Shown: positions 1 through 64,000 of the stretch, piece by piece
Layout of the letters: every line of letters starts with the position of its first letter
How positions within the stretch are numbered: the first letter of the stretch is position 1
Assembly: GCA_963833535.1 (NCBI GenBank)
Contig: CAWHYC010000007.1
Span: 9,972 to 73,971 of the forward strand
Length of the DNA stretch: 64,000 nt
Direction: 5' to 3'
From: an uncultured Chloroflexia bacterium
GTDB taxonomy: Bacteria; Chloroflexota; Limnocylindria; Limnocylindrales; CSP1-4
The notes under the pieces: generated by a model
Told to the model about the DNA's origin: nothing
The model's input: the letters and a program-made list of their open reading frames with translations, nothing else
Databases searched by the model: none
Position numbers and translations under genes: made by a program

Positions 1-51
1 CACTAGCCGCAGGGATGCTGACACCGCCCGGGCGCGGCCGCCGGATCGCGG

Positions 52-618
52 TCAGTCGGCGCAAGCCTCGTCGCTGGAGCGGCCCGCGCGCGCCAGCCCG
101 TCAAGGATATCGGCCAAGACCCGCACGAAGGCCGCCCGGTCCTCGGACGGGATGGCCGACAGGAAGTGCTCATCGACGCCGCGCATGTGCGTCGGTGAGG
201 CGGCCTGCAACCGCGCGTAGCCCGCCTCGGTCAGCATCGCGTAGGCGCCCCGCGCATCGGTCGAGCACGCCACTCGCTCCACGTAGCGATCAGCCTCGAG
301 GCGGTCGACCAGCCGGCTGATGCCACTTCGGGTCAGGATCATGCGATCCGCCAGCTCGCTCATGCGCAATCGCCGGCCGTCGGCATGGGCCAGCTGGATG
401 AGCGCCTCGTAGTCGGCCAGCGACATCGACTGCTCGGCCTCGAGCTCCGCCTCGAGCGCGCGCGAGACGGCCGCATGCGCTCGCAGGAAGACGACCCAGG
501 GCAGCAGGCGCGGGTCGATGCGTGCCATGAAGTCGTCGATGCCCTGTGGGGCGTGATCGTCGGCTCGCCCGATCGCGGCGTGGCTGATCTCAGCGGTGGG
601 GGCGTTGGCGGTCGTCAT
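52..618 (-). CDS. MarR family transcriptional regulator
   Basis: ORF 52..738(-). It carries a winged-helix block, LRMSELADRMILTRSGISRLVDRLEADRYVERV...DARGAYAMLTEAG. Start trimmed to ATG at 618 (MTTANAP...) because the 40 upstream codons overlap the tail of the neighbouring gene. Confidence 0.8.
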   Translation of the reverse strand: MTTANAPTAEISHAAIGRADDHAPQGIDDFMARIDPRLLPWVVFLRAHAAVSRALEAELEAEQSMSLADYEALIQLAHADGRRLRMSELADRMILTRSGISRLVDRLEADRYVERVACSTDARGAYAMLTEAGYARLQAASPTHMRGVDEHFLSAIPSEDRAAFVRVLADILDGLARAGRSSDEACAD

Positions 619-3560
619 GTCGGCGGCATGATACGCGCCGCGACCGTTGGTTGCCAGCGCAACGAACGCGTGAGCGTGGCGGGCGACCGCGCCAACCTCG
701 TGGTCAGTGCCCAGGGCCATCGTCCGGCGGGGCACCACGTTCGGGTTTGGACGTTCGCCTCGGCTTCGGGACGGGCTTCGGGGCCGCGTCGCCCTTGCTC
801 GGTGACGTCGTCGCCCGCCGAGGCGTTCGTCGCGTGGGTTTCGTGCCGGGCGCCACGGGTGGGCCGGCTGGCGCCTCGGTCATCCCCGGTGCAGCCGCAT
901 CGGGCGATAGCGAACCATCTGGCGACGGGGCAGGCTCGCGTGCCGTGCGCCACTCGGCGCGGATGCCCTCGACGGCCTCTTCGACCGATGGCACGGTCCC
1001 GTCCCAACCGATGCGAGCCGCGAGCTCGCCGAGGGCGCCGTCGCTGTCGTGGACGATGCGCCAGTCGAGCAGGCACGCGGCGTTCATAGGCACGCAGCGA
1101 GACAGCGAAGCCGTCGTGGTGCAGGCCGGCGCAGCTGCGCAGGCCTTCGCGGCCGGAGACAAGGTCGCTGAAGATGGCCCAGGCGGCGTCGTCTCGCGGC
1201 AGGCCTAGGGCGTCAGCCAGCGACTGCTGTTCGAGAAGGCGACCCCCGTCGGACCGCCGAGAGGCCGGCGCCGACGTGCGCAGGCTGCCCTCAGCTTCGG
1301 CGTAGCGGCTGTGGACGAGGACCAGGGCACGCTCGTCGCCGTCGCGGTTGCTGAACGCGAACACATCCTCGGCCACGCCGTCGGCCGTCTCCAGGTCGTA
1401 GAGACGGAATTCGCGCGCCTCGGCGAACAGGCGCCGCCGGTGCAGCAGCGGGAAGATCTCCCGCTCGTGGCGTTCGATCAGCCAGCGCTTCGGCTCCTCG
1501 TGCCAGCGGGCGCGCCGGAACTCCATGCCGTACTTCTCGGCGTAACCCTCGATCTGCCCGTGGCCGAACATCGGCAACCCGGGCAGGGTGGCCATCAGCG
1601 TGGCGGCACAGAAGTAGCGATCGTCGTCGCCGAACTGGTCTACGGCCGTCCGCTCGTCCGGGTTGTTGAGGAAGTTGACGAACCGCTTGAGGACCTCGGG
1701 ATCGAAGGCCAGCGTTTCCTTGATCAGTGCCCGGTACTCCTCGTTGCGTTCGTCACGCAGCATGTGCATGAAGGCGCTGTTGTAGACGCGGTGCATGCCC
1801 AGGCTGCGCACGAAGTAGCCCTCCAGCATCCAGAACGCCTCGGCCAGCAGGAGCGTGTCGGGCGCCTCGGCCGCCACCCGGTCGACGACCTCGCGCCAGA
1901 ACTCGCGGGGCATGGCCCGCGCGAACGTCGCATTGGAGATGCCGTAGCCGACGCGTGTCGGGATCGCGTCGCCCGGTCCACCCGGCGGGGGATACCAGAG
2001 GCGCTGGATGTGCTTGCGGGCAAGGGTCATGGCGGCATCGAAGCGGATGATCGGGAAGCGCTTTGCGACGTCGAGGATCGTCGCCATGACCGCCTCGCGG
2101 ACCTCCGACCTGAGGTAGTCGAGCTGCGCGGTGTCGTTCCAGGGCATGCTCGTGCCGTCGTTGCCGTGATAGATGTAGCGCGTCTCGCCACTGCCGCGGT
2201 CCACGCGCTGGAAGACGACGGCGGCGTCCGTCCGATCCCAGTAGCCGTCCTCGATGCGGATCGAGACGCGGTCATCGCGCGAGATGTCCGGGCCGCTGAA
2301 CCGGTAGCCCGGGATGGGCGAAACGGGCAGCGCCAGGAAGCGCTCCGGGTGCTCGATGACCCAGCGCGAATCGAGGCCCATGTGGTTGGGGACCATGTCG
2401 CTGGCGAGGCGGATGCCGCGGCGCATGGCCCGCTCGCCGAGGTCGTGGAGGGCGGCCTCGCCGCCGAGGTCGTCGGCGATCCGGTAGTCGTCGAGGGAGT
2501 AGGCGGAGGCGACCGCATCATGGTCGCCGGCCATGTGCTTGATCTCGGCCGAGGCGTGGCTGCGTTGCCAGAGCCCGATCAGCCAGAGGCCGGTGATGCC
2601 CTGGGCGCCCAGGGTCGCGAGCTCCTCGTCCGGGATGGCATCCAACGTCCGGATCTCGCGGCCGTAGGCCTTGGACAGCTGGTCGAGCCAGACATAGGTG
2701 GACTTGGCGATGAGCACGACGCGCGGCATCCAGTCGCGGTCATCCGAGAAGCGCTCCTCGTCCGTCTCGTCGTCGGGCCCCCGGATGCCGAGATGCGGAT
2801 CGGCGTTGTCGCCGCCGCCGGCGCCGGTCGCCCAGCGCAGCCGCAGGGCGTGGTCCTGCTCGGCCATCAGGTCGAGCGCCAGCTGGAGGACATCGAGCAG
2901 GTCACCAAGGAGCGGGCCCCAGTGGTCCCGGATCAGCCGCAGCTGCGCGCCCAGCGAGTGCGGCGCCTCGCGTATCGGGGCCCGAAGGACGTCCATCAGG
3001 TCGATGCGCCGGCCCTCGATGCCCGACGGGCCGCTGACGGCCAGGTGCTCCGCGAAGGCCTCGGTGACCGCGGCCAGGACGGGTGGCTCGGGCGTGGGCT
3101 CGACGTACAGGACGCGGTAGGGGATGAGCGCCGGGTTGTCCGCGGCGACCATGGCGATGACCGCCTCCTCGAGGCCATTCGCCCGCGCCATGGGGTCATC
3201 CAGTTCTGCATCGAGCGTCCGCGTACCGTCGACGACCGCGAGCGGCGGGTTTCGCTCGCTGAAGGCACGCAGGCCGTCGAGCAGGCGGTCGGTGCCCAGG
3301 CTGCGGTCGGTGTCGGCCGCAGCGCGCGCGACCGCGCCTTCCGGGCCGGAGCCGCCGAGCACCGACAGCAGCCGGTGCTGCGCCTCGTGGAGCATGCCGG
3401 CCGCGAGGAGCTCGCCGGCATCGACGTCGATGGTGTCGGCCAGCTCGCGCACGGCGACGAGGTCGACACGCGCGGTCGTCCCGTCGACCTCGAAGAGGGT
3501 TCCGGGCACGTCGAACGTGCGGCGAGCCGTCCGCGACAGCCGATACTCGTGACGGGTCAT
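615..3560 (-). CDS. alpha-amylase family (GH13-like) glycosyl hydrolase, probable frame change near the 3' end
   Basis: 981-aa ORF with a central block GITGLWLIGLWQRS...RGIRLASDMVPNHMGLDSRWV...RFDAAMTL...LLAEAFW typical of GH13 catalytic domains. The last ~150 codons of this frame are Arg/Pro-rich and non-protein-like. The overlapping frame 704..1162(-) reads protein-like (CLLDWRIVHDSDGALGELAARIGWDG), which suggests a 1-nt indel near 1078 and a true stop at 704. Confidence 0.75.
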   Translation of the reverse strand: MTRHEYRLSRTARRTFDVPGTLFEVDGTTARVDLVAVRELADTIDVDAGELLAAGMLHEAQHRLLSVLGGSGPEGAVARAAADTDRSLGTDRLLDGLRAFSERNPPLAVVDGTRTLDAELDDPMARANGLEEAVIAMVAADNPALIPYRVLYVEPTPEPPVLAAVTEAFAEHLAVSGPSGIEGRRIDLMDVLRAPIREAPHSLGAQLRLIRDHWGPLLGDLLDVLQLALDLMAEQDHALRLRWATGAGGGDNADPHLGIRGPDDETDEERFSDDRDWMPRVVLIAKSTYVWLDQLSKAYGREIRTLDAIPDEELATLGAQGITGLWLIGLWQRSHASAEIKHMAGDHDAVASAYSLDDYRIADDLGGEAALHDLGERAMRRGIRLASDMVPNHMGLDSRWVIEHPERFLALPVSPIPGYRFSGPDISRDDRVSIRIEDGYWDRTDAAVVFQRVDRGSGETRYIYHGNDGTSMPWNDTAQLDYLRSEVREAVMATILDVAKRFPIIRFDAAMTLARKHIQRLWYPPPGGPGDAIPTRVGYGISNATFARAMPREFWREVVDRVAAEAPDTLLLAEAFWMLEGYFVRSLGMHRVYNSAFMHMLRDERNEEYRALIKETLAFDPEVLKRFVNFLNNPDERTAVDQFGDDDRYFCAATLMATLPGLPMFGHGQIEGYAEKYGMEFRRARWHEEPKRWLIERHEREIFPLLHRRRLFAEAREFRLYDLETADGVAEDVFAFSNRDGDERALVLVHSRYAEAEGSLRTSAPASRRSDGGRLLEQQSLADALGLPRDDAAWAIFSDLVSGREGLRSCAGLHHDGFAVSLRAYERRVPARLAHRPRQRRRPRRARGSHRLGRDRAIGRRGRRGHPRRVAHGTRACPVARWFAIARCGCTGDDRGASRPTRGARHETHATNASAGDDVTEQGRRGPEARPEAEANVQTRTWCPAGRWPWALTTRLARSPATLTRSLRWQPTVAARIMPPT

Positions 3561-3608
3561 GGGACCGACTCTACAACGCGCGTCGCGCGTCGGATGATCG
3601 GGCGCGGG

Positions 3609-4728
3609 TCAGGCGCCGGCTTCGGTCGCCGCGATCGAGAGGTTCGTGAGCCCCTCGGTCAGGCGCTCGATGGTCGGCCAGCCATAACCCAGCCGGAAGT
3701 GCCGGCGCGGCTGGTCGAACCAGTGGCCCGGCCCGACGAGCGTGCCGTGGCGCTCGAAGAGCCCGGCATAGAAGGCATCGACGTCGAGGTCCACGTCGGG
3801 ACGGAAACGCGGGAAGCCGACCACGCCGCCGCGCGGCTCGATCCACTCGAATCGGTCATCCGCGGCGAGCCAGGCGCGCACGTGGTCGAGCGCGGTCGCG
3901 ATGCCCGTTCGGATCGGCGGCAGCAACTCGTCGCGGCGTCGCAGCGCCTCGTAGCCGATCGCTTCGTCGACGACCGAGCCGGTGATCAGGATCTGCTCCT
4001 TGGCGGCCAGGAAGCGCTCCATCAGGGCGCGGTCCCGACAGGTGATCCAGCCGAGGCGGATGCCGGGCAAGCCGAACGACTTGGAGAGGCTCGAGACGCC
4101 GATGGCGCGTTCGGACCGAGCAGCGATGAGCGCGAGCGGACCGTCGAAGGCCATCTCGCGGTAGGTCTCATCGACCAGCAGGCGCGCCCGCGGGTGCGCC
4201 TCGACCATGGCGACGATCTCGCGCATCGTCGGCTCGTCGATGACCTGGCCTGTCGGGTTGTGCGGGCTGGTCAGGCTGACCAGTCGGGTGTCGGGTGTCA
4301 GCAGGCTCGCGCAGACGGTCGGGGTCGACTCGCCAGCCGTCTTCATGCTGCAAGTCCAGCATGGCGACGTCGGCGCCGATGGCGCGCGGCGTCTCGAGGT
4401 TGGTGGCGTAGTTCGGCCGCGCGACGATGACGCGACTGCGGGGTCCGAGGAGTGTGGTGGCCACGATGAATAGGGCCGCGGCCGCGCCGGGCAACAGGAG
4501 CACATCGTCCTCGCTCAGGCCATCACCGTCCGCGGCGACGAGGGCGCGCAGGCCCGGATGGCCAGCATGGTCGCCGTACATCAGGACCAGCTCGTCGAGC
4601 GCCAGGTCGAGGTCGTCCAGGCGCATGTCGGCCACCGAGCTCTCGGCCAGATTGCTGCGGATCCGCTCGTAGCCGAGCTGCTCCGGCGACTCGACCTCGA
4701 TGGCCAGGCGCCGATAGTCGATGGCCAT
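3609..4728 (-). pseudogene. class I/II PLP-dependent aminotransferase split by one frame change
   Basis: ORF 4168..4728(-) gives the N-terminal half (LLPGAAAALFIVATTLL...ARPNYATNLE...DGWRVDPD). ORF 3609..4505(-) gives the C-terminal half (LVSLTSPHNPTGQV...SSLSKSFGLPGIRLGWI). The two frames join near 4318. Confidence 0.75.
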
Positions 4729-4743
4729 GACGCGGGTGGTCTG

Positions 4744-5943
4744 CTAGGTCTGGATCTCGGCCGGATCCGGCGAAGGTTTCGGAGCGCGGAAGCGGATCGG
4801 CGTTCGGGGTTGGATGAACTGCGCGGCCGCGGTGTCCGGGTCGGGCGGGTCATCGCCCAGGCGGACGTACAGGTAGCTGATGATGTCCCGCCCGGCCACG
4901 ATGAACGGGATCGAGATCAACGCGCCGACCAGTCCGGCCACCGCGAAGCCAAGGATGAGCACCATCATGACCAGCGCCGGGTGCAGGTTGACGGCCGCGT
5001 TCTGGACCTTTGGCGTGACGATCGAGCCCTCGACCTGGGACAGCACGCCGTACAGGATCGCGACCCCGATGACCGCCTGGGGGCCGATCGAGAAGGCGAT
5101 CAGGAGCGCCGGGATGACGGCGATGAAGATGCCGATGATCGGCAGCACCTCCATGATCCCCGCGACCAGGGCGAGGAAGATGGCGTATTGGAAGAAGACC
5201 GGCGAGATGAGCACGCCGAGGAGGAGGATGCCGACGAAGACCATCGACGCCATGACGATGCTCTCGACGGCGATGCCGCGAACGTAGCCGCCGACGCGGT
5301 CATTGAAGATGCGGACGGTCGAGAAGACGTCGGCGCGCCACATCTCCGGGATGGCGCTGCCGACGCCTTGTTCGAGCTTGCCGGCGTCCATCAGCACGTA
5401 GAAGGTGAAGAAGGGGACGACGGCCAGGCTGACGAGCACGGCGGCAGCGCCGAAGACCGTCTCGGCGGCCGGAATGAGGCTCGTGAACTGGAAGCCCGCC
5501 TGGATGGACTGGATGGCGACCAGCGCCTTGGTCGCCAAGTCCTGGATCGCATTGGGCAGGTTCAAGCTGTCCAGGTTCGCCTGGGCATTGTCGATGAAGG
5601 CAGGCAGCGCTTTGAGGTAGGTCACGACCTGGTCGATGAGCGGCTGCAGGATCAAAAAGGTCAGGCCGACGACCGCCACCACCAGGATGATCATCGACAA
5701 GCAGGACGACAGGACCGGGCTCCAGCCGCGCTTGCCCCCCGGCCGCCAGCCGTGGACGGCCAGCCAGCGCACGACCGGCGACAGGACGTAGACCAGCACG
5801 ATGCCGATGGCGAACGGCATCAGGCCGTCGCGTGCCAGGTAGAGCAGCACCAGGATGGCCGTGATGGCGACCACGATGAGGACGGTTCGTGGCGTCGGCG
5901 GCCGGAGCCGTCGCATGTGCTCGGCCGGCGTCATGTCGGTCAT
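4744..5943 (-). CDS. AI-2E family transporter (PerM/UPF0118-like permease)
   Basis: 399-aa ORF with multiple TM helices and family-typical segments (FAIGIVLVYVLSPVV..., FFTFYVLMDAGKL, VLPIIGIFIAVIPALLIAF). Confidence 0.8.
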   Translation of the reverse strand: MTDMTPAEHMRRLRPPTPRTVLIVVAITAILVLLYLARDGLMPFAIGIVLVYVLSPVVRWLAVHGWRPGGKRGWSPVLSSCLSMIILVVAVVGLTFLILQPLIDQVVTYLKALPAFIDNAQANLDSLNLPNAIQDLATKALVAIQSIQAGFQFTSLIPAAETVFGAAAVLVSLAVVPFFTFYVLMDAGKLEQGVGSAIPEMWRADVFSTVRIFNDRVGGYVRGIAVESIVMASMVFVGILLLGVLISPVFFQYAIFLALVAGIMEVLPIIGIFIAVIPALLIAFSIGPQAVIGVAILYGVLSQVEGSIVTPKVQNAAVNLHPALVMMVLILGFAVAGLVGALISIPFIVAGRDIISYLYVRLGDDPPDPDTAAAQFIQPRTPIRFRAPKPSPDPAEIQT

Positions 5944-6389
5944 CAGGTCGGCCGCTGCTCGAGTGCGCGGATCTTGTCGATGCGGCGCTGGTGGCGCCCG
6001 CCTTGGTACCGGCCGTCCATGAAGGCCTCCACGCAGGCCCTGGCGAGCTCGGTACCCACGATCCGAGTGCCCATCGACAGGACGTTGGCGTCATTATGTT
6101 CACGCCCGAGGCGCACCGTCACGGGGTCCGACGCGACCACGCAGCGGATGCCGCGGATCTTGTTGGCCACGATGCCCTCTCCGGTGCCGCTGCCGCCGAG
6201 CACGATGCCCCGCTCGCAGTCACCCGCTGCCACGGCTCGAGCGGCCGGCGCGATGATGTCAGGGTAGTCCACTGGCGCCGTCGAATCCGTGCCGAAGTCG
6301 ACGGGCTCATGGCCCAGCGCGACGAGCCACTCGATGATCGGGCCCTTGAGCAGGAAGCCGGCGTGATCGCTGGCGACGGCGACGCGCAT
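5943..6389 (-). CDS. rpiB: ribose-5-phosphate isomerase B
   Basis: 148-aa ORF, MRVAVASDHAGF...VDYPD...GIVLGGSGTGEGIVANKIRGIRC...HNDANVLSMG, the RpiB/LacAB signature. Confidence 0.9.
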   Translation of the reverse strand: MRVAVASDHAGFLLKGPIIEWLVALGHEPVDFGTDSTAPVDYPDIIAPAARAVAAGDCERGIVLGGSGTGEGIVANKIRGIRCVVASDPVTVRLGREHNDANVLSMGTRIVGTELARACVEAFMDGRYQGGRHQRRIDKIRALEQRPT

Positions 6390-6398
6390 CCCGATGCC

Positions 6399-7171
6399 TC
6401 AGCCCACGCGCCGGTCGAAGGCGCCGCTGCGTCGATCGCCGCCCTCGGATGCCCTCGCCTCGGCGGCGCGGATGCGCGAGGTGACGAAGATCTCGGCAGC
6501 CTCGTCGACGTCGTCGGTCACCCGCAGCAGGCTGAGGTCAGCGCGCCCGATGTTCTCGGCGCCGACGACGGTCTTGCCAAGCCAGGCCAGCAGGCCGTTC
6601 CAGTAGTCCGAGCCGATGAGGACGATCGGGAAAGTGCTCGATCTTGCCGGTCTGGACGAGCGTCACCGACTCGAATAGCTCGTCGAGGGTGCCGAAGCCG
6701 CCGGGGAAGATGACGAAGCCCTGCGCGTACTTGACGAACATGGTCTTGCGCACGAAGAAGTAGCGGAAGGTGATGTCGAGGTCGAGATAGGGGTTGTTGG
6801 ATTGCTCGTGGGGCAGCTCGATGGAGCAGCCGACGGAGTAGCCGCCGGCTTCCTGGCAGCCCCGGTTGGCGGCCTCCATGATGCCCGGGCCGCCGCCCGT
6901 GATGACCGTGAAGCCATCATCGGCCAGTCGCGCACCGAGTCGCCTGGCGGCGGCGTACGAAGGGTCGTCGGTGCCGGTCCGAGCCGATCCGAAGACGCGT
7001 CACCGCGGGGCCGAGTCGGGCCAGGGCATCGAAGCCGTCGACGAACTCGCCGACGATGCGCAGGGCGCGCCAGGCGTCCGTCTCGAGGAACGACGTGTCG
7101 GCGTACGGGACGGCCTGGAGGAGCTTGCGATCCTCGGTCCGCCGGTCGCGCTTGGGTGGGCGGTCGGTCAC
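6399..7171 (-). pseudogene. LOG family (TIGR00730) nucleotide phosphoribohydrolase with two frame changes
   Basis: Three minus-strand frames each carry one consecutive piece. Piece 1: DTSFLETDAWRALRIVGEFVDGFDALARLGPAVT (frame of ORF 6917..7390). Piece 2: GGPGIMEAANRGCQEAGGYSVGCSIELPHEQ...PGGFGTLDELFE...LVQTGKIEHFP (ORF 6538..6879). Piece 3: an unlisted frame reading IVLIGSDYWNGLLAWLGK...RVG-stop, ending at 6399. The junctions are near 6997 and 6628. The GTG start at 7171 is tentative. Confidence 0.7.
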
Positions 7172-7249
7172 CAGCGCAGCATAGCCGGGCGAAGGACCAG
7201 CGGGCGACAGCTCGAGGGCGGGCCGAGCGTTGGGGATCGTGATTGATCT

Positions 7250-7266
7250 ATACTGGGAGGGAGTAT
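7250..7266. promoter_or_regulatory. ATACT-N7-AGTAT palindrome in the divergent LOG / YHS intergenic region
   Basis: Sequence ATACTGGGAGGGAGTAT. It contains TATACT (plus, 7249-7254) and GATACT (minus, 7266-7261) -10-like hexamers. It shares the GGGAGTAT octamer with the Cu ATPase site at 52905..52921. Confidence 0.45.
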
Positions 7267-7310
7267 CAATCGCGCGGTCCGAGGGGCCGCCAATTGGAGG
7301 GTCAGCGCCC

Positions 7311-7481
7311 ATGGCCATCGCCGTCGATCCCGTCTGCGGCATGGAGGTCGAGATAGAGGGTGCGCTGCTCACCTTCGAGTACCAGGGCACTACGTACTAC
7401 TTCTGCAGCAAGGGCTGCCTGCTCGACTTCAAGGACGACCCCGAGCACTACCTGCCGCACGACGAGGCGCCGACGGGCTGA
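7311..7481 (+). CDS. YHS domain (TRASH-type metal-binding) protein
   Basis: MAIAVDPVCGMEV...YYFCSKGCLLDFKDDPEHY. The ATG at 7311 is preceded by GGAGGG. The listed ORF begins at TTG 7230, but that part overlaps the promoter-like palindrome. Confidence 0.8.
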   Translation: MAIAVDPVCGMEVEIEGALLTFEYQGTTYYFCSKGCLLDFKDDPEHYLPHDEAPTG

Positions 7482-7609
7482 TCCACACGGTCCCGCGCCC
7501 AGCCCGAGATACGTGCGAAGTAAGTCGGCGGGAACCGCGAGCGCAGGAGCGTCGGCTACGGTCGACTTCCTGGTCCGATCAGTGTCGGTCGGCGGACGCG
7601 GAGGTCACG

Positions 7610-7759
7610 ATGCTCGCCTTGCTGTCAACCGCTCGGCGGCCTGCTGTGATGGTGCTGCTGCTCGTGGTGGTCGCGCTCATGATCGTGGGCCTCTACCTAG
7701 CCGGCCAGGCGCTGGACGACGTCGGCAGCTGGCGGTGGGCAAGCGGCCGTCCCGCCTGA
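7610..7759 (+). CDS. candidate 49-aa single-TM small protein (below the ORF-track cut-off)
   Basis: ATG at 7610 lies 5 nt after GGAGG. Translation is MLALLSTARRPAVMVLLLVVVALMIVGLYLAGQALDDVGSWRWASGRPA, with G/C-rich third positions. It lies directly downstream of the YHS gene. Confidence 0.35.
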   Translation: MLALLSTARRPAVMVLLLVVVALMIVGLYLAGQALDDVGSWRWASGRPA

Positions 7760-7762
7760 TCG

Positions 7763-8569
7763 TCAGCGTCGCGACCCGGCCAACCATCCGGAGTCGGAGG
7801 CGATCCGTGTCGCGATATAGACGGGGATGGCGGACAACAGGATGGCCACCACGCCGGCCACGTTGACGACGGGGACCTGGTTGGCAAGGCGGAAGCTCTG
7901 GAAGATCCAGATGGGCAGGGTCTTGACGCCGCCGGCCGTGAAGATGGTCACGATGACCTCATCGAACGACAACGCGAACGCCAGCAGTGCACCCGCCAGC
8001 AGGGACGTCCGGATGGCCGGGAAGGTGACGTAGCGGAACGTCTGGAGGGTGTCGGCTGCAAGGTCGGCGGATGCTTCTTCGAGCGAAACTGATGTCCGAC
8101 GAAGCCGCGCGATCGCATTGTTGTAGACGAGCACGATGCAAAAGGTGGCGTGGCCGATCACGATGGCGAAGTAGCCGAGGGAGATCCCCAGCCGCGCGAA
8201 GGTCGCGCTCAAGGCCATGCCCGTGATGATCCCGGGCAGCGCGAGCGGGAAGATGACGACGAAGCTGACGGCTTCGCGCCCGAAGAAGTGATGCCGGCTG
8301 ACCCCGAACGCTGCCAGCGTGCCGAGGAGGAGCGCGATGGCCGTGGCCCCCAGGGCGGCGACGATCGAGGTCAGGAATGCCTGTTGCAGGCCGGTGTTCT
8401 GGATCGCCTCTGCGTACCATCGGAACGACAGGCCCACGGGAGGCCAGACGGTCGTCGTCCCGGCGTTGAGGGAGTAGACGAAGATGAGCGTGATGGGTGC
8501 GTAGATGAACGCCAGGATGGCGATCGTCGTCAGTCGCAACCCGATCCGCAGTCCGCGCCCTCCGAGCAT
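7763..8569 (-). CDS. ABC transporter permease (PotC-like)
   Basis: Within ORF 7763..8926(-). The protein-like part starts at MLGGRGLRIG... Its start ATG shares one nucleotide with the upstream stop (TGATG). It has the EAA-type loop EEASADLAADTLQTFRYVTFP. Confidence 0.85.
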   Translation of the reverse strand: MLGGRGLRIGLRLTTIAILAFIYAPITLIFVYSLNAGTTTVWPPVGLSFRWYAEAIQNTGLQQAFLTSIVAALGATAIALLLGTLAAFGVSRHHFFGREAVSFVVIFPLALPGIITGMALSATFARLGISLGYFAIVIGHATFCIVLVYNNAIARLRRTSVSLEEASADLAADTLQTFRYVTFPAIRTSLLAGALLAFALSFDEVIVTIFTAGGVKTLPIWIFQSFRLANQVPVVNVAGVVAILLSAIPVYIATRIASDSGWLAGSRR

Positions 8570-9468
8570 CACAGCGCCTCGAACGCGCCCAGCTTGCGGG
8601 CAACGATGAGGTAGATGACGACGATGGTCAGTGGCACCAGGGCGAAGGCGGCAGCCAGCGGCAGGTTTCCGCCGGCACCCACGTTGGCGAAGATCAGGTT
8701 GCCGATGAACTGGGTGGTCGAGACGAGCTGTGGAGCGATGTAGTCGCCGAGGGTCAAGCTGAACGTGAAGATCGATCCCGCGACGACCGCGGGAAAGGCG
8801 AGCGGCAGGATCACGTGGCGGAAGGTTCGCCAGGATCGACCACCAAGGTCGGACGATGCCTCGATGAACGAGTTCGGGATCCGCTCGAGGCCGGCATAGA
8901 CCGGCAGGATCATGTACGGCAGCCACAGATACGTGAAGACCAGCCAGACGGCGAAGTCACCCTGGCCTGGCCCGCGGAGGCCGAAGGGCTCCAACGCCCA
9001 GTTGAGCACCCCTTCGTTGGCCAGGATGAGTCGCCACGAATAGACCTTGATGAGATAGCTCGCAAAGAGCGGCATGAGCACCAGGACGACGAGCAGGCTC
9101 CGGCCGCGAGGCGAGGCGACGCGAGCCATGTAGTAGGCGATGGGAAAGGCCAGCACGGCGCAGGCGACCGTCACGGCTGCCGCAGTGAGGAGCGTCCGGA
9201 GCGTGACCAGTGGATAGGGATCCCTGGTCAGGGCGATGAAGTTGTCGAGGGTCGGCGTATAGATGATGTGGCCCGTGAAGGCGTCTCGGGAGAAGAACGC
9301 ATTCGCGAACAGGAACGCCAGCGAGCCCAGGTAGAGCACGCCGAGCCAGCCCACCGGTCCTGCCAGCGTCAGCCCCAGCCGCCCGCGCGGGCGACGATGC
9401 AACCAGCCAGACGCGCGCCGGAAGGCCGAGTCTCGAGGGGGCGGGATCGGACGAGCGAGATCGGTCAC
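8569..9468 (-). CDS. ABC transporter permease (PotB-like)
   Basis: 299-aa ORF with six TM segments and the loop EASSDLGGRSWRTFRHVILP. Confidence 0.85.
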   Translation of the reverse strand: MTDLARPIPPPRDSAFRRASGWLHRRPRGRLGLTLAGPVGWLGVLYLGSLAFLFANAFFSRDAFTGHIIYTPTLDNFIALTRDPYPLVTLRTLLTAAAVTVACAVLAFPIAYYMARVASPRGRSLLVVLVLMPLFASYLIKVYSWRLILANEGVLNWALEPFGLRGPGQGDFAVWLVFTYLWLPYMILPVYAGLERIPNSFIEASSDLGGRSWRTFRHVILPLAFPAVVAGSIFTFSLTLGDYIAPQLVSTTQFIGNLIFANVGAGGNLPLAAAFALVPLTIVVIYLIVARKLGAFEAL

Positions 9469-9550
9469 GTCGCCGCGGGCGGCAGGAGGGACGGGCCCGG
9501 ATCCAGTCTTCGCGGACCCGGGCCCCCCTGGCGTGGCCGATGGCGCGCGA

Positions 9551-10765
9551 TCAGCCCTTGATCTGGGTCCATGCCTCGATCCACTTGTCGAAACCGACGC
9601 ATTTCACGTCGGTCCGGCCATCGATGCACGTCTCCTCTGGGGTCGTCCAGTAGTAGACGTCCTTCCAGTAGTCGTCCTCGGCGGCATGGAACAGGGCGCA
9701 GTGGTCGGCCATGGTGGTGGTCACCGACAGGGTCGGCGTGAACTCCGCGGGCGTCAGCTCGCACGACTTGGCGTTGGCGGGCGCCTCGCCGAAGTAGTCG
9801 GCGATCTTCGCGTTGGCGAGCGGCGAGACGATGTGGTTGACGAACAGGTAGGCGCAGTTGGGGTGCTTGGTCTTGGAGTTGATCATCCACGTGTCCGACC
9901 AGCCCGTCGAGCCCTCCTCTGGCTTGACGGTCTCGACCTTGGTCGGTGGCGTGCCGGCACTGAGCAGGTTGGCGTTGATCTGCCAGGTCGTGCCGACCGT
10001 TGCGTCGCCCTGTGCGAACGCCTCGATCTGCTTGGTGTAGTCGGCCCAGAATTGGCTGATCATCGGTCGTTGCTGCTTCATCAACGCCACGACGGCGTCG
10101 AATTGCTTCTGATCGAGTGCGTATGGATTCGTGATCCCGAGGCCGGGTTGCGTCTTCATCAGGACGACGGCCGCGTCAGCGATGTAGATCGGCGCGTCGT
10201 AGACGGAGACCTTCCCGGCGAACGGCTGACTCGGGTCGAACATCGCGGCCCAGTTGGCGGGCGCCGGGTTCACGAGGTCGGTGCGCCACATCAGCAGGTT
10301 GGCGCCCCGGCCATGCGGGATGCCGTAGTGGACGCCGTCGAACGTATTCCACGGCTTGTCCTTGAGGGCCGGGATGATATCGGCATAGTTGGGTACGAGG
10401 TCGGTGTTCACGGGCTGGACGTAGCCACCCGTCGCCAGCCGCTTGGCTGCGTCGCCCGACGCGGAGATGACGTCGAACTGCTCCGGGTTCGCGGTCATCG
10501 CGGCGTACGCCTCGTCTGAGGTGCCGAAGGTCTGCGCCTGGACGTCGCAGCCCGTCTCCTTCTCGAAGTCCGTCACCCAGTCGTATTCCGGATACGTCGA
10601 ACCGTCCTCGACGTAGCCGGCCCAGTTGAGGGTGGTGACCACGCCCTCACCCGCGCCGACCGCGGTGGCCATGCTCGGGGCCGGCGAACCGCTGGAGCCG
10701 CCGCCACAGGCGGCGATGAGGAGCACCGCGGACGCAGCGACTCCGAACAGCTTGCGAGGGATCAT
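9551..10765 (-). CDS. ABC transporter substrate-binding lipoprotein (PotD/PotF-like, polyamine-type)
   Basis: [23 protein letters not shown] gives a lipobox. The start ATG overlaps the ATPase stop (ATGA) and is preceded by GGAGGAGGAA. The body resembles spermidine/putrescine-binding proteins. Confidence 0.8.
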   Translation of the reverse strand: MIPRKLFGVAASAVLLIAACGGGSSGSPAPSMATAVGAGEGVVTTLNWAGYVEDGSTYPEYDWVTDFEKETGCDVQAQTFGTSDEAYAAMTANPEQFDVISASGDAAKRLATGGYVQPVNTDLVPNYADIIPALKDKPWNTFDGVHYGIPHGRGANLLMWRTDLVNPAPANWAAMFDPSQPFAGKVSVYDAPIYIADAAVVLMKTQPGLGITNPYALDQKQFDAVVALMKQQRPMISQFWADYTKQIEAFAQGDATVGTTWQINANLLSAGTPPTKVETVKPEEGSTGWSDTWMINSKTKHPNCAYLFVNHIVSPLANAKIADYFGEAPANAKSCELTPAEFTPTLSVTTTMADHCALFHAAEDDYWKDVYYWTTPEETCIDGRTDVKCVGFDKWIEAWTQIKG

Positions 10766-11895
10766 GGGCGTGGTTCCTCCTCCATCCCCAGCCGCCCATC
10801 GGTGATGGGCCGGCAATGACGGCGCTTCCAGACCAATCGGACGCTGCGACCCCGAGCCGCGAGCGCCTCACTGGACGACGTGTGCAGGTTCTGCTGGGTC
10901 ACGACCAGCTGGATGCCGGCGTCGAGAGCAACGATATACCGGGTGTCGGGGCCGATGTAGACGACTTCCGCCACACGGCCGTTGGCGCTGACCTCGTCCG
11001 CGTCGATCGCCTCATCCTCGTCGCCGAGATGGATCTTCTCGGGCCGGACGGTGAACAGGCCGTCCTCGCCGAGGATCGCGCGCGCCGCCTCGCCGCCGAT
11101 CAAGTTCGAGGTGCCGACGAAGCCGGCCACGAACGTCGTCGCCGGCCGCTCGTAGACCTCCGCCGGGGCACCGACCTGCTCGATGCGGCCACGGTTGAAG
11201 ACGGCCAGGCGATCGCTCATCGTGAGCGCCTCTTCCTGGTCGTGAGTCACATAGATGAAGGTGATCCCGACGCTCTGCTGGATGCTCTTGAGCTCGATCT
11301 GCATCTCTTCGCGCAACTTCAGGTCGAGTGCACCGAGCGGCTCGTCGAGGAGGAGCACCTTGGGCCGATTGATGAGCGCGCGTGCCAGCGCGACCCGCTG
11401 GCGTTGCCCACCGGAGAGCTGCGACGGCTTGCGGCTCTCGAGGCCTTCGAGCCGGACCATGCGCATCGCGTCCGCCACTCGCGCCGCACGCTCGTCCTTG
11501 GGCACCTTGCGGATCATCAGCCCATACCCGACGTTGTCGCCGACGGTCATGTGCGGGAAGAGCGCGTAGTCCTGGAAGACCGTGTTCACGTCGCGCTCGA
11601 ACGGTGGTCGCTGTGAGACGTCCTCACCATCGAGCAGGATGCGCCCGGAGGTCGGCAGCTCGAAGCCGGCGATCATCCGCAGCGTCGTCGTCTTGCCCGA
11701 TCCGGATGGTCCGAGCATCGAGAAGAACTCGCCTTCGGCGATCTCAAGGTCGATGCCCGCCACGGCCTCGACCTCACCGAAGGCCTTGTGCACGTCCTCC
11801 AGCCGCACGGCGGCCGGCGCTCCCGACGGCGCGTCCGTAACGCTGTCGTGCGGACCGGGATCCGCAGCCTGCGCGGTGGTCGGGACGGCGTGCAC
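10762..11895 (-). CDS. ABC transporter ATP-binding protein (PotA-like)
   Basis: Walker [10 protein letters not shown], signature [15 protein letters not shown], Walker B LLLDEPL, and a TOBE-like C-terminus. Confidence 0.9.
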
Positions 11896-12022
11896 GCGGC
11901 TCCTCGTGGGCAGGTGGGACGCCGGAACTGTGCCGCTTCGTCCGGGCGGGTGTCAAGCCGATGGGCTGACCGAGCGGCCTCGCCGGTGGCCACGCAGGCT
12001 CGATCGCGAGATACCCTCGTCG

Positions 12023-12568
12023 ATGATGCCAGGCACCTCGACGACCCGGTCGCTCGCCTGGCGAGCGACCTCGGTCACGCTGCCTGTCGTCCTGGGAGTG
12101 ATGCTCGTCGTCGCGCTGATGACGGGCTGCGCGCCAGCGTCGCCGCCCTCGAGCGACCAGTCGCGCGCCGAAACCGCCGATGCACCACGCGAGATCAACG
12201 TCATCATGCGCGACTACCTGTTCGAGCCAGACCCGATCGTCCTGCACCGCGGCGAGACCGTGCGCTTCAACGTCATCAACGCCGGGCTGCTGGCTCACGA
12301 GTTCGTGCTCGGCGACGCCGCCGTCCAGGCGGCCTGGGCGACCGCAGAAGCCGCCGCCACGCCGCCCGGCTTCACGGCCACACCACCACCGGTCAGCCTG
12401 CCGCCCGACATCGGCGGGTTGCGCATCTTCCTGGACTCGGGCGCTTCCGCCAGCGCCGTCTACGAGGTCCCCAGGGACGGCGGCCTGGAGCTGGCCTGCC
12501 AGATACCCGGGCACATCGAGCAGGGGATGGTCGCGACCATCACCCTCGTCGACGTCGATGGGCCATAG
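12023..12568 (+). CDS. cupredoxin-fold lipoprotein, probable type-1 copper site
   Basis: C-terminal part of ORF 11582..12568. Lipobox LMTGC. Ligand-like residues AHEFV ... [11 protein letters not shown] (Cys-x3-His-x4-Met). Start position is uncertain. Confidence 0.6.
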
Positions 12569-12591
12569 CGCGGCGTGACGAACGCCGCGCT
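12567..12591 (+). terminator. stem-loop overlapping the cupredoxin stop codon
   Basis: AGCGCGGCG-tgacgaa-CGCCGCGCT, a 9-bp perfect stem. The U-tract is weak (acacttcc). Confidence 0.35.
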
Positions 12592-12684
12592 ACACTTCCG
12601 CCACGCGGGCGCGGCGCCTGCGCCACATCCCGCCGTCGTCGAGCGAACGTGTCGCCGACCCGGAGACCAGGAGAAGCGAGCGGC

Positions 12685-12972
12685 ATGACCTACGTCATCG
12701 CGGAGCCCTGCATCGACCTGCTCGATCAGTCGTGCGTCGCCGTCTGCCCCGTCGACTGCATCCACTTCGAGAGCGGCGTCGATCGCAAGCTGTTCATCGA
12801 TCCGGACGAGTGCATCGACTGCGGTGCCTGTGAGCCGGAATGCCCCGTGAACGCCATCTATCCCGAGGATTCGCTGCCCGCCAGCGAGGCCAAGTACACC
12901 GCGGTCGACGCCATCTGGTTCAAGGATCGGGCCGCGGCACGAGCGACGATCGACGAGTGGAAGCCCCTATAG
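12685..12972 (+). CDS. ferredoxin with two Fe-S cluster motifs
   Basis: [26 protein letters not shown]...[17 protein letters not shown]. In frame within ORF 11788..12972. Confidence 0.9.
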
Positions 12973-13006
12973 ACCGCTGACCGCCGCCCCGGCCTAGACT
13001 GGCCGG

Positions 13007-13936
13007 GTGCGCATCGTCTCCCTCCTTCCGTCCGCGACCGAGATCGTCTTCGCGCTGGGACTTGGCGATGAGCTCGTCGGCCGCACGCACGAATGCGACT
13101 ACCCGCCCGAGGCCGCGTCCGTGCCGGTCATGACCGCGGATGTGGGAGCCGAACCGGGCGCCACCAGCCGTCGCATCCACGATCGCGTTCGCGGCCAGCT
13201 GCACGGCGGCTCGGCGATCTATCGGCTGGACGAGGTCGCCCTCGAGGCGGCACAGCCCGACCTGATCCTGACCCAGGAGCTGTGTGACGTCTGTGCCGTG
13301 AGCTATCGGGAGGTCAGCGAGGCGGTCCGACACATCGACGCCGAGATCAGCGTCGTCAGCCTCGAGCCTCGCTCGATCGAGGGCATCCTGAACGCCATCT
13401 CGACGGTCGGCGCGATGGCCGACGCCGAGGACGAGGCGGTCGGCCTGGTCGAGATCCTCCGGGAGCGGCTGGGCGCCATCGAGAATCGAGTCCTCGAGCG
13501 GCGCCTGGCCGGTGCGGCGCCACGGCGTGTCGTCTGCCTCGAGTGGCTCGACCCCCCGTTCGCCGCCGGCCACTGGGTGCCCGAGCAGGTCCGGCGCGCG
13601 GGGGGCTGGGAGCTCCTCGGTCGCGACGGAGAGCGCTCGATCGAGACGACGTGGGACGCGGTTCGGGAGGTCGATCCCGAGCAGCTCCTGCTCATCCCGT
13701 GCGGTCTCGACGCCGAGGCGACGCGGAGCGAATGGGCGCGTACGCCCAAGCCCGGCTGGTTCGATGAGATCCGCGCCGTTCGCGATGGGGAGGTCCACGC
13801 CCTCGATGGGTCCGCCTACTTCAGCCGGCCCGGGCCACGGGTCATCGAGGGCGTCGGTCTGCTGGCCGAAGTGATGGACCCGGACGGCTTCCTCGACGAG
13901 GCGCCACCGCGCGGTTGGATCCCGCTCGCCGTCTGA
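13007..13936 (+). CDS. BtuF/TroA-like periplasmic-binding-fold protein (cobalamin or iron-chelate binding type), no signal peptide seen
   Basis: MRIVSLLPSATEIVFALGLGDELVGRTHECDYP...DLILTQELCDVC... Confidence 0.7.
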   Translation: MRIVSLLPSATEIVFALGLGDELVGRTHECDYPPEAASVPVMTADVGAEPGATSRRIHDRVRGQLHGGSAIYRLDEVALEAAQPDLILTQELCDVCAVSYREVSEAVRHIDAEISVVSLEPRSIEGILNAISTVGAMADAEDEAVGLVEILRERLGAIENRVLERRLAGAAPRRVVCLEWLDPPFAAGHWVPEQVRRAGGWELLGRDGERSIETTWDAVREVDPEQLLLIPCGLDAEATRSEWARTPKPGWFDEIRAVRDGEVHALDGSAYFSRPGPRVIEGVGLLAEVMDPDGFLDEAPPRGWIPLAV

Positions 13937-13969
13937 GCCCTCGAGTCACGTGCGACAGACGGCGCCCTG

Positions 13970-14878
13970 ATGCCTTTCATGGCCACCTTCAGCTGCCTGT
14001 GGTGCGGCCGCCCCTGGCAGACCCGCGGGCCGGACGACCTCGAGGGTTGGTCGCAGCTGTGCGCCGACTGCATCGGCGCGGCAGGAGACGATGGCTTTCG
14101 GCGGATGCGGCTGCGAGCCGGGTTGGCCGAACGTGCCGCGGCCAGCCGCACGGATCTGGCCGCCGCAGGCCCGTCTTCCGAGCGCGCGTCGGACATGGAC
14201 GCCGACGAGGCCATGCGCGCCTACTACCGCGCGCGGGCCCCGACCTACGACGACTGGTATCTCCGCCGCGGCGCGTACGCGCATGGGCCCATCGACGACC
14301 TGGCATGGCAGATGGAGCTGGACAGCGCGACGCTCTGGCTCGACGCGCTGCCGCTCGCCGGCGAGATCGTCGAGCTGGCGGCTGGTACCGGCTGGTGGTC
14401 GCCGTTGTTGGCCGGCAAAGGGGAGCTGTGGTGCTACGACGCCGTGCCCGAGACGCTCGACCTGGCGCGCCGCCGGCTGGTCGCCCATGGCCTGCGCGCG
14501 CATCTCCACCAGCGCGATGCGTGGGCTGAGCCGGATCGGTCGGTCGACGCCCTTTACTGCGGCTTCTGGATCAGCCACGTCCCGCGGACGCGCCTTGCGG
14601 ACTTCCTCTCACTCTGCCGACGCTGGCTCAAGCCTGGCGGCACGCTCGCCTTCATCGACTCACGGGCCGACCCTGCCTCCGGATCGGCGTCCAACAGCTG
14701 GGACCCGACGACGGAGACGTCCGATCGACGCCTCGGCGACGCGTCCTACCGGATCCCGAAGGTCCACTACGCACCTGACGAGCTGACGCATGCGCTCTCG
14801 ACTGCGGGTTTCATCGAGGCTTCGGTGACCACGACGCCGCGCTTCTTCCTGCTCGGCCGCGCGAGCACGCCCAGCTAG
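13970..14878 (+). CDS. class I SAM-dependent methyltransferase with an N-terminal Cys4 ribbon
   Basis: CLWCGRPW...CADC, followed by motif I IVELAAGTGWW and LKPGGTLAFID. Confidence 0.7.
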   Translation: MPFMATFSCLWCGRPWQTRGPDDLEGWSQLCADCIGAAGDDGFRRMRLRAGLAERAAASRTDLAAAGPSSERASDMDADEAMRAYYRARAPTYDDWYLRRGAYAHGPIDDLAWQMELDSATLWLDALPLAGEIVELAAGTGWWSPLLAGKGELWCYDAVPETLDLARRRLVAHGLRAHLHQRDAWAEPDRSVDALYCGFWISHVPRTRLADFLSLCRRWLKPGGTLAFIDSRADPASGSASNSWDPTTETSDRRLGDASYRIPKVHYAPDELTHALSTAGFIEASVTTTPRFFLLGRASTPS

Positions 14879-14953
14879 GGCTGCCAGGTCAGGCCGTCGA
14901 GGATCGGCCGGGTCGATGGCGACCGAGGCGTCGAAGCCTGACAGGGTCGTCGC

Positions 14954-14959
14954 TATACT
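14954..14959 (+). promoter_or_regulatory. -10-like hexamer TATACT 9 nt upstream of the proC ATG (leaderless-type arrangement)
   Basis: gcTATACTcccgagcctATG with no Shine-Dalgarno sequence in between. The same TATACTCCC element occurs at the Cu ATPase start. Confidence 0.4.
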
Positions 14960-14968
14960 CCCGAGCCT

Positions 14969-15826
14969 ATGCCGCTGACCGACCGCACCATCGCCACCAT
15001 CGGCTCCGGTGTAATGGCCGAGGCCATGATCGCAGGCCTCCTTCGCGGCGGCCTGGTGGCGCCGGATCGGATCGTGGCCAGCCACCCGCGGGCCGACCGG
15101 CGAAACGTCCTGCAGCGTGACTATGGGATCCGCGTGGCGGCCAGCAACGAGGACGCCATCGCAGACGCCGACGTGGTCGTGCTGGCGATCAAGCCGCAGA
15201 TGCTGCCACGCGTCGGGCGCGAGCTGGCGCCGGCGTTGCGCGACGGCCAGCTGGTCATCAGCATCCTGGCCGGCGCCACGACGACCGCGCTTGGCAACGT
15301 CCTGCGCCACCGGCAGATCGTGCGCAGCATGCCCAACACGCCGGCCCGCCTCGGCAAGGGCATGACGGTCTGGTACGCGACGCCGGAGGTGACGACCGAG
15401 CAGCGCGCCCAGGCCAGCGCGCTGCTGCGCTCGCTGGGCGCGGAACTCGAGGTCGACGACGAGAAGTTCGTGAGCATGTCGACCGCCGTCAGCGGCACCG
15501 GCCCGACCTACGTCTTCCTGGTCATGGAGGCGCTCATCGACGCCGCCGTGCACATGGGCTTCCCGCGGCACATCGCCCACGACCTGGTCATCGAGACGCT
15601 CGAGGGCAGCACCCTCTTCGCCAAGTCCAGCGGCATGCACCCGGCGGAGCTGCGCAACATGGTCACCTCGCCCGGCGGCACCAGCGCGGCTGCCCTGCAC
15701 GAGCTCGAGTCGGGACGCCTGCGGACCGTGCTCTCGGAGGCGGTCTGGGCCGCCTATCGACGGACCGAGGAGCTCGGCCGCCAGCTCGAGGAAGCGACGG
15801 CCGACCCCGACCAGGCAGCGCACTAG
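14969..15826 (+). CDS. proC: pyrroline-5-carboxylate reductase
   Basis: IGSGVMAEAMIAGL..., VVLAIKPQ, RSMPNTPA, SPGGTSAAAL. Confidence 0.9.
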   Translation: MPLTDRTIATIGSGVMAEAMIAGLLRGGLVAPDRIVASHPRADRRNVLQRDYGIRVAASNEDAIADADVVVLAIKPQMLPRVGRELAPALRDGQLVISILAGATTTALGNVLRHRQIVRSMPNTPARLGKGMTVWYATPEVTTEQRAQASALLRSLGAELEVDDEKFVSMSTAVSGTGPTYVFLVMEALIDAAVHMGFPRHIAHDLVIETLEGSTLFAKSSGMHPAELRNMVTSPGGTSAAALHELESGRLRTVLSEAVWAAYRRTEELGRQLEEATADPDQAAH

Positions 15827-15832
15827 GTCCGC

Positions 15833-16387
15833 GTGGCGACGGTCTCAGCGCTCGACCTGCGGACGGCGCCGTTCGAGGAGCTGAACGCTGCGACGGGCTG
15901 GTCATCACTCGAGCGCGACTTCTTCGCCGACGAGGCCATCATCTGGCCGCGATTCACGACGTTCCTGGACAGCCTGAGCCCCGGCGAATGGCAGGCCGCG
16001 GTGGCGCCCTCGGCCGCTGGCGGACCCGACTGGACGGCGATCGATCACGTCGCCCACGTCGCGGCCTGGGAGGTCTTCGGGCTCGACTACGTCGTGCGCG
16101 CCCTCGACGGTGAGCCATGGCCGACGGACGACACGATCGGCGACTTCGACACGTTCAACGAGGCGCAGCGGGCCCAGTGGCTGGGCCGTGGCGCGACGGA
16201 CGTGCGCGCCTGGGTGGCCGAGGCTCGCGCGCGCCTCCTGCCGGCGCTGCACCGCGTCCCGCCCGACGTCCTGCACGGCGAGGCCGCCTTCGGCTGGTGC
16301 TTCTACCTGGTCCACGGCCATGTCCTCGAGCACATGGCGATGCTCGAGCCGTGGCTCCGTGAGCGTCGCGCCGGGACAGCGGCCTAG
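15833..16387 (+). CDS. DinB-superfamily four-helix-bundle protein
   Basis: His-rich helices: IDHVAHVAAWE ... LVHGHVLEHMAML. Confidence 0.5.
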   Translation: MATVSALDLRTAPFEELNAATGWSSLERDFFADEAIIWPRFTTFLDSLSPGEWQAAVAPSAAGGPDWTAIDHVAHVAAWEVFGLDYVVRALDGEPWPTDDTIGDFDTFNEAQRAQWLGRGATDVRAWVAEARARLLPALHRVPPDVLHGEAAFGWCFYLVHGHVLEHMAMLEPWLRERRAGTAA

Positions 16388-16926
16388 AGCAAGCGCTCCC
16401 GACTGGGTCGTCGCCGCCGGACGTGGGCCGCGGTCCGCGACGCGTCGCCGGCCATCGGGATGACGCTGATCGTCCCGTCCACCTCGAGGACGGCCAGGCG
16501 GACCTCGTCGAGGTCGAGATACCCGTGCTCGCGGAGCGCCTGCTGGAGCTCGTGGCGATCCACGCCTTCGCGCTCCATCGCCCCCTCGAGGACCTGGCCC
16601 TCGCGAACGAGCAGCGTGGGCTCGCCCTCGAAGAAGCGGGCGAAGCGCTTGCTCCGGCTGCGCATGAAGACCAGCGCGCGATCGGTGGCGATGAGGACGA
16701 TGACGGCCACCAGACCGCCCCAGACAGTGACGTTGGAGCCGACCATGGCGTTCTGGACCGAGTTCGAGATCACGAGCACGAGCACCAGGTCGAGCACGGA
16801 GAGCTGCCCCATCTCGCGCTTGCCGGCGAGGCGCAGGACGGCGATCAGGAAGAGGTAGACGACGAGGGTGCGGATGGCGACGCCGAGCAGGTCGCTGGGG
16901 AGGTCCGGCAGTTCGAGGGTCGGCAC
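16384..16926 (-). CDS. DUF421 (YetF-like) membrane protein
   Basis: LIAVLRLAGKREMGQLSVLDLVLVLVISNSVQNAMVG and a C-terminal soluble domain. Confidence 0.75.
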   Translation of the reverse strand: MPTLELPDLPSDLLGVAIRTLVVYLFLIAVLRLAGKREMGQLSVLDLVLVLVISNSVQNAMVGSNVTVWGGLVAVIVLIATDRALVFMRSRSKRFARFFEGEPTLLVREGQVLEGAMEREGVDRHELQQALREHGYLDLDEVRLAVLEVDGTISVIPMAGDASRTAAHVRRRRPSRERLL

Positions 16927-16955
16927 GCGGCTACGATAGACCCGAGGGAGGCTCC

Positions 16956-17915
16956 ATGGAGACCATCCGGACGCGACTCCGCGAGTGGCCGGCCCGCGTC
17001 CTCCGCGTCGCGCTCATCTGGGTCTCGCGTCGACGCGCTCTGGGGCGCCTGGCGACCCGCCTGCCGATCACGCGTCACATGGTGGCCCGCTTCGTGGCCG
17101 GCGAGACGCTCGAGGAAGGCCTCGCCGTCTGCGAGCGGCTGCGTGAGGCGGGCATGTGCACCACGGTCGATGTGCTCGGTGAGTCGGTCGCGTCAACGGC
17201 GCAGGCCGAGGCCGCTGCCGATCGGTACGTCGCGACGCTCGACGCGCTGGCGGCGCGCGGGCTGGACGGCAACGTCAGCTTGAAGCCCTCACAGATGGGT
17301 ATGCTCCTCGACCCGGACCTGTGCCGGGCCGACATCGCACGAGTGGCCGCCGCGGCACAGCGGAGTGGCGCCTTCGTGCGCGTGGACATGGAGGATCACG
17401 AGCTGACCGAGCCGACGCTGGCGCTCGTGCGCGACCTCCGGGCGGCGACGCCCGACGTCGGCGTCGTCATCCAGAGCTACCTCCGTCGCAGCGCGGCCGA
17501 TGTCGAGCGGCTGATCTCCGAGGGCACGCGGGTTCGGCTGTGCAAGGGCGCCTACGACGAGCCGGCCGAGTTCGCCTTCGTGACCCGGGCCGAGGTCGAC
17601 GGATCGTACATTGCCCTGATGGAGCGGCTGCTCGCCGCCGGTCGCTACCCGGCCCTCGCGACCCATGACCTGGCCATCATCCGCGCCGCCATCGCGTTCG
17701 CTCGTCGCGAGGGGATCGGGCCGGAGCGGTTCGAGTTCCAGATGCTCTACGGCGTGCGGCGCGATCTTCAGGCGCAGCTGGCCCGCGACGGCTGGACGGT
17801 CCGCGTCTACGTCCCCTACGGCACCGAGTGGTATCCGTACTTCATGCGGCGCATGGCGGAGCGGCCGGCCAACCTGCTGTTCATCCTGCGCAGCGTGCTA
17901 CGCGAGGGCCGCTGA
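16956..17915 (+). CDS. proline dehydrogenase (monofunctional PutA-type)
   Basis: VDVLGE..., QSYLRRS, RLCKGAYDEP, ATHD, FEFQMLYGVRRDL, YVPYGTEWYPYFMRRMAERPANL. Confidence 0.85.
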   Translation: METIRTRLREWPARVLRVALIWVSRRRALGRLATRLPITRHMVARFVAGETLEEGLAVCERLREAGMCTTVDVLGESVASTAQAEAAADRYVATLDALAARGLDGNVSLKPSQMGMLLDPDLCRADIARVAAAAQRSGAFVRVDMEDHELTEPTLALVRDLRAATPDVGVVIQSYLRRSAADVERLISEGTRVRLCKGAYDEPAEFAFVTRAEVDGSYIALMERLLAAGRYPALATHDLAIIRAAIAFARREGIGPERFEFQMLYGVRRDLQAQLARDGWTVRVYVPYGTEWYPYFMRRMAERPANLLFILRSVLREGR

Positions 17916-17961
17916 GCGCAGGCTTCCAGCCGGCCCTGCCGCGCTGTCGTCGGGCGGGCCG

Positions 17962-19047
17962 TCAGTCGAGGGCGCCCGCGACGATCATCGCGTGGATCCC
18001 CTCCGCCGTCTCCCAGGTGCCCTGCTCGAGATTGGAGAGCACGACCATCGTCAGATCGCGGCCAGGGTAGTGGCGGACCAACCCGCCCACGCCGGGGTTG
18101 CTCCCTTCCTTCTGCAGAAAGATGACCTGACCGGAGTCGTCGATGCCGAACGAGGGGCCGAAGCCCCAATGTTGTGTCCAGCCGTCGTGCAACCCCCACA
18201 CGGCCTGGGGTGTTAGGAAGGCGGCGGTCAACTCGGCTGACAGGAGCTGGCCAGTCGTGGCTGCGCGCATGAAGCGATCGAGATCCGCCGCGGTGACGTA
18301 CGCGCCGCCGTCGGGAGAGCCGATCGGTGGGTACGAGAAGATGTTGCGCTTCCAGCCGACGGTCGCGCCCCCGTCATCGCGGATCGGGTCGGACCCCTCA
18401 GCCTGCCGTTCGTTGACGCGATCCATGCGCAGGAACTCGGAGTCGGCCATGTCGGCAGGCGCGAAGACGCGTTCGCGGACGACATCCCGGTATGCCCGAC
18501 CCGTCGCACGCTCGATCATCAGCCCGAGCAGGACGTAGGCGCAGTTGTTGTATCGACAGCCCTCGCCGGGGGCGAAATTCGGCGCTCGATGGACGAACTG
18601 CGGGAGGAAGTCGGCGGTCTCGACGACCGAATAGTTGGGTCGGGTCCGCCAGACATCCTCGTACGCCTCGCCCGCCTCCTCGTCGGCGTCGTCACCGATG
18701 CCCGATGTGTGGGTCAGCAGGTGCCGTACGGTGACCGCGCGTGAGATGGCTGTGCCCCGGAGGTCCAGGTAGTCGATGGCACTCGTGTCGAGGCCGAAGG
18801 CACCCGTGTCCACCTGCTGCAGCGTGGCTATAGCCGTGAAGAGCTTGGTGATCGAGGCCGTGTCGAAGCGGGTCTCGAGTGTGTTCGGGACGTGCCAGGC
18901 TCGACTGGCGAGGCCATACGCGCCGGCGAAGCGCTCTTCCAGGCCGACGGTGATGCGCGCTACGCCCGCGAATGCATCCCTCGTCTCCCGATCTCGCAGG
19001 TAGTCGTCGACCTCGCCACCCCTACCTCGACGTGCGGCCTCATCCAT
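17962..19047 (-). CDS. serine hydrolase / beta-lactamase family protein
   Basis: SxxK motif in DTASITKLFTAIA. Start trimmed to MDEAARR because the ORF N-terminus overlaps the next gene. Confidence 0.75.
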   Translation of the reverse strand: MDEAARRGRGGEVDDYLRDRETRDAFAGVARITVGLEERFAGAYGLASRAWHVPNTLETRFDTASITKLFTAIATLQQVDTGAFGLDTSAIDYLDLRGTAISRAVTVRHLLTHTSGIGDDADEEAGEAYEDVWRTRPNYSVVETADFLPQFVHRAPNFAPGEGCRYNNCAYVLLGLMIERATGRAYRDVVRERVFAPADMADSEFLRMDRVNERQAEGSDPIRDDGGATVGWKRNIFSYPPIGSPDGGAYVTAADLDRFMRAATTGQLLSAELTAAFLTPQAVWGLHDGWTQHWGFGPSFGIDDSGQVIFLQKEGSNPGVGGLVRHYPGRDLTMVVLSNLEQGTWETAEGIHAMIVAGALD

Positions 19048-19070
19048 CTCGATCGGTCGGCAGCCTCGAA

Positions 19071-19610
19071 TCAGCCGCCGGTGGTGCCGCTCGCGAGCTC
19101 GTCGAGCTGGGCGGCGTGTTCCTCGAGGTGGTCGGCGAGGAAGCGGGCCACGATCTGCGCCACGGTCATCGACCCCAGGGTCGGATGCAGGCCGCATGTC
19201 TGCCAGTCCTCTGTGACCAGAGATCGACACAGGCCGCTCGCTGCGCTGACTCCGCTCTCCACGTCGTGGAGGAGGCCCATCGGGTCCTCATCGCGACGGG
19301 CCTCGATCGGCCCCAGGCGGCCGGGGTCGGTCTTCATCCTCCCGAACGGGATCGGCTCGGGCTCGCCGGCCTGACGGGCGGCCAGGATGGCCCGGATCTG
19401 ACCGACCCAAAAGGTCGGGAACTCGGCGAGGTGGGCGAACACCTGGCCTCGCTCCCATTGCTCGCCGGTCGCCTCATCGGCCCGTGTCAATCCCGGACGT
19501 TCGGCGGCTGCGTGGGCGGCAAGTCTCGCCTCGGCGGCCTGCATCCGGGCGATCAGTGCGTCGGGATCCGAGGGTTCCACAGTTGAGGGCGGTCGGCGCG
19601 GATCGGTCAT
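19071..19610 (-). CDS. DinB family protein
   Basis: 179-aa ORF with QVFAHLAEF ... FLADHLEEHAAQL helices. Confidence 0.5.
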   Translation of the reverse strand: MTDPRRPPSTVEPSDPDALIARMQAAEARLAAHAAAERPGLTRADEATGEQWERGQVFAHLAEFPTFWVGQIRAILAARQAGEPEPIPFGRMKTDPGRLGPIEARRDEDPMGLLHDVESGVSAASGLCRSLVTEDWQTCGLHPTLGSMTVAQIVARFLADHLEEHAAQLDELASGTTGG

Positions 19611-19675
19611 GTCGGCAGTCTAGCGAGGCCGCACTGGTCGTATCTCCTGACAGGCGAGGTCGCGCTCGCCAGGTC

Positions 19676-19699
19676 GGAATCAAACCCGGAAATCAAACC
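19676..19699 (+). repeat. imperfect 12-bp tandem GGAATCAAACCC / GGAAATCAAACC
   Basis: Read directly. The second copy supplies the -35-like TCAAAC of the sigma-1 upstream motif. Confidence 0.6.
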
Positions 19700-19726
19700 T
19701 TATGCGCTGCCTCCGACTCATAGTGG
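19693..19726 (+). promoter_or_regulatory. shared ECF-family upstream motif, copy 1
   Basis: TCAAACC-N20-CATAGTGG, ending about 40 nt before GTG 19767. Confidence 0.4.
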
Positions 19727-19766
19727 TCGAAGCGTCCAGACGGGACGCCCCTTAGCGGAGTGCAGC

Positions 19767-20324
19767 GTGGATCGGTCGCTCGTCCTGGCGGCTCGATCCG
19801 GGGATGAGGAGGCCTTCGCCTCCCTCGCCCGCGGCTCGGCAGATCGGCTCTTCGCCGTCGCGCATCGGATCCTGCGTGACGTCGACCGGGCCGAGGATGC
19901 CGTGCAGCAGACGCTCGTCACGGCCTGGCGCGAGCTCCCGGGGCTCCGCGAGGCCGAGCGTTTCGACGCCTGGCTCCATCGCATCCTCGTCCACGCCTGC
20001 TACGCGGAAGCGCGGCGGGCACGGAGTTGGACGGCCAACGTGCGGGCGCTGCCCGTCGACGGGCCGGCCAGTCGCGACACGACCCAGGACGTGGTCGATC
20101 GCGACACCCTCGAGCGCGGCTTCCGGCGTTTGCCGCCGGAGCAGCGAGCGATCTTCGTCTTCCACCACTACCTCGGCCTGACGCTGGGCGAGATCGCCGA
20201 TACGCTCGACGTCCCGCTCGGCACCGTCAAGTCGAGGCTTCACTACGCCACCAACACCCTTCGGGCCGCCCTCGAGGCGGACGCCCGGACGGTGACTCCA
20301 TCCTCGCGGGAGCGCATGGCATGA
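19767..20324 (+). CDS. ECF (group 4) sigma-70 factor, module 1
   Basis: Region 2 AEDAVQQTLVTAWRELPGLR..FDAWLHRILVHAC. Region 4 LPPEQRAIFVFHHYLGLTLGEIADTLDVPLGTVKSRLHYA. GTG start. Confidence 0.9.
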   Translation: MDRSLVLAARSGDEEAFASLARGSADRLFAVAHRILRDVDRAEDAVQQTLVTAWRELPGLREAERFDAWLHRILVHACYAEARRARSWTANVRALPVDGPASRDTTQDVVDRDTLERGFRRLPPEQRAIFVFHHYLGLTLGEIADTLDVPLGTVKSRLHYATNTLRAALEADARTVTPSSRERMA

Positions 20325-21262
20325 ACGGCAACACCGACTTCGACCGGATCGCCCAGTCCTGGCTGCAGGACGGGCCGACCGAGATGCCGGACCGCTCGCT
20401 TCAGGCTGCCCTCGACGAGGTCCATGTGACATCACAGCAGCGCTTCGGCGCCGCTCGGAGGGTCATCCCCATGAACGGCAATACCTGGCGGGTCGCGGCG
20501 GCTGCCGTGATCGGCCTGCTCATCATCCTCGGCGGCATCACCTTCCTGGGTGGGCGGCAGGGCGGCGTCGGCGGTCCCCCGGCCAGCCCCACGCCGGTTT
20601 CGCCCACTCCGAGCCCGACGCCCCCGCCGCTCGCGCTCCCTCCAGACGAGGGAACGCTTCTGGGCGGCACCTACCGTGCCGGCGACCCATTCCTCGTGCC
20701 GCTCACATTCACCGCGCCGGTCGGCTTCATCGGGCGCCTAGGGGGGGACTACCACGCGTACGTCGCCTCAACGCCCTCTAGGCCGGACCTGGTCGACTTC
20801 TCGATCTTCGACCAGGTGTACGCGGATCCCTGCCACTTCGAACAGGGTTTCGTGACTCCCACGCCCGGACCGACGGTCGATGACCTCGTCGCCGCGTTGG
20901 GTGCCATGCCGTCCATCGTTGCGACGGCCCCGGTGGATGTCACGGTGGACGGGTATCACGGGAAGCAACTGACCATCACGTCGCCGAAAGACTTCAATGG
21001 CTGCGCGGTGTCGCCCGATGGATTCGCTCTCTGGCAGCTCCCTCTCGGTACGATATACACCATGGAGCCCGATCAGAGCTATCGCGTCTCGATCATCGAC
21101 GTCGCCGGACAGCGGCTGGTGATCCTTGTGGGTGAAGGACGTGATCTGACTGCACAGGAACGCACCGACGCAAAGAGCATCTTCGACTCCATCCAGATCG
21201 AGGCGCCGGCCTCCAGCCTGTCGCCGGCCGGCGCATCCCCTGGCGCATCGCCGGCGCCGTAG
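20321..21262 (+). CDS. single-pass membrane partner of sigma-1 (putative anti-sigma), ADPC...DSIQIE-type outer domain
   Basis: ATGA overlap with the sigma stop. N-terminus is DRIAQSWLQDGPTEMPDRSL...TSQQRF...RVIPMNGN, then a TM helix, then a Pro/Thr linker. Confidence 0.7.
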   Translation: MNGNTDFDRIAQSWLQDGPTEMPDRSLQAALDEVHVTSQQRFGAARRVIPMNGNTWRVAAAAVIGLLIILGGITFLGGRQGGVGGPPASPTPVSPTPSPTPPPLALPPDEGTLLGGTYRAGDPFLVPLTFTAPVGFIGRLGGDYHAYVASTPSRPDLVDFSIFDQVYADPCHFEQGFVTPTPGPTVDDLVAALGAMPSIVATAPVDVTVDGYHGKQLTITSPKDFNGCAVSPDGFALWQLPLGTIYTMEPDQSYRVSIIDVAGQRLVILVGEGRDLTAQERTDAKSIFDSIQIEAPASSLSPAGASPGASPAP

Positions 21263-21286
21263 CGGCCACCTTCGCCGAGCCCAGAG

Positions 21287-21322
21287 GCCCCGCCCGGATC
21301 ACTCGCCGGTCGGGGCTTCTCC
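21287..21322 (+). terminator. intrinsic-terminator-like hairpin after module 1
   Basis: GCCCCGCCCGG-atcactcg-CCGGTCGGGGC (11-bp stem, one mismatch), followed by TTCTCC. Confidence 0.5.
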
Positions 21323-21329
21323 GTGCCCG

Positions 21330-21364
21330 TTGAACCTTTGCCCGCATGCGACCATCTCTAGTGG
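21330..21364 (+). promoter_or_regulatory. shared ECF-family upstream motif, copy 2
   Basis: TTGAACC-N21-TCTAGTGG. Confidence 0.4.
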
Positions 21365-21403
21365 GTGAAGCGCCCCCAGATCGGGCGCCGCGGGAGGGAA
21401 CCC

Positions 21404-21952
21404 ATGCGGGAGAGGTTGGTCGAGCGGGCTCGCGGAGGCGACGAGAGCGCCTTCACCGAGCTCGTCGACCTGGAAGGCGACCGCTGCTACGCGATCGCGT
21501 ACCGGATCCTCCGGGACGTCGAGCGGGCGCAGGACGCCGTCCAGCAGGCCCTCATCCTGGCCTGGCGCGAGCTTCCGCGGTTGCGCGACCCGGAGCGTTT
21601 CCAGCCCTGGCTCTACCGCCTCCTGGTCAACGCCTGCTACGAGGAGGCACGTCGGTACCGACGCTGGAGCCTGCGTGTCCGCACCCTGCCGGTCGACGGG
21701 CCGACAGTCGAGGACACGACCGCCTCGATCCTCGACCGGGATGCCCTGGAACGCGCGTTCCTGAAGCTCTCGCCGGAGCACCGAGCGGTCTTCGTCCTGC
21801 ACCACCACATCGGGCTGCCCCTGGCCTCGATCGCCGAGGTCGTCGGCGTGCCGATCGGCACGGTCAAATCCCGACTCCACCACGCCACGCGGAACCTCCG
21901 CGCGGCCATCACCGCAGACGATCACGAGGCGGCGGAGGCGCGTCCGGCATGA
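21404..21952 (+). CDS. ECF sigma factor, module 2
   Basis: The ORF is listed from GTG 21365. ATG 21404 is preferred because it follows GGGAGGGAA and gives MRERLVERARGGD, aligned with the paralogs. Regions 2 and 4 are as in module 1. Confidence 0.9.
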   Translation: MRERLVERARGGDESAFTELVDLEGDRCYAIAYRILRDVERAQDAVQQALILAWRELPRLRDPERFQPWLYRLLVNACYEEARRYRRWSLRVRTLPVDGPTVEDTTASILDRDALERAFLKLSPEHRAVFVLHHHIGLPLASIAEVVGVPIGTVKSRLHHATRNLRAAITADDHEAAEARPA

Positions 21953-22794
21953 AGGCACTTCACGATCCCGACGCGATCATCGCCGCCTGGCTCGAAGACG
22001 GACCCCTCGCGCTGCCTGATGGCTCGCGCCGGGTGGTCGAGAGCAGCATCCACCTGACACCACAACGGCGGGGGCCGCTGGCGTGGCTCCCGTGGAGGGA
22101 TCCAACCATGAACGGTAATTCGACGCGCGTGGCACTGGCCGCCGTCGTCGCGCTGATCATCCTTGTAGGTGGCGGCATCTACCTGGCCAATCGGAGCTCA
22201 GGCGGGGTGGGAGGCCCACCGGCCGCGACCCCGAGCCCCATCGCCACGGCCACCGCCGCGCCGTCACCCGCGTCGTCAACGTCACCGACACCAGGGCCGA
22301 CACCGGTCGACACGACCGGCTGGGTGGCTTTCTCGTCGGATCGCTATGGCTACGACATCGCCTATCCGCCGACATGGGCAGAAGAAGCTGCAACGCGCGA
22401 TTGGTCGATCGATCTCGATCGGGGCCAAAACGTGAACCCAGGCGCCGACCACTTCGTCGGGGGCCCGGACGGGGACCAGACCGGCGTCACGGTGTTCTCG
22501 GCCGCCGTCCCCGCGGCCATGTCGAACGACGACTGGATCACCTCGTACCTGCCGACGGATCGCCCCATCTGCATCACCACGGACAAGTGGGAGGCCGTCG
22601 CCGTCGACGGTCAGCCGGCCATGCTCGAGCCGAGTGTCTGTGGCGACGACCAGGCCTTCCTCTTCAGCGGAAAGCGGGTCTACGTCTTCTCCATCTGGCG
22701 AACCGACCAGGTGCCCCTGCTCAAGGGCTTCCTTTCGACCGTTCGCTTCCACCCCGACGCCCTGCCGTCCACCTCACCTCCGGCCAGCCCGTAG
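21949..22794 (+). CDS. single-pass membrane partner of sigma-2, unrelated outer domain
   Basis: ATGA overlap. N-terminus is DAIIAAWLEDGPLALPDGS...TPQRRG...WRDPTMNGN, then a TM helix. The outer domain has no family I recognise. Confidence 0.7.
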   Translation: MKALHDPDAIIAAWLEDGPLALPDGSRRVVESSIHLTPQRRGPLAWLPWRDPTMNGNSTRVALAAVVALIILVGGGIYLANRSSGGVGGPPAATPSPIATATAAPSPASSTSPTPGPTPVDTTGWVAFSSDRYGYDIAYPPTWAEEAATRDWSIDLDRGQNVNPGADHFVGGPDGDQTGVTVFSAAVPAAMSNDDWITSYLPTDRPICITTDKWEAVAVDGQPAMLEPSVCGDDQAFLFSGKRVYVFSIWRTDQVPLLKGFLSTVRFHPDALPSTSPPASP

Positions 22795-22838
22795 CCGCTC
22801 GCCAGTCGGCGTAAGGGCCGACTCGTCAGAGCGATCGA

Positions 22839-22872
22839 GACCCCGGCCGAGCCAGCTCAGCCGGGGTCTTGC
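22839..22872 (+). terminator. hairpin after module 2
   Basis: GACCCCGGC-12 nt-GCCGGGGTC followed by TTGCGTG. A second hairpin, AGTCGGC-gtaagg-GCCGACT, lies at 22804..22823. Confidence 0.45.
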
Positions 22873-22880
22873 GTGATGAC

Positions 22881-22914
22881 GTGAACGTTTCCGCCTTGTG
22901 GTCCGCCGTTAAGG
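22881..22914 (+). promoter_or_regulatory. shared ECF-family upstream motif, copy 3 (weaker -10 part)
   Basis: GTGAACG-N22-TTAAGG. Confidence 0.3.
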
Positions 22915-22959
22915 TATGAGCGCGGCCACGACGGCCGCGCGGCAGCCCTGGGAGGGGCC

Positions 22960-23505
22960 GTGGACCGCGAGCTGGTCGAGCGGGCACGCAGCGGCGACCA
23001 CGATGCATTCGAGGTCCTCGCGGCCGGCATCGTCGATCGTTGCTACGCCGTTGCGCGCCTGATCCTGCGAGACGCGGATCGCGCCGAAGACGCTGCCCAG
23101 GAGGCGCTCGTGCGCTGCTGGAGGGACCTGCCCTCCCTGCGCGAGGTCGACCGCTTCGACGCCTGGCTGAGCCGCCTCCTGATGCACGCCATCAACGACG
23201 AGTTCCGGCGCGGCTCGCGTTTCAAGGCGCAGATCACCGTCCTGTCCAGGGAGCCGGCCGTCGCCGACACAAGCGGCGCCATCGCTGACCGCGAGCTCCT
23301 CGACCGCGGCTTTGCCCGCCTCTCGCTTGAGCACCGCTGCGTCGTCGTCCTCCGACTCCATCTTGGCCTCTCCATCGAGGAGACAGCGACCACCCTTGGG
23401 ATCCCTGTCGGGACGGCGAAGTCCCGGCTGCATTACGCGACCGAGGCCCTGCGTCGAGCACTCGAGGCCGACGCTGAACCCCGACCGCAGGAGGTGAGCG
23501 CATGA
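22960..23505 (+). CDS. ECF sigma factor, module 3
   Basis: GTG start after GGGAGGGG. MDRELVERARSGD...AEDAAQEALVRCWRDLPSLR...LGIPVGTAKSRLHYA. Confidence 0.9.
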   Translation: MDRELVERARSGDHDAFEVLAAGIVDRCYAVARLILRDADRAEDAAQEALVRCWRDLPSLREVDRFDAWLSRLLMHAINDEFRRGSRFKAQITVLSREPAVADTSGAIADRELLDRGFARLSLEHRCVVVLRLHLGLSIEETATTLGIPVGTAKSRLHYATEALRRALEADAEPRPQEVSA

Positions 23506-24428
23506 ACGCCGGGCCCGACGTCGAGCGCCGCATCTCTGCATGGCTGGCCAAGGAGGTCCCGACCCGGGCCCCGGATCGGATCCTCCCGGCCGCCTTCGAA
23601 CGCACGCGACACACACATCAGCGGCGCTTCGGTGCCGCCTGGAGGATGATCACCATGAACCGCACCTGGCAGCTCGCGACGGCCGCCGTCGTGGGCATCC
23701 TCTTGATCGGCGCGGGGGCCGTCTGGATCGGTGGCTCCAATGGCATCGGAACGCCCGTTGCCACGCCGTCGCCGACGCCACCACCGTTGCCATTCCCATC
23801 GTCCGGCGCCGTCGACTCCGGGACCTACCGGATCACGATCCCTGGCGTCCCCGCGGTGACCGTAACCTTGCCGGCCGGCTGGACGAACGGCGGAGCCGGC
23901 GGGCCGACCAAGAATGACAGCACCCCGCTCCTCGTGAGCCTCAGCCCATGGGTCGTCGGCAACATCTACGCCGACCCCTGCAAGTGGGGCGACGGCGCGC
24001 TCGATCCGCCGGTCGGACCGTCGGTCGACGACCTGGCCAACGCCCTGGCCAAGCAGCCCTTGCGCAATGGCACGACGCCGACCCCCGTCACCGTCGATGG
24101 CTATTCGGGGAAGTACATGGAGCTGAGCACGCCGGCTGATCTCGACCTCGCGACGTGCTCGAAGGCCGCCGGTGGGAGCGCATCCACGCCCGGCGCCTTC
24201 GTCACCTGGGTCGGAACGGCGGGGGACGACTACAACGGGCTCGCCACCCCCGGCTCGCATGACCGGGTCTGGATCCTCGACGTGGACGGTGTTCGGCTCG
24301 TGCTCGATGCGACCGACTACGCATCGGCGACATCCGAAGACAAGGCCGAGCTGCAGAGCATCATCGACTCGATCCAGATCGAGCCGCTGTCAGCGTCGCC
24401 ATCGGCGTCGCCGGCTGCCAGTCCGTAG
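23502..24428 (+). CDS. single-pass membrane partner of sigma-3, ADPC...DSIQIE-type outer domain
   Basis: ATGA overlap. N-terminus is ERRISAWLAKEVPTRAPDRIL...THQRRFGAAWRMITMN, then a TM helix. C-terminus is ...SIIDSIQIE. Confidence 0.7.
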   Translation: MNAGPDVERRISAWLAKEVPTRAPDRILPAAFERTRHTHQRRFGAAWRMITMNRTWQLATAAVVGILLIGAGAVWIGGSNGIGTPVATPSPTPPPLPFPSSGAVDSGTYRITIPGVPAVTVTLPAGWTNGGAGGPTKNDSTPLLVSLSPWVVGNIYADPCKWGDGALDPPVGPSVDDLANALAKQPLRNGTTPTPVTVDGYSGKYMELSTPADLDLATCSKAAGGSASTPGAFVTWVGTAGDDYNGLATPGSHDRVWILDVDGVRLVLDATDYASATSEDKAELQSIIDSIQIEPLSASPSASPAASP

Positions 24429-24820
24429 CGCCGTCGATCGAGGCGTCACGCCACGAGACACACTACGACCATCCGGGCTACCAATGGCGCGGGTGTTGTG
24501 AGCGTCTCGACGGTGGCCTCGCCGCCAAGCCACACTCAGCAGCTGCCCATGATCGTCCGGGCCACCGATCAGGTTGGTGGCCCGGATGCCTGGCGCACGG
24601 AGTACCAGCAGGGCTGGTATCTCGGAGATGCGAGCTGCGCAGTGCGGCTGCCCTCGGCCGATCTCGAGTCCACCCGCGTGGCGTCGAGTGTTGGCTGGAA
24701 CTCGGGGCCCGGACGGGCCGACCATGTGGGGCGACGCGACTGGCTGGTCGTACTACGGCTACTGGCAACCGCAACCCTGACGGCGGGTCTTCGATCGTCA
24801 CGAGCGGCCTCGGCGGGCAC

Positions 24821-24854
24821 CACTGCCGGGGCCGCTCCACTGCCGGGGCCGCTC
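24821..24854 (+). repeat. perfect 17-bp tandem duplication CACTGCCGGGGCCGCTC x2
   Basis: Read directly. It lies in the 470-bp unassigned spacer before the aldolase stop. Confidence 0.8.
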
Positions 24855-24899
24855 CGCGCTCGTGGCGTCGTCGGTCCGACGGCGATCCCCGCTCGTGAC

Positions 24900-25721
24900 C
24901 TAGCGCATGAAGTTGCGCGCCATCTCCAGCACGACGCGCGCCCCGTTCGAGATCCAGCCGCCGTCCGACCCGAGGCCGATGAACGTGTAGCCGCGGTCGA
25001 GGTAGGCGGGCACGTCCTCCGCACCCTTGAGGAGGATGCCCGCCGCCTTGCCGTGTGCCCGGCAGGCCGTCGCGACCGTGTCGACGGCGGCCATGAAGGT
25101 CGGGTGCTGGAACTGACCGGGCACGCCCAGACTGTGCGACAGGTCCGTGGGTCCGACGAACAGGACGTCGACACCGTCGAGGGCGGCCATGGCATCCGCG
25201 TTCGCGACCGCGGCCGGGCTCTCGATCTGGAAGATGCCGACCGGCAGGGCGTTCAGCTTCTGGACGTCGGCATGGGCGACCGAGCTCTGGCCAGCGCCGC
25301 GTGTCGAGAGAGCCAGGCCGCGCAACCCGTCCGGTGGGAAGCGCATCCAGCTCACAGCGTCTGCGGCCTGTGCGACGGTCTCCAGGCGCGGGATCATCAC
25401 GCCCTCGGCCCCGAAGTCGAGCGCCCGTCCGATGCGCAGGCGAGTGCCTTCCTCGACTCGCACTAGGGCTGTCGCGGGCGTCGTTTGCAGGGCGTAGATG
25501 CCGGGCAGCAGGTCTGTCTCGGTCAGCGTGCTGTGCTCGAGATCGAGGAGTGCCCAGTCGAGGCCGGTGCGGCCAAGGATCTCGGCCGCGATGGGCGAGG
25601 CCAGGCCGGCAAAGGCGCCGAACGTCACCTCGCCCGCCAGGATGCGGCGGCGCAGGTCGGTGCGCGGCTGGAGCGGGTCAGTCTGCATGGCCGGCCGATG
25701 GTACGACAGCCGATCGCTCAC
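24900..25721 (-). CDS. HpcH/HpaI family aldolase
   Basis: DWALLDLEHS, VRVEEG, GAEGVMIPRLET, IFQIESPAAVANADAMAALDGVDVLFVGPTDLS. Confidence 0.85.
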   Translation of the reverse strand: MSDRLSYHRPAMQTDPLQPRTDLRRRILAGEVTFGAFAGLASPIAAEILGRTGLDWALLDLEHSTLTETDLLPGIYALQTTPATALVRVEEGTRLRIGRALDFGAEGVMIPRLETVAQAADAVSWMRFPPDGLRGLALSTRGAGQSSVAHADVQKLNALPVGIFQIESPAAVANADAMAALDGVDVLFVGPTDLSHSLGVPGQFQHPTFMAAVDTVATACRAHGKAAGILLKGAEDVPAYLDRGYTFIGLGSDGGWISNGARVVLEMARNFMR

Positions 25722-25764
25722 CCGCTGGTCCCTGAGTGCCAGGAGCTGCCGGTCGATCCCGACG

Positions 25765-26175
25765 CTAATCGCGCGACGGATCGACGATGGCGAGGTCGGC
25801 GAAGTAGGTTCGATAGAACCCGCGATCGCGAGTCAGCAGTCGATCCGCCTGAGTGCGGGCATGTGCGCCGATCAGGAAGTCCGCGATGACCCGGCTGCGT
25901 GGTCCGCCTGTCGCCCGATACCGTCGCCACGCCGCACCGGCGTCGAGCGCGGCCTCCGGGCGCATCTGGTCGAAGTCGAGCTCGAAGCTAGCCAGCGCTT
26001 CCGCTGCCGTGGCGGATGATGGATACGCTGCCGAGAACTCTGCCCAGACGACCTCACAGGCAACGATACGGCCGCGCAGTGTGGCCTCTCGCAGCGCGGC
26101 CAATGACCTGCGCCCGAACGGTGCTCCGACGACCACGACGTCGAAGAGGATCGCCGTGTCGATGGCCGTGATCAC
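25765..26175 (-). CDS. vapC: PIN-domain toxin (VapC-type)
   Basis: MITAIDTAILFDV... and ...DFLIGAHA...LLTRDRGF. Overlaps the upstream antitoxin gene by 4 nt. Confidence 0.85.
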   Translation of the reverse strand: MITAIDTAILFDVVVVGAPFGRRSLAALREATLRGRIVACEVVWAEFSAAYPSSATAAEALASFELDFDQMRPEAALDAGAAWRRYRATGGPRSRVIADFLIGAHARTQADRLLTRDRGFYRTYFADLAIVDPSRD

Positions 26176-26414
26176 GCCGGATCGATCGCGTCCGGCTTGC
26201 CGCGGAGCTCCTCGATCAGCTCGTCAGTCGTCTTGCCTCCGAGGTCCAGCGATCCGTACAAGCGGTCGAGCAGATCCTCGCGGACCGCCTTACGTGCGAC
26301 CAGCCGGCCACCGTCCTCCTCGAAGTCGAGAACCTGACCCGGTCGGATGCCGAGCCGTTCGCGCAGGCGCTTCGGGATGGTGACCTGGCCTTTCTCGGAG
26401 ACCGTGGCTTTCAT
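26172..26414 (-). CDS. vapB: AbrB/SpoVT-fold antitoxin (VapB-type)
   Basis: MKATVSEKGQVTIPKRLRERLGIRPGQ. Start trimmed from 26456. Confidence 0.8.
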   Translation of the reverse strand: MKATVSEKGQVTIPKRLRERLGIRPGQVLDFEEDGGRLVARKAVREDLLDRLYGSLDLGGKTTDELIEELRGKPDAIDPA

Positions 26415-26541
26415 ACTAAGATGGTACGCATTCCTACATCTCACGTCAAGGTTCAACGATCGAACCAGGGCGCGTTCGAGGCGGACCCGCAGCGGTTACG
26501 CTAGGCGGTCGGCTGATGATTCGGCCCAGGAGGTGGGTGTC

Positions 26542-26964
26542 ATGGCGGGTGATCCGAAGGACGAGTACATCGACGCGAGCAACAACGCACGACAGTTCCA
26601 GACCCTGCGGTTCGCCGAGCTGACCATCTACATGGCGCTGACCGGCGCGCTCGTTGCCGTCACGTTCAGCAAGATCGCCGCCCCCGTCGATCCGCTCGCG
26701 ACCGTCGCCCTGAAGGTGGCCGGCATTCTGATCACGCTGCTCTTCTGGATCCTCCAGGAGCGGACGATGCTCTACTGGCGCCACTTCGTGAAGCGTGCCG
26801 CCGAGCTCGAACCCGAGCTCGGCTTCCGGCAGTACTCGACTCGGCCATCCGAGGGTTGGGTCACCAGCCAGAACGCGATCCGGGCACTCTTCGTGGTCCT
26901 GACGGTCTTCTGGCTGGCCGCACTCGTCTGGATCCCGCCGGTCTCGCAGCCGCCCGCGCCCTGA
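26542..26964 (+). CDS. hypothetical membrane protein (3 TM)
   Basis: ATG after AGGAGGTGGG. No family recognised. Confidence 0.5.
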   Translation: MAGDPKDEYIDASNNARQFQTLRFAELTIYMALTGALVAVTFSKIAAPVDPLATVALKVAGILITLLFWILQERTMLYWRHFVKRAAELEPELGFRQYSTRPSEGWVTSQNAIRALFVVLTVFWLAALVWIPPVSQPPAP

Positions 26965-26970
26965 CGGCGG

Positions 26971-28521
26971 CTACGGTCCGTTGACCAGCCCCGTCGTGTC
27001 GACGACCTCCAGGTCGCGACCGGTGATGACGTCCAGCTCGTGCATCACGTCGTCATCGAAGTGCGGGTCGCTCATGCCGCTGATGTACCAGGGCGAGCCG
27101 TTGTCGGCCAGGATCATGCCGTAGCGCTTGAGCGCGTCGGCGATGACCCGTGCCTGCGGTGAAAAGCCCGATGTGTCGTAGGTCGCCTTGAGTCGGACGC
27201 GCAGGCCCATCGGCGGTAGCGAGCTCGAGGTGGACGAGCTCGCGTAGTGCCTCGCGGGGTAGATGTAGGCGCGCCGCGTCTGGCTGGTCGTGAAGCGCAG
27301 CGCATGCTGGATGGCGCCGGCAGCGACCTCGTCGTAGCGCACCAGGCCCGGCAGGATCGGCAGACCGGCCGCGTCGGCACTGGTCCAGCCCTCGGTCCGC
27401 AGCGTCGTTCGAGCGCAGGTCCCAGGTCGCGCCGCTGCCCGCCGTCCATGCCCCGTTGACCTTGGCCGCCGCGAACAGCTCGTAGAGGCGGCAGGCATCC
27501 TCGATCGACCATCAGGATGTGCGCGTCCGAGCCACCCTCGATGAGCGGCGAGGCCGGGATGGGATAGCCGACGTGGTCGGAGTCCTCGTCGTACTCGAAG
27601 GTGACCGTCGAGCGTGGCGTGGTGGCGTCGACGACCTGGTAGGGGATGCCGTAGCCGGCGTACGAGCCGAAGTCCATGTGCAGCCCGCGGTCGAGCCCGA
27701 TGGCGTTGATCATCGTCGCCGAGTTCGCGGCCACCGACCGACCATCGATGCGCTGGTTCCAGACGTTGCTGGCGGGGAAGATCGGACAGCTCGGGCGCAC
27801 CAGGGACCGTCGGAGCCGTGCCGGGGCCTGCGGTCGGTGTGTGGCGCCGCTGTGGGCGTCGGCGTCGGTGTCGGCGTCGCTGTCGCGGTCGGCGTCGCCA
27901 TGGGTGTGGCGACCGGTGTCGGTGCCCGGTGTCGGCGTCGGGGTCGGGGTCGGGGCGATCGTGCCCGTCGAGCCTGGATAGCTGGTCGGGTCGAGCGGGT
28001 CGGTGCCGGCGGTCACCTCGACGCCATCGCGATAGCCGTCGCCGTCCGTGTCGGCCTTGCGCGGATGCGTCCCGTGATCCTGCTCCTGGCGGTTCGTCAG
28101 CCCGTCGTGATCCGGGTTCTCCTTGCCGTCACCGAGGCCATCCCGATCGGTGTCCTTGCGCAGCGGGCTGGTGTCGGCGCGGAACTCGGTCCGGTTCCAG
28201 AGCGCGTCGCCGTCGGCGTTCTCGTGGTCGTCGCGCTTCCCGTCGCCGTCCGTGTCGGCCTTGCGCGGATGGGTGCCGACGATGTACTCCTGCCGGTTGG
28301 TCAGGCCATCGTGATCGGGATCCTCCTTGCCGTCGGGATGCCGTCTCGGTCGAGTCCTTGCGGTGCGGGCTGGTCAGCGACTTGTTGCGCTCGAACCGGT
28401 CGGAGAGGTGGTCGCCGTCGCTGTCGGTCGCCGCCACGACGGTGACCGGCAGGCTGGCCGCGAGCATCAGCGACGCCGCCGCGAGCACGCTGAACCGGCC
28501 GAGGACGGTCTTCGACACCAT
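26971..28521 (-). pseudogene. secreted protein: signal peptide, thrombospondin-type-3-like Ca-binding repeats, low-complexity linker, conserved C-terminal domain; at least 4 frame changes
   Basis: Signal peptide MVSKTVLGRFSVLAAASLMLAAS. Repeats of the type DRDGIPDGKEDPDHDGLTNRQE...HPRKADTDGDG. C-domain pieces lie in three frames: NVWNQRIDG...SDAHILMVDR; ACRLYELFAAAKVNGAWTAGSGATWDLRSN; TLRTEGWTSADAAGLPILPGLVRYDEV...HALRFT...ADNGSPWYISG. Junctions are near 28351, 28334, 27503 and 27409. Confidence 0.6.
28041..28340 (-). repeat. internal coding repeat, period 204 bp (Asp-rich Ca-binding units)
   Basis: The string gccgtccgtgtcggccttgcgcggatg recurs at 28041 and 28245, and the following ~90 nt are similar. 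Confidence 0.6.
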
Positions 28522-28643
28522 GGGCGGGATGGTGGTCGTCGACTGGACGCCGCGACCAGCCACCCGGTGGTCACGTCGACGGGGGACCAAGGACCGGTTC
28601 CGACTGACACCGACCGCCTGGAGCGGCGCCGATCAGGCTGGCA

Positions 28644-28676
28644 TTGAACGCCAGCCGCTGCCCGTCCCCTCTGGAC
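28644..28676 (+). promoter_or_regulatory. shared ECF-family upstream motif, copy 4 (good -35-like part, poor -10-like part)
   Basis: TTGAACG-N20-CTCTGGAC. Confidence 0.3.
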
Positions 28677-28706
28677 CAGTAGACGCGCTCACGTCGAGCG
28701 CGCAGC

Positions 28707-29276
28707 ATGGTGAGCAGGGTGGATCGCGACCTCGTCCAGCAGGCCCAGCGTGGTGATCGGGACGCCTTCGCCGTCCTCGTTCGCACGCATGGTGACCGGC
28801 TGTTCGGCGTCGCGCGAAGGATCCTCCGCGAGATCGACCTGGCCGACGACGCCGTGCAGCAGGCACTCGTCGTCGCCTGGCGGGAGCTGCCCCGCCTGCG
28901 CGAGCCCGATCGCTTCGAGGCCTGGCTCACCCGCATCCTGGTACGCATCTGCTACGAGATCTCGCGCGCTTCGCGCCGCGCCTCGATCCACGTCGTGCCC
29001 CTCGAGGCCGCCGCGGAGCCGTCTGTCGCCGATCCGGTCGCGTCCGATCGCCGCAGCGCGATGCAGCTCGAGCGGGCCTTCCGCCGGCTGCCGCCCGATC
29101 AACGGGCGCTCCTGGTCCTGCGTCACTACCTCGGGCTGGAACCGAACGAGATCGCCGAAACGCTCGGCATCCCGGCCGGCACCGCCCGTTCCCGACTGCA
29201 TTACGCCCATCGCGAGATGCGCGCCGCCCTCGAAGCGGACGCTCGCCCTGCGATGGCCGGAGGACGATCGGCATGA
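28707..29276 (+). CDS. ECF sigma factor, module 4
   Basis: VDRDLVQQAQRGD...DDAVQQALVVAWRELPRLR...LGIPAGTARSRLHYA. An in-frame GTG at 28719 matches the paralog starts. Confidence 0.9.
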   Translation: MVSRVDRDLVQQAQRGDRDAFAVLVRTHGDRLFGVARRILREIDLADDAVQQALVVAWRELPRLREPDRFEAWLTRILVRICYEISRASRRASIHVVPLEAAAEPSVADPVASDRRSAMQLERAFRRLPPDQRALLVLRHYLGLEPNEIAETLGIPAGTARSRLHYAHREMRAALEADARPAMAGGRSA

Positions 29277-30517
29277 CGACACCCGACATCGAGCTGATCC
29301 TGGATCGCTGGCTCGGCGAGGGGACCGACGTCCTGCCCGACCGCTCGGTCGAGGCCGTCCTCCGCACCGTCGAACGCACATCACAACGGCGCGCCCTCCG
29401 TGCGCCGTGGAGGACCCCGACCATGATTGGCAACTCCCGACTCGCCGTGCTGGCGGGTGCGGCAGTCATCGTCGTGCTCGTTGTCGGTGGCATGCTCTGG
29501 GTCCGCGGGTCGAGCGCGCCGTTGATCGGCGGCCCCACGCCTTCGGCCACGGCGCCCGGTCCGACCTCGGTTCCGAGCCCATCGGCGCAGCCATCAGCTG
29601 TCGTGGGCCTGACGCCGGACGTCCTCGTCGGGCTTTGGGTCGACGCGCCTCGCTATGAGCTCATCCTTGGGCCGAGCGACGCCAGGGCGGAACGATCGGA
29701 CGGCACGCCGCTGCAGACCGTGCTCGGAAACATCGATGCCGTCCAAGCGGACGTTATCGAGTTCGGGCCGAGCTCGACGTGTGATGGACCGGGCTCATAC
29801 CGCTGGACGATCGGCGTGAGCGCCGACCCCGGAAACCTCCCTGGGTCCCGGCCAGGGCTTTACCTACGACCGGTCGAGGACTCCTGCGTCGCTCGCCGGT
29901 CATTTCTCGAGGGATCATGGGAGGCCCGGCCCTTCTGGCTGGCCGTCGGCAGGCACTCGGTCAGGGTGGATGGCGTTCGGTTCTCGTTCGACATGCCCCT
30001 GCATGATCCGGATTCCGGCTGGGCCCAGTTCGGCAATATCTCCATCAGCAGATCCATCATTGGCCCCCAGGACGCCGAGGGCATCGTCTACTGGACGAGT
30101 GTATCCGAGCGTGGCCTCGCCGATCCATGCGCCGACGTGCTGAACTTGCCAGTCAGTGCCACGGCGGCCGACCTTGCGGCTGCCGTCGCGGTCGCGCCCG
30201 GGACCGAGCTCGTCTCTGGCCCTGCGGACGTCATCCTGGGTGGCCGACCCGCCAAGCACGTGGTGGTCACCGTCAGCCAGGACCTCGGGTGCGATCCGGG
30301 CTACTTCTACTCGTGGCACGAGGCCGGGGGCGGTCCCTTCTGGGACGGGACGACGGCGGGCGACACGATCAGCGTCTGGATCGCCGATGTCGACGGGAAG
30401 CGCCTCTTCATCGCAGCCGCGACGCACGTCGACTCCGGCGTCCCATCGCACGCGCTCGTCGGTCCGAAGTTCAAGCAGGAGGTCGAGGACATCGTCGACT
30501 CGATCCAGTTCGAGTAG
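29273..30517 (+). CDS. single-pass membrane partner of sigma-4, enlarged outer region ending in an ADPC...DSIQFE-type domain
   Basis: ATGA overlap. N-terminus is ELILDRWLGEGTDVLPDRSV...TSQRRALRAPWRTPTMIGN, then a TM helix. Confidence 0.7.
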   Translation: MTTPDIELILDRWLGEGTDVLPDRSVEAVLRTVERTSQRRALRAPWRTPTMIGNSRLAVLAGAAVIVVLVVGGMLWVRGSSAPLIGGPTPSATAPGPTSVPSPSAQPSAVVGLTPDVLVGLWVDAPRYELILGPSDARAERSDGTPLQTVLGNIDAVQADVIEFGPSSTCDGPGSYRWTIGVSADPGNLPGSRPGLYLRPVEDSCVARRSFLEGSWEARPFWLAVGRHSVRVDGVRFSFDMPLHDPDSGWAQFGNISISRSIIGPQDAEGIVYWTSVSERGLADPCADVLNLPVSATAADLAAAVAVAPGTELVSGPADVILGGRPAKHVVVTVSQDLGCDPGYFYSWHEAGGGPFWDGTTAGDTISVWIADVDGKRLFIAAATHVDSGVPSHALVGPKFKQEVEDIVDSIQFE

Positions 30518-30541
30518 TCGGAGCCGATCGCCTCGCGAACG

Positions 30542-31765
30542 TCAGTCCGGGAACGCCTCCGGCCCGCGCTCGGCGAGTTGCTGGGCCTCGCCGGAGGCGT
30601 CCTCCGCAGGCAGCCACGTGTACGGGTAGCCTGCGTCGTCGAGCTCCATCGCCTGGCGGGTGATGTTGAGCGGGTGGAAGGTGTCGACCATGACCGCCAG
30701 CTCGGCGGTGGCCTCCTTGCCGATCGAGGCCTCGACCGTGCCCGGATGAGGCCCATGTGGGATGCCCGCTGGGTGCACGGTGAACGAGCTGATCTCGACC
30801 CCGCGCCGGCTCATGAAGTTGCCGGCCACGTAGTAGATGACCTCGTCGCTGTTGATGTTCGAATGGTTGTAGGGCGCCGGGATGGCGAGGGGGTGGTAGT
30901 CGAACTTGCGGGGCACGAAGGAGCAGACAACGAAGTTGCGCGCCTGGAATGTCTGGTGGACAGGCGGCGGCTGGTGGACGCGCCCGGTGATGGGCTGGAA
31001 GTCGGCGATGTTGAAGATCCAGGGATAGAGGTAGCCGTCCCAGCCGACCAGGTCGAAGGGATGGTGGCGGTAGTGGTAGGCCGTGATTCGGCCGCGTTGC
31101 TTGACCTCGATCACGAAGTCGCCGGTCTCCGAGTGCGGCGCCGCCTCGTCGGGCACGCGGATGTCGCGCTGGTAGTAGGGCGCGTGCTCGAGGAGCTGCC
31201 CGTAGTCGTTGCGGTAGCGCTTCGGTGGCTCCAGCTCAGACGGGCACTCCAGCCACAGCATGCGTTGCGCCGATCCCGCGTCCGGATCGAGGCGCCAGGT
31301 CGTGCCGATGGGGATGACGATGTAGTCGCCCGGGCCATAGCGCATCGGCCCGAAGACCGAGTCGAACAGCCCCTCGCCCTCGTGAACGTAGAGCAGCTCG
31401 TCGGCCTCGCCGTTGCGATAGAAGCGATCCGCCGGCATCGCTCGCGCCGGCCGGACGACGCCCATCACCACGTCGCTGTTGAAGTAGAGCGGGACCCGAC
31501 CATCGACCACGTCGCCCGCCTCGGACACGTCGCCGGTCTTGGTCAGCCGATGGCGATGAAGGCCATCGTCGGCGGCCTCGATGACCACGTCGCGAACGGC
31601 CTCGACGAGGTGGGTCTGGGTCGGCGGCACCAGGTGGTAGAGGAGGGAGTTGCGCCCGACGAAGCCCTCGACCCCGAAGAGCTCCTCGGCGTACAGCGCG
31701 CCGTCCGACCCGCGATGCTGGGTGTGGCGCTGCGGCGGCACGCTGCCCCGGCGGACGTAGTACAC
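30542..31765 (-). CDS. hmgA: homogentisate 1,2-dioxygenase
   Basis: 407-aa ORF, MYYVRRGSVPPQRHTQHR...LYAEELFG...GF.G..SLLYH, with cupin-like core motifs. Confidence 0.85.
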   Translation of the reverse strand: MYYVRRGSVPPQRHTQHRGSDGALYAEELFGVEGFVGRNSLLYHLVPPTQTHLVEAVRDVVIEAADDGLHRHRLTKTGDVSEAGDVVDGRVPLYFNSDVVMGVVRPARAMPADRFYRNGEADELLYVHEGEGLFDSVFGPMRYGPGDYIVIPIGTTWRLDPDAGSAQRMLWLECPSELEPPKRYRNDYGQLLEHAPYYQRDIRVPDEAAPHSETGDFVIEVKQRGRITAYHYRHHPFDLVGWDGYLYPWIFNIADFQPITGRVHQPPPVHQTFQARNFVVCSFVPRKFDYHPLAIPAPYNHSNINSDEVIYYVAGNFMSRRGVEISSFTVHPAGIPHGPHPGTVEASIGKEATAELAVMVDTFHPLNITRQAMELDDAGYPYTWLPAEDASGEAQQLAERGPEAFPD

Positions 31766-31796
31766 GGCGGCCCCTAGCTAGCTGAGGGCCCCGATT

Positions 31797-33299
31797 CTAG
31801 GGGACGGGTTGAGTAGCTGTGACGATCGGCCGCCAGTCCGCGCTCTCGGCCCCGGGCGCGAGCTGCATGAGGTTCGTCCCGTCGAGGTCCACGCTCCAGA
31901 TCTCGCCCGATGGAAAGGGCCCGTCGGGTGACGCACGGACGCGCTCGCTCGGAGGTTCATGGCGGAACATGATTCGGCTGCCGTCGATGCTCCAGCGGAT
32001 CGGCGTGTCCATGCCTGGCAGATGCGTGAGCTGGCTGATCCCGCCGTCCGGGACGCTGAGGATGGCGAGCTCGAGGCCGTCCGTGGACGCGTTCTGATCG
32101 TTCGCGCTCGCGCCGGTGGGCTGAGTGACGAGGATGTGAGTGCGATCCGGGGACCAGACCGCGCGTGACCCGTTGCCGGTATCACCGATGTCGCCCAGGT
32201 ACGTCTCGTCCGACCCGTCCGGAGCGACCGACCGCAGACCGATCGCAGCGAGGCACAAGGCGTCGGGTATGCACCGCGACACGAACAGGACGCGATCGCC
32301 CGCCGGCGACCATGTCACAAGGGTCTCCGCGGAGCCGGGCGAGTCGGTGACCTGCGCTGCTCTACCGCTGCCGACGTCGAGGGTCCACAGGTCGAACCGG
32401 ACGCCGGGGTCACCAGCCGAGGCAGGCTCGCCGTTCCGCCCGACAGGACACACGCACCCGGAGATCGCCAGCGTCCGTCCGTCCGGCGCCCACGCGATGT
32501 TGCCCACGGCAGGACGCGCTACAGGGCCAGCGCCCGGGCCGGACAGCTGGAAGCCGGCCGGGAGCTTGAACGTCCGGATCCGGTCGCCTCCGAGCCCATA
32601 GACTGAGACCACGAGCTGGTCCTCGATGGATTCCATCACGGCGATCCGATCCGAGGTCGGCGCCCAGAGGGGCTCGCCCACGAACGGTCCCGGCCCGATC
32701 CGCGACTCGAACCTGGAGTCCGGGTCGACGATCGTGATCGCCATGCTCCCGTCGGCGAAGCTGTATTGCCAGGCGAGATGTTGACCGTCGGCTGACCAAC
32801 GAACCGTGCCGGCGGATCGGGTCGGTGGAGTTTCCACGACCCGAGCGTTCGTCCCATCGGGATCCGCGAAGAAGATCGTCCCGTCGATGCCGTATGCCAG
32901 CGTGCCGAGCCCCGCTTGCCTGGGGCCAGCAAGGCTGGCGGGGTTCGATGGGCTCGGACTCGCTGTGGAGGCCTTGTCGGTCGTCTCGGGCGACGGCAGA
33001 GTCGCCGGTCGCTCCACGAGCGGCCGCGTCGGCATTGTCCGTGGCCGGCTACCGACGGCGACTGCGACAGCCGCGATCGTGATCGCCAGCATCGCCATCG
33101 TCAGCACCCACAACACGCGGCGATCGACCGCCAACGACGGCCACGCTCGTGCGAGGCCGACCTTGGCGCGGCGGCCACCGGAAGTCGCCCGCTCCGCGAT
33201 GGAGGCGGCGTCGAAGGGCCGTACGGCGACCTCCCCGAAGTCTCGCAGCTGTGCCACGAGATCCAGCTCGAAGGGGTCGCTCGTGTAGCGCTCAGTCAT
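31797..33299 (-). CDS. single-pass membrane partner of sigma-5 with TolB-like (PD40) beta-propeller
   Basis: 8-nt overlap with the sigma-5 stop. One TM helix (VLWVLTMAMLAITIAAVAVAV). Repeated WSADGQHLAW / WAPDGRTLAISG / WSPAGDRVLFVS / WSPDRTHILV / WSIDGSRIMF. The N-terminus does not carry the motif of the other six partners. Confidence 0.7.
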   Translation of the reverse strand: MTERYTSDPFELDLVAQLRDFGEVAVRPFDAASIAERATSGGRRAKVGLARAWPSLAVDRRVLWVLTMAMLAITIAAVAVAVGSRPRTMPTRPLVERPATLPSPETTDKASTASPSPSNPASLAGPRQAGLGTLAYGIDGTIFFADPDGTNARVVETPPTRSAGTVRWSADGQHLAWQYSFADGSMAITIVDPDSRFESRIGPGPFVGEPLWAPTSDRIAVMESIEDQLVVSVYGLGGDRIRTFKLPAGFQLSGPGAGPVARPAVGNIAWAPDGRTLAISGCVCPVGRNGEPASAGDPGVRFDLWTLDVGSGRAAQVTDSPGSAETLVTWSPAGDRVLFVSRCIPDALCLAAIGLRSVAPDGSDETYLGDIGDTGNGSRAVWSPDRTHILVTQPTGASANDQNASTDGLELAILSVPDGGISQLTHLPGMDTPIRWSIDGSRIMFRHEPPSERVRASPDGPFPSGEIWSVDLDGTNLMQLAPGAESADWRPIVTATQPVP

Positions 33300-33837
33300 G
33301 ATCGAGCTCCCTTCGAAGACGCATGATCGCGCGGGCGAGGCGGCTGCGGACGGCGGTCGCGCTCATGCCCACTTCGCGACCGATCTCCGCCGATTCCATG
33401 CCGGCGATATAGCGGAGGGCCAGGAGCGTGCGGTCCTTGGGGTCGATCCGACGGAGGGCCACGCCGAGGTCGACCCGGGTCGCCAGCTCGTCGTCAAAGG
33501 TCGGCATGCCGGCGTCGCCGATGGCGATCTCACGGACCTGGCGCCGTCCACGTCGGCGGACCAGCTGGCGGGCCTCGTTCGCAGCCACCGACATCAGCCA
33601 GGGTCGCAACCGCTCCGGGTCGCGCAGGCTGCCCAGGCGGCGCCATGCGATGGTCCACGCTGCCTGGGCCGCGTCATTGGCGAGGTCGACATCACCACAG
33701 ACGAGCTGGGCGATGCGCAGGAGATCCGCATGATGGCTGGCCACGATGCGCGTGAACGCGATCTGGTCCCCGGCGACCGCCCGGTCGACCAAGCTAGCGG
33801 TGATCTCGCCGTCGGCTCCGGCCAGGACGCTGGTCAT
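33292..33837 (-). CDS. ECF sigma factor, module 5 (different subfamily)
   Basis: ANDAAQAAWTIAWRRLGSLR...RPWLMSVAANEAR and LRYIAGMESAEIGREVGMSATAVRSRLARA. Confidence 0.9.
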   Translation of the reverse strand: MTSVLAGADGEITASLVDRAVAGDQIAFTRIVASHHADLLRIAQLVCGDVDLANDAAQAAWTIAWRRLGSLRDPERLRPWLMSVAANEARQLVRRRGRRQVREIAIGDAGMPTFDDELATRVDLGVALRRIDPKDRTLLALRYIAGMESAEIGREVGMSATAVRSRLARAIMRLRRELDHD

Positions 33838-33931
33838 GCTCTACAGATGCCCCCCGGTGGGTCGCTGTTGCAGCGACATCATGGAACTTCGCCGACCGAA
33901 CCGTTACGCGTCGGCAGGAGCCGGCCGGTGG

Positions 33932-34336
33932 TCAGCTCGTGGTGAACGTGAGCACGATCGAGCGCGTGTCGTTGTCGACGTTCGTGTCAAGCAAGGCGAT
34001 CGACTGCCACGAGCCGAGACGGAGCCGCCCGTCGCGAACGGGGATCGTGATCGACGGCGGCGCCAGGAGCGGCAGGACATGATCCGCGCCGTGTCCCGCC
34101 GACCCGTGTCGATGGCGCCACCGGTCGTCGCGTGGCAACAGCCGATCGAGCGTCGCCAGCAGGTCCTCGTCGGAGCTAGTGCCGAGCTCCATGATCACGA
34201 CGCCCGCAGTGGAGTGGGGCACGAAGACCGTCAGCAGGCCGTCACCGGCGCCGGCCACGAACCGCTCGCACTCGACGGTGATGTTGAAGACGCCGCGGCG
34301 TGAGCCGGTCTGGACGTTGATCTCTGCAGATCGCAT
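33932..34336 (-). CDS. YjbQ/UPF0047 family protein
   Basis: GLLTVFVPHSTAGVVIMELG...HGADHVLPLL...GRLRLGSWQSIALLD. It is the terminal part of ORF 33932..35581. Confidence 0.85.
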   Translation of the reverse strand: MRSAEINVQTGSRRGVFNITVECERFVAGAGDGLLTVFVPHSTAGVVIMELGTSSDEDLLATLDRLLPRDDRWRHRHGSAGHGADHVLPLLAPPSITIPVRDGRLRLGSWQSIALLDTNVDNDTRSIVLTFTTS

Positions 34337-34338
34337 GG

Positions 34339-35352
34339 TCAGGTGGGCCGAGCCACGATCGGCGTGCGGAGGCTCCCCAGCCGTTCCACCGACAGGACCA
34401 CCTCGTCGCCGGGTTCCAGCCAACGGCCGATCGTCTCGTCCTTGATCTCGAGCAGGCAGCCGGTCCCGACCGTGCCAGTCCCGATCAGTTCTCCGGGGCG
34501 CAGGTGGACGTCGGCCGACGCGCGCGCGAGCATCTCCGCCATCGAGTGGTGGATGTCGGCCCAGGTGCCGCGGCTGGTCTCGACGCCGTTGACCGTCGCC
34601 GCCATGGCCAAGTCGTAGCCGTGGTTCACGCGCGCGTCCGCGAGCTCGTCGGGGGTCACCAGCCAGGGTCCGATCGAGGACGCGAAGTCCTTGCCCTTGG
34701 CGGGTCCCAGCCGGACGGTCGTCTCGTCGCGCTGGAGGTCGCGGGCGGACCAGTCGTTGAAGATCATGTAGCCCCCGACGACCTCGTCCGCTCGGTCGGC
34801 CGACAGGTCGAGCGCCGGCGTGTCGACCAGGGCGCAGACCTCCAGCTCGTAGTCGAGCTCCCGGGACGTTGCCGGGCACCAGACGGGATCGTCGGGGCCG
34901 CGCAGCTCGGAAACGTTGCTGAAGTAGAAGACCGGCAGGCGATACCACGCCTCCGGCACCGGGTTGCCGCGACGCGCCCAGACCGTCGCCACGTGGCGTT
35001 CGAAGCCGTAGAAGTCGCGCAGGCTCGGCGGTCGCAGGATCGGCGGACCGAAGCGCAGATCGGCACCATCGAGGACGGCCGGGTCGTCGGCGTCTCGTGC
35101 CTCGAAGCCTTCGAGCAGCTCGTGCACGACCTCCAGGCGCAGGCCGAGCGCCAGCAGTGCGTCGAGCGTCGTGATCCGCTGTCGGAAGAGCACCGCATTG
35201 TGCTCGAGCCGCGGGTCGGCTTGGATGGCGCGGCGCCTGGCGACCTCGAGGTCGAGCCAGCTCGTGGGCTCGGTGCCGACGCCAAGGGCGGCCGCCAGCC
35301 GCCACGGTGCTCCCGCCGGCGCGTGTCTGGCCCGGACGTGAGCGATGCGCAT
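34339..35352 (-). CDS. fumarylacetoacetate hydrolase family protein (candidate fumarylacetoacetase)
   Basis: LDYELEVCALV, MIFNDWSARDLQ, GPAKGKDFASSIGPWLVT, GELIGTGTV. Confidence 0.8.
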   Translation of the reverse strand: MRIAHVRARHAPAGAPWRLAAALGVGTEPTSWLDLEVARRRAIQADPRLEHNAVLFRQRITTLDALLALGLRLEVVHELLEGFEARDADDPAVLDGADLRFGPPILRPPSLRDFYGFERHVATVWARRGNPVPEAWYRLPVFYFSNVSELRGPDDPVWCPATSRELDYELEVCALVDTPALDLSADRADEVVGGYMIFNDWSARDLQRDETTVRLGPAKGKDFASSIGPWLVTPDELADARVNHGYDLAMAATVNGVETSRGTWADIHHSMAEMLARASADVHLRPGELIGTGTVGTGCLLEIKDETIGRWLEPGDEVVLSVERLGSLRTPIVARPT

Positions 35353-35406
35353 CCGCGGAGTCTAGGACCGCGGCGCCCCGCCGCGCGTGCGGCGCCGGGT
35401 GGTGCG

Positions 35407-36282
35407 ATGATGCCACCCATGGTGCGTCCCCAGCATCGCCTGCTCGAATCGCCGGCCGAGGTGCGGGAGTTCCCGCTCGGCCGCGTCGAGATCTACGAGA
35501 TCGGCGATGCCGTCGTGGGCAGGCAGATCTTCCAACCCGGCTGGCGATGGTCGGAAAGCGTCGGCGTGATCGCCGGGACACGGCTCTGTGAGTATCACCA
35601 CCAGGGCTATGCCTTCCAGGGCCACGCGCATATCGAGCTCGAAGATGGCTCGAGCTTCGATATCGGGCCCAACGAGGCCTACGAGATCCCCCCGGGCCAC
35701 GATGCCTGGGTCACCGGCGACGACGCATGGATCGCCCTCGACTGGGCGGGGATGCGCTCCTTTGCCCGCCCCGTCGCCGGCAGCGGTGAACGCATCCTCT
35801 CGACGATCCTCTTCACCGACATCGTGGATTCGACGGCGACCGCCGCGAGGATCGGCGATTCCGCCTGGCGCGACCTCCTCGCGCAGCACTACGAGCGCGG
35901 CCGTTCTGAGCTGGATCGATACCGCGGCCGCGAGATCGACACGACGGGCGACGGGTTCCTCGCGCTCTTCGACAGCTCTGAACGAGCGGTCCGCGCCGCC
36001 GCCGGTATCTGCATGGCGGCCAAGGCCATCGGCATCCAGACTCGGGCAGGCATCCACACCGGCGAGGTCGAGCTCGTACCAGGCAACGTGCGCGGCGTGG
36101 CCGTCCACATGGCGGCGCGGATCATGGCCCTGGCCGGCCCCAGCGAGGTGCTCGTCTCGGGCACCACCCATGACCTGCTGGTGGGTTCGGAGCTGGTCTT
36201 CGAGGACCGTGGCCTCCACGAGCTCAAGGGCATCACCGGCGCGCGGCAGGTCTACGCGCTGGCTCGACCGCCCGACGACTGA
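35407..36282 (+). CDS. cupin domain fused to a class III adenylate/guanylate cyclase domain
   Basis: Cupin part: CEYHHQGYAFQGHAHIELEDG. Cyclase part: ILFTDIVDSTATAARIGD...IDTTGDGFLALF...AGIHTGEVE...GVAVHMAARI. Confidence 0.8.
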   Translation: MMPPMVRPQHRLLESPAEVREFPLGRVEIYEIGDAVVGRQIFQPGWRWSESVGVIAGTRLCEYHHQGYAFQGHAHIELEDGSSFDIGPNEAYEIPPGHDAWVTGDDAWIALDWAGMRSFARPVAGSGERILSTILFTDIVDSTATAARIGDSAWRDLLAQHYERGRSELDRYRGREIDTTGDGFLALFDSSERAVRAAAGICMAAKAIGIQTRAGIHTGEVELVPGNVRGVAVHMAARIMALAGPSEVLVSGTTHDLLVGSELVFEDRGLHELKGITGARQVYALARPPDD

Positions 36283-36303
36283 TCTCGATCAGGCTGTCAG
36301 CGA

Positions 36304-36813
36304 TCAGAACGGCTTGAACTCCATCAACCACGTGATGAGGATGATGCCGCCGATGCCGATGGCGGCCCCGATGGCGGGCCGCCGGTTCTGCAACAGGCGC
36401 TCCAGCTCGGCGTCGTCGACGGGCTCCGGGACCACGCCCGCCTTGCGGTCCTGCTGGTTGGGGATGCCCAGCCCGTGGCGCAGCTCGTTCATGGGGATGG
36501 CCACGAACGGCGTCATGACCCCGATGATGACGACCAGGAGCCCGATCGAGACCCACAACCACCAGTGACCGTTGAACCACCAGGCGCCGGCGGTCCCGGC
36601 CAGGATGCCGCTCAGGATGAGGACGAGGCCGGCCACGGAGAAGACCGTGAACATCGATGCCGAGAGCTCGAGCAGGCCGGTCATCTTCACCTGGTCGCGC
36701 TCGGTCCTCAGGCGCCACCAGACGCCCATCGAGACGCCGTGCGCAGCGAAGAAGGCGAACGCCGCCAGCACATGTGTCAGGACCAGCCAGGGCAGGACGG
36801 TCGACCAGCTCAC
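36304..36813 (-). CDS. integral membrane protein, function unknown
   Basis: 169-aa ORF with 4 predicted TM helices and G/C-rich third positions. Confidence 0.55.
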   Translation of the reverse strand: MSWSTVLPWLVLTHVLAAFAFFAAHGVSMGVWWRLRTERDQVKMTGLLELSASMFTVFSVAGLVLILSGILAGTAGAWWFNGHWWLWVSIGLLVVIIGVMTPFVAIPMNELRHGLGIPNQQDRKAGVVPEPVDDAELERLLQNRRPAIGAAIGIGGIILITWLMEFKPF

Positions 36814-37211
36814 GATGCGGCGCCCGCTTCGGCGGGCTCGGCGCCCGCCCGAAGGAGTCGGCGGGCCTCGATGGCCAGGTAGATGCCGATCACCAGCATC
36901 AGCACGCCGTTGACCGGGTGCAGCGCGGCGACGGCCGGATAGCTCTCGCGCTGGAGGACGAAGACCGACTGCAGGATGCCTTGCACGAAGAGCAGGGCGC
37001 TGAGCAGGATGTCACGCCGCCCGATCCGCCCGATGAGCCCGAAGATGACCATGAGGATGGGGACCGTGGACACCCAATAGCCGAACTCACGGTGGTTGTC
37101 GAAGCTGCCGGCGAAGACGCCCATGCCGGCGAGGTAGATCTGGACGAACGCACCCGCGACGAACGTCCACGACACCACCAGGAACAAACGTCGACCCCAC
37201 AGTCGAGCCAT
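36810..37211 (-). CDS. integral membrane protein, function unknown
   Basis: MARLWGRRLFLVVSWTFVAGAFVQIYLAGMGVF..., 4 TM helices. Its stop overlaps the start of the downstream gene by 4 nt. Confidence 0.5.
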   Translation of the reverse strand: MARLWGRRLFLVVSWTFVAGAFVQIYLAGMGVFAGSFDNHREFGYWVSTVPILMVIFGLIGRIGRRDILLSALLFVQGILQSVFVLQRESYPAVAALHPVNGVLMLVIGIYLAIEARRLLRAGAEPAEAGAAS

Positions 37212-37239
37212 GACATGTACCCTCCCTTGCCCTGGTCGA

Positions 37240-38409
37240 TCAGAGGTTGCCGCGCTTCTCCTGCTCTCGCTCGATGGCCTCGAAGAGGGCCTTGAAGTTG
37301 CCGACCCCGAAGCCCCGCGAGCCGTGCCGCTCGATGATCTCGAAGAAGAACGTCGGCCGATCCTGGACGGGCCGAGTGAAGATCTGGAGGAGGTAACCCT
37401 CCTCGTCGCGATCGGCTTCGATGCCCAGCTCCTCCAGCGTCTCGATGGGGACGCCGACGTCGCCGACGCGATCGGCGAGCGTCGCGTAATACTCGTGCGG
37501 GAGGCCCAGGAACTGGACGCCGTTCTCGCGCAGCTGGCGCACGGTAGCCACGATGTCGTCGCTGCGCAGGGCGATGTGCTGCGTGCCGGCATCGAGGTAG
37601 TAGTCCAGGAACTCCTGGATCTGGCTCTTCTTCTTGCCCGCCGCAGGTTCGTTGATGGGGAACTTGATGCGCCCGTTGCCGTTGGTCATGACCTTCGACA
37701 TCAAGGCGCTGTACTCGGTGTGGATGACCTTGTCGTCGTAGTGGATGAGCTGCGCGAAGCCGAGGACGTCACGGTAGAAGTCGACATAGCGGTTCATGTC
37801 GCCGAGCTCGACGTTGCCGACGCAGTGGTCGATCTCGAGGAGCGAGAGACCCGTCGCCGCCCGCGCCGGCTTCTTGATCTGGCGAAAGCCCGGAGCGAAC
37901 GGGCCGTGGTAGTCGCTCCGGTCGATGAACGAGTGGATGACCTCGCCGTAGGTGTGGATGGCGCTGCGACGGAAGGTGCCGTCCTCGTCCGAGCCGGCCT
38001 CGGCGTACTCCAGGTAGGAGCGCGCGCCACGGCTCGTCGTCTCGCGCCACGCCGATCGGACGTCGTCGACGGCGAAGGCGATGTCATGGACGCCATCGCC
38101 GTGACGATGGACGTGTTCCGCGATCTCGCCGTCCGGTGAGAGGGCACCGGTGAGGACGAGCGTGATGTCGTTCTGGCGCATGACGTACATCGTCCGGTCG
38201 CGGACGCCCGTCTCCAGGCCGGCATAGGCGATCGGCGTGAAGCCCCACAGGGCTCGGAAGTAGTGGGCCGCCTGGCGAGCGTTGCCGACCCAGAACTCGA
38301 CGTGGTCGATGCCGTTGAGCGGCAGGAAGTCCTGTGCCTTGGAGTAGGCGTCGGTGTCGATGTGGGCGCCGGCCTGGTTGGTGGCCCTGCGCGAGATGGT
38401 CTCGGTCAT
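37240..38409 (-). CDS. hppD: 4-hydroxyphenylpyruvate dioxygenase
   Basis: GIDHVEFWVGNARQAAHYF...IDHCVGNVELG...INEPA...SQIQEFL...GTQHIALRSDDI...FFEIIERHG..GFGVGNFKALFEAIE. ATG 38409 follows GAGGAG. The ORF is listed from 38442. Confidence 0.9.
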   Translation of the reverse strand: MTETISRRATNQAGAHIDTDAYSKAQDFLPLNGIDHVEFWVGNARQAAHYFRALWGFTPIAYAGLETGVRDRTMYVMRQNDITLVLTGALSPDGEIAEHVHRHGDGVHDIAFAVDDVRSAWRETTSRGARSYLEYAEAGSDEDGTFRRSAIHTYGEVIHSFIDRSDYHGPFAPGFRQIKKPARAATGLSLLEIDHCVGNVELGDMNRYVDFYRDVLGFAQLIHYDDKVIHTEYSALMSKVMTNGNGRIKFPINEPAAGKKKSQIQEFLDYYLDAGTQHIALRSDDIVATVRQLRENGVQFLGLPHEYYATLADRVGDVGVPIETLEELGIEADRDEEGYLLQIFTRPVQDRPTFFFEIIERHGSRGFGVGNFKALFEAIEREQEKRGNL

Positions 38410-38483
38410 GGGCTCGACTCCTCGTCCCTCGTTCCGCGCCATGCGCGCTCGTGGCCCTCATCGTACGACGCCAGCGGGCTAGA

Positions 38484-38517
38484 TTGAACGCGGATGGCGC
38501 GCGTCGCCCCATAGGGG
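38484..38517 (+). promoter_or_regulatory. shared ECF-family upstream motif, copy 5
   Basis: TTGAACG-N20-CATAGGGG, then a conserved leader GGACGGCGCCCCCGCTGGGCGCC. Confidence 0.45.
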
Positions 38518-38553
38518 TCGGACGGCGCCCCCGCTGGGCGCCGCTGAGGGACG

Positions 38554-39112
38554 ATGCAGGTGGATCGCGATCTCGTGGAGGCGGCACGCAACGGGGACCG
38601 GGAGGCATACGCCGACCTGATCCGTGCGCGTGGCGACCGGCTCTTCGCGATCGCGCAGCGGATCCTCCGCGACGTCGATCGGACCGAGGATGCCGTGCAG
38701 GACGCATTGGTGATCGCCTGGCGCGACCTGCCTGGACTCCGCGATCCGGACCGCTTCGACGCGTGGCTGCATCGCCTCCTCGTCCGATCCTGCGTGTCCG
38801 AGGCGACGCGTGAGCGCCGCCTCGTCGCCAACCTGCGCGTGCTCCCGGCGGACCTCCCGACCGGCACGGACGACTACCTGACCGTCGCCGACCGGGACCA
38901 GCTGGAGCGCGGCTTCCGACGCCTGCCACCGGAGCAGCGCGCCCTCCTCGTGCTGCGCCACTACGCGGGTACTGGAGCCGGCCGAGATCGCCGAGTCACT
39001 CGGCATCCCGGCCGGCACGGTCCGCTCCCGACTCCACCATGCCCACCGCGCGATGCGTGCCGCCCTCGAGGCGGATGCACGCGCGATCGCGATCGGAGGA
39101 CGCTCGGCATGA
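38554..39112 (+). pseudogene. ECF sigma factor, module 6, reading frame broken by a 1-nt insertion in region 4
   Basis: Regions 2 and 3 are intact up to LLVLRHYAG. After the extra a at about 38971, the listed frame reads junk and runs in frame into the partner gene (ORF 38554..39837). The +1 frame reads LEPAEIAESLGIPAGTVRSRLHHAHRAMRAALEADARAIAIGGRSA-stop, with TGA at 39110..39112. The likely start is GTG 38560. Confidence 0.75.
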
Positions 39113-39837
39113 CACGCGACCGTGACATCGAGCGCGTCCTCGAGCACTGGCTGAGCGACGGCGTCAACGAGATGCCCGATCGCGTCTACCAGTCGATCTT
39201 CGATCGCGTCGAGCGCCAGCCCCAGGCCATCGCACCGCGCCTCCTTCGGAGGCTTCCCGCCATGAACGGTTCATTGCGCTGGATCGCGGCCGCCGCGGCC
39301 GTCATCCTCATCGCCGTCGTCGGCTTCGCCATCGTCGGCCGCCCATCCGACTCCGGCATCGGCACGCAGCCGACCGCGGTGCCACCGACCGCGGCGCCAT
39401 CTCCGACAGCCACGGCGACCGTGGCCGCCCCATCGCCGTCCGTCGAGGTCGGGGTTCCGGGGGCCTGCGATCTGATGTCCGACACCGAGGCCGCCGGTGC
39501 ACTGCACGCTTTGACGACCGTCATCGGCCTGCCGCCAAACGGTGAAGACCCTGCGGTCCCGAACCGGTACTGCATCTACATGGTCGGTGACGCGCAGCTC
39601 GTGACGCTTCAGTACGAGAAGGAGGACGGCGTATCGATCTTCGACACCTGGAGGTCGCAGACGGGGGTGCAGCCCGTGCCCGGCCTTGGCGACGGCGCCG
39701 TGTGGGATCCGGTCCAGACGACCCTGCACATCCTGAAGGGATCGAGACTCGTCTCGATTTCGTCGAACGAAGGCGCCCCGCCGATGACGCTCGAGACAGC
39801 AAAGGCGATCGCGGCGATCGTGCTCGGGCGCATGTAG
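39109..39837 (+). CDS. single-pass membrane partner of sigma-6, small outer domain
   Basis: The ATG overlaps the restored sigma stop (ATGA). N-terminus is IERVLEHWLSDGVNEMPDRVY...RQPQ...RRLPAMNGS, then a TM helix. Confidence 0.7.
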   Translation: MTRDRDIERVLEHWLSDGVNEMPDRVYQSIFDRVERQPQAIAPRLLRRLPAMNGSLRWIAAAAAVILIAVVGFAIVGRPSDSGIGTQPTAVPPTAAPSPTATATVAAPSPSVEVGVPGACDLMSDTEAAGALHALTTVIGLPPNGEDPAVPNRYCIYMVGDAQLVTLQYEKEDGVSIFDTWRSQTGVQPVPGLGDGAVWDPVQTTLHILKGSRLVSISSNEGAPPMTLETAKAIAAIVLGRM

Positions 39838-39931
39838 GAGGACGCCGTCCCACGGCTGACACTGTTGCAGTTGACCGGGACAGGAGCGCGGGAGCCTGAC
39901 TACAGGTTGCCGCGCTTCGCCTAAGCATCGA

Positions 39932-39962
39932 GGCCCGCCGGGCGACCGGCGGGCCTCTTCTC
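39932..39962 (+). terminator. intrinsic terminator after module 6
   Basis: GGCCCGCCGG-gcga-CCGGCGGGCC, a perfect 10-bp stem, followed by TCTTCTC. Confidence 0.6.
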
Positions 39963-39985
39963 GTCGCCACCCCCGAGCGCCAAGA

Positions 39986-40020
39986 TTGAACGACGAGCCC
40001 TTCGGCACGACCGATAGGAG
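39986..40020 (+). promoter_or_regulatory. shared ECF-family upstream motif, copy 6
   Basis: TTGAACG-N21-GATAGGAG, then a leader GGACGGCGTCCCCGATGGGCGCC paralogous to copy 5. Confidence 0.45.
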
Positions 40021-40035
40021 TGGACGGCGTCCCCG

Positions 40036-40614
40036 ATGGGCGCCACTCGAGGAGCGAGACAGGTGGATCGCGATCTCGTGGAGCAGGCCCAGGCCGGGGA
40101 TCGGGAGGCGTACGTCGACCTGATCCGCGGCCGGAGCGACCGGCTCTTCGCCATCGCCTACCGCGTGCTCCGTGACGTCGATCGGGCCGAGGATGCCCTG
40201 CAGGATGCGCTGGTCATCGCCTGGCGAGACCTGCGTGGGCTCCGCGATGCGGACCGCTTCGACGCCTGGCTGCACAAGGTGCTCGTCAACACCTGTATCG
40301 CCCACGCGACGCGCGAGCGCCGCCGCATGGTCAACCTCCAGGTGCTGCCGGTCGACGGACCGGAGGGCCCGGACACGACCCTTTCCGTGGCTGATCGAGA
40401 CCAGCTCGCACGCGGGTTCCGACGGCTGCCGCCCGACCAGCGGGCGATCCTCGTGATGAACCACTACCTGGGCTACAGCCCGGCCGAGATCGCCGACACG
40501 CTCGGCATCCCGCCGGGTACGGCCCGCTCCCGACTCCACCATGCCCACCGCGCCATGCGGGCCGCCCTGGAGGCGGACGCTCGGACCGTCGCCATCGGAG
40601 GTCGTTCAGCATGA
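40036..40614 (+). CDS. ECF sigma factor, module 7
   Basis: Close paralog of module 6. The ATG at 40036 is not conserved in the paralog (gctggg). The shared start is probably GTG 40063, 9 nt after GAGGAG. Confidence 0.9.
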   Translation: MGATRGARQVDRDLVEQAQAGDREAYVDLIRGRSDRLFAIAYRVLRDVDRAEDALQDALVIAWRDLRGLRDADRFDAWLHKVLVNTCIAHATRERRRMVNLQVLPVDGPEGPDTTLSVADRDQLARGFRRLPPDQRAILVMNHYLGYSPAEIADTLGIPPGTARSRLHHAHRAMRAALEADARTVAIGGRSA

Positions 40615-41990
40615 CGAACGAACGTGACATCGATCGTCTGCTCGACCACTGGCTGAGCGACGGCCCGACCGAGGTCTCGGACCGCGTCGTGCTCGACGTC
40701 GCGGACCGGATCGAACGCCAATCCCAGCGACCTGCGTGGCGCTTCCCTCGGAGGCCCACCATCATGACCAGCTCCGTCCGCTGGGCCGCGGTCCTCGTGG
40801 CCCTTGCGCTCATGGCCGTCGTCGGTTTCGCCGTTCTCGGCCGCCCATCCGACTCTGGCATCGTCGGCGTGTCGCCGTCCGATAGCTCCGCACCGACCGA
40901 CTCGCCCGGTGCATCAAACGACTCGACCCCCACAGCATCACCGGAAGGCCCACTCGGCGGCGGCCTTATCCTCGCCCACGAACGTGGGAAGGAGGGCGCG
41001 CTGGGCGTCTACCTGCTGGACGCTGGCACCGGCGAGCGGACGCTCCTCGGGACGCTGCCGGCGAGACCCCTCTACTCGCGGCCGTATAGCCTCCAATGGA
41101 CTGCCGACCACAAGCATGTCTTGATCGCTGATGGACTCGTCGGCAGACGCGTCAGGACCCTTGATGGCCCCACGGCGGCAGCCGACGGCATCACGTTCGC
41201 GTGTTGCCCTCCGGTGGTTCAAAAGGCCGCCGATCCCGACTTCCGGGGCTGGGTCATGTCGCCGCAGGGCGATCGGCTCGCCGGCCGTCGCCTGGTCGAT
41301 TTCACCGGGATCGGGAGCGTCGATGACGCGGTCGCCATCTTCGATGTCGAAGCCGCGACCGTGCGGATCCTTGCGATGCCCTCGGGGACGCAGCTGTTGC
41401 AGTGGATCGCGCCCTGGTCGCCAGACGGCACGACCCTCGCGGTCGCCGGCTGCAACCCGTGCAACAACGCAGAGCGCCCAGAGGACCCACCGACCGCGAT
41501 CCAGCATCAGCACCTATACGTCGTGCCAGCCAACGGCGCGCCGGTGCGCGACCTCCTCGATGTCACTGCGGTGACGTTCGGAAGTCCGGCCTGGTCACCG
41601 GATGGTTCGACCATCGCCATCGTGTACAGCGCGTGCCGACCCGGAGAGCAGCCGCCGTACTGTTCTGGAGGGACAAGGCAGATCGTGAGTGTCAAGGATG
41701 GTCAACGATCCGTCCTCGCGGACACGGGCGATAACGTCGCGCCCCCTGTCTGGTCGCCGGACGGTCGGCGGATCGCGTTCAGCGATGATGACGGCGTCTT
41801 CGTCATGGACGCAGATGGCGGCCACAAGACCAGGCTCGCCGACGGCTCCACCCCGCGCTGGTCACCGGACAGCCAGTGGCTCTTGTACGAAGTCCCGGCC
41901 CCAGAGGGCGAGCCCGGCGACCTGTGGGTCGTCAGCGCCGACGGAGGCGAACCGCATCGCGTCGGTGCCTATCAGGCAGGCGCCTGGTGA
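40611..41990 (+). CDS. single-pass membrane partner of sigma-7 with TolB-like (PD40) beta-propeller
   Basis: ATGA overlap. N-terminus is IDRLLDHWLSDGPTEVSDRVV...RQSQRPAWRFPRRPTIM, then a TM helix. Repeats: WSPDGTTLAVAG / WSPDGSTIAIVY / WSPDGRRIAFSD / WSPDSQWLLYE. Confidence 0.75.
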   Translation: MTNERDIDRLLDHWLSDGPTEVSDRVVLDVADRIERQSQRPAWRFPRRPTIMTSSVRWAAVLVALALMAVVGFAVLGRPSDSGIVGVSPSDSSAPTDSPGASNDSTPTASPEGPLGGGLILAHERGKEGALGVYLLDAGTGERTLLGTLPARPLYSRPYSLQWTADHKHVLIADGLVGRRVRTLDGPTAAADGITFACCPPVVQKAADPDFRGWVMSPQGDRLAGRRLVDFTGIGSVDDAVAIFDVEAATVRILAMPSGTQLLQWIAPWSPDGTTLAVAGCNPCNNAERPEDPPTAIQHQHLYVVPANGAPVRDLLDVTAVTFGSPAWSPDGSTIAIVYSACRPGEQPPYCSGGTRQIVSVKDGQRSVLADTGDNVAPPVWSPDGRRIAFSDDDGVFVMDADGGHKTRLADGSTPRWSPDSQWLLYEVPAPEGEPGDLWVVSADGGEPHRVGAYQAGAW

Positions 41991-41999
41991 CCTCCGCGC

Positions 42000-43149
42000 T
42001 CAGTGCGCACGCGTGACCCGATAGATCGCGCCGGCCTTGTCGTCGGAGACGTAGAGCGCGCCGTCACTCCCGACGACGAGGCCGGCCGGCCGGCCGCTGG
42101 CGTCGCCGCTGGCATCGCCGAGGAAGCCGGTCAGGAAGGGTTCCAGCGCGCCGGACGGTCCTTCGGCTGACCACGGCAGACGCCCGACCGCGTAGCCGAC
42201 CTTCGTCGAGCGGTTCCAGGAGCCGTGGAAGGCGATGTACGCGTGGTCGTCCCAGAGTGCGATCCCCAGTGGCGCCATGTGCGCCTGGAAGGTGGCCGCC
42301 GGCTGAACGACGCCGTCGCAGCCCACGAGGCCCGTCGTCGGATCCGGCTGGGCGCCGAATTCGGGGTCCTCGATCGTGCCCGCGTGGCATCGGGGCCAAC
42401 CGGCGTTCGCCCCGTCCTCGACGCGGTAGAGCGTCTCCGGTGGCACGTCGTCGCCCAGCATGTCGCGTCCGTTGACGGTCGCCCAGGCGGTGCCCGCCGA
42501 ATTCGACGGCGATGCCGACGGCGTTCCGCAGGCCGTGCATGAGGACCCGCGAGTTCGAGCCGTCCGCGTCCGCGATCAGGATGGCGGCCCGTCGCGGATC
42601 CGCCTCCCAACAGTCGTTGCAGGTCGAACCGACGCTGACCAGCAGGTGGCCGTCCGGCAGCACGGCCACGGTCCGCGTGCTGTGGACCCCGCCCGGCGGC
42701 AGATCGAGGATGGCTCGCCGCGAGCGCTCGCGCAGGTCAGGCCCGAGCTCGACGGCGAAGAGCGTGCCGGTGCCGGCGACGTACATGGTGCCGTCGGCCG
42801 CGAAGGCCAGCGAGTGGGCGTTGTCGTAGCCGCTGCCGACGACGACCGTCTCGTCGGCGACCCCGTCGGCGTCGCGATCGGGAAGCGCCACCACGCGATC
42901 GTTGCCACGCTCGGCGACGAGCAGGGTCCCGTCGGGTGCGATGGCCATGAAACGCGGCCCGACCAGGCCGCTGGCGAACGGCTCCACGCTGTAGCCGGGA
43001 GGCACCTCCAATCCGCTCAGTCGGCCCGGACCGGTGTCGAAGCTGACGCCGGCCAGCCGCAGGACCTGGCCGCGGAAGAGCCACAGCAAGCCACCGATGA
43101 CGAGCACGGCGAGGACGCCGAAGAGAGCGAGGTTGACGATCCGTCGCAC
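42000..43149 (-). pseudogene. PQQ-dependent (sorbosone/glucose) dehydrogenase-like beta-propeller with one frame change
   Basis: ORF 42064..43149(-) reads up to HGLRNAVGIAVEFGG. ORF 42000..42461(-) continues (AWATVNGRD)MLGDDVPPETLYRVEDGANAGWPRCH...GALYVSDDKAGAIYRV. The junction is near 42492. Confidence 0.75.
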
Positions 43150-43214
43150 GGGTGCAGCCTAGCCGCGAGGGCGATGACGCGCCCGCGGCGCCGATGGCAC
43201 CCATCGAGGGCCGA

Positions 43215-44849
43215 TCAGGCGCTGGCGGCGCGGACCGCGACGGTCGAGGGGAAGGGTGGGGCGATGGCGCGGCCCGCCTTACCACGCCGCTTGACGGTAT
43301 ACATGGCCGAGTCGGCGGCCTGCAGGATGCGATCGAAGTTAGTGGCGGCCAGCGCCTCGCCCGGTCCGCCCGTGATGGCCAGGCCGATCGACGCGCTCAT
43401 CATCACACTCGTGCCGCGGACCCGGAAGGGGACCGCCATGGCGGTCAGGATGCGGTCGGCGACCAGCGCCGCCTCGTCAGGATCGGCCAGGTCCTCGAGC
43501 AGGATCGCGAACTCGTCGCCGTGCAATCGCGCCGGCGTGTCGCCGGGCCGTGTCGTGTACCGCAGCCGGTCGGCGACCTGCGCCAGGAGCTCATCCCCAC
43601 CGGCATGCCCGAACTGGTCGTTGACCTGCTTGAAGTCGTCCAGATCCACGTACAAGAGCGCGAGCATCTCGTCCGGCCGACGCCCGAGCCGCAGGATGGC
43701 GTGCTCGACGCGGTCCTCGAGGAGCCCGCCGTTGGGCAGGCCGGTCAGCGGATCGCTGAAGGCACGGACCCGCGTCTCTTCATAGAGGCGCGCGTTGTCG
43801 AGCAGGATGGCCGCCTCACCGGCGAGGACCTTGGCCAGCTCCAACCGTCGACCGTCGAACTGCTCGTGGGTGGCCGTGGTCAGCTCCACCGAGCCGATGG
43901 CCCGACCGCGGACGATGAGCGGGATCATGACCATCGAGCGCTGACCGATGGTGCGCAGGTAGGCGACCTCGTCGGGGTCCGCAGCGGGGTCGTCGACCTC
44001 GACCACCATCTCGATGCCCGTCTCGAGCAGCCGCCGCGTAGCCGGATAGTCGGCCAGGGGATAGCTCGGTTCGATCTCCGCGGCGCGTGATGCCGGGTGG
44101 TAGCCGGCGGTCAGCAGGCGGTCGCTGGCCTCGTCCCAGATGCAGATGCCGCATTCATCGGCGCCCATCGCGTCCGCGAGGTGGCGCGCCATACGCTGCC
44201 CGACCTCGGCCGGATCGAGCGTCTGCGCCAGGTCTCGGGACATGGCGGCCAGTCCGCTCAACTCTCCGAGTGCGTCCTTGAATCGACCGGCGAACTGGTA
44301 CAGCAGGAGGGTGGCGATGCCTGCCGCGGCCACCATCCCCGCCACCGCGAGGGCCCTGCTCAGCCAGCTCGGGAAGGGACTGGCACCGTCGGAGAGGACG
44401 ATGACGGCGACGCAGACCACGCTCGATACGCCGGCCAGCGCCATGAGCGATAGCAGCCTCGCGCGGTCCACGTAGGCGAGGGCGAAGAGGACGGCCAGAG
44501 TGGTCGCAGCGGCAAGGACACCGAACTCGGCCGGCTGGGTGACCACCGCCACGATATGGAAGGCGAGCATGCCAAGCGCGACGGCGAAGGCCTTGTCGGC
44601 GACCGAGCCGCGGTCGAGCGAGGGACGGACGACGAATCGGCACCAGATCGCGAACGTCGCCAGCGTGATCCCGGTCAGCGCCGGCCCCCAGGCGCGGAAC
44701 GCGACGGCCCCGATCAGCTCGACGATGGCGAAGGCAAGGACGATCAGTGTCAGCCAGCGCAAGAAGAAGGCCAGCTCGCGGCCCTGTCGGGAAGGGTCGA
44801 GCACGAAACGTGGATCGGTGATCGGGCGGAGCACGCGCATCGACGCCAC
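43215..44849 (-). CDS. membrane-anchored GAF-GGDEF protein (diguanylate cyclase-like; active-site motif reads HGDEF)
   Basis: N-terminal TM helices and a GAF-like middle. DPLTGLPN...DLDDFKQVNDQFGHAGGDELL...RPGDTPARLHGDEFAILL, where RPGD sits five residues before the motif (I-site position). Confidence 0.8.
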   Translation of the reverse strand: MASMRVLRPITDPRFVLDPSRQGRELAFFLRWLTLIVLAFAIVELIGAVAFRAWGPALTGITLATFAIWCRFVVRPSLDRGSVADKAFAVALGMLAFHIVAVVTQPAEFGVLAAATTLAVLFALAYVDRARLLSLMALAGVSSVVCVAVIVLSDGASPFPSWLSRALAVAGMVAAAGIATLLLYQFAGRFKDALGELSGLAAMSRDLAQTLDPAEVGQRMARHLADAMGADECGICIWDEASDRLLTAGYHPASRAAEIEPSYPLADYPATRRLLETGIEMVVEVDDPAADPDEVAYLRTIGQRSMVMIPLIVRGRAIGSVELTTATHEQFDGRRLELAKVLAGEAAILLDNARLYEETRVRAFSDPLTGLPNGGLLEDRVEHAILRLGRRPDEMLALLYVDLDDFKQVNDQFGHAGGDELLAQVADRLRYTTRPGDTPARLHGDEFAILLEDLADPDEAALVADRILTAMAVPFRVRGTSVMMSASIGLAITGGPGEALAATNFDRILQAADSAMYTVKRRGKAGRAIAPPFPSTVAVRAASA

Positions 44850-44927
44850 GATGGGGCCACGGCATGCGTGGCGCCGTCCACCGAATGTACCGGTCGGGAC
44901 GGCGCTGGAGGTCGTGGGGCCGGCGCG

Positions 44928-45833
44928 TCAGGCCGGAGGCAGAGGGGCCGTCCCGGACGGCTGGACCGTGTGGCACGGATTGCGCAGCACGCCGATGCCT
45001 TCGATCTCGATCTCGACCACGTCACCGTCGCCCAGGAAGCGTTTCGGCTCGCGCCAGACCCCGACCCCGGATGGCGTGCCGGTCATGATCACGTCGCCCG
45101 GTTCGAGCGTGAACGCTCGCGACGCGTAGGCGATGATCTGGGCCACGCTGAAGATCATGTCGCGGGTGTGCCCGTCCTGGAGCGTCTCGCCAGAGACAGT
45201 GGCGCGCACGCGGAGGGCTTGCGGGTCGGGGATCTCGTCGCGCGTCACCATCCATGGACCGAGCGGGCAGAACGTGTCGAGGCTCTTGCCGCGGACCCAT
45301 TGGCGATCTCCGAATTGGAGGTCGCGCGCGGTGACGTCGTTGCCGCACGTGTAGCCGAGCACATAGTCGAGCGCCGATGCCTCCGTGACCTCGCGCGCTC
45401 GGCGCCCGATGACACAGGCTAACTCCGCCTCGAAGTCGACCTGTGACGTGAGCGCCGGGTCCCAGGTGATGGCCGCCCCGGTCCCGATGACGCTGGTCGG
45501 GAACTTGGCGAAGATGAGCGGCGCCTTCGGCGGCTCGACGTTCTGCTCGATCGCGTGAGCGTGGTAGTTGAGGCCGATGGCCACGATCTTGCCGGGCCGC
45601 GTGACCGGCGCCAGGATCGTCAGTGCGTCGAGCGGCGCCCCCGAGCCGCTGATCTGGTCGGCCTGGCGCGCCACCGCTTCGCGCAAGCCATCGAGGAGCT
45701 CGGAGCCGCCCGCCAGCAGGTCGGCCATCGTCTTGGGGCCGCTGTTCATGAGCGCCACGGCCGGCGTGGCTCGCTCGCCGACGACGACCCCGACGCGTTC
45801 CTCCCCGTTGTCCGCGACGCTGATCAGTCGCAC
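44928..45833 (-). CDS. fumarylacetoacetate hydrolase family protein (hydratase/decarboxylase type)
   Basis: KIVAIGLNYHAHA, DFEAELACVIG, GYTCGNDVTARDLQ, KSLDTFCPLGPW, PGDVIMTGTPSGVG. Confidence 0.85.
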   Translation of the reverse strand: MRLISVADNGEERVGVVVGERATPAVALMNSGPKTMADLLAGGSELLDGLREAVARQADQISGSGAPLDALTILAPVTRPGKIVAIGLNYHAHAIEQNVEPPKAPLIFAKFPTSVIGTGAAITWDPALTSQVDFEAELACVIGRRAREVTEASALDYVLGYTCGNDVTARDLQFGDRQWVRGKSLDTFCPLGPWMVTRDEIPDPQALRVRATVSGETLQDGHTRDMIFSVAQIIAYASRAFTLEPGDVIMTGTPSGVGVWREPKRFLGDGDVVEIEIEGIGVLRNPCHTVQPSGTAPLPPA

Positions 45834-45843
45834 GCGAGCGCGA

Positions 45844-46344
45844 CTAGCCGATCAGCGTGACGAGGTGGTGTGACAGGTCGCGCGCCGAGACCATGCCCGT
45901 CGCCCGCCCGCCGCTGACGAGCGGGATGTGGCGGAAGCCGCCCATGGCCATCTTGTGGATGGCGACCGCGATCGTGTCGTCGCCGCGCAGGACGACCGGA
46001 TCGGGCGTCATGACATCCTGGACGCGAACGCCCTCGAACGATCTACCGGCCAGCTTGAGCACGATGTCCCGCTCGGTCAGGATGCCGACCAGGCGGCCCG
46101 ATTCGACGACCACGCAGCCGATCCGGTGCTCCTGCATGAGCCGTACCGCTGCCGCCACGTCGTCGTCGGGCTTGACCGAGACCGGCTGGCGGGGGTTGAG
46201 CTCGGCCAGGTGCTCGGTCAGCAGCATCGCCCCGACGTCTCCGCCCGCGCCCGCCGGCAGGCCGGTCGAGCGCAGGTCGGCGCCGCAGTTCTCGCAGTCG
46301 TCGGAGCCGGCGATGTTGTCGAAGTGGCAGACGGGACAGATCAC
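45844..46344 (-). CDS. CBS-pair protein with N-terminal zinc ribbon
   Basis: MICPVCHFDN...CENCGADL, then two CBS motifs (GCVVVESGRLVGILTERDI; GFRHIPLVSGGRATGMVSARDL). Confidence 0.8.
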   Translation of the reverse strand: MICPVCHFDNIAGSDDCENCGADLRSTGLPAGAGGDVGAMLLTEHLAELNPRQPVSVKPDDDVAAAVRLMQEHRIGCVVVESGRLVGILTERDIVLKLAGRSFEGVRVQDVMTPDPVVLRGDDTIAVAIHKMAMGGFRHIPLVSGGRATGMVSARDLSHHLVTLIG

Positions 46345-46363
46345 GACGTCGCTCCCCGTCGAC

Positions 46364-47404
46364 TCAGCTGACGGTCCATGTCTCGCCGCTATCGAGCAGC
46401 TTCTTCAGGTCGCCCTGCCCGCGCTGAGCGACGACCGCCTCGATCTGGCCGGTCATCAGCTCGTCATGGGTCGGGCGGCTGACATCGCGGAAGACGCCGA
46501 CGGGGACCGGGTAGTCGGGCCACCACATGCGCGAGAGCATGAAGGCCAGGTGCGGATCCTCGGCCTGCTCGTCGTGGATGAGGAGATCGGCTTCGGTGAT
46601 CTTCCCGCCGAGCTGGACGACCTCGGGATGCAGGCCGTTGAGGCGGATGCCCTGGTCGCGGTCCTTGCCGAAGATCATCGGCTTGCCGTGCTCCAGGACG
46701 AGCATGCGGTCCTCGCGGACCTCGCGGTCGGTGAAGTCCCGGTAGGCGCCGTCGTTGAAGATATTGCAGTTCTGGAGGACCTCGATGAAGGCCGAGCCAC
46801 GATGGTAGCCGGCTCGATTCAAGGTCCCCTGGATGTGCTCCGTATGGGTGTCCACGGAGCGCGCGACGAAGGTCGCCTCGGCGGCCAGCGCAAGCGAGAG
46901 CGGCATGACCGGCCGGTCGATGGTCCCGTCAGGGGTCGACTTGGTGCGCTTGCCGAGCTCGGACGTCGGCGACGCCTGGCCCTTGGTCAGGCCGTAGATG
47001 CGGTTGTTGAACATGACCAGCTTGACGTCCACGTTGCGCCGCATGGCGTGGATGACGTGGTTGCCGCCGATCGACAGCGCGTCGCCATCGCCGGTGATGA
47101 CCCAGACCATGAGGTCCGGGCGGGCCGCCTTGAGCCCGGTGGCGAGCGTCGGTGCGCGGCCATGGATGGTGTGGAAGCCATAGGTGTTCATGTAGTAGGG
47201 CAGGCGCCCGGAGCAGCCGATGCCGCTGATGAAGACGATGTTCTCCTTGGGATAGCCGAAATCGGGCATCACCTTCTGGGTCTGGGCCAGGATCGAATAG
47301 TCGCCGCAGCCCGGGCACCAGCGGACCTCCTGGTCCGAGACGAAGTCCTTGCGGGTCAGCTGGATGGGCTGGCCGGGCATGGCGCCCGTGATGGTCTCGG
47401 TCAT
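46364..47404 (-). CDS. korB: 2-oxoacid:ferredoxin oxidoreductase, beta subunit
   Basis: WCPGCGDYSIL, SGIGCSGR, ITGDGDALSIGGNH, NNRIYGLTKGQ. ATGA overlap with korA. Confidence 0.9.
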   Translation of the reverse strand: MTETITGAMPGQPIQLTRKDFVSDQEVRWCPGCGDYSILAQTQKVMPDFGYPKENIVFISGIGCSGRLPYYMNTYGFHTIHGRAPTLATGLKAARPDLMVWVITGDGDALSIGGNHVIHAMRRNVDVKLVMFNNRIYGLTKGQASPTSELGKRTKSTPDGTIDRPVMPLSLALAAEATFVARSVDTHTEHIQGTLNRAGYHRGSAFIEVLQNCNIFNDGAYRDFTDREVREDRMLVLEHGKPMIFGKDRDQGIRLNGLHPEVVQLGGKITEADLLIHDEQAEDPHLAFMLSRMWWPDYPVPVGVFRDVSRPTHDELMTGQIEAVVAQRGQGDLKKLLDSGETWTVS

Positions 47405-49260
47405 CGGCCGGCCAGCAGCTGTTCGGCGCGCTCGTGGATCTCGGCGATCCGGAAGGGCTTGCCCCGCACCCGGTCGTAGCCCTTGGCATCGACGAGATAG
47501 CGCGCTCGAACGAGCATCAACAGCTGTCCCAGGTTGATCTCCGGGACGAGGACGTGCTCGTAGCGCGACAGGATGTCGCCCAGGTTCCTGGGGAACGGGT
47601 TGAGGTGGCGAAGATGGACGTGGGCCACGCTCTGACCCTCCGCCAGCAGCCGCTCCGTGGCGCTCCGGATGGCGCCGTAGGTCGAGCCCCAGCCGAGGAT
47701 CAGCAACTCTCCGCGGTCGACGCCAAACGGCACCAGGTCGGGGATGGTGTCCGCGATGCGCGCGACCTTCTCGGCACGCAGGAGCTGCATCTTGTGGTGG
47801 TTGTCCGGGTCGTAGCTGACGTTGCCGGTGATGTCCGACTTCTCGAGGCCACCGATGCGGTGCTCGAGGCCGGGCGTGCCCGGCACCGCCCACGGTCGTG
47901 CCATGGTGACCGGGTCGCGGTCGTAGGGGTGATACGTCGCGCGATCGGTCGCGTTGGCGACCGCGATGCGCGGCAGGTCGTCGACGTCGGGCAGCCGCCA
48001 GGGCTCGGAGCCCGTGGCCAGGAAGGCGTCGGAGAGATAGACGACCGGCGTCATGTAGGTCAGCGCGATGCGCCAGGCCTCGATGGCGACGTCGAAGCAA
48101 TCGGCCGGCGTGGCCGGTGCCACGACCGGCATCGGCGAGTCGCTGTTGCGTCCGAAGAGGACCTGCAGCAGGTCGGCCTGCTCGGTCTTGGTAGGCATGC
48201 CGGTGCTCGGTCCGGCGCGCTGGATGTCGGCCACCACGAGCGGCAGCTCGACCATCACGGCCAGGCCCATGGCCTCTGACTTGAGGGCGATACCAGGGCC
48301 CGACGTGGCGGTCATGCCCATGGCGCCGCCGTAACTGGCCCCGATGGCCGCACCGATGGCCGCGATCTCGTCCTCGGCCTGGAAGGTCTTGACCCCGAAG
48401 TGCTTGTAGCCCGAGAGCTGGTGCAGGATGTCGCTGGCCGGTGTGATCGGATACGAACCGTAGAAGAGCGGCCGATCGGCCAGCCGCGAGGCAGCCACGA
48501 AGCCCAGCGCCGTTGCCTCGTTGCCGGTGATGTTGCGATACCTGCCCGGCTGCAGGTGCGCCGGCGCGACGCGGTAGTGCGTGTGGAAGATCTCGGTCGT
48601 CTCACCGAAGGCATAGCCGGCCTTGAGCGCACGCCGATTGGCCTCGACCACGATCGGGCGCTTGGAGAACTTGTCCTCGATCCAGCGCAGCGTCGGATCC
48701 ATGGAGCGCTCGTAGAGCCAGAACATGACGCCCAGCGCGAAGAAGTTCTTGGTCAGGTCGACCTGCTTGGAGGTCATCTCAAGGCCCTCCAACGCGCGGG
48801 CGTTGAGGGTCGAGATGGGGATCTCGAAGAGCGTGTAGTCCTTGAGCGAGCCGTCGGTCAGCGGGTCGCTGGCGTAGCCGGCCTTGGTCAGGTTGGCGGT
48901 CGTGAAGGCATCACTGTTGACGATCAGGGCGCCGCCTGCCGGCAGGTCCATGACGTTGGTCTTGAGCGCGGCCGGGTTCATGGCCACGAGGACGTCGGGC
49001 TGGTCGCCGGGCGTGTAGATCTCGCTGCTCGAGAAGCTCAGCTGGAAGCCGCTGACGCCGGGCAACGAGCCGGCCGGGGCGCGGATCTCGGCCGGGAAGT
49101 CGGGCAGCGTGCTGATGTCGTTGCCGAACACGGCGGACGTGCGCGTGAACTGGGTGCCGGTCAGCTGCATGCCGTCGCCGGAGTCGCCGGCAAACCGGAT
49201 CGTGACGCGATCCAGCTCCTGGACCGGCGGCGGCGGCTTCGTCGGCAGCTTGGTCGTCAC
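47401..49260 (-). CDS. korA: 2-oxoacid:ferredoxin oxidoreductase, alpha subunit
   Basis: 619-aa ORF: IRFAGDSGDGMQLTG, YPITPASDIL, MTATSGPGIALKSEAMGLAVMVELPLVV. Confidence 0.9.
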   Translation of the reverse strand: MTTKLPTKPPPPVQELDRVTIRFAGDSGDGMQLTGTQFTRTSAVFGNDISTLPDFPAEIRAPAGSLPGVSGFQLSFSSSEIYTPGDQPDVLVAMNPAALKTNVMDLPAGGALIVNSDAFTTANLTKAGYASDPLTDGSLKDYTLFEIPISTLNARALEGLEMTSKQVDLTKNFFALGVMFWLYERSMDPTLRWIEDKFSKRPIVVEANRRALKAGYAFGETTEIFHTHYRVAPAHLQPGRYRNITGNEATALGFVAASRLADRPLFYGSYPITPASDILHQLSGYKHFGVKTFQAEDEIAAIGAAIGASYGGAMGMTATSGPGIALKSEAMGLAVMVELPLVVADIQRAGPSTGMPTKTEQADLLQVLFGRNSDSPMPVVAPATPADCFDVAIEAWRIALTYMTPVVYLSDAFLATGSEPWRLPDVDDLPRIAVANATDRATYHPYDRDPVTMARPWAVPGTPGLEHRIGGLEKSDITGNVSYDPDNHHKMQLLRAEKVARIADTIPDLVPFGVDRGELLILGWGSTYGAIRSATERLLAEGQSVAHVHLRHLNPFPRNLGDILSRYEHVLVPEINLGQLLMLVRARYLVDAKGYDRVRGKPFRIAEIHERAEQLLAGR

Positions 49261-49790
49261 GCGCCGTCCTGCTCTTCCATGCGCTGGTGCGGTCGAGGGG
49301 GCAGGTTGAGGATCGACTCCGGGAACGCTTCGGCGACATAGGCCAGGATGTCCTGCTGGCGGAGCAGGCCGACGATCCGTCCCTCGGCGTCGACGAGCGG
49401 CACGTGGCGGTAGCCCCCTCGGTCCATGAGCGCCAGCGCCTCGCCCATCGTCGCGTCCGGTGTCAGCGCATCCGGCCCGGCGGTCATGAATGCGTCGACG
49501 GACGCGTCGAGATCGACCGCCTGGCCGACGACCTTGAGCAGCACGTCTCGCTCGGTCAAGATGCCCGCCAGGTGTCCGTCCGCCGAGACCAGGATGCAGT
49601 CGGCCCGCGCCGCCTGGATGGCGGCGATGCCATGACCGATGGACGTGCCGGTGGCCACGATGATCGGGTCGCGACCCATGACAGCGCGCACCCGTTCGCT
49701 GCGCAGGTCGCGGTCCGCGAGCGCGCCCGATGCAGACTGTCGACGGGGACCCGAGGTGCCGCCTGCACTGAGGCCGGTCTGGGTGCTCAC
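49257..49790 (-). CDS. CBS-pair protein
   Basis: ILVSADGHLAGILTERDVL and YRHVPLVDAEGRIVGLLRQQDIL. Its stop overlaps the korA start by 4 nt. The GTG start at 49790 is tentative, because the ORF N-terminus is not protein-like. Confidence 0.65.
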   Translation of the reverse strand: MSTQTGLSAGGTSGPRRQSASGALADRDLRSERVRAVMGRDPIIVATGTSIGHGIAAIQAARADCILVSADGHLAGILTERDVLLKVVGQAVDLDASVDAFMTAGPDALTPDATMGEALALMDRGGYRHVPLVDAEGRIVGLLRQQDILAYVAEAFPESILNLPPRPHQRMEEQDGA

Positions 49791-49845
49791 GGCGCAGAGT
49801 CTACCCCCGACCGCGCTCGAGAGCGCCGCGGCTATCATCGCCGGC

Positions 49846-50298
49846 GTGACCCGTATCGCCGTCGTCGCGGACGACCTCATCTGGGCCAGCCGACTGACCG
49901 ACGCCGTGGGCCGCGCTGGTGCTGAGCCACGTCCGCTGTCGGCTACTGCCGTGCTCGCTGACACTGGCGTCGCACTCGACAGCGGCGGACACGACGCCCA
50001 AACCAGGGTCGAGGCGACTGGCCGCCAGGCTCCCGCGACCGAGGGATGCGACGGCGCCATCGTCGACACGGCGCTGATGACGGCCGACCCCATGGTCGTC
50101 ATCGCAGCACTCCACGACCTCGGCCTGCCGGTCCTCGCGGTGGCAAACCACGACGACGTCGCGCGCCGTAAGCGCGCGCTGGCCGCCGGCGCGGGCAAGG
50201 TGCTCGCCTACCGCAAGCTGCACGACGACGGACCGGCGACCATCGCCACCTGGATCGAGTCGATCCATACGAGCACCCATCGCGTGTCAGGTCGATGA
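49846..50298 (+). CDS. stand-alone receiver-like (CheY-fold) protein, tentative
   Basis: VTRIAVVADD..., AIVDTAL, VLAVANH, GAGKVLAYRKL, arranged as in receiver domains with an insertion. In frame within ORF 49639..50298. Confidence 0.4.
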   Translation: MTRIAVVADDLIWASRLTDAVGRAGAEPRPLSATAVLADTGVALDSGGHDAQTRVEATGRQAPATEGCDGAIVDTALMTADPMVVIAALHDLGLPVLAVANHDDVARRKRALAAGAGKVLAYRKLHDDGPATIATWIESIHTSTHRVSGR

Positions 50299-50311
50299 TC
50301 ACGACGTCGTT

Positions 50312-50480
50312 AGTCCCCGCAGGACTCTACGGCGCATGGTGGGCCGCCTTCGCCCCTGATCTCGGTCCTGAGGGCGGCAATCCCACGCGTGGACACCGTA
50401 GATTCGTCGATCTGAGTCCGGTCAGGACTGATCAAGGCCCAGAGACCCCCGTGGTGGTCGCTTACAGTCCCGGGGGGACT
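50312..50480. promoter_or_regulatory. three AGTCC-N5-GGACT inverted repeats in one 208-bp intergenic region
   Basis: Copies at 50312..50326 (AGTCCccgcaGGACT), 50415..50429 (AGTCCggtcaGGACT) and 50466..50480 (AGTCCcggggGGACT). Centre-to-centre spacing is 103 and 51 bp. Confidence 0.55.
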
Positions 50481-50506
50481 ACCGCGAACGCCTCGCCCTC
50501 TGGGTC

Positions 50507-51683
50507 GTGGTTGCTTTAGTGACGACGGCCCGGGGCCCGGTGGTGGCCATCCCCGCGACCCGATTTGCAGAGCGCCTGTCGGCCGCGCGGGATGCGACGC
50601 ACGATCGCGGCGCGGCCGCCCTGCTCATCGGGGTCGGCCCGCAGCTGCGCTGGTTGACGGGCTATGCCGCGCGACCCCTGGAGCGGCTGACCACTGCTGG
50701 TGCTGCCGGTCGATGGCCCGGCCGCGCTCATCGTGCCGCGCCTCGAACGAGCGCCGGCGCTGGGCTCGCCGGCCGGCGCGGCCGGCCTCGTCGACGTGGT
50801 CAGCTGGGACGAGACGGACGATCCGATCGAGCGGGTGGCGGCCAGCCTGCCGGCCGGCGCCGATGCAGGGCGCCTCCTGCTCTCCGATCACCTGTGGGCG
50901 ATGCACGCGCTGGCGCTGCAGGCGCGCTTCGCCGGGGCGGCGTTCGGGCTCGCCGCGCGGCCCTCGCCGAGCTGCGTGCCGTCAAGGATGCCGACGAGGT
51001 CGATCGCCTGCGTGCCGCGGGCGCGGCCGCGGACCGCGTCGTCGAGGCCATCGCGGCGGGGCGGTTGATCGGGCGCAGCGAGGCCGAGGTCGCTCGAGAG
51101 GTCCACGAGCGGCTCCTCGACGAGGGTCACGACGAAGCTGCCTTCGCGATCGTCGCCTCCGGCCCGAACTCGGCATCGCCGCATCACGATCCCGATGATC
51201 GACGGATCGGCGCCGGGCGACGCCATCGTGCTCGATATCGGCGGCATCCTCCAGGGTTACTGCTCCGATACCACGCGGACCGTCTGGGTGACCGGTGGCA
51301 CGGATAGCCCCGACCCCGACTTCGTGACCCGCTACGCCGTCCTGCAGCGCGCCCAGGCGGAAGCGCGTGCGGCGGTCCGGCCGGGCATCGCCTGCGAGGC
51401 GATCGACGCCAGCGCGCGGACGGTCATCAGCGACGCGGGCTACGGCGACCAGTTCATCCATCGCACCGGCCACGGCATCGGCCTCGAGGTCCACGAGGAT
51501 CCCTACATCGTGGCGGGCAATGCCCAGCCGCTGCGGGTCGGACATGCCTTCAGCATCGAGCCCGGCATCTACGTCGAAGGCCGCGACGGAGCTCGCATCG
51601 AGGACATCGTCGTCTGCGGGTCGAATGGAGCCGATGCCATGAACCGATCGAGCCGCGACCTCTATGTCGTGAGCGGTACCTGA
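50507..51683 (+). pseudogene. M24 family metallopeptidase (Xaa-Pro peptidase type) with three frame changes
   Basis: Consecutive pieces lie in alternating frames: ...RWLTGYAARPLERLT | LVLPVDGPAALIVPRLE...HLWAMHALALQARF | ALAELRAVKDADEVDRLRAAG...ASGPNSASPHH | GDAIVLDIGGILQGYCSDTTRT...IHRTGHGIGLEVHE...FSIEPGIY...ARIEDIV. Junctions are near 50693, 50955 and 51217. Confidence 0.75.
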
Positions 51684-51750
51684 CGACCGGGCGTATCATC
51701 GGAGGCCATGACGCCGGCGACCACCGGCGTGACAGCCCGACTGCGAAACG

Positions 51751-52236
51751 ATGACCGAGCCCGACGATCACATCGTGACGACCGCGACCGCCGACGCCCA
51801 GCCACCCGCTGACCACTCCACGCCGCCCGCGACCGACCGCGCTCCCGTGCCCGGCGACAGGCCGCCGCAGACGAACGGAGCGCCGGAGGCCAACGGGATG
51901 TCGCCGACGAACGGCGCACCGGCCATGCACGGGGCACCGGCCATCAACGGCGACCTCGAACGAGGCACGACGGCTGCCCAGCTGCGACGCTTCATCAAGT
52001 CACGGCCGTACGTTCCGATGCACGAGCTCCGGCGCCGCTTCGAGCTCAACGGCGAGTGCGACGATGTGACCGCGATGGAAACGCCCGCTGGGCGCTGCTA
52101 CATCGGCTTGCCCGAGCGCGAGGGCCGGTTCATGGCCGACCTGGTACGCCAGGGCGAGGTCGGCATCGAGCTCGGCCATGACCCCGAGGTTGCCATCGTG
52201 GTCGGCGTCTTCCCGATGCGACCGGTGGGGCGATGA
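51751..52236 (+). CDS. hypothetical protein with NGAP-type low-complexity N-terminus
   Basis: 161-aa ORF with G/C-rich third positions. The C-terminal 90 aa look globular (LRRFIKSRPYVPMHELRRRFELNGECDD...). No family recognised. Confidence 0.45.
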   Translation: MTEPDDHIVTTATADAQPPADHSTPPATDRAPVPGDRPPQTNGAPEANGMSPTNGAPAMHGAPAINGDLERGTTAAQLRRFIKSRPYVPMHELRRRFELNGECDDVTAMETPAGRCYIGLPEREGRFMADLVRQGEVGIELGHDPEVAIVVGVFPMRPVGR

Positions 52237-52296
52237 CCCGAGACCAGCTTCTGCCGTCTGTCCCTCGCGTCTCGTCGTGGTCACGATCCCCCACGT

Positions 52297-52857
52297 TCAG
52301 CCCACCAGCTGCGCCACCGGCACCGCCACGCCTTCCCGCGCCAGCAGGTCGCGCTTGACCTCGAGGGCATCCGCGCCACCGCCGTAACCGCCGATCGAGC
52401 CATCTCCTGCCACGACCCGATGGCAGGGGATCAGCAGCCAGAACGGGTTGCGCCCCAGGGCGGCGCCGACCGCGCGGGCCGCACCGGGGGCGCCGATCCG
52501 TCGCGCCAGCCGGCCGTAGGAGGTGACCTCACCGCGTCGGAGTGTGCGTGCACCTTCGAGCACGCGTCGATCCCAGGCCGAGATGCCCCGCCAGTCGAGC
52601 GGCAGCTCGACCGTCGGCTCGCTGCCCGCAGCGACCTCAGCCACCGCTCGGAGACCGGCGTGAAGCAACCGCTCCCGACCGTCCGGCGGCGACGCCGCGT
52701 CGACGGGCGCGACGCGCCCACCGAGTCGATCGCCGACACGTCGAGCGACGGCGTCCGCCGACCAGTCGCGCTCGATGGCCGCGACGCCGGTCGCGCTGGC
52801 GACCACGTGGACCGGCCCCCATGGGCTGGCCGCAGTCGCCATGACAGCGATCGACAT
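52297..52857 (-). CDS. ogt: methylated-DNA-protein-cysteine methyltransferase
   Basis: [37 protein letters not shown] (PCHR active site). Confidence 0.9.
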
Positions 52858-52904
52858 CGCTCCTCGGTCCGGTCTTCGTCATGTTCGGGAGTATCGCCGC
52901 TGAT

Positions 52905-52919
52905 ATACTCCCCGGGAGT

Positions 52920-52921
<2 letters not shown>
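52905..52921. promoter_or_regulatory. ATACTCCC-C-GGGAGTAT palindrome at the Cu ATPase start
   Basis: Perfect 8-bp arms. It overlaps TATACT (52904..52909) and the ATG at 52920. An extra GGGAGTAT half-site lies at 52887..52894. Confidence 0.5.
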
Positions 52922-55242
<2,321 letters not shown>

Positions 55243-55328
55243 CCGAGAGGCCCGGGTCTGCCGACGTGGCGACCTTGGCCCGGTCATGAGGTCCTCCGCA
55301 TGGGACCACGCGCTACCCTCTGCAGATC

Positions 55329-57568
55329 GTGTCGATCGACGCCTTCGAGGCCATCCTCGGGCGGATGCTGGGACCGCGGACCGCGGGTTCGGCGCTGCCG
55401 ATCTTCGACCCCGAGCCTTGGCTGCCGTCTGAGGCCGAGAGCCGGCGAATGACCGAGCGCGGGGCGCCCGACCGTCCCCTCAGCGTTGTCGAGGGTCCGT
55501 CGACCACCAAGGCTGCCACCACCGCCGAAGGCACGACGGCCATCGAGGCGGCAACCGCCTCGCTGACCGCCGCCTTCCTGGTCGCCCTCTGTGGTCGGGC
55601 GCATCCGACCTTCGGGCGGGCGATCGCCCATCTGGACGCATCCACCGACCGATGCGCCTGGCCGGCCTGGCGGACCTCTATCGCCGCGCCGTGGTCATGG
55701 TGACCGAGGAGATCGAGCGCGCCTGCGCCGGCGATCCCGACGTCGCCGATCGGCTGGCACGAGCCGCCCAGAGGCTGGAGTCGCCGGACGGCGGAGACCC
55801 GGTCGAGATCCTCTGGTCGGTCTTCTTCCCGGAAGGCGTTGGGATCCGCGGTCATCAATCGGAGCGAGAAGCGAGCCTTCGGGCGGCACGGACGGTCACG
55901 GTCGTGGCCCCCAATCCGGAGCCGATCGTCGATCCCGGCCGCCAGCTCCTGTTCACCTCCAACGTCCTGCTGACGATCCCGTCCGAGATGCGCCCGGTCG
56001 ACGCGTTGCCGTACGCGGCCGACCTCCGCCGTGACCTGGCGGCCGCGTCCGCCGAGCCACAAGCACACTGGTACGACCACCCCATCCAGATCGGAGTCGA
56101 GCCGGCCGGCAACGAGCTGCTCTACGGCTTGCGCGGGCTGGACGAGGCTGTCGAGTTCGAGCGCCAACGGGCCTCCGTGACCGGCCGGGTGACGTGCCTG
56201 TTATCCGTCTCGGTCACGCATCCCGGGCTGCACGCCATCGCCCGGAGTTACGTCGAGGCCGAGCTGGCGGCCGCGGAGGCGCTTCGCTATCTCGACGTCT
56301 TCGTGTTCACCGAGGACGACACCGAGCGCCTGGTCGACGAGGTCTTGGGACCGGCCGCCGACCGCTACCTGCCGACCGATCTGGCGGTGGCACCGGAGGC
56401 CAGGCGGGCACGCTTCCGCGCAGTGTTCGGCGTGGATGGCGCCTATGGACGCCACTACACCTTCCTGAAGGCAGTCACGGCACTCTGGCAGGTGCTCATC
56501 GATCCCGGCGTCCGTGGCACATTCAAGATCGACCTCGACCAGGTCTTCCCGCAGGCCGACTTGGTGGCCGAGACCGGTGCTTCGGCGTTCGAGCACCTCC
56601 AGACCCCGCTCTGGGGTGCGCAAGGCACCGATGCCGGCGGTCGCGAGCTGGACCTCGGGATGATCGCCGGCGCTCTGGTCAACGAGCGCGACATCGGCCG
56701 CGGATTGTTCACAGCGGACGTGGCCTATCCCGCTGGGCCGCTGACGCCGGACCGGTCCGTCTTCTTCAGCGCGCTGCCCCAGGCGCTCTCGACGCGGGCG
56801 GAGATGATGGAGCGCTACGACACGCCCGAGCGCGATGGGGAGACGACGTGTCTCCAACGCGTGCATGTGACCGGGGGCACGAACGGGATCCTGGTCGATT
56901 CCCTGCGTCGGCATCGGCCGTTCACGCCCTCGTTCGTCGGGCGTGCTGAAGACCAGGCGTACCTGCTGTCAGTCCTTGGGCCGCCGAGCGATGGCGACGG
57001 CACCGTCGGATCCACGCCGCGCCTTGCGTATGCGCACGCGGCGGGGCTGATCATGCGCCACGACAAGGAGGCGTTCGCCGGTGAGGCCATGGCCGCCGCC
57101 GAGGCCGGCAAGGTCATCGGCGACGACGTCCGGATCCTGCAGTTCTCGGCATATGCCAGGGCGATCGAGGGTCGCACGGATCGCTCCGCGGGCGATCTCG
57201 ACCTGCCGACGGCCGGGGTCGTCAAGACGATCCTCGATCCGTTCACGGGCTGCTTCGTCTCGCGGCTGCCGGTCACCGTCGTGATGTTGCGCTTCGCCTT
57301 GCGCCTGGCGCAGGCCTTCGACGACGGACGGGGCACGCTCGGCCTGGAGATGGCGGAGATCGGCGCACGGCGCCTCAGTGAGGCGCTCGCGTTCACCATG
57401 GGCGACGGGTTGTACACGGCGGTGGAGCGTGAGCGGGCTGCCTGGAACGATTACTACGACGTGCTCGACGCTCTGGAGCGCTCTCTCGCCGCCGGGGACC
57501 CGTTCGCCCTGGACATCCAACGGCGAGCCCGCGAGATCGTCGCCGGGGCGCGCGTCAGCGTCGCCTGA
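55329..57568 (+). CDS. large conserved-looking hypothetical protein (possible GT-A-like fold); either two overlapping genes or one gene with a frame change near 55650
   Basis: ORF 55652..57568 (638 aa) has protein-like composition throughout. The upstream ORF 55329..55703 is also coding-like until ...AIAHLDASTDR, then turns Trp/Pro-rich exactly where the 638-aa frame opens. Motifs: TFKIDLDQ and GRAEDQAYL. Confidence 0.5.
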
Positions 57569-59153
57569 CCTCCGCGGTACCGTCCGGTCGATCGACCAGG
57601 TCGATGCCCATCGCTATCAGCTGATCGCGCAAGGCGTCGGCGCGGGCGAAGTCGCGAGCCGCGCGTGCAGCCGTGCGTTCCGCGACGAGCGCCATGGCGC
57701 CGTCGGGGAGCGATTCCGGATCCGACATCGCGTTCGCTCTCGCGGCGGATCCGGCCTCCCAGACCCGGTCAAGGTCGAGGCCCAACACGACATCCGCATC
57801 CAGCACGAGCCAGCGACGCTCGTCGGCGGGCAGGTGGGCGCGCAGCGTCTCGCGCACCACGGCCAGCGCCACGGGCAGGTCGAGGTCGTCGTCGAGCGCG
57901 GTCACGAAGCGATCGTGCAGCGCGCGTCCCGCCTCCGAGAGTGGTGCATCGGGCTCGTGCGCACGATCCCGGACGACGTAGGAGCCGTCGCCGCCATGAC
58001 CCTCGACGGCTGCGGCGATGCCCTCGGGTCGGTCGCCCGAAGCTCGCGCGTGCAGGACCGCAGCCGCCATCCACGGCCCCCAGGCCGGCGGCGGCCCGAG
58101 CCCTCGGAGTCGAGCCCGCAAGGAGTCGAGCGCCCGCGCGGCCGCGGTGATCGATGCGTCCGAGTAGTTGAGCTTGCGCCGGTAGTGGGAGGTCAGTGTC
58201 AGGTAGCGGAAGGCGAGAGGGTCGATGCCCTCGTCGACGAGTTCCGTGATGCGCTGGAAGTTGCCGGCCGATTTGGCCATCTTCCGACCGCTCATCAGCA
58301 GGTGCTCGCCGTGGACCCAGTGGCGCGCCGGGACCGTGCCGGTGACCGGGACCGATTGGGCGATCTCGTCCTCGTGGTGGGGGAAGACGTTGTCGACGCC
58401 GCCGGTATGGATCTCGAACTCGTCGCCGAGGTATCGGCGAGCCATCGCTGAGCACTCGAGGTGCCAGCCAGGGAAGCCCTCGCCCCACTTCGAGGCCCAC
58501 TTCAGCTCGCGGCCCTCGCCCGCCGCCTTCCAGAGCGCGAAGTCGGCCGCGTCGCGCTTGCCGGCCTCGACCTCGACGCGATGCCCCGCCCGCAGCTCGT
58601 CGAGGGTGTTGCCAGAGAGGCGCCCATAGTCGGCAAGGCGGGCGACCTCGTAGTAGAGCGTGCCGTCCGGCGCCAGGTAGGCATAGCCCAGGTCCTCCAG
58701 CCTCGCGGCGAGCGCCAGCATCTCCGGGATGTGCTCGGTCGCGCGCGGGAAGACGTGAGCGGGCAGGAGGTTGACCAGCGCCGCATCGGCGTGGAAGCCG
58801 GCCTCGTAGGCATCGGCGATCTCGGCCGTCGTCTTGTTCTCGAGCTTCGCCGCCACCAGCATTCGATCGGCGCCCCGATCGAACCGCTCGTCGCGCAGGT
58901 GGCCGACGTCGGTGATGTTCTGGACATGGAAGACGTCGAGGCCGTGGTAGAGCAGCGCCCGTCGGATGAGGTCGGCCAGCAGGAAGGTCCGCAGGTTGCC
59001 GACATGGGCCCAGCGATAGACCGTCGGGCCACACGAGTAGAGTCGGATGCGTGGGCGACCTGTCAGACCGTCCCCGTCCGCAGCTTCGAGAGGCTCGATC
59101 GGCTCGATCGGCTCGATCTGCCGGGTCAGCGTGTTGCGCAGGCGAAGGGTCAT
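57555..59153 (-). CDS. cysS: cysteine-tRNA ligase
   Basis: CGPTVYRWAHVGN (HIGH-type motif) and KMAKSAGNF (KMSKS-type motif). Start trimmed to MTLRLRNTLTRQ, which overlaps the upstream stop (ATGA). Confidence 0.9.
   Translation of the reverse strand: MTLRLRNTLTRQIEPIEPIEPLEAADGDGLTGRPRIRLYSCGPTVYRWAHVGNLRTFLLADLIRRALLYHGLDVFHVQNITDVGHLRDERFDRGADRMLVAAKLENKTTAEIADAYEAGFHADAALVNLLPAHVFPRATEHIPEMLALAARLEDLGYAYLAPDGTLYYEVARLADYGRLSGNTLDELRAGHRVEVEAGKRDAADFALWKAAGEGRELKWASKWGEGFPGWHLECSAMARRYLGDEFEIHTGGVDNVFPHHEDEIAQSVPVTGTVPARHWVHGEHLLMSGRKMAKSAGNFQRITELVDEGIDPLAFRYLTLTSHYRRKLNYSDASITAAARALDSLRARLRGLGPPPAWGPWMAAAVLHARASGDRPEGIAAAVEGHGGDGSYVVRDRAHEPDAPLSEAGRALHDRFVTALDDDLDLPVALAVVRETLRAHLPADERRWLVLDADVVLGLDLDRVWEAGSAARANAMSDPESLPDGAMALVAERTAARAARDFARADALRDQLIAMGIDLVDRPDGTAEVRRR
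59092..59118 (-). repeat. perfect 9-bp x3 in-frame tandem repeat inside cysS (encodes IEP-IEP-IEP)
   Basis: ggctcgatc x3, read directly. Confidence 0.85.
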
Positions 59154-59911
59154 CCGACCTCGGCGTCCGATCCTTCCGTAGCCGGTGCTGGGAAGCGGAC
59201 GACGATGCTCGCCTGGTTGCGGACCTGTGTCCGATAGCCGACCCAGCCCAGGAGGCTCAAGACGACGAAACTGCCGATCACGCCGGCCGCAAGCGAGGTC
59301 CAACCACTCGCACCGGCCGCCAGCCCGACGACCGCGACGAATGCTCCAGCGAGCAGGGCGACGACGAGCATTGCCAGGCCGATCGACGTGGACAGGCCGT
59401 ACGAGACGCCCCCAAGCGTAGAGGATGGCGTGATCGACGCCCCGTACGACGCGACCACGCCAGCGAGATCGTCATACGTGCCTGTCGAAAGATACGGCGC
59501 AGCCCCGGGCGCGAGGTCGACGTATCCACGGCGGACGCGGTTCATGGCCTGGACGGCTGAGAAGTCCTCCTGGTAAGCATTGCGAACCCGGATCACCGTG
59601 GCCACGCCGACCACGAGGTCGAAACCGAGCACGATGGCCACGATCACCACCAGATCGCTTCGTACCGGCAAAGCCCCGGACAGCAGCGCCAGTGCCACGA
59701 GCGACATCGAGACGAAGGTCAGAAGCATGCCGACGCGCGTGAAGGCCTCGTTGTAGACCAGGCTGCGCTGCGATAGCAGGCTCATGTGCTCGGTCGAGAG
59801 GACCTGCATGACCAGCGAGTCGCCCGACCCGCCTGCGACGCTGGCCGGTGTCAAGGAAGCCGTGGCCGGCCGGCGCGGCTCCACGCCTCGTGGTGACATG
59901 CTCTCGTCCAT
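59150..59911 (-). CDS. 4-TM membrane protein, unknown family (paralog A)
   Basis: MDESMSPRG...MQVLSTEHMSLLSQRSLVYNEAFTRVGM..., aligned along its length with paralog B. Start trimmed from 59932 by comparison with the paralog. Confidence 0.6.
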   Translation of the reverse strand: MDESMSPRGVEPRRPATASLTPASVAGGSGDSLVMQVLSTEHMSLLSQRSLVYNEAFTRVGMLLTFVSMSLVALALLSGALPVRSDLVVIVAIVLGFDLVVGVATVIRVRNAYQEDFSAVQAMNRVRRGYVDLAPGAAPYLSTGTYDDLAGVVASYGASITPSSTLGGVSYGLSTSIGLAMLVVALLAGAFVAVVGLAAGASGWTSLAAGVIGSFVVLSLLGWVGYRTQVRNQASIVVRFPAPATEGSDAEVG

Positions 59912-60043
59912 CGCCGACATCCTCCGCTCCACTCGCTCGGCGTCTCGGCGCCGCCATCTTGACGCTGGCGCTCCGGCGTCACGGCCAACGATACGCGGGA
60001 GGCTGGATCGAGCGTCAGGGCTAGGTCGATCTCACGTCGTCGA

Positions 60044-60799
60044 TCAGCCGCCGCCATCGCCCGCCAGCGGAGGAAAGTTGGCGACCAGGGCCTGTCGGTT
60101 CCGGATGGCGCGCCCGAGGGCCCAGCGGATGCTCACAACGAAACAGAGCACGGCGAGGATGGCGCCGATGACGAAGGCGACGCCGCCTGAAACGTCCAGG
60201 GCGAGCGCGGTGACCGCCCCGAAAGCGCCTGCAACGAGCGAGACGACGAGGCTGAGCATGCCGCCGGATGTCGACAGCCCGTAGATGACGTTCGCCCGGA
60301 TCGAGACGGGGTCCGCAGTGCTGTAGGCGCGCAGGACCGAGGCCATGTCGTCGTTGGTCGGGGATGTGAAGTACGGCTTCGTCTCGGGTGCCAGCTCGAC
60401 ATAGCCATGTCGGATCCTGGCCATGCCGTGTACGGCGTGCAGATCCTCAAGGTTCGCATTGCCCACGCGAACGAACGTCGTCACGCCGATGACGAAGTCG
60501 AAGCCAAGAACGATGGCAGCGATGACCAGGAAGTCGGAGCTGATCGGCATCGCCCCGGACAGGAGCGCCATGGCGACGAACGACATCGAGAGGAAGGTCA
60601 GGAACATCCCGACCCGAGTGAAGGCTTCGTTGTAGGCCAGGCTGCGATGGGTCAGCAGGCTGAAGTGTTCCGTGGACAGGACCTGCAACACCAGCGAGTC
60701 GCGAGACCCATCAGCAGGTAGGCTCACGACCCCAGGCGAACGGGCGGTGTCGAGTGGGCGCCGCGGCTCCGGTGCACGCGGCGACAAACCTTCGTCCAT
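60044..60799 (-). CDS. 4-TM membrane protein, unknown family (paralog B)
   Basis: MDEGLSPRA...LQVLSTEHFSLLTHRSLAYNEAFTRVGM... Confidence 0.6.
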   Translation of the reverse strand: MDEGLSPRAPEPRRPLDTARSPGVVSLPADGSRDSLVLQVLSTEHFSLLTHRSLAYNEAFTRVGMFLTFLSMSFVAMALLSGAMPISSDFLVIAAIVLGFDFVIGVTTFVRVGNANLEDLHAVHGMARIRHGYVELAPETKPYFTSPTNDDMASVLRAYSTADPVSIRANVIYGLSTSGGMLSLVVSLVAGAFGAVTALALDVSGGVAFVIGAILAVLCFVVSIRWALGRAIRNRQALVANFPPLAGDGGG

Positions 60800-60980
60800 C
60801 GTTCGTCCCTCTCTCGTCGGCCTGCCTCATGGCCACGCGAATGGCGCGGGCGCTGGGCCATCCTGCCACAGCATCTGGTGTCTCTTCCCGGGCCACCCTA
60901 CGATGTGCCGACGGTGATCATCGCGATCATGGTCACCAGGCCGTTCTGGTCAGACCGGTCACGACAGGGAGGATCGGCGG

Positions 60981-61904
60981 GTGGCGGACTTCGGCTTCCA
61001 GGGCTTTCCGGCTAGGCCGGATGGCGTCGATCGGATGAGCCACTACCGCACCGTGCTCGAGATGGCGCCACCCGAGTTCTCGACCGTCTGGATCTCCGAC
61101 CATCTCCAGTTCGGCCGCGACCCGACGATCGAAGGCTGGACGCTACTGACCTTCCTGGCGGCCGCCTTCCCACGCTTCCGGTATGGCCATCTCGTGCTCA
61201 GCCAGAGTTATCGCAATCCGGCATTGCTCGCGAAGATGGCGGCCGCGCTCCAGGAGCTGACGGGCGGGCGCTTCATCCTCGGCCTCGGGGCAGGCTGGCA
61301 CGAAGAGGAATACCGAGCCTATGGCTTCGACTATCCGAGCGGCGGCGTTCGGGTCGCACAGCTGGCCGAGGCGATCGAGGTCATCCGCGCCGTCTGGACC
61401 CAGTCGCCCGCGACCTACCACGGCACCCACTACCACATCGAGAACCTCATCTGCGAACCTCGCCCTGATCCGCCGATCCCGATCATGATCGGCACCCAGG
61501 GCCCCAAGGCGCTGGCGGTGACGGCGCGTCTGGCCGACATGTGGAACTGGGATGGACCATGGGAAGCCGTCTATCGGAAGCCGTTCGAGACGCTCCGCGA
61601 GCACTGCCAGACGATCGGTCGACCCTTCGACGAGATCAGCTTGACGGCGGGCATCGAGGTCTCGTTGCCGGACGATGCGACGACCTTCGAGCCGACCTAC
61701 CTCCATCCGTTCTACGGCGAGAAGGTCGTCTTCCACCCGTTCGGACCGAGACCAGCCGACGTGATCCGCGAGATCGAACGGCTGGTCGATGTCGGGGTCA
61801 GCCACTTCCAGGTCTCATTCGACGACATGCGTACCTACCGCCGGTTCATCGACGAGGTCCTTCCGATCGTGCGTCTCGAGCGTTCCACAAAGGCGCGGGC
61901 GTGA
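60981..61904 (+). CDS. LLM-class (luciferase-like) flavin/F420-dependent oxidoreductase
   Basis: VWISDHL, RFILGLGAGWHEEEYRAYG, PIMIGTQGPKAL. Confidence 0.85.
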   Translation: MADFGFQGFPARPDGVDRMSHYRTVLEMAPPEFSTVWISDHLQFGRDPTIEGWTLLTFLAAAFPRFRYGHLVLSQSYRNPALLAKMAAALQELTGGRFILGLGAGWHEEEYRAYGFDYPSGGVRVAQLAEAIEVIRAVWTQSPATYHGTHYHIENLICEPRPDPPIPIMIGTQGPKALAVTARLADMWNWDGPWEAVYRKPFETLREHCQTIGRPFDEISLTAGIEVSLPDDATTFEPTYLHPFYGEKVVFHPFGPRPADVIREIERLVDVGVSHFQVSFDDMRTYRRFIDEVLPIVRLERSTKARA

Positions 61905-62380
61905 CCCGACACGCGGGCCACATCGAGGGTCCCTTCCGCTACCAGCTGCCCATCGAGACGCGCTTCCGCGACACGGATGCCATGGGGCACATCAACAATG
62001 CCGTCTACCTGACCTACTTCGAGGCCGCGCGCGCCGGCTACTACCGGGCGCTCACCGGCCGCTCATTCGAGGGCGTTGGCGAGGACCCGGTCAGCATCAT
62101 CCTGGCGCGGGCGACCATCGACTTCCGGTCACAGGCATGGTTCGGCGAGCGACTGCTCGTCGCCTGTCGCGCGACCTGGGCCGGGCACTCGTCCTTCGCC
62201 TTCGGCTATCGCATCACCGCGGACGCCGACTCGACCCGCGGCGCCGGCCGGCTGATCGCCGAGGGCGAGACGATCCTGGTCATGTTCGACTACGCATCCC
62301 AGCGCCCGACGCGCATCCCCGCCGACCTGCTGGCGCAGATCGCCGACTACGAAGGAGCTCCGATCCCGCCCCGGCTGTGA
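61901..62380 (+). CDS. hotdog-fold acyl-CoA thioesterase (YbgC/4HBT type)
   Basis: The GTG overlaps the LLM stop (GTGA). RFRDTDAMGHINNAVYLTYFEAAR. Confidence 0.8.
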   Translation: MTRHAGHIEGPFRYQLPIETRFRDTDAMGHINNAVYLTYFEAARAGYYRALTGRSFEGVGEDPVSIILARATIDFRSQAWFGERLLVACRATWAGHSSFAFGYRITADADSTRGAGRLIAEGETILVMFDYASQRPTRIPADLLAQIADYEGAPIPPRL

Positions 62381-62426
62381 AGGTCGTCGCGCGATCTCCG
62401 GTCCCCACGCCGACCGATCCCGCCGA

Positions 62427-63680
62427 CTACGCCTCGAAGCGCTGGAAGACGGCGACCGCGTTCTGGCCGCCGAAGCCGAAGCCGTTGAACATCGCGGTGT
62501 CGACCTTCGCCTTGCGCGCGACCAGCGGCACGTAGTCGAGGTCGCACTCGGGCAGGTCGGGGTTCTCGAGGTTCGCGGTCGGCGGGATGACGCCCTCCCG
62601 GATGGCGCCCAGGGCGGTCAGCGCGGACGCCACCCCGGCCGCGCCGAGGAGGTGCCCGATCATCGACTTCGGCGAACTGATCGGGACCTTATGCGCGTGG
62701 GTACCGAAGGCGGCCTTGATCGCCCGCGTCTCGGTCAGGTCGTTGAGCGGCGTCGACGTGCCGTGGGCGACGACGTAGTCGATCTCGTCGGGCGCCAGGC
62801 CGGCATCGGCCATGGCCTTGGTCATGGCCATCGTGGCCCCGCGCCCGGTCGGCTCCGGGGCGGAGATGTGGAAGGCGTCGGCGGTCAGCGCCGCGCCGAC
62901 CAGCTCGGCCTCGATGCGTGCGCCGCGCGCCAGGGCGTGGGCCGCCGACTCGACGACCACCACCCCGGCGCCCTCGCCGAAGAGGAAGCCGTCGCGATCG
63001 CGGTCGAACGGGCGTGAGGCGTGGGTCGGGTCGTCGTTGCGCTTGGACAGCGCGCCCATGTTGCCCAGGGCGGCGAAGGCCATCGCCTCCAGCGGCGCCT
63101 CGGAGCCGCCGGCCAGCACGACGTCGACCTCGCCACGCTGGATCATGCGCAGCGCATCGAGGAAGGCGATGACGCTGCTGGCGCACGCGGCGACCTGGGT
63201 GATGACCGGACCCGTCAGGCGGTAAGCCATCGAAAGCTGGCAGGCGGCCATCGACCCCGAGAGGGCGGGGATGGCGAAGGGGCTGACGAAGTTCGGGCCT
63301 TTCGTCCGCACCACTTCGGCGCCGTCGATGACCTGGTCGAGGCCACCACCGCCAGTGTTGACGCAGACCGCGACGCGATCGCGTCGCTCCGGGCTCCAGT
63401 CGCTGAAGTCGAGGCCGGAGTCCTCGACGGCCTCCTTGCCAGCCGCCATGGCCAAATGGATGAAGCGGCTCATGCGGCGGGCCATCTTGCGATCCATGGC
63501 GATCGTCGGGTCGAAGTCCTTGACCTCGGCCGCGATGCGCACGTCGTAGCCGGTCGGGTCGAACGAGGTGATCGGTCCGGCGCCGCTGACACCTGCCACA
63601 AGGTTTCGCCAGAACGTCGGATGGTCGTTGCCGATCGGTGTCACCGCGCCGAGGCCGGTGACGACGGCGCGACGCGACAA
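62427..63680 (-). CDS. fabF: beta-ketoacyl-ACP synthase II
   Basis: RRAVVTGLGAVTPIG, ACASS (active-site Cys), HGTSTP, GHLLGAAG, NGFGFGGQN. Start placed at TTG 63680, giving (M)SRRAVVTG. The listed ATG 63899 would add 73 non-protein-like residues overlapping the upstream gene. Confidence 0.88.
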   Translation of the reverse strand: MSRRAVVTGLGAVTPIGNDHPTFWRNLVAGVSGAGPITSFDPTGYDVRIAAEVKDFDPTIAMDRKMARRMSRFIHLAMAAGKEAVEDSGLDFSDWSPERRDRVAVCVNTGGGGLDQVIDGAEVVRTKGPNFVSPFAIPALSGSMAACQLSMAYRLTGPVITQVAACASSVIAFLDALRMIQRGEVDVVLAGGSEAPLEAMAFAALGNMGALSKRNDDPTHASRPFDRDRDGFLFGEGAGVVVVESAAHALARGARIEAELVGAALTADAFHISAPEPTGRGATMAMTKAMADAGLAPDEIDYVVAHGTSTPLNDLTETRAIKAAFGTHAHKVPISSPKSMIGHLLGAAGVASALTALGAIREGVIPPTANLENPDLPECDLDYVPLVARKAKVDTAMFNGFGFGGQNAVAVFQRFEA

Positions 63681-63688
63681 GATCCTGG

Positions 63689-64000
63689 CTAGGCACGGGC
63701 GGTCGGCTCCTGAGGGGCGGGTCCGGTGGATTGTAGCGATGCACCGTCCGCCCGCCCGACCGCACGGACGCGCCGGTCGGCCGCACGAGCCTGCGGCATC
63801 GAACGCCAGGCAGGCGGCATGCGCCCGACCCAGAGGCGCAGGCGCGACGACTCGCGACGCGGGCCGCGAGAGCGCGGAACGGGCCCCATGGCACGCCATA
63901 GGCGACGCGGATCCGCTCCGGAAGGAGCGCCAGGCCGGGTGTCGCCAGCAGGTCGATGGCCACGCCCGGGAGGGCCGATGATAGGTGGCCGGATGATCGA
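63689..64000 (-). other. 3' fragment of a gene running off the window, probably with a frame change near 63850
   Basis: The minus frame entering at 64000 reads ...ALPGVAIDLLATPGLALLPERIRVAYGVPWGPFRALAARVASRR, then turns junk. The neighbouring frame (ORF 63689..63889) continues RLRLWVGRMPPAWRSMPQARAADRRVRA... to a TAG at 63689. Any family call would be from memory only, so none is made. Confidence 0.3.

Follow-up and report, generated by a model that had tools for sequence, protein, structure and literature searches.

Genes and signals at the locus

The analysed window, a 64 kb stretch of DNA, originates from a soil lineage of the Chloroflexota, class Ca. Limnocylindria. It contains seven ECF sigma genes, every one of which overlaps the gene of a single-pass membrane partner:

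S1, 19767-20324, plus strand: ECF sigma, Pfam Sigma70_r2 and r4_2
P1, 20321-21262, plus strand: partner, ATGA overlap; N-domain 1-51, TM helix 54-76, Pro/Thr linker, PsbP-like outer domain ~105-295 (AlphaFold2, Foldseek)
S2, 21404-21952, plus strand: ECF sigma, Pfam Sigma70 domains
P2, 21949-22794, plus strand: partner; shared N-domain, TM helix, linker, small outer domain
S3, 22960-23505, plus strand: ECF sigma, Pfam Sigma70 domains
P3, 23502-24428, plus strand: partner; PsbP-like outer domain (outer-domain HMM, E=2e-61)
S4, 28707-29276, plus strand: ECF sigma (Pfam); GTG at 28719 is the more likely start
P4, 29273-30517, plus strand: partner; extra insert, then PsbP-like C-terminal domain
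P7, 31797-33299, minus strand: partner; unrelated N-terminus, TM helix, PD40 propeller
S7, 33292-33837, minus strand: ECF sigma (Pfam); separate subgroup, 29% identity to S1
S5, 38554-39112, plus strand: ECF sigma (Pfam); disrupted, one extra base near 38968-38972
P5, 39109-39837, plus strand: partner; shared N-domain, TM helix, small outer domain
S6, 40036-40614, plus strand: ECF sigma (Pfam); GTG at 40063 is the more likely start
P6, 40611-41990, plus strand: partner; shared N-domain, TM helix, PD40/TolB-like beta-propeller

All seven sigma genes proposed by an earlier, sequence-only reading were recovered, each with Pfam Sigma70_r2 plus r4 or r4_2 and without region 3, and its description of the units as ECF sigma/membrane-partner modules agrees with the ECF-type Pfam assignment. 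Their nearest solved relatives are SigW, AlgU, SigE, and SigL, and the top NCBIfam match of S1, TIGR02983, lies under that model's cut-off. Six of the seven pairs are paralogues, and S7/P7 stands apart. The six sigmas share 55-61% sequence identity with S1, and an HMM of the partner N-domain matched precisely the six plus-strand partner ORFs in the window, so the pattern is not due to chance.

Six ATGA start/stop overlaps had been read from the sequence. They are present at S1/P1, S2/P2, S3/P3, S4/P4, and S6/P6, but S5/P5 has ATGA only in the shifted frame; the 8-nt overlap of the seventh pair, S7/P7, is ATGACTGA as described. The extra base in S5, judged against three orthologues and S6, makes 38554-39837 a single 427-aa ORF, the same fusion as the database gene call P0190, and reflects an indel in the assembly or else marks a pseudogene. 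S4 (28719), S5 (38560), and S6 may begin further downstream, judging from the conserved leader hairpin (see below) and the 'GTG GAT CG' start seen across the family; in S6 the hairpin spans 40026-40044, which makes GTG at 40063 the more likely start.

The following signals were predicted around the six paralogous pairs, the leader hairpins by RNA folding:

Promoter of S1, 19693-19726, plus strand: ECF-type, TCAAACC-N18-TCATAGTGG
Promoter of S2, 21331-21364, plus strand: TGAACC...CTCTAGTGG
Promoter of S3, 22882-22914, plus strand: TGAACG...CGTTAAGG
Promoter of S4, 28645-28676, plus strand
Promoter of S5, 38485-38517, plus strand: TGAACG-N19-CCATAGGGG
Promoter of S6, 39987-40020, plus strand: TGAACG-N19-CGATAGGAG
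5' leader hairpins of S1, S2, and S3, plus strand: 19732-19748, 21370-21388, and 22920-22940
5' leader hairpins of S4, S5, and S6, plus strand: 28685-28701, 38524-38542, and 40026-40044
Terminator-like hairpin after P1, 21286-21322, plus strand: GC-rich, weak T tail
Similar GC-rich hairpins after P2 (22837-22871) and P5 (39932-39962), plus strand

The promoter consensus, TGAACG-N~19-CAxTAG, is predicted upstream of all six paralogous sigma genes, and no further copies above chance were found in the window. In the wider family it precedes the start of the sigma domain by 70-79 nt in 43 of the 66 genes that have a -35-like hexamer upstream, out of 102 examined. The leader hairpin, a GC stem of 6-8 bp at a constant position after the -10 element, folded in 35/35 leaders (mean MFE -15.9 vs -11.2 for shuffles); the stem sequence varies while the pairing is maintained. 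The first three modules had been described as head-to-tail units, each with its own upstream motif and hairpin terminator. Promoters are predicted ahead of S1-S3 and hairpins do follow P1 and P2, but a strict terminator scan requiring a T-tail detected none, the hairpins after P1, P2, and P5 included.

Pairing of sigma and partner in the family

The N-domain profile matched 4,834 representative clusters (50% identity) at E<=1e-3 and 2,912 at E<=1e-10. Across 76 related Limnocylindria genomes or loci, an N-domain partner lies directly downstream of 122 of the 131 sigma matches. The 4-nt ATGA/GTGA overlap occurs at 90/103 junctions, and seven others deviate by HMM offset alone. Sigma and N-domain distances are correlated with r=0.70 (permutation maximum 0.11), although such a correlation is to be expected from any two co-duplicated genes. 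When a natural sigma-partner pair was modelled with AlphaFold2 as a pseudo-fusion, the partner helices reached pLDDT 59-73 with pTM 0.40, no improvement over the partner modelled alone (67-74).

Outer domains of the partners

A single TM helix followed by a Pro/Thr/Ser linker had been noted behind the shared N-terminal block. The AlphaFold2 model of P1 (pLDDT 83, >90 across the outer domain) agrees, with helices at 5-17 and 24-34 and the TM helix at 54-76. The residues ahead of the TM helix are basic, and by the positive-inside rule the partner N-terminus would lie inside the cell. Foldseek matched the P1 model to PsbP, CyanoP, Apa, and DcrB (E=3.7e-5 to 8e-4; TM-score of the outer domain 0.48-0.59, relative to target). 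The domain HMM also bears out that P1, P3, and P4 have one outer domain type in common. Its predicted fold is that of PsbP/Mog1/DcrB/LpqN/Apa, but sequence identity to these is 7-15%, it has a conserved Cys pair, and a Pfam search with it gave no match. The TolB-like outer domain reported for P6 consists of PD40/TolB-like repeats, which P7 carries as well. Across the family the cytoplasmic part is retained and the outer domain exchanged, between PsbP/Mog1-like domains, PD40 propellers, and a TRAP solute-binding domain seen in relatives.

The N-domain and its possible origins

The block common to the six plus-strand partners stood up to comparison, with invariant M1, D6, W14, L15, D24, Q39, R47, and M51. 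The N-domain comprises ~50 residues, with two predicted helices and then a basic, Trp-rich juxtamembrane segment; it is translated, since its GC content is 0.745, 0.474, and 0.838 at the first, second, and third codon position and changes fall mostly at the third. The cytoplasmic part had been said to contain no Cys or His. This is correct for Cys, but P1, P2, P3, P5, and P6 have 1-2 His each. With no Cys and no HxxxCxxC motif, the N-domain is indeed not of the zinc-binding anti-sigma type. It is also unusually short, as had been suspected, compared with class I domains, a three-helix bundle plus a fourth helix of 101 +/- 33 residues (PMC7406223, PMC6101532). Profile and sequence searches of Pfam, PDB, and NCBIfam likewise left it unplaced in any described family.

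The N-domain may, tentatively, be a strongly reduced true class I homologue in which helices 1 and 4 have been retained but helices 2-3 and the zinc site are gone; it would then belong to a known family, as a divergent branch, and not represent a new kind of domain. With the TM-free profile, the top natural PDB match is to residues 57-85 of the anti-sigma ChrR, part of helix IV, but with E=0.36 it is not significant database-wide and the resemblance is suggestive only. Furthermore, the W-L-x-(D/E)-G end of helix 1 is similar to the motif of helix 1 in class I domains, L-M-D11-G in RseA, whose D11 contacts sigma4 (PMC7406223). Covariation of partner helix 2 is strongest with sigma2.1-2.2 (raw 0.57, partial 0.33), the contact surface of class I helix 4 (PMC7406223). 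Against a class I origin, the Pfam search of the partner N-domains gave nothing even at E<=1, including zf-HC2, RskA, and other anti-sigma models, and the PDB sequence search gave no significant E-value to any anti-sigma factor. Moreover, just two helices are predicted, and with ~50 residues the N-domain sits at the length limit of Casas-Pastor et al., who set shorter candidates aside because they might be class II domains (PMC7406223). The NCBIfam models NF052375 ('anti-sigma factor') and NF038083 ('CU044_5270 family protein') match 35/40 and 27/40 members, respectively, over residues 19-75, from helix 2 across the juxtamembrane segment into the TM helix. This likeness is sub-threshold (~20 bits vs the 100-bit cut-off) and TM-dependent, as it disappeared entirely when only the 52 cytoplasmic residues were searched.

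It is rather unlikely that the N-domain arose independently as a two-helix clamp and acts like CnrY and NepR of class II (as defined in PMC6101532), with a convergent likeness. Two predicted helices within ~35 residues and a TM helix right after them, as in CnrY, would fit, but the CnrY/NccY model of NCBIfam was touched by only 1/40 members (E=0.038). In addition, CnrY all but lacks an outer domain and relies on a separate sensor, CnrX.

That the partner is a co-transcribed envelope protein, a sigma output and not an anti-sigma, whose N-domain has another cytoplasmic role, is highly improbable: it would accord with the lack of confident AlphaFold2 docking and of significant anti-sigma homology and with an internal start that could yield the outer domain by itself, but gene order, 4-nt coupling, and N-in single-pass topology fit the standard anti-sigma layout, the cytoplasmic part is conserved despite outer-domain swaps, and the N-domain co-diversifies with sigma.

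A probable second start inside the partner genes

The R-x-(P/I)-x-M sequence that had been read as a protein motif is present, but it is largely a DNA-level signal, GGAGG-N9-ATG, located 3-4 codons ahead of the TM helix and lacking in P7, as is the shared N-domain:

Internal GGAGG-N9-ATG of P1, P2, and P3, plus strand: 20457-20473, 22094-22110, and 23641-23657
Internal GGAGG-N9-ATG of P4, P5, and P6, plus strand: 29409-29425, 39248-39264, and 40750-40766

Of 106 partner genes, 87 have GGAGG and 82 have GGAGG-N9-ATG/GTG, the start codon exactly 9 nt past GGAGG being ATG (n=76) or GTG (n=6). The site probably marks a start that gives an isoform without the putative sigma-binding part. A Shine-Dalgarno-like pause aiding membrane targeting of the TM helix, or a by-product of selection for W/R-R-x-x-x-M, is conceivable as well, with the odds leaning against it; the position shortly before the TM helix and the amino-acid conservation of W/R, R, and M would agree with this. 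However, selection at the protein level fails to account for the AGG of GGAGG being the in-frame Arg codon in 86/87 genes, when AGG makes up 7.3% of Arg codons elsewhere and 14% inside W-R dipeptides. It also leaves unexplained the use of CGG in every R-R case and the GTG codon in 6/7 cases in which Val replaces Met, and the internal spacing of 9 nt is the one preferred by canonical starts.

Proposed mechanism and comparison with known systems

We hypothesize, and consider it likely, that these are ECF sigma/anti-sigma modules under autoregulation, with a minimal putative anti-sigma domain specific to the lineage, swapped outer sensor domains, and an additional short isoform. The modules would have been amplified by duplication in soil Ca. 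Limnocylindria Chloroflexota; the two genes of each are translationally coupled via the 4-nt ATGA overlap. The N-domain would keep its cognate sigma at the membrane, its helix 1 (…W-L-x-D/E-G) acting on sigma4 as class I helix 1 does, and helix 2 plus the Q-R-R segment standing in for class I helix 4 at sigma2. Sigma would be released upon a signal at the outer domain, probably via regulated proteolysis, and the freed sigma would transcribe its own operon plus other targets. Initiation at the internal GGAGG-N9-ATG before the TM helix may give a second isoform, TM helix plus outer domain, incapable of binding sigma.

Like class I systems (RseA, RsiW, RskA, ChrR; zf-HC2, RskA), the modules have the putative anti-sigma gene immediately downstream of the ECF sigma gene, an N-in single-pass protein with an outer sensor domain, probable operon autoregulation, an acidic-Gly end of helix 1, and the weak N-domain match to ChrR; the N-domain differs in its length, its two predicted helices, and the absence of HxxxCxxC and of any HMM match. 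With class II (CnrY, NepR) they share a short two-helix cytoplasmic part, membrane-anchored in CnrY as well, but there is no sequence similarity and the partners carry a large, variable outer domain on the same polypeptide. In-frame internal starts are known in bacterial genes: in CheA-S, IF2-beta, and ClpB-79, a Shine-Dalgarno sequence and a start codon within the ORF likewise lead to an N-terminally shortened isoform. To our knowledge, no anti-sigma gene is among these examples, and a full-text literature search found no paper linking anti-sigma factors with internal starts; the case made here comes from sequence comparison. The proposed switch, a stress-type sigma factor paired with a membrane sensor, is of an ordinary kind, in a module that is very common in Ca. 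Limnocylindria, but six sensors have in common an uncatalogued short sigma-side domain and a probable, conserved second ribosome start within the gene.

Results

The sequence-only reading had placed seven ECF sigma genes in this region, and the Pfam search bore this out: the products of S1-S6 (plus strand) and of S7 (33292..33837, minus strand) contain Sigma70_r2, r4/r4_2 and Sigma70_ECF in 7/7 cases, lack regions 1.1 and 3 and are 181-192 aa long, with S5 qualifying as an ECF sigma gene only once a frameshift is repaired. In NCBIfam the sigmas came closest to TIGR02983 (SigE family, Streptomyces type), but their scores of 101-113 bits stay below its cut-off of 141.55. S1 shares 55-61% identity with its plus-strand paralogues and only 29% with S7. 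In the accessible text of the ECF re-classification paper, Chloroflexi are nowhere mentioned. The stop of every sigma gene overlaps the start of the gene for its single-pass membrane partner (P1-P7). The overlap is ATGA at the S1-S4 and S6 junctions and ATGACTGA at S7/P7; the proposal of ATGA in six pairs and another overlap in the seventh thus held for S1-S4, S6 and S7, whereas S5 is frameshifted and has its ATGA only in the shifted frame. Set beside S6 and the orthologues from three related-genome loci (L036, L038 and L040), S5 contains a single additional base near 38968-38972, so its N-terminal part reads in frame into P5 as a 427-aa ORF, and this fused S5-P5 ORF is present in the database as P0190. 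Frameshifts of the same type abound in related long-read MAGs, and the extra base may be an assembly indel or the mark of a pseudogene, the indel being at least as likely. Among the sigma starts first assigned, those of S4, S5 and S6 had to be revised: the leader hairpin, which is conserved, and the start 'GTG GAT CG' shared across the family make later starts likely, at 28719, 38560 and 40063, respectively.

Relatives were sought with the six-sigma alignment using one genome per species, which gave at least 598 pattern matches and at least 452 confirmed relatives. The best 76 of these at least 452 relatives come nearly all from MAGs labelled Chloroflexota, Chloroflexia or Ca. Limnocylindria/Limnocylindrales, and the S6 counterpart in L038 is 98% identical. 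The cytoplasmic N-terminal block of the partners, hereafter the N-domain, was found in 76/76 best loci, where it lies directly downstream of the sigma in 122 of 131 sigma matches. The 4-nt overlap (ATGA/GTGA) recurs at 90 of 103 junctions, and 7 others are off merely by the HMM offset. Two to five modules (sigma and partner pairs) occur within 8.5 kb in 21/74 loci, and therefore tandem arrays are typical of the lineage. An exhaustive search with the N-domain profile returned 4,834 representative clusters, defined at 50% identity, with E<=1e-3; at the stricter E<=1e-10 the number is 2,912. The G+C content of the window is about 69%. Sigma factors were reported to be more numerous in soil than in freshwater members of the Limnocylindria class (PMC13212565).

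The six plus-strand partners had been described as sharing one N-terminal block. The alignment of P1-P6 shows invariant M1, D6, W14, L15, D24, Q39, R47 and M51, and an N-domain HMM run over the 64-kb window matched exactly these six ORFs, so that this description stands. The N-domain is truly translated, because G+C at codon positions 1/2/3 is 0.745/0.474/0.838 and differences between related genes are in excess at third positions (468, vs 244 and 194 at the others). In the AlphaFold2 model of P1 (overall pLDDT 83), helices are predicted at residues 5-17 and 24-34 and the TM helix at 54-76; between helix 2 and the TM helix lies a conserved but poorly ordered Q-R-R…W-R segment. Beyond the TM helix follow a Pro/Thr linker and a well-modelled domain at about 105-295, in agreement with the single TM helix and Pro-containing linker noted at first. 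The outer domain of P1 is assigned by Foldseek to the PsbP/CyanoP/Apa/LpqN/DcrB/Mog1 fold (E from 3.7e-5; TM-score 0.48-0.59 relative to target). The same type is found in P3 and P4, and PD40 propellers are carried by P6 and P7, which matches the three similar outer domains and one TolB-like propeller that had been noted among P1-P6. Furthermore, one relative has a TRAP solute-binding (DctP) outer domain, almost none of 124 family representatives has any Pfam domain, and a PsbP-like HMM matched 35/123 N-domain ORFs in related loci. Matches of this HMM without an N-domain were not accepted as stand-alone PsbP-like domains, since nearly all were pieces of frameshifted genes or ORFs truncated by the end of a locus. 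The variety of outer domains across the family therefore indicates that the cytoplasmic part was retained while the outer domain was exchanged.

The N-domain had appeared to belong to no described family, and the searches agree with this. In the six partners and 40 family members it had no Pfam match at E<=1, zf-HC2, RskA and the other Pfam anti-sigma models included; the sole recurring weak Pfam match was DUF2275, in 8/40 members. A PDB profile search with the TM helix included returned membrane segments only. The NCBIfam 'anti-sigma factor' model NF052375 was matched by 35/40 members and NF038083 by 27/40, both at about 20 bits (13-23 for NF052375), far under the curated cut-off of 100. When the 52 cytoplasmic residues were searched alone, both matches were lost entirely; their basis is therefore the juxtamembrane and TM segment. 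They tell little about the sigma-binding part and were rejected as a sign of homology to an anti-sigma domain. With the TM-free profile, the top natural PDB match was the anti-sigma factor ChrR (residues 57-85) over N-domain residues 18-48, with E=0.36, not significant database-wide. The match stands out in that anti-sigma chains form a very small share of the database and had been the candidate beforehand. A zinc-binding (ZAS) domain had been ruled out at first sight for want of Cys and His. None of the six cytoplasmic parts has Cys, hence none has HxxxCxxC, and the exclusion of ZAS is upheld; His does occur.

The motif TGAAC(G/C)-N~19-C(A/x)TAG precedes all six plus-strand sigma genes, so that each of these modules has its own upstream motif, as was first read for the three head-to-tail modules. 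The -35 region of S1 (19676-19705) is a direct duplication, GGAATCAAACC CGGAAATCAAACC, and its -35 reads TCAAAC where the family form is TGAAC. A -35-like hexamer was found within 200 nt upstream of 66/102 sigma genes, at 70-79 nt from the sigma-domain start in 43 of those 66. A scan of the 64-kb window for further promoter copies marking target genes gave chance-level extras only. The module promoters look autoregulatory. Right past the -10 element, a 6-8 bp GC hairpin occupies the same place in 35/35 leaders folded. The stems vary in sequence between paralogues and species while pairing is retained. With a mean MFE of -15.9, the leaders fold more stably than shuffles (-11.2) or the upstream segment (-5.5). 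RNAalifold found no pairs on the MAFFT leader alignment because the hairpins are misaligned there; leaders folded singly show the hairpin. Rfam had no match within 19000-42500. The leader hairpin might stabilise the 5' end or act as a regulatory site. P1, P2 and P5 are each followed by a GC-rich hairpin whose T tail is weak.

Leader hairpins and GGAGG-N9-ATG sites of the plus-strand modules
S1/P1 (+): leader hairpin 19732-19748; GGAGG-N9-ATG 20457-20473
S2/P2 (+): leader hairpin 21370-21388; GGAGG-N9-ATG 22094-22110
S3/P3 (+): leader hairpin 22920-22940; GGAGG-N9-ATG 23641-23657
S4/P4 (+): leader hairpin 28685-28701; GGAGG-N9-ATG 29409-29425
S5/P5 (+): leader hairpin 38524-38542; GGAGG-N9-ATG 39248-39264
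S6/P6 (+): leader hairpin 40026-40044; GGAGG-N9-ATG 40750-40766

In P1-P6 (6/6), GGAGG stands exactly 9 nt ahead of an in-frame conserved Met, just before the TM helix; P7 has no such site. GGAGG was found at the equivalent place in 87/106 partner genes, and in 86 of these 87 the 'invariant' Arg is encoded, in frame, by its AGG. Elsewhere in the partner genes AGG accounts for 7.3% of Arg codons; across W-R dipeptides as a whole it accounts for 14%. The codon ahead of AGG is TGG in 61 genes and CGG in 23, and 9 nt past GGAGG there is an ATG in 76 genes and a GTG in 6. The complete GGAGG-N9-ATG/GTG is thus present in 82/106 family genes, and the background rate for in-frame GGAGG-N9-RTG does not exceed 0.085 per kb. 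A 9-nt spacing is likewise preferred where the partner genes have their canonical starts, with GGAGG in only 58/106.

Distances between sigmas and between N-domains are correlated with r=0.70 (permutation maximum 0.11), and partner helix 2 co-tracks sigma2.1-2.2 best (raw 0.57, partial 0.33). As evidence on the interaction, these comparisons are stronger than the structural model described next, though indirect. Searching with concatenated sequences yielded natural sigma-partner pseudo-fusions, which arise from frameshifts near the sigma stop, and one of them (P0188) was modelled with AlphaFold2 from a 144-row alignment. The sigma part reached pLDDT above 90 and the partner helices 59-73, not above the partner alone, with pTM 0.40; the partner helices having gained no confidence, the model was rejected as interface evidence. 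Its Foldseek matches were sigma chains only, and it fits compact anti-sigma-bound sigmas (5wuq_A, 4cxf_A; rmsd ~10 A) better than RNA-polymerase-bound ones (~24 A), which is weak evidence. One orthologue group contains single sigma-partner ORFs on metagenome contigs (P0187, P0189, P0191, P0193-P0195, P0202, P0204 and P0210). These were rejected as Rosetta-stone fusions, since the frame switches fall at varied positions within the last ~15 sigma codons and many tails are out of frame. This scatter makes long-read assembly indel errors the most likely source, with no fusion evidence to be drawn, and a real fusion clade a less likely one.

Genes between and just upstream of the modules include four of aromatic/tyrosine catabolism, namely those for the aldolase, the two dioxygenase-like proteins and FAH listed below, which are scattered between the modules and of which none has the module promoter.

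Neighbouring genes
17965-19230 (-): serine beta-lactamase-family protein, just upstream of the first module
19074-19610 (-): DinB/MDMPI_N-like protein, just upstream of the first module
24903-25721 (-): HpcH/HpaI aldolase
25768-26175 (-): PIN-domain protein, probably a toxin
26172-26456 (-): short ORF just upstream of the PIN gene, could be an antitoxin
30545-31765 (-): homogentisate dioxygenase-like protein
34342-35352 (-): fumarylacetoacetate hydrolase (FAH)
about 35800-36282 (+): adenylate/guanylate cyclase catalytic domain at the end of ORF 34504-36282, which is probably shorter as a real gene because its 5' part overlaps the opposite-strand FAH gene
37243-38442 (-): 4-hydroxyphenylpyruvate dioxygenase-like protein

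Discussion

In bacterial signalling, pairs of an ECF sigma and its anti-sigma form the third major mode, and synthetic biology uses them as orthogonal parts. We consider it likely that the modules are such pairs. Gene order, coupling, co-diversification and topology lend indirect support to the partner as a putative anti-sigma factor. Anti-sigma domains of class I consist of a three-helix bundle and one further helix, those of class II are two-helix clamps, and RsbN represents class III (PMC6101532). The mean length in class I is 101 +/- 33 residues, and the conserved contacts of this class are those of helix 4 with sigma2.1/2.2 and of helix 1 with sigma4 (PMC7406223). At roughly 50 residues the N-domain is indeed shorter than usual anti-sigma domains, as had been supposed, and unlike class I it has only two predicted helices before the TM helix (two independent AlphaFold2 models of moderate confidence, pLDDT 55-74). 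A minimal domain that would retain only the two class I contact helices fits three features: the two predicted helices, the W-L-x-(D/E)-G end of helix 1 and the resemblance of helix 2 to the ChrR segment. An independent class II-like (CnrY/NepR) clamp may account for the same evidence; the CnrY/NccY model NF033790 was matched by just 1/40 members (E=0.038).

The simplest reading of GGAGG-N9-ATG, judged from its conservation, is that it is probably a conserved internal translation start. The predicted internal product opens with M-N-x-x-x-R followed by a hydrophobic helix; it would thus be an outer domain that is held by a signal anchor and lacks the part that binds sigma. A full-text literature search found no paper tying anti-sigma genes to internal starts. 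We tentatively hypothesize that the Limnocylindria partners combine an undescribed minimal anti-sigma domain with two-product genes, giving a full-length and an internal-start short form, although the odds are rather against this combined reading. The full-length anti-sigma would be produced in step with the sigma via ATGA coupling, and the internal GGAGG-N9-AUG would independently yield a membrane-anchored sensor domain lacking the sigma-binding part. Since the operon would depend on its sigma, induction would raise the level of the short form, which could be a decoy for the signal or the protease, take part in feedback or itself be what the module puts out. If true, a conserved start inside anti-sigma genes would give ECF signalling a new layer of stoichiometry control. 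If ~50 residues suffice to hold a sigma, the N-domain would rank with the smallest anti-sigma domains anchored in a membrane and would help to define the minimal interface. The family has thousands of members and is dominant in an abundant yet uncultured soil class, and both its sigma-side domain and most of its sensor domains are absent from Pfam.

Compared with known systems, the type is ordinary: an ECF sigma with a membrane anti-sigma, autoregulated and duplicated. What is new is a minimal cytoplasmic domain absent from the catalogues, how large the family is within a soil class that is uncultured, the mostly uncatalogued sensor domains and the conserved putative internal start.
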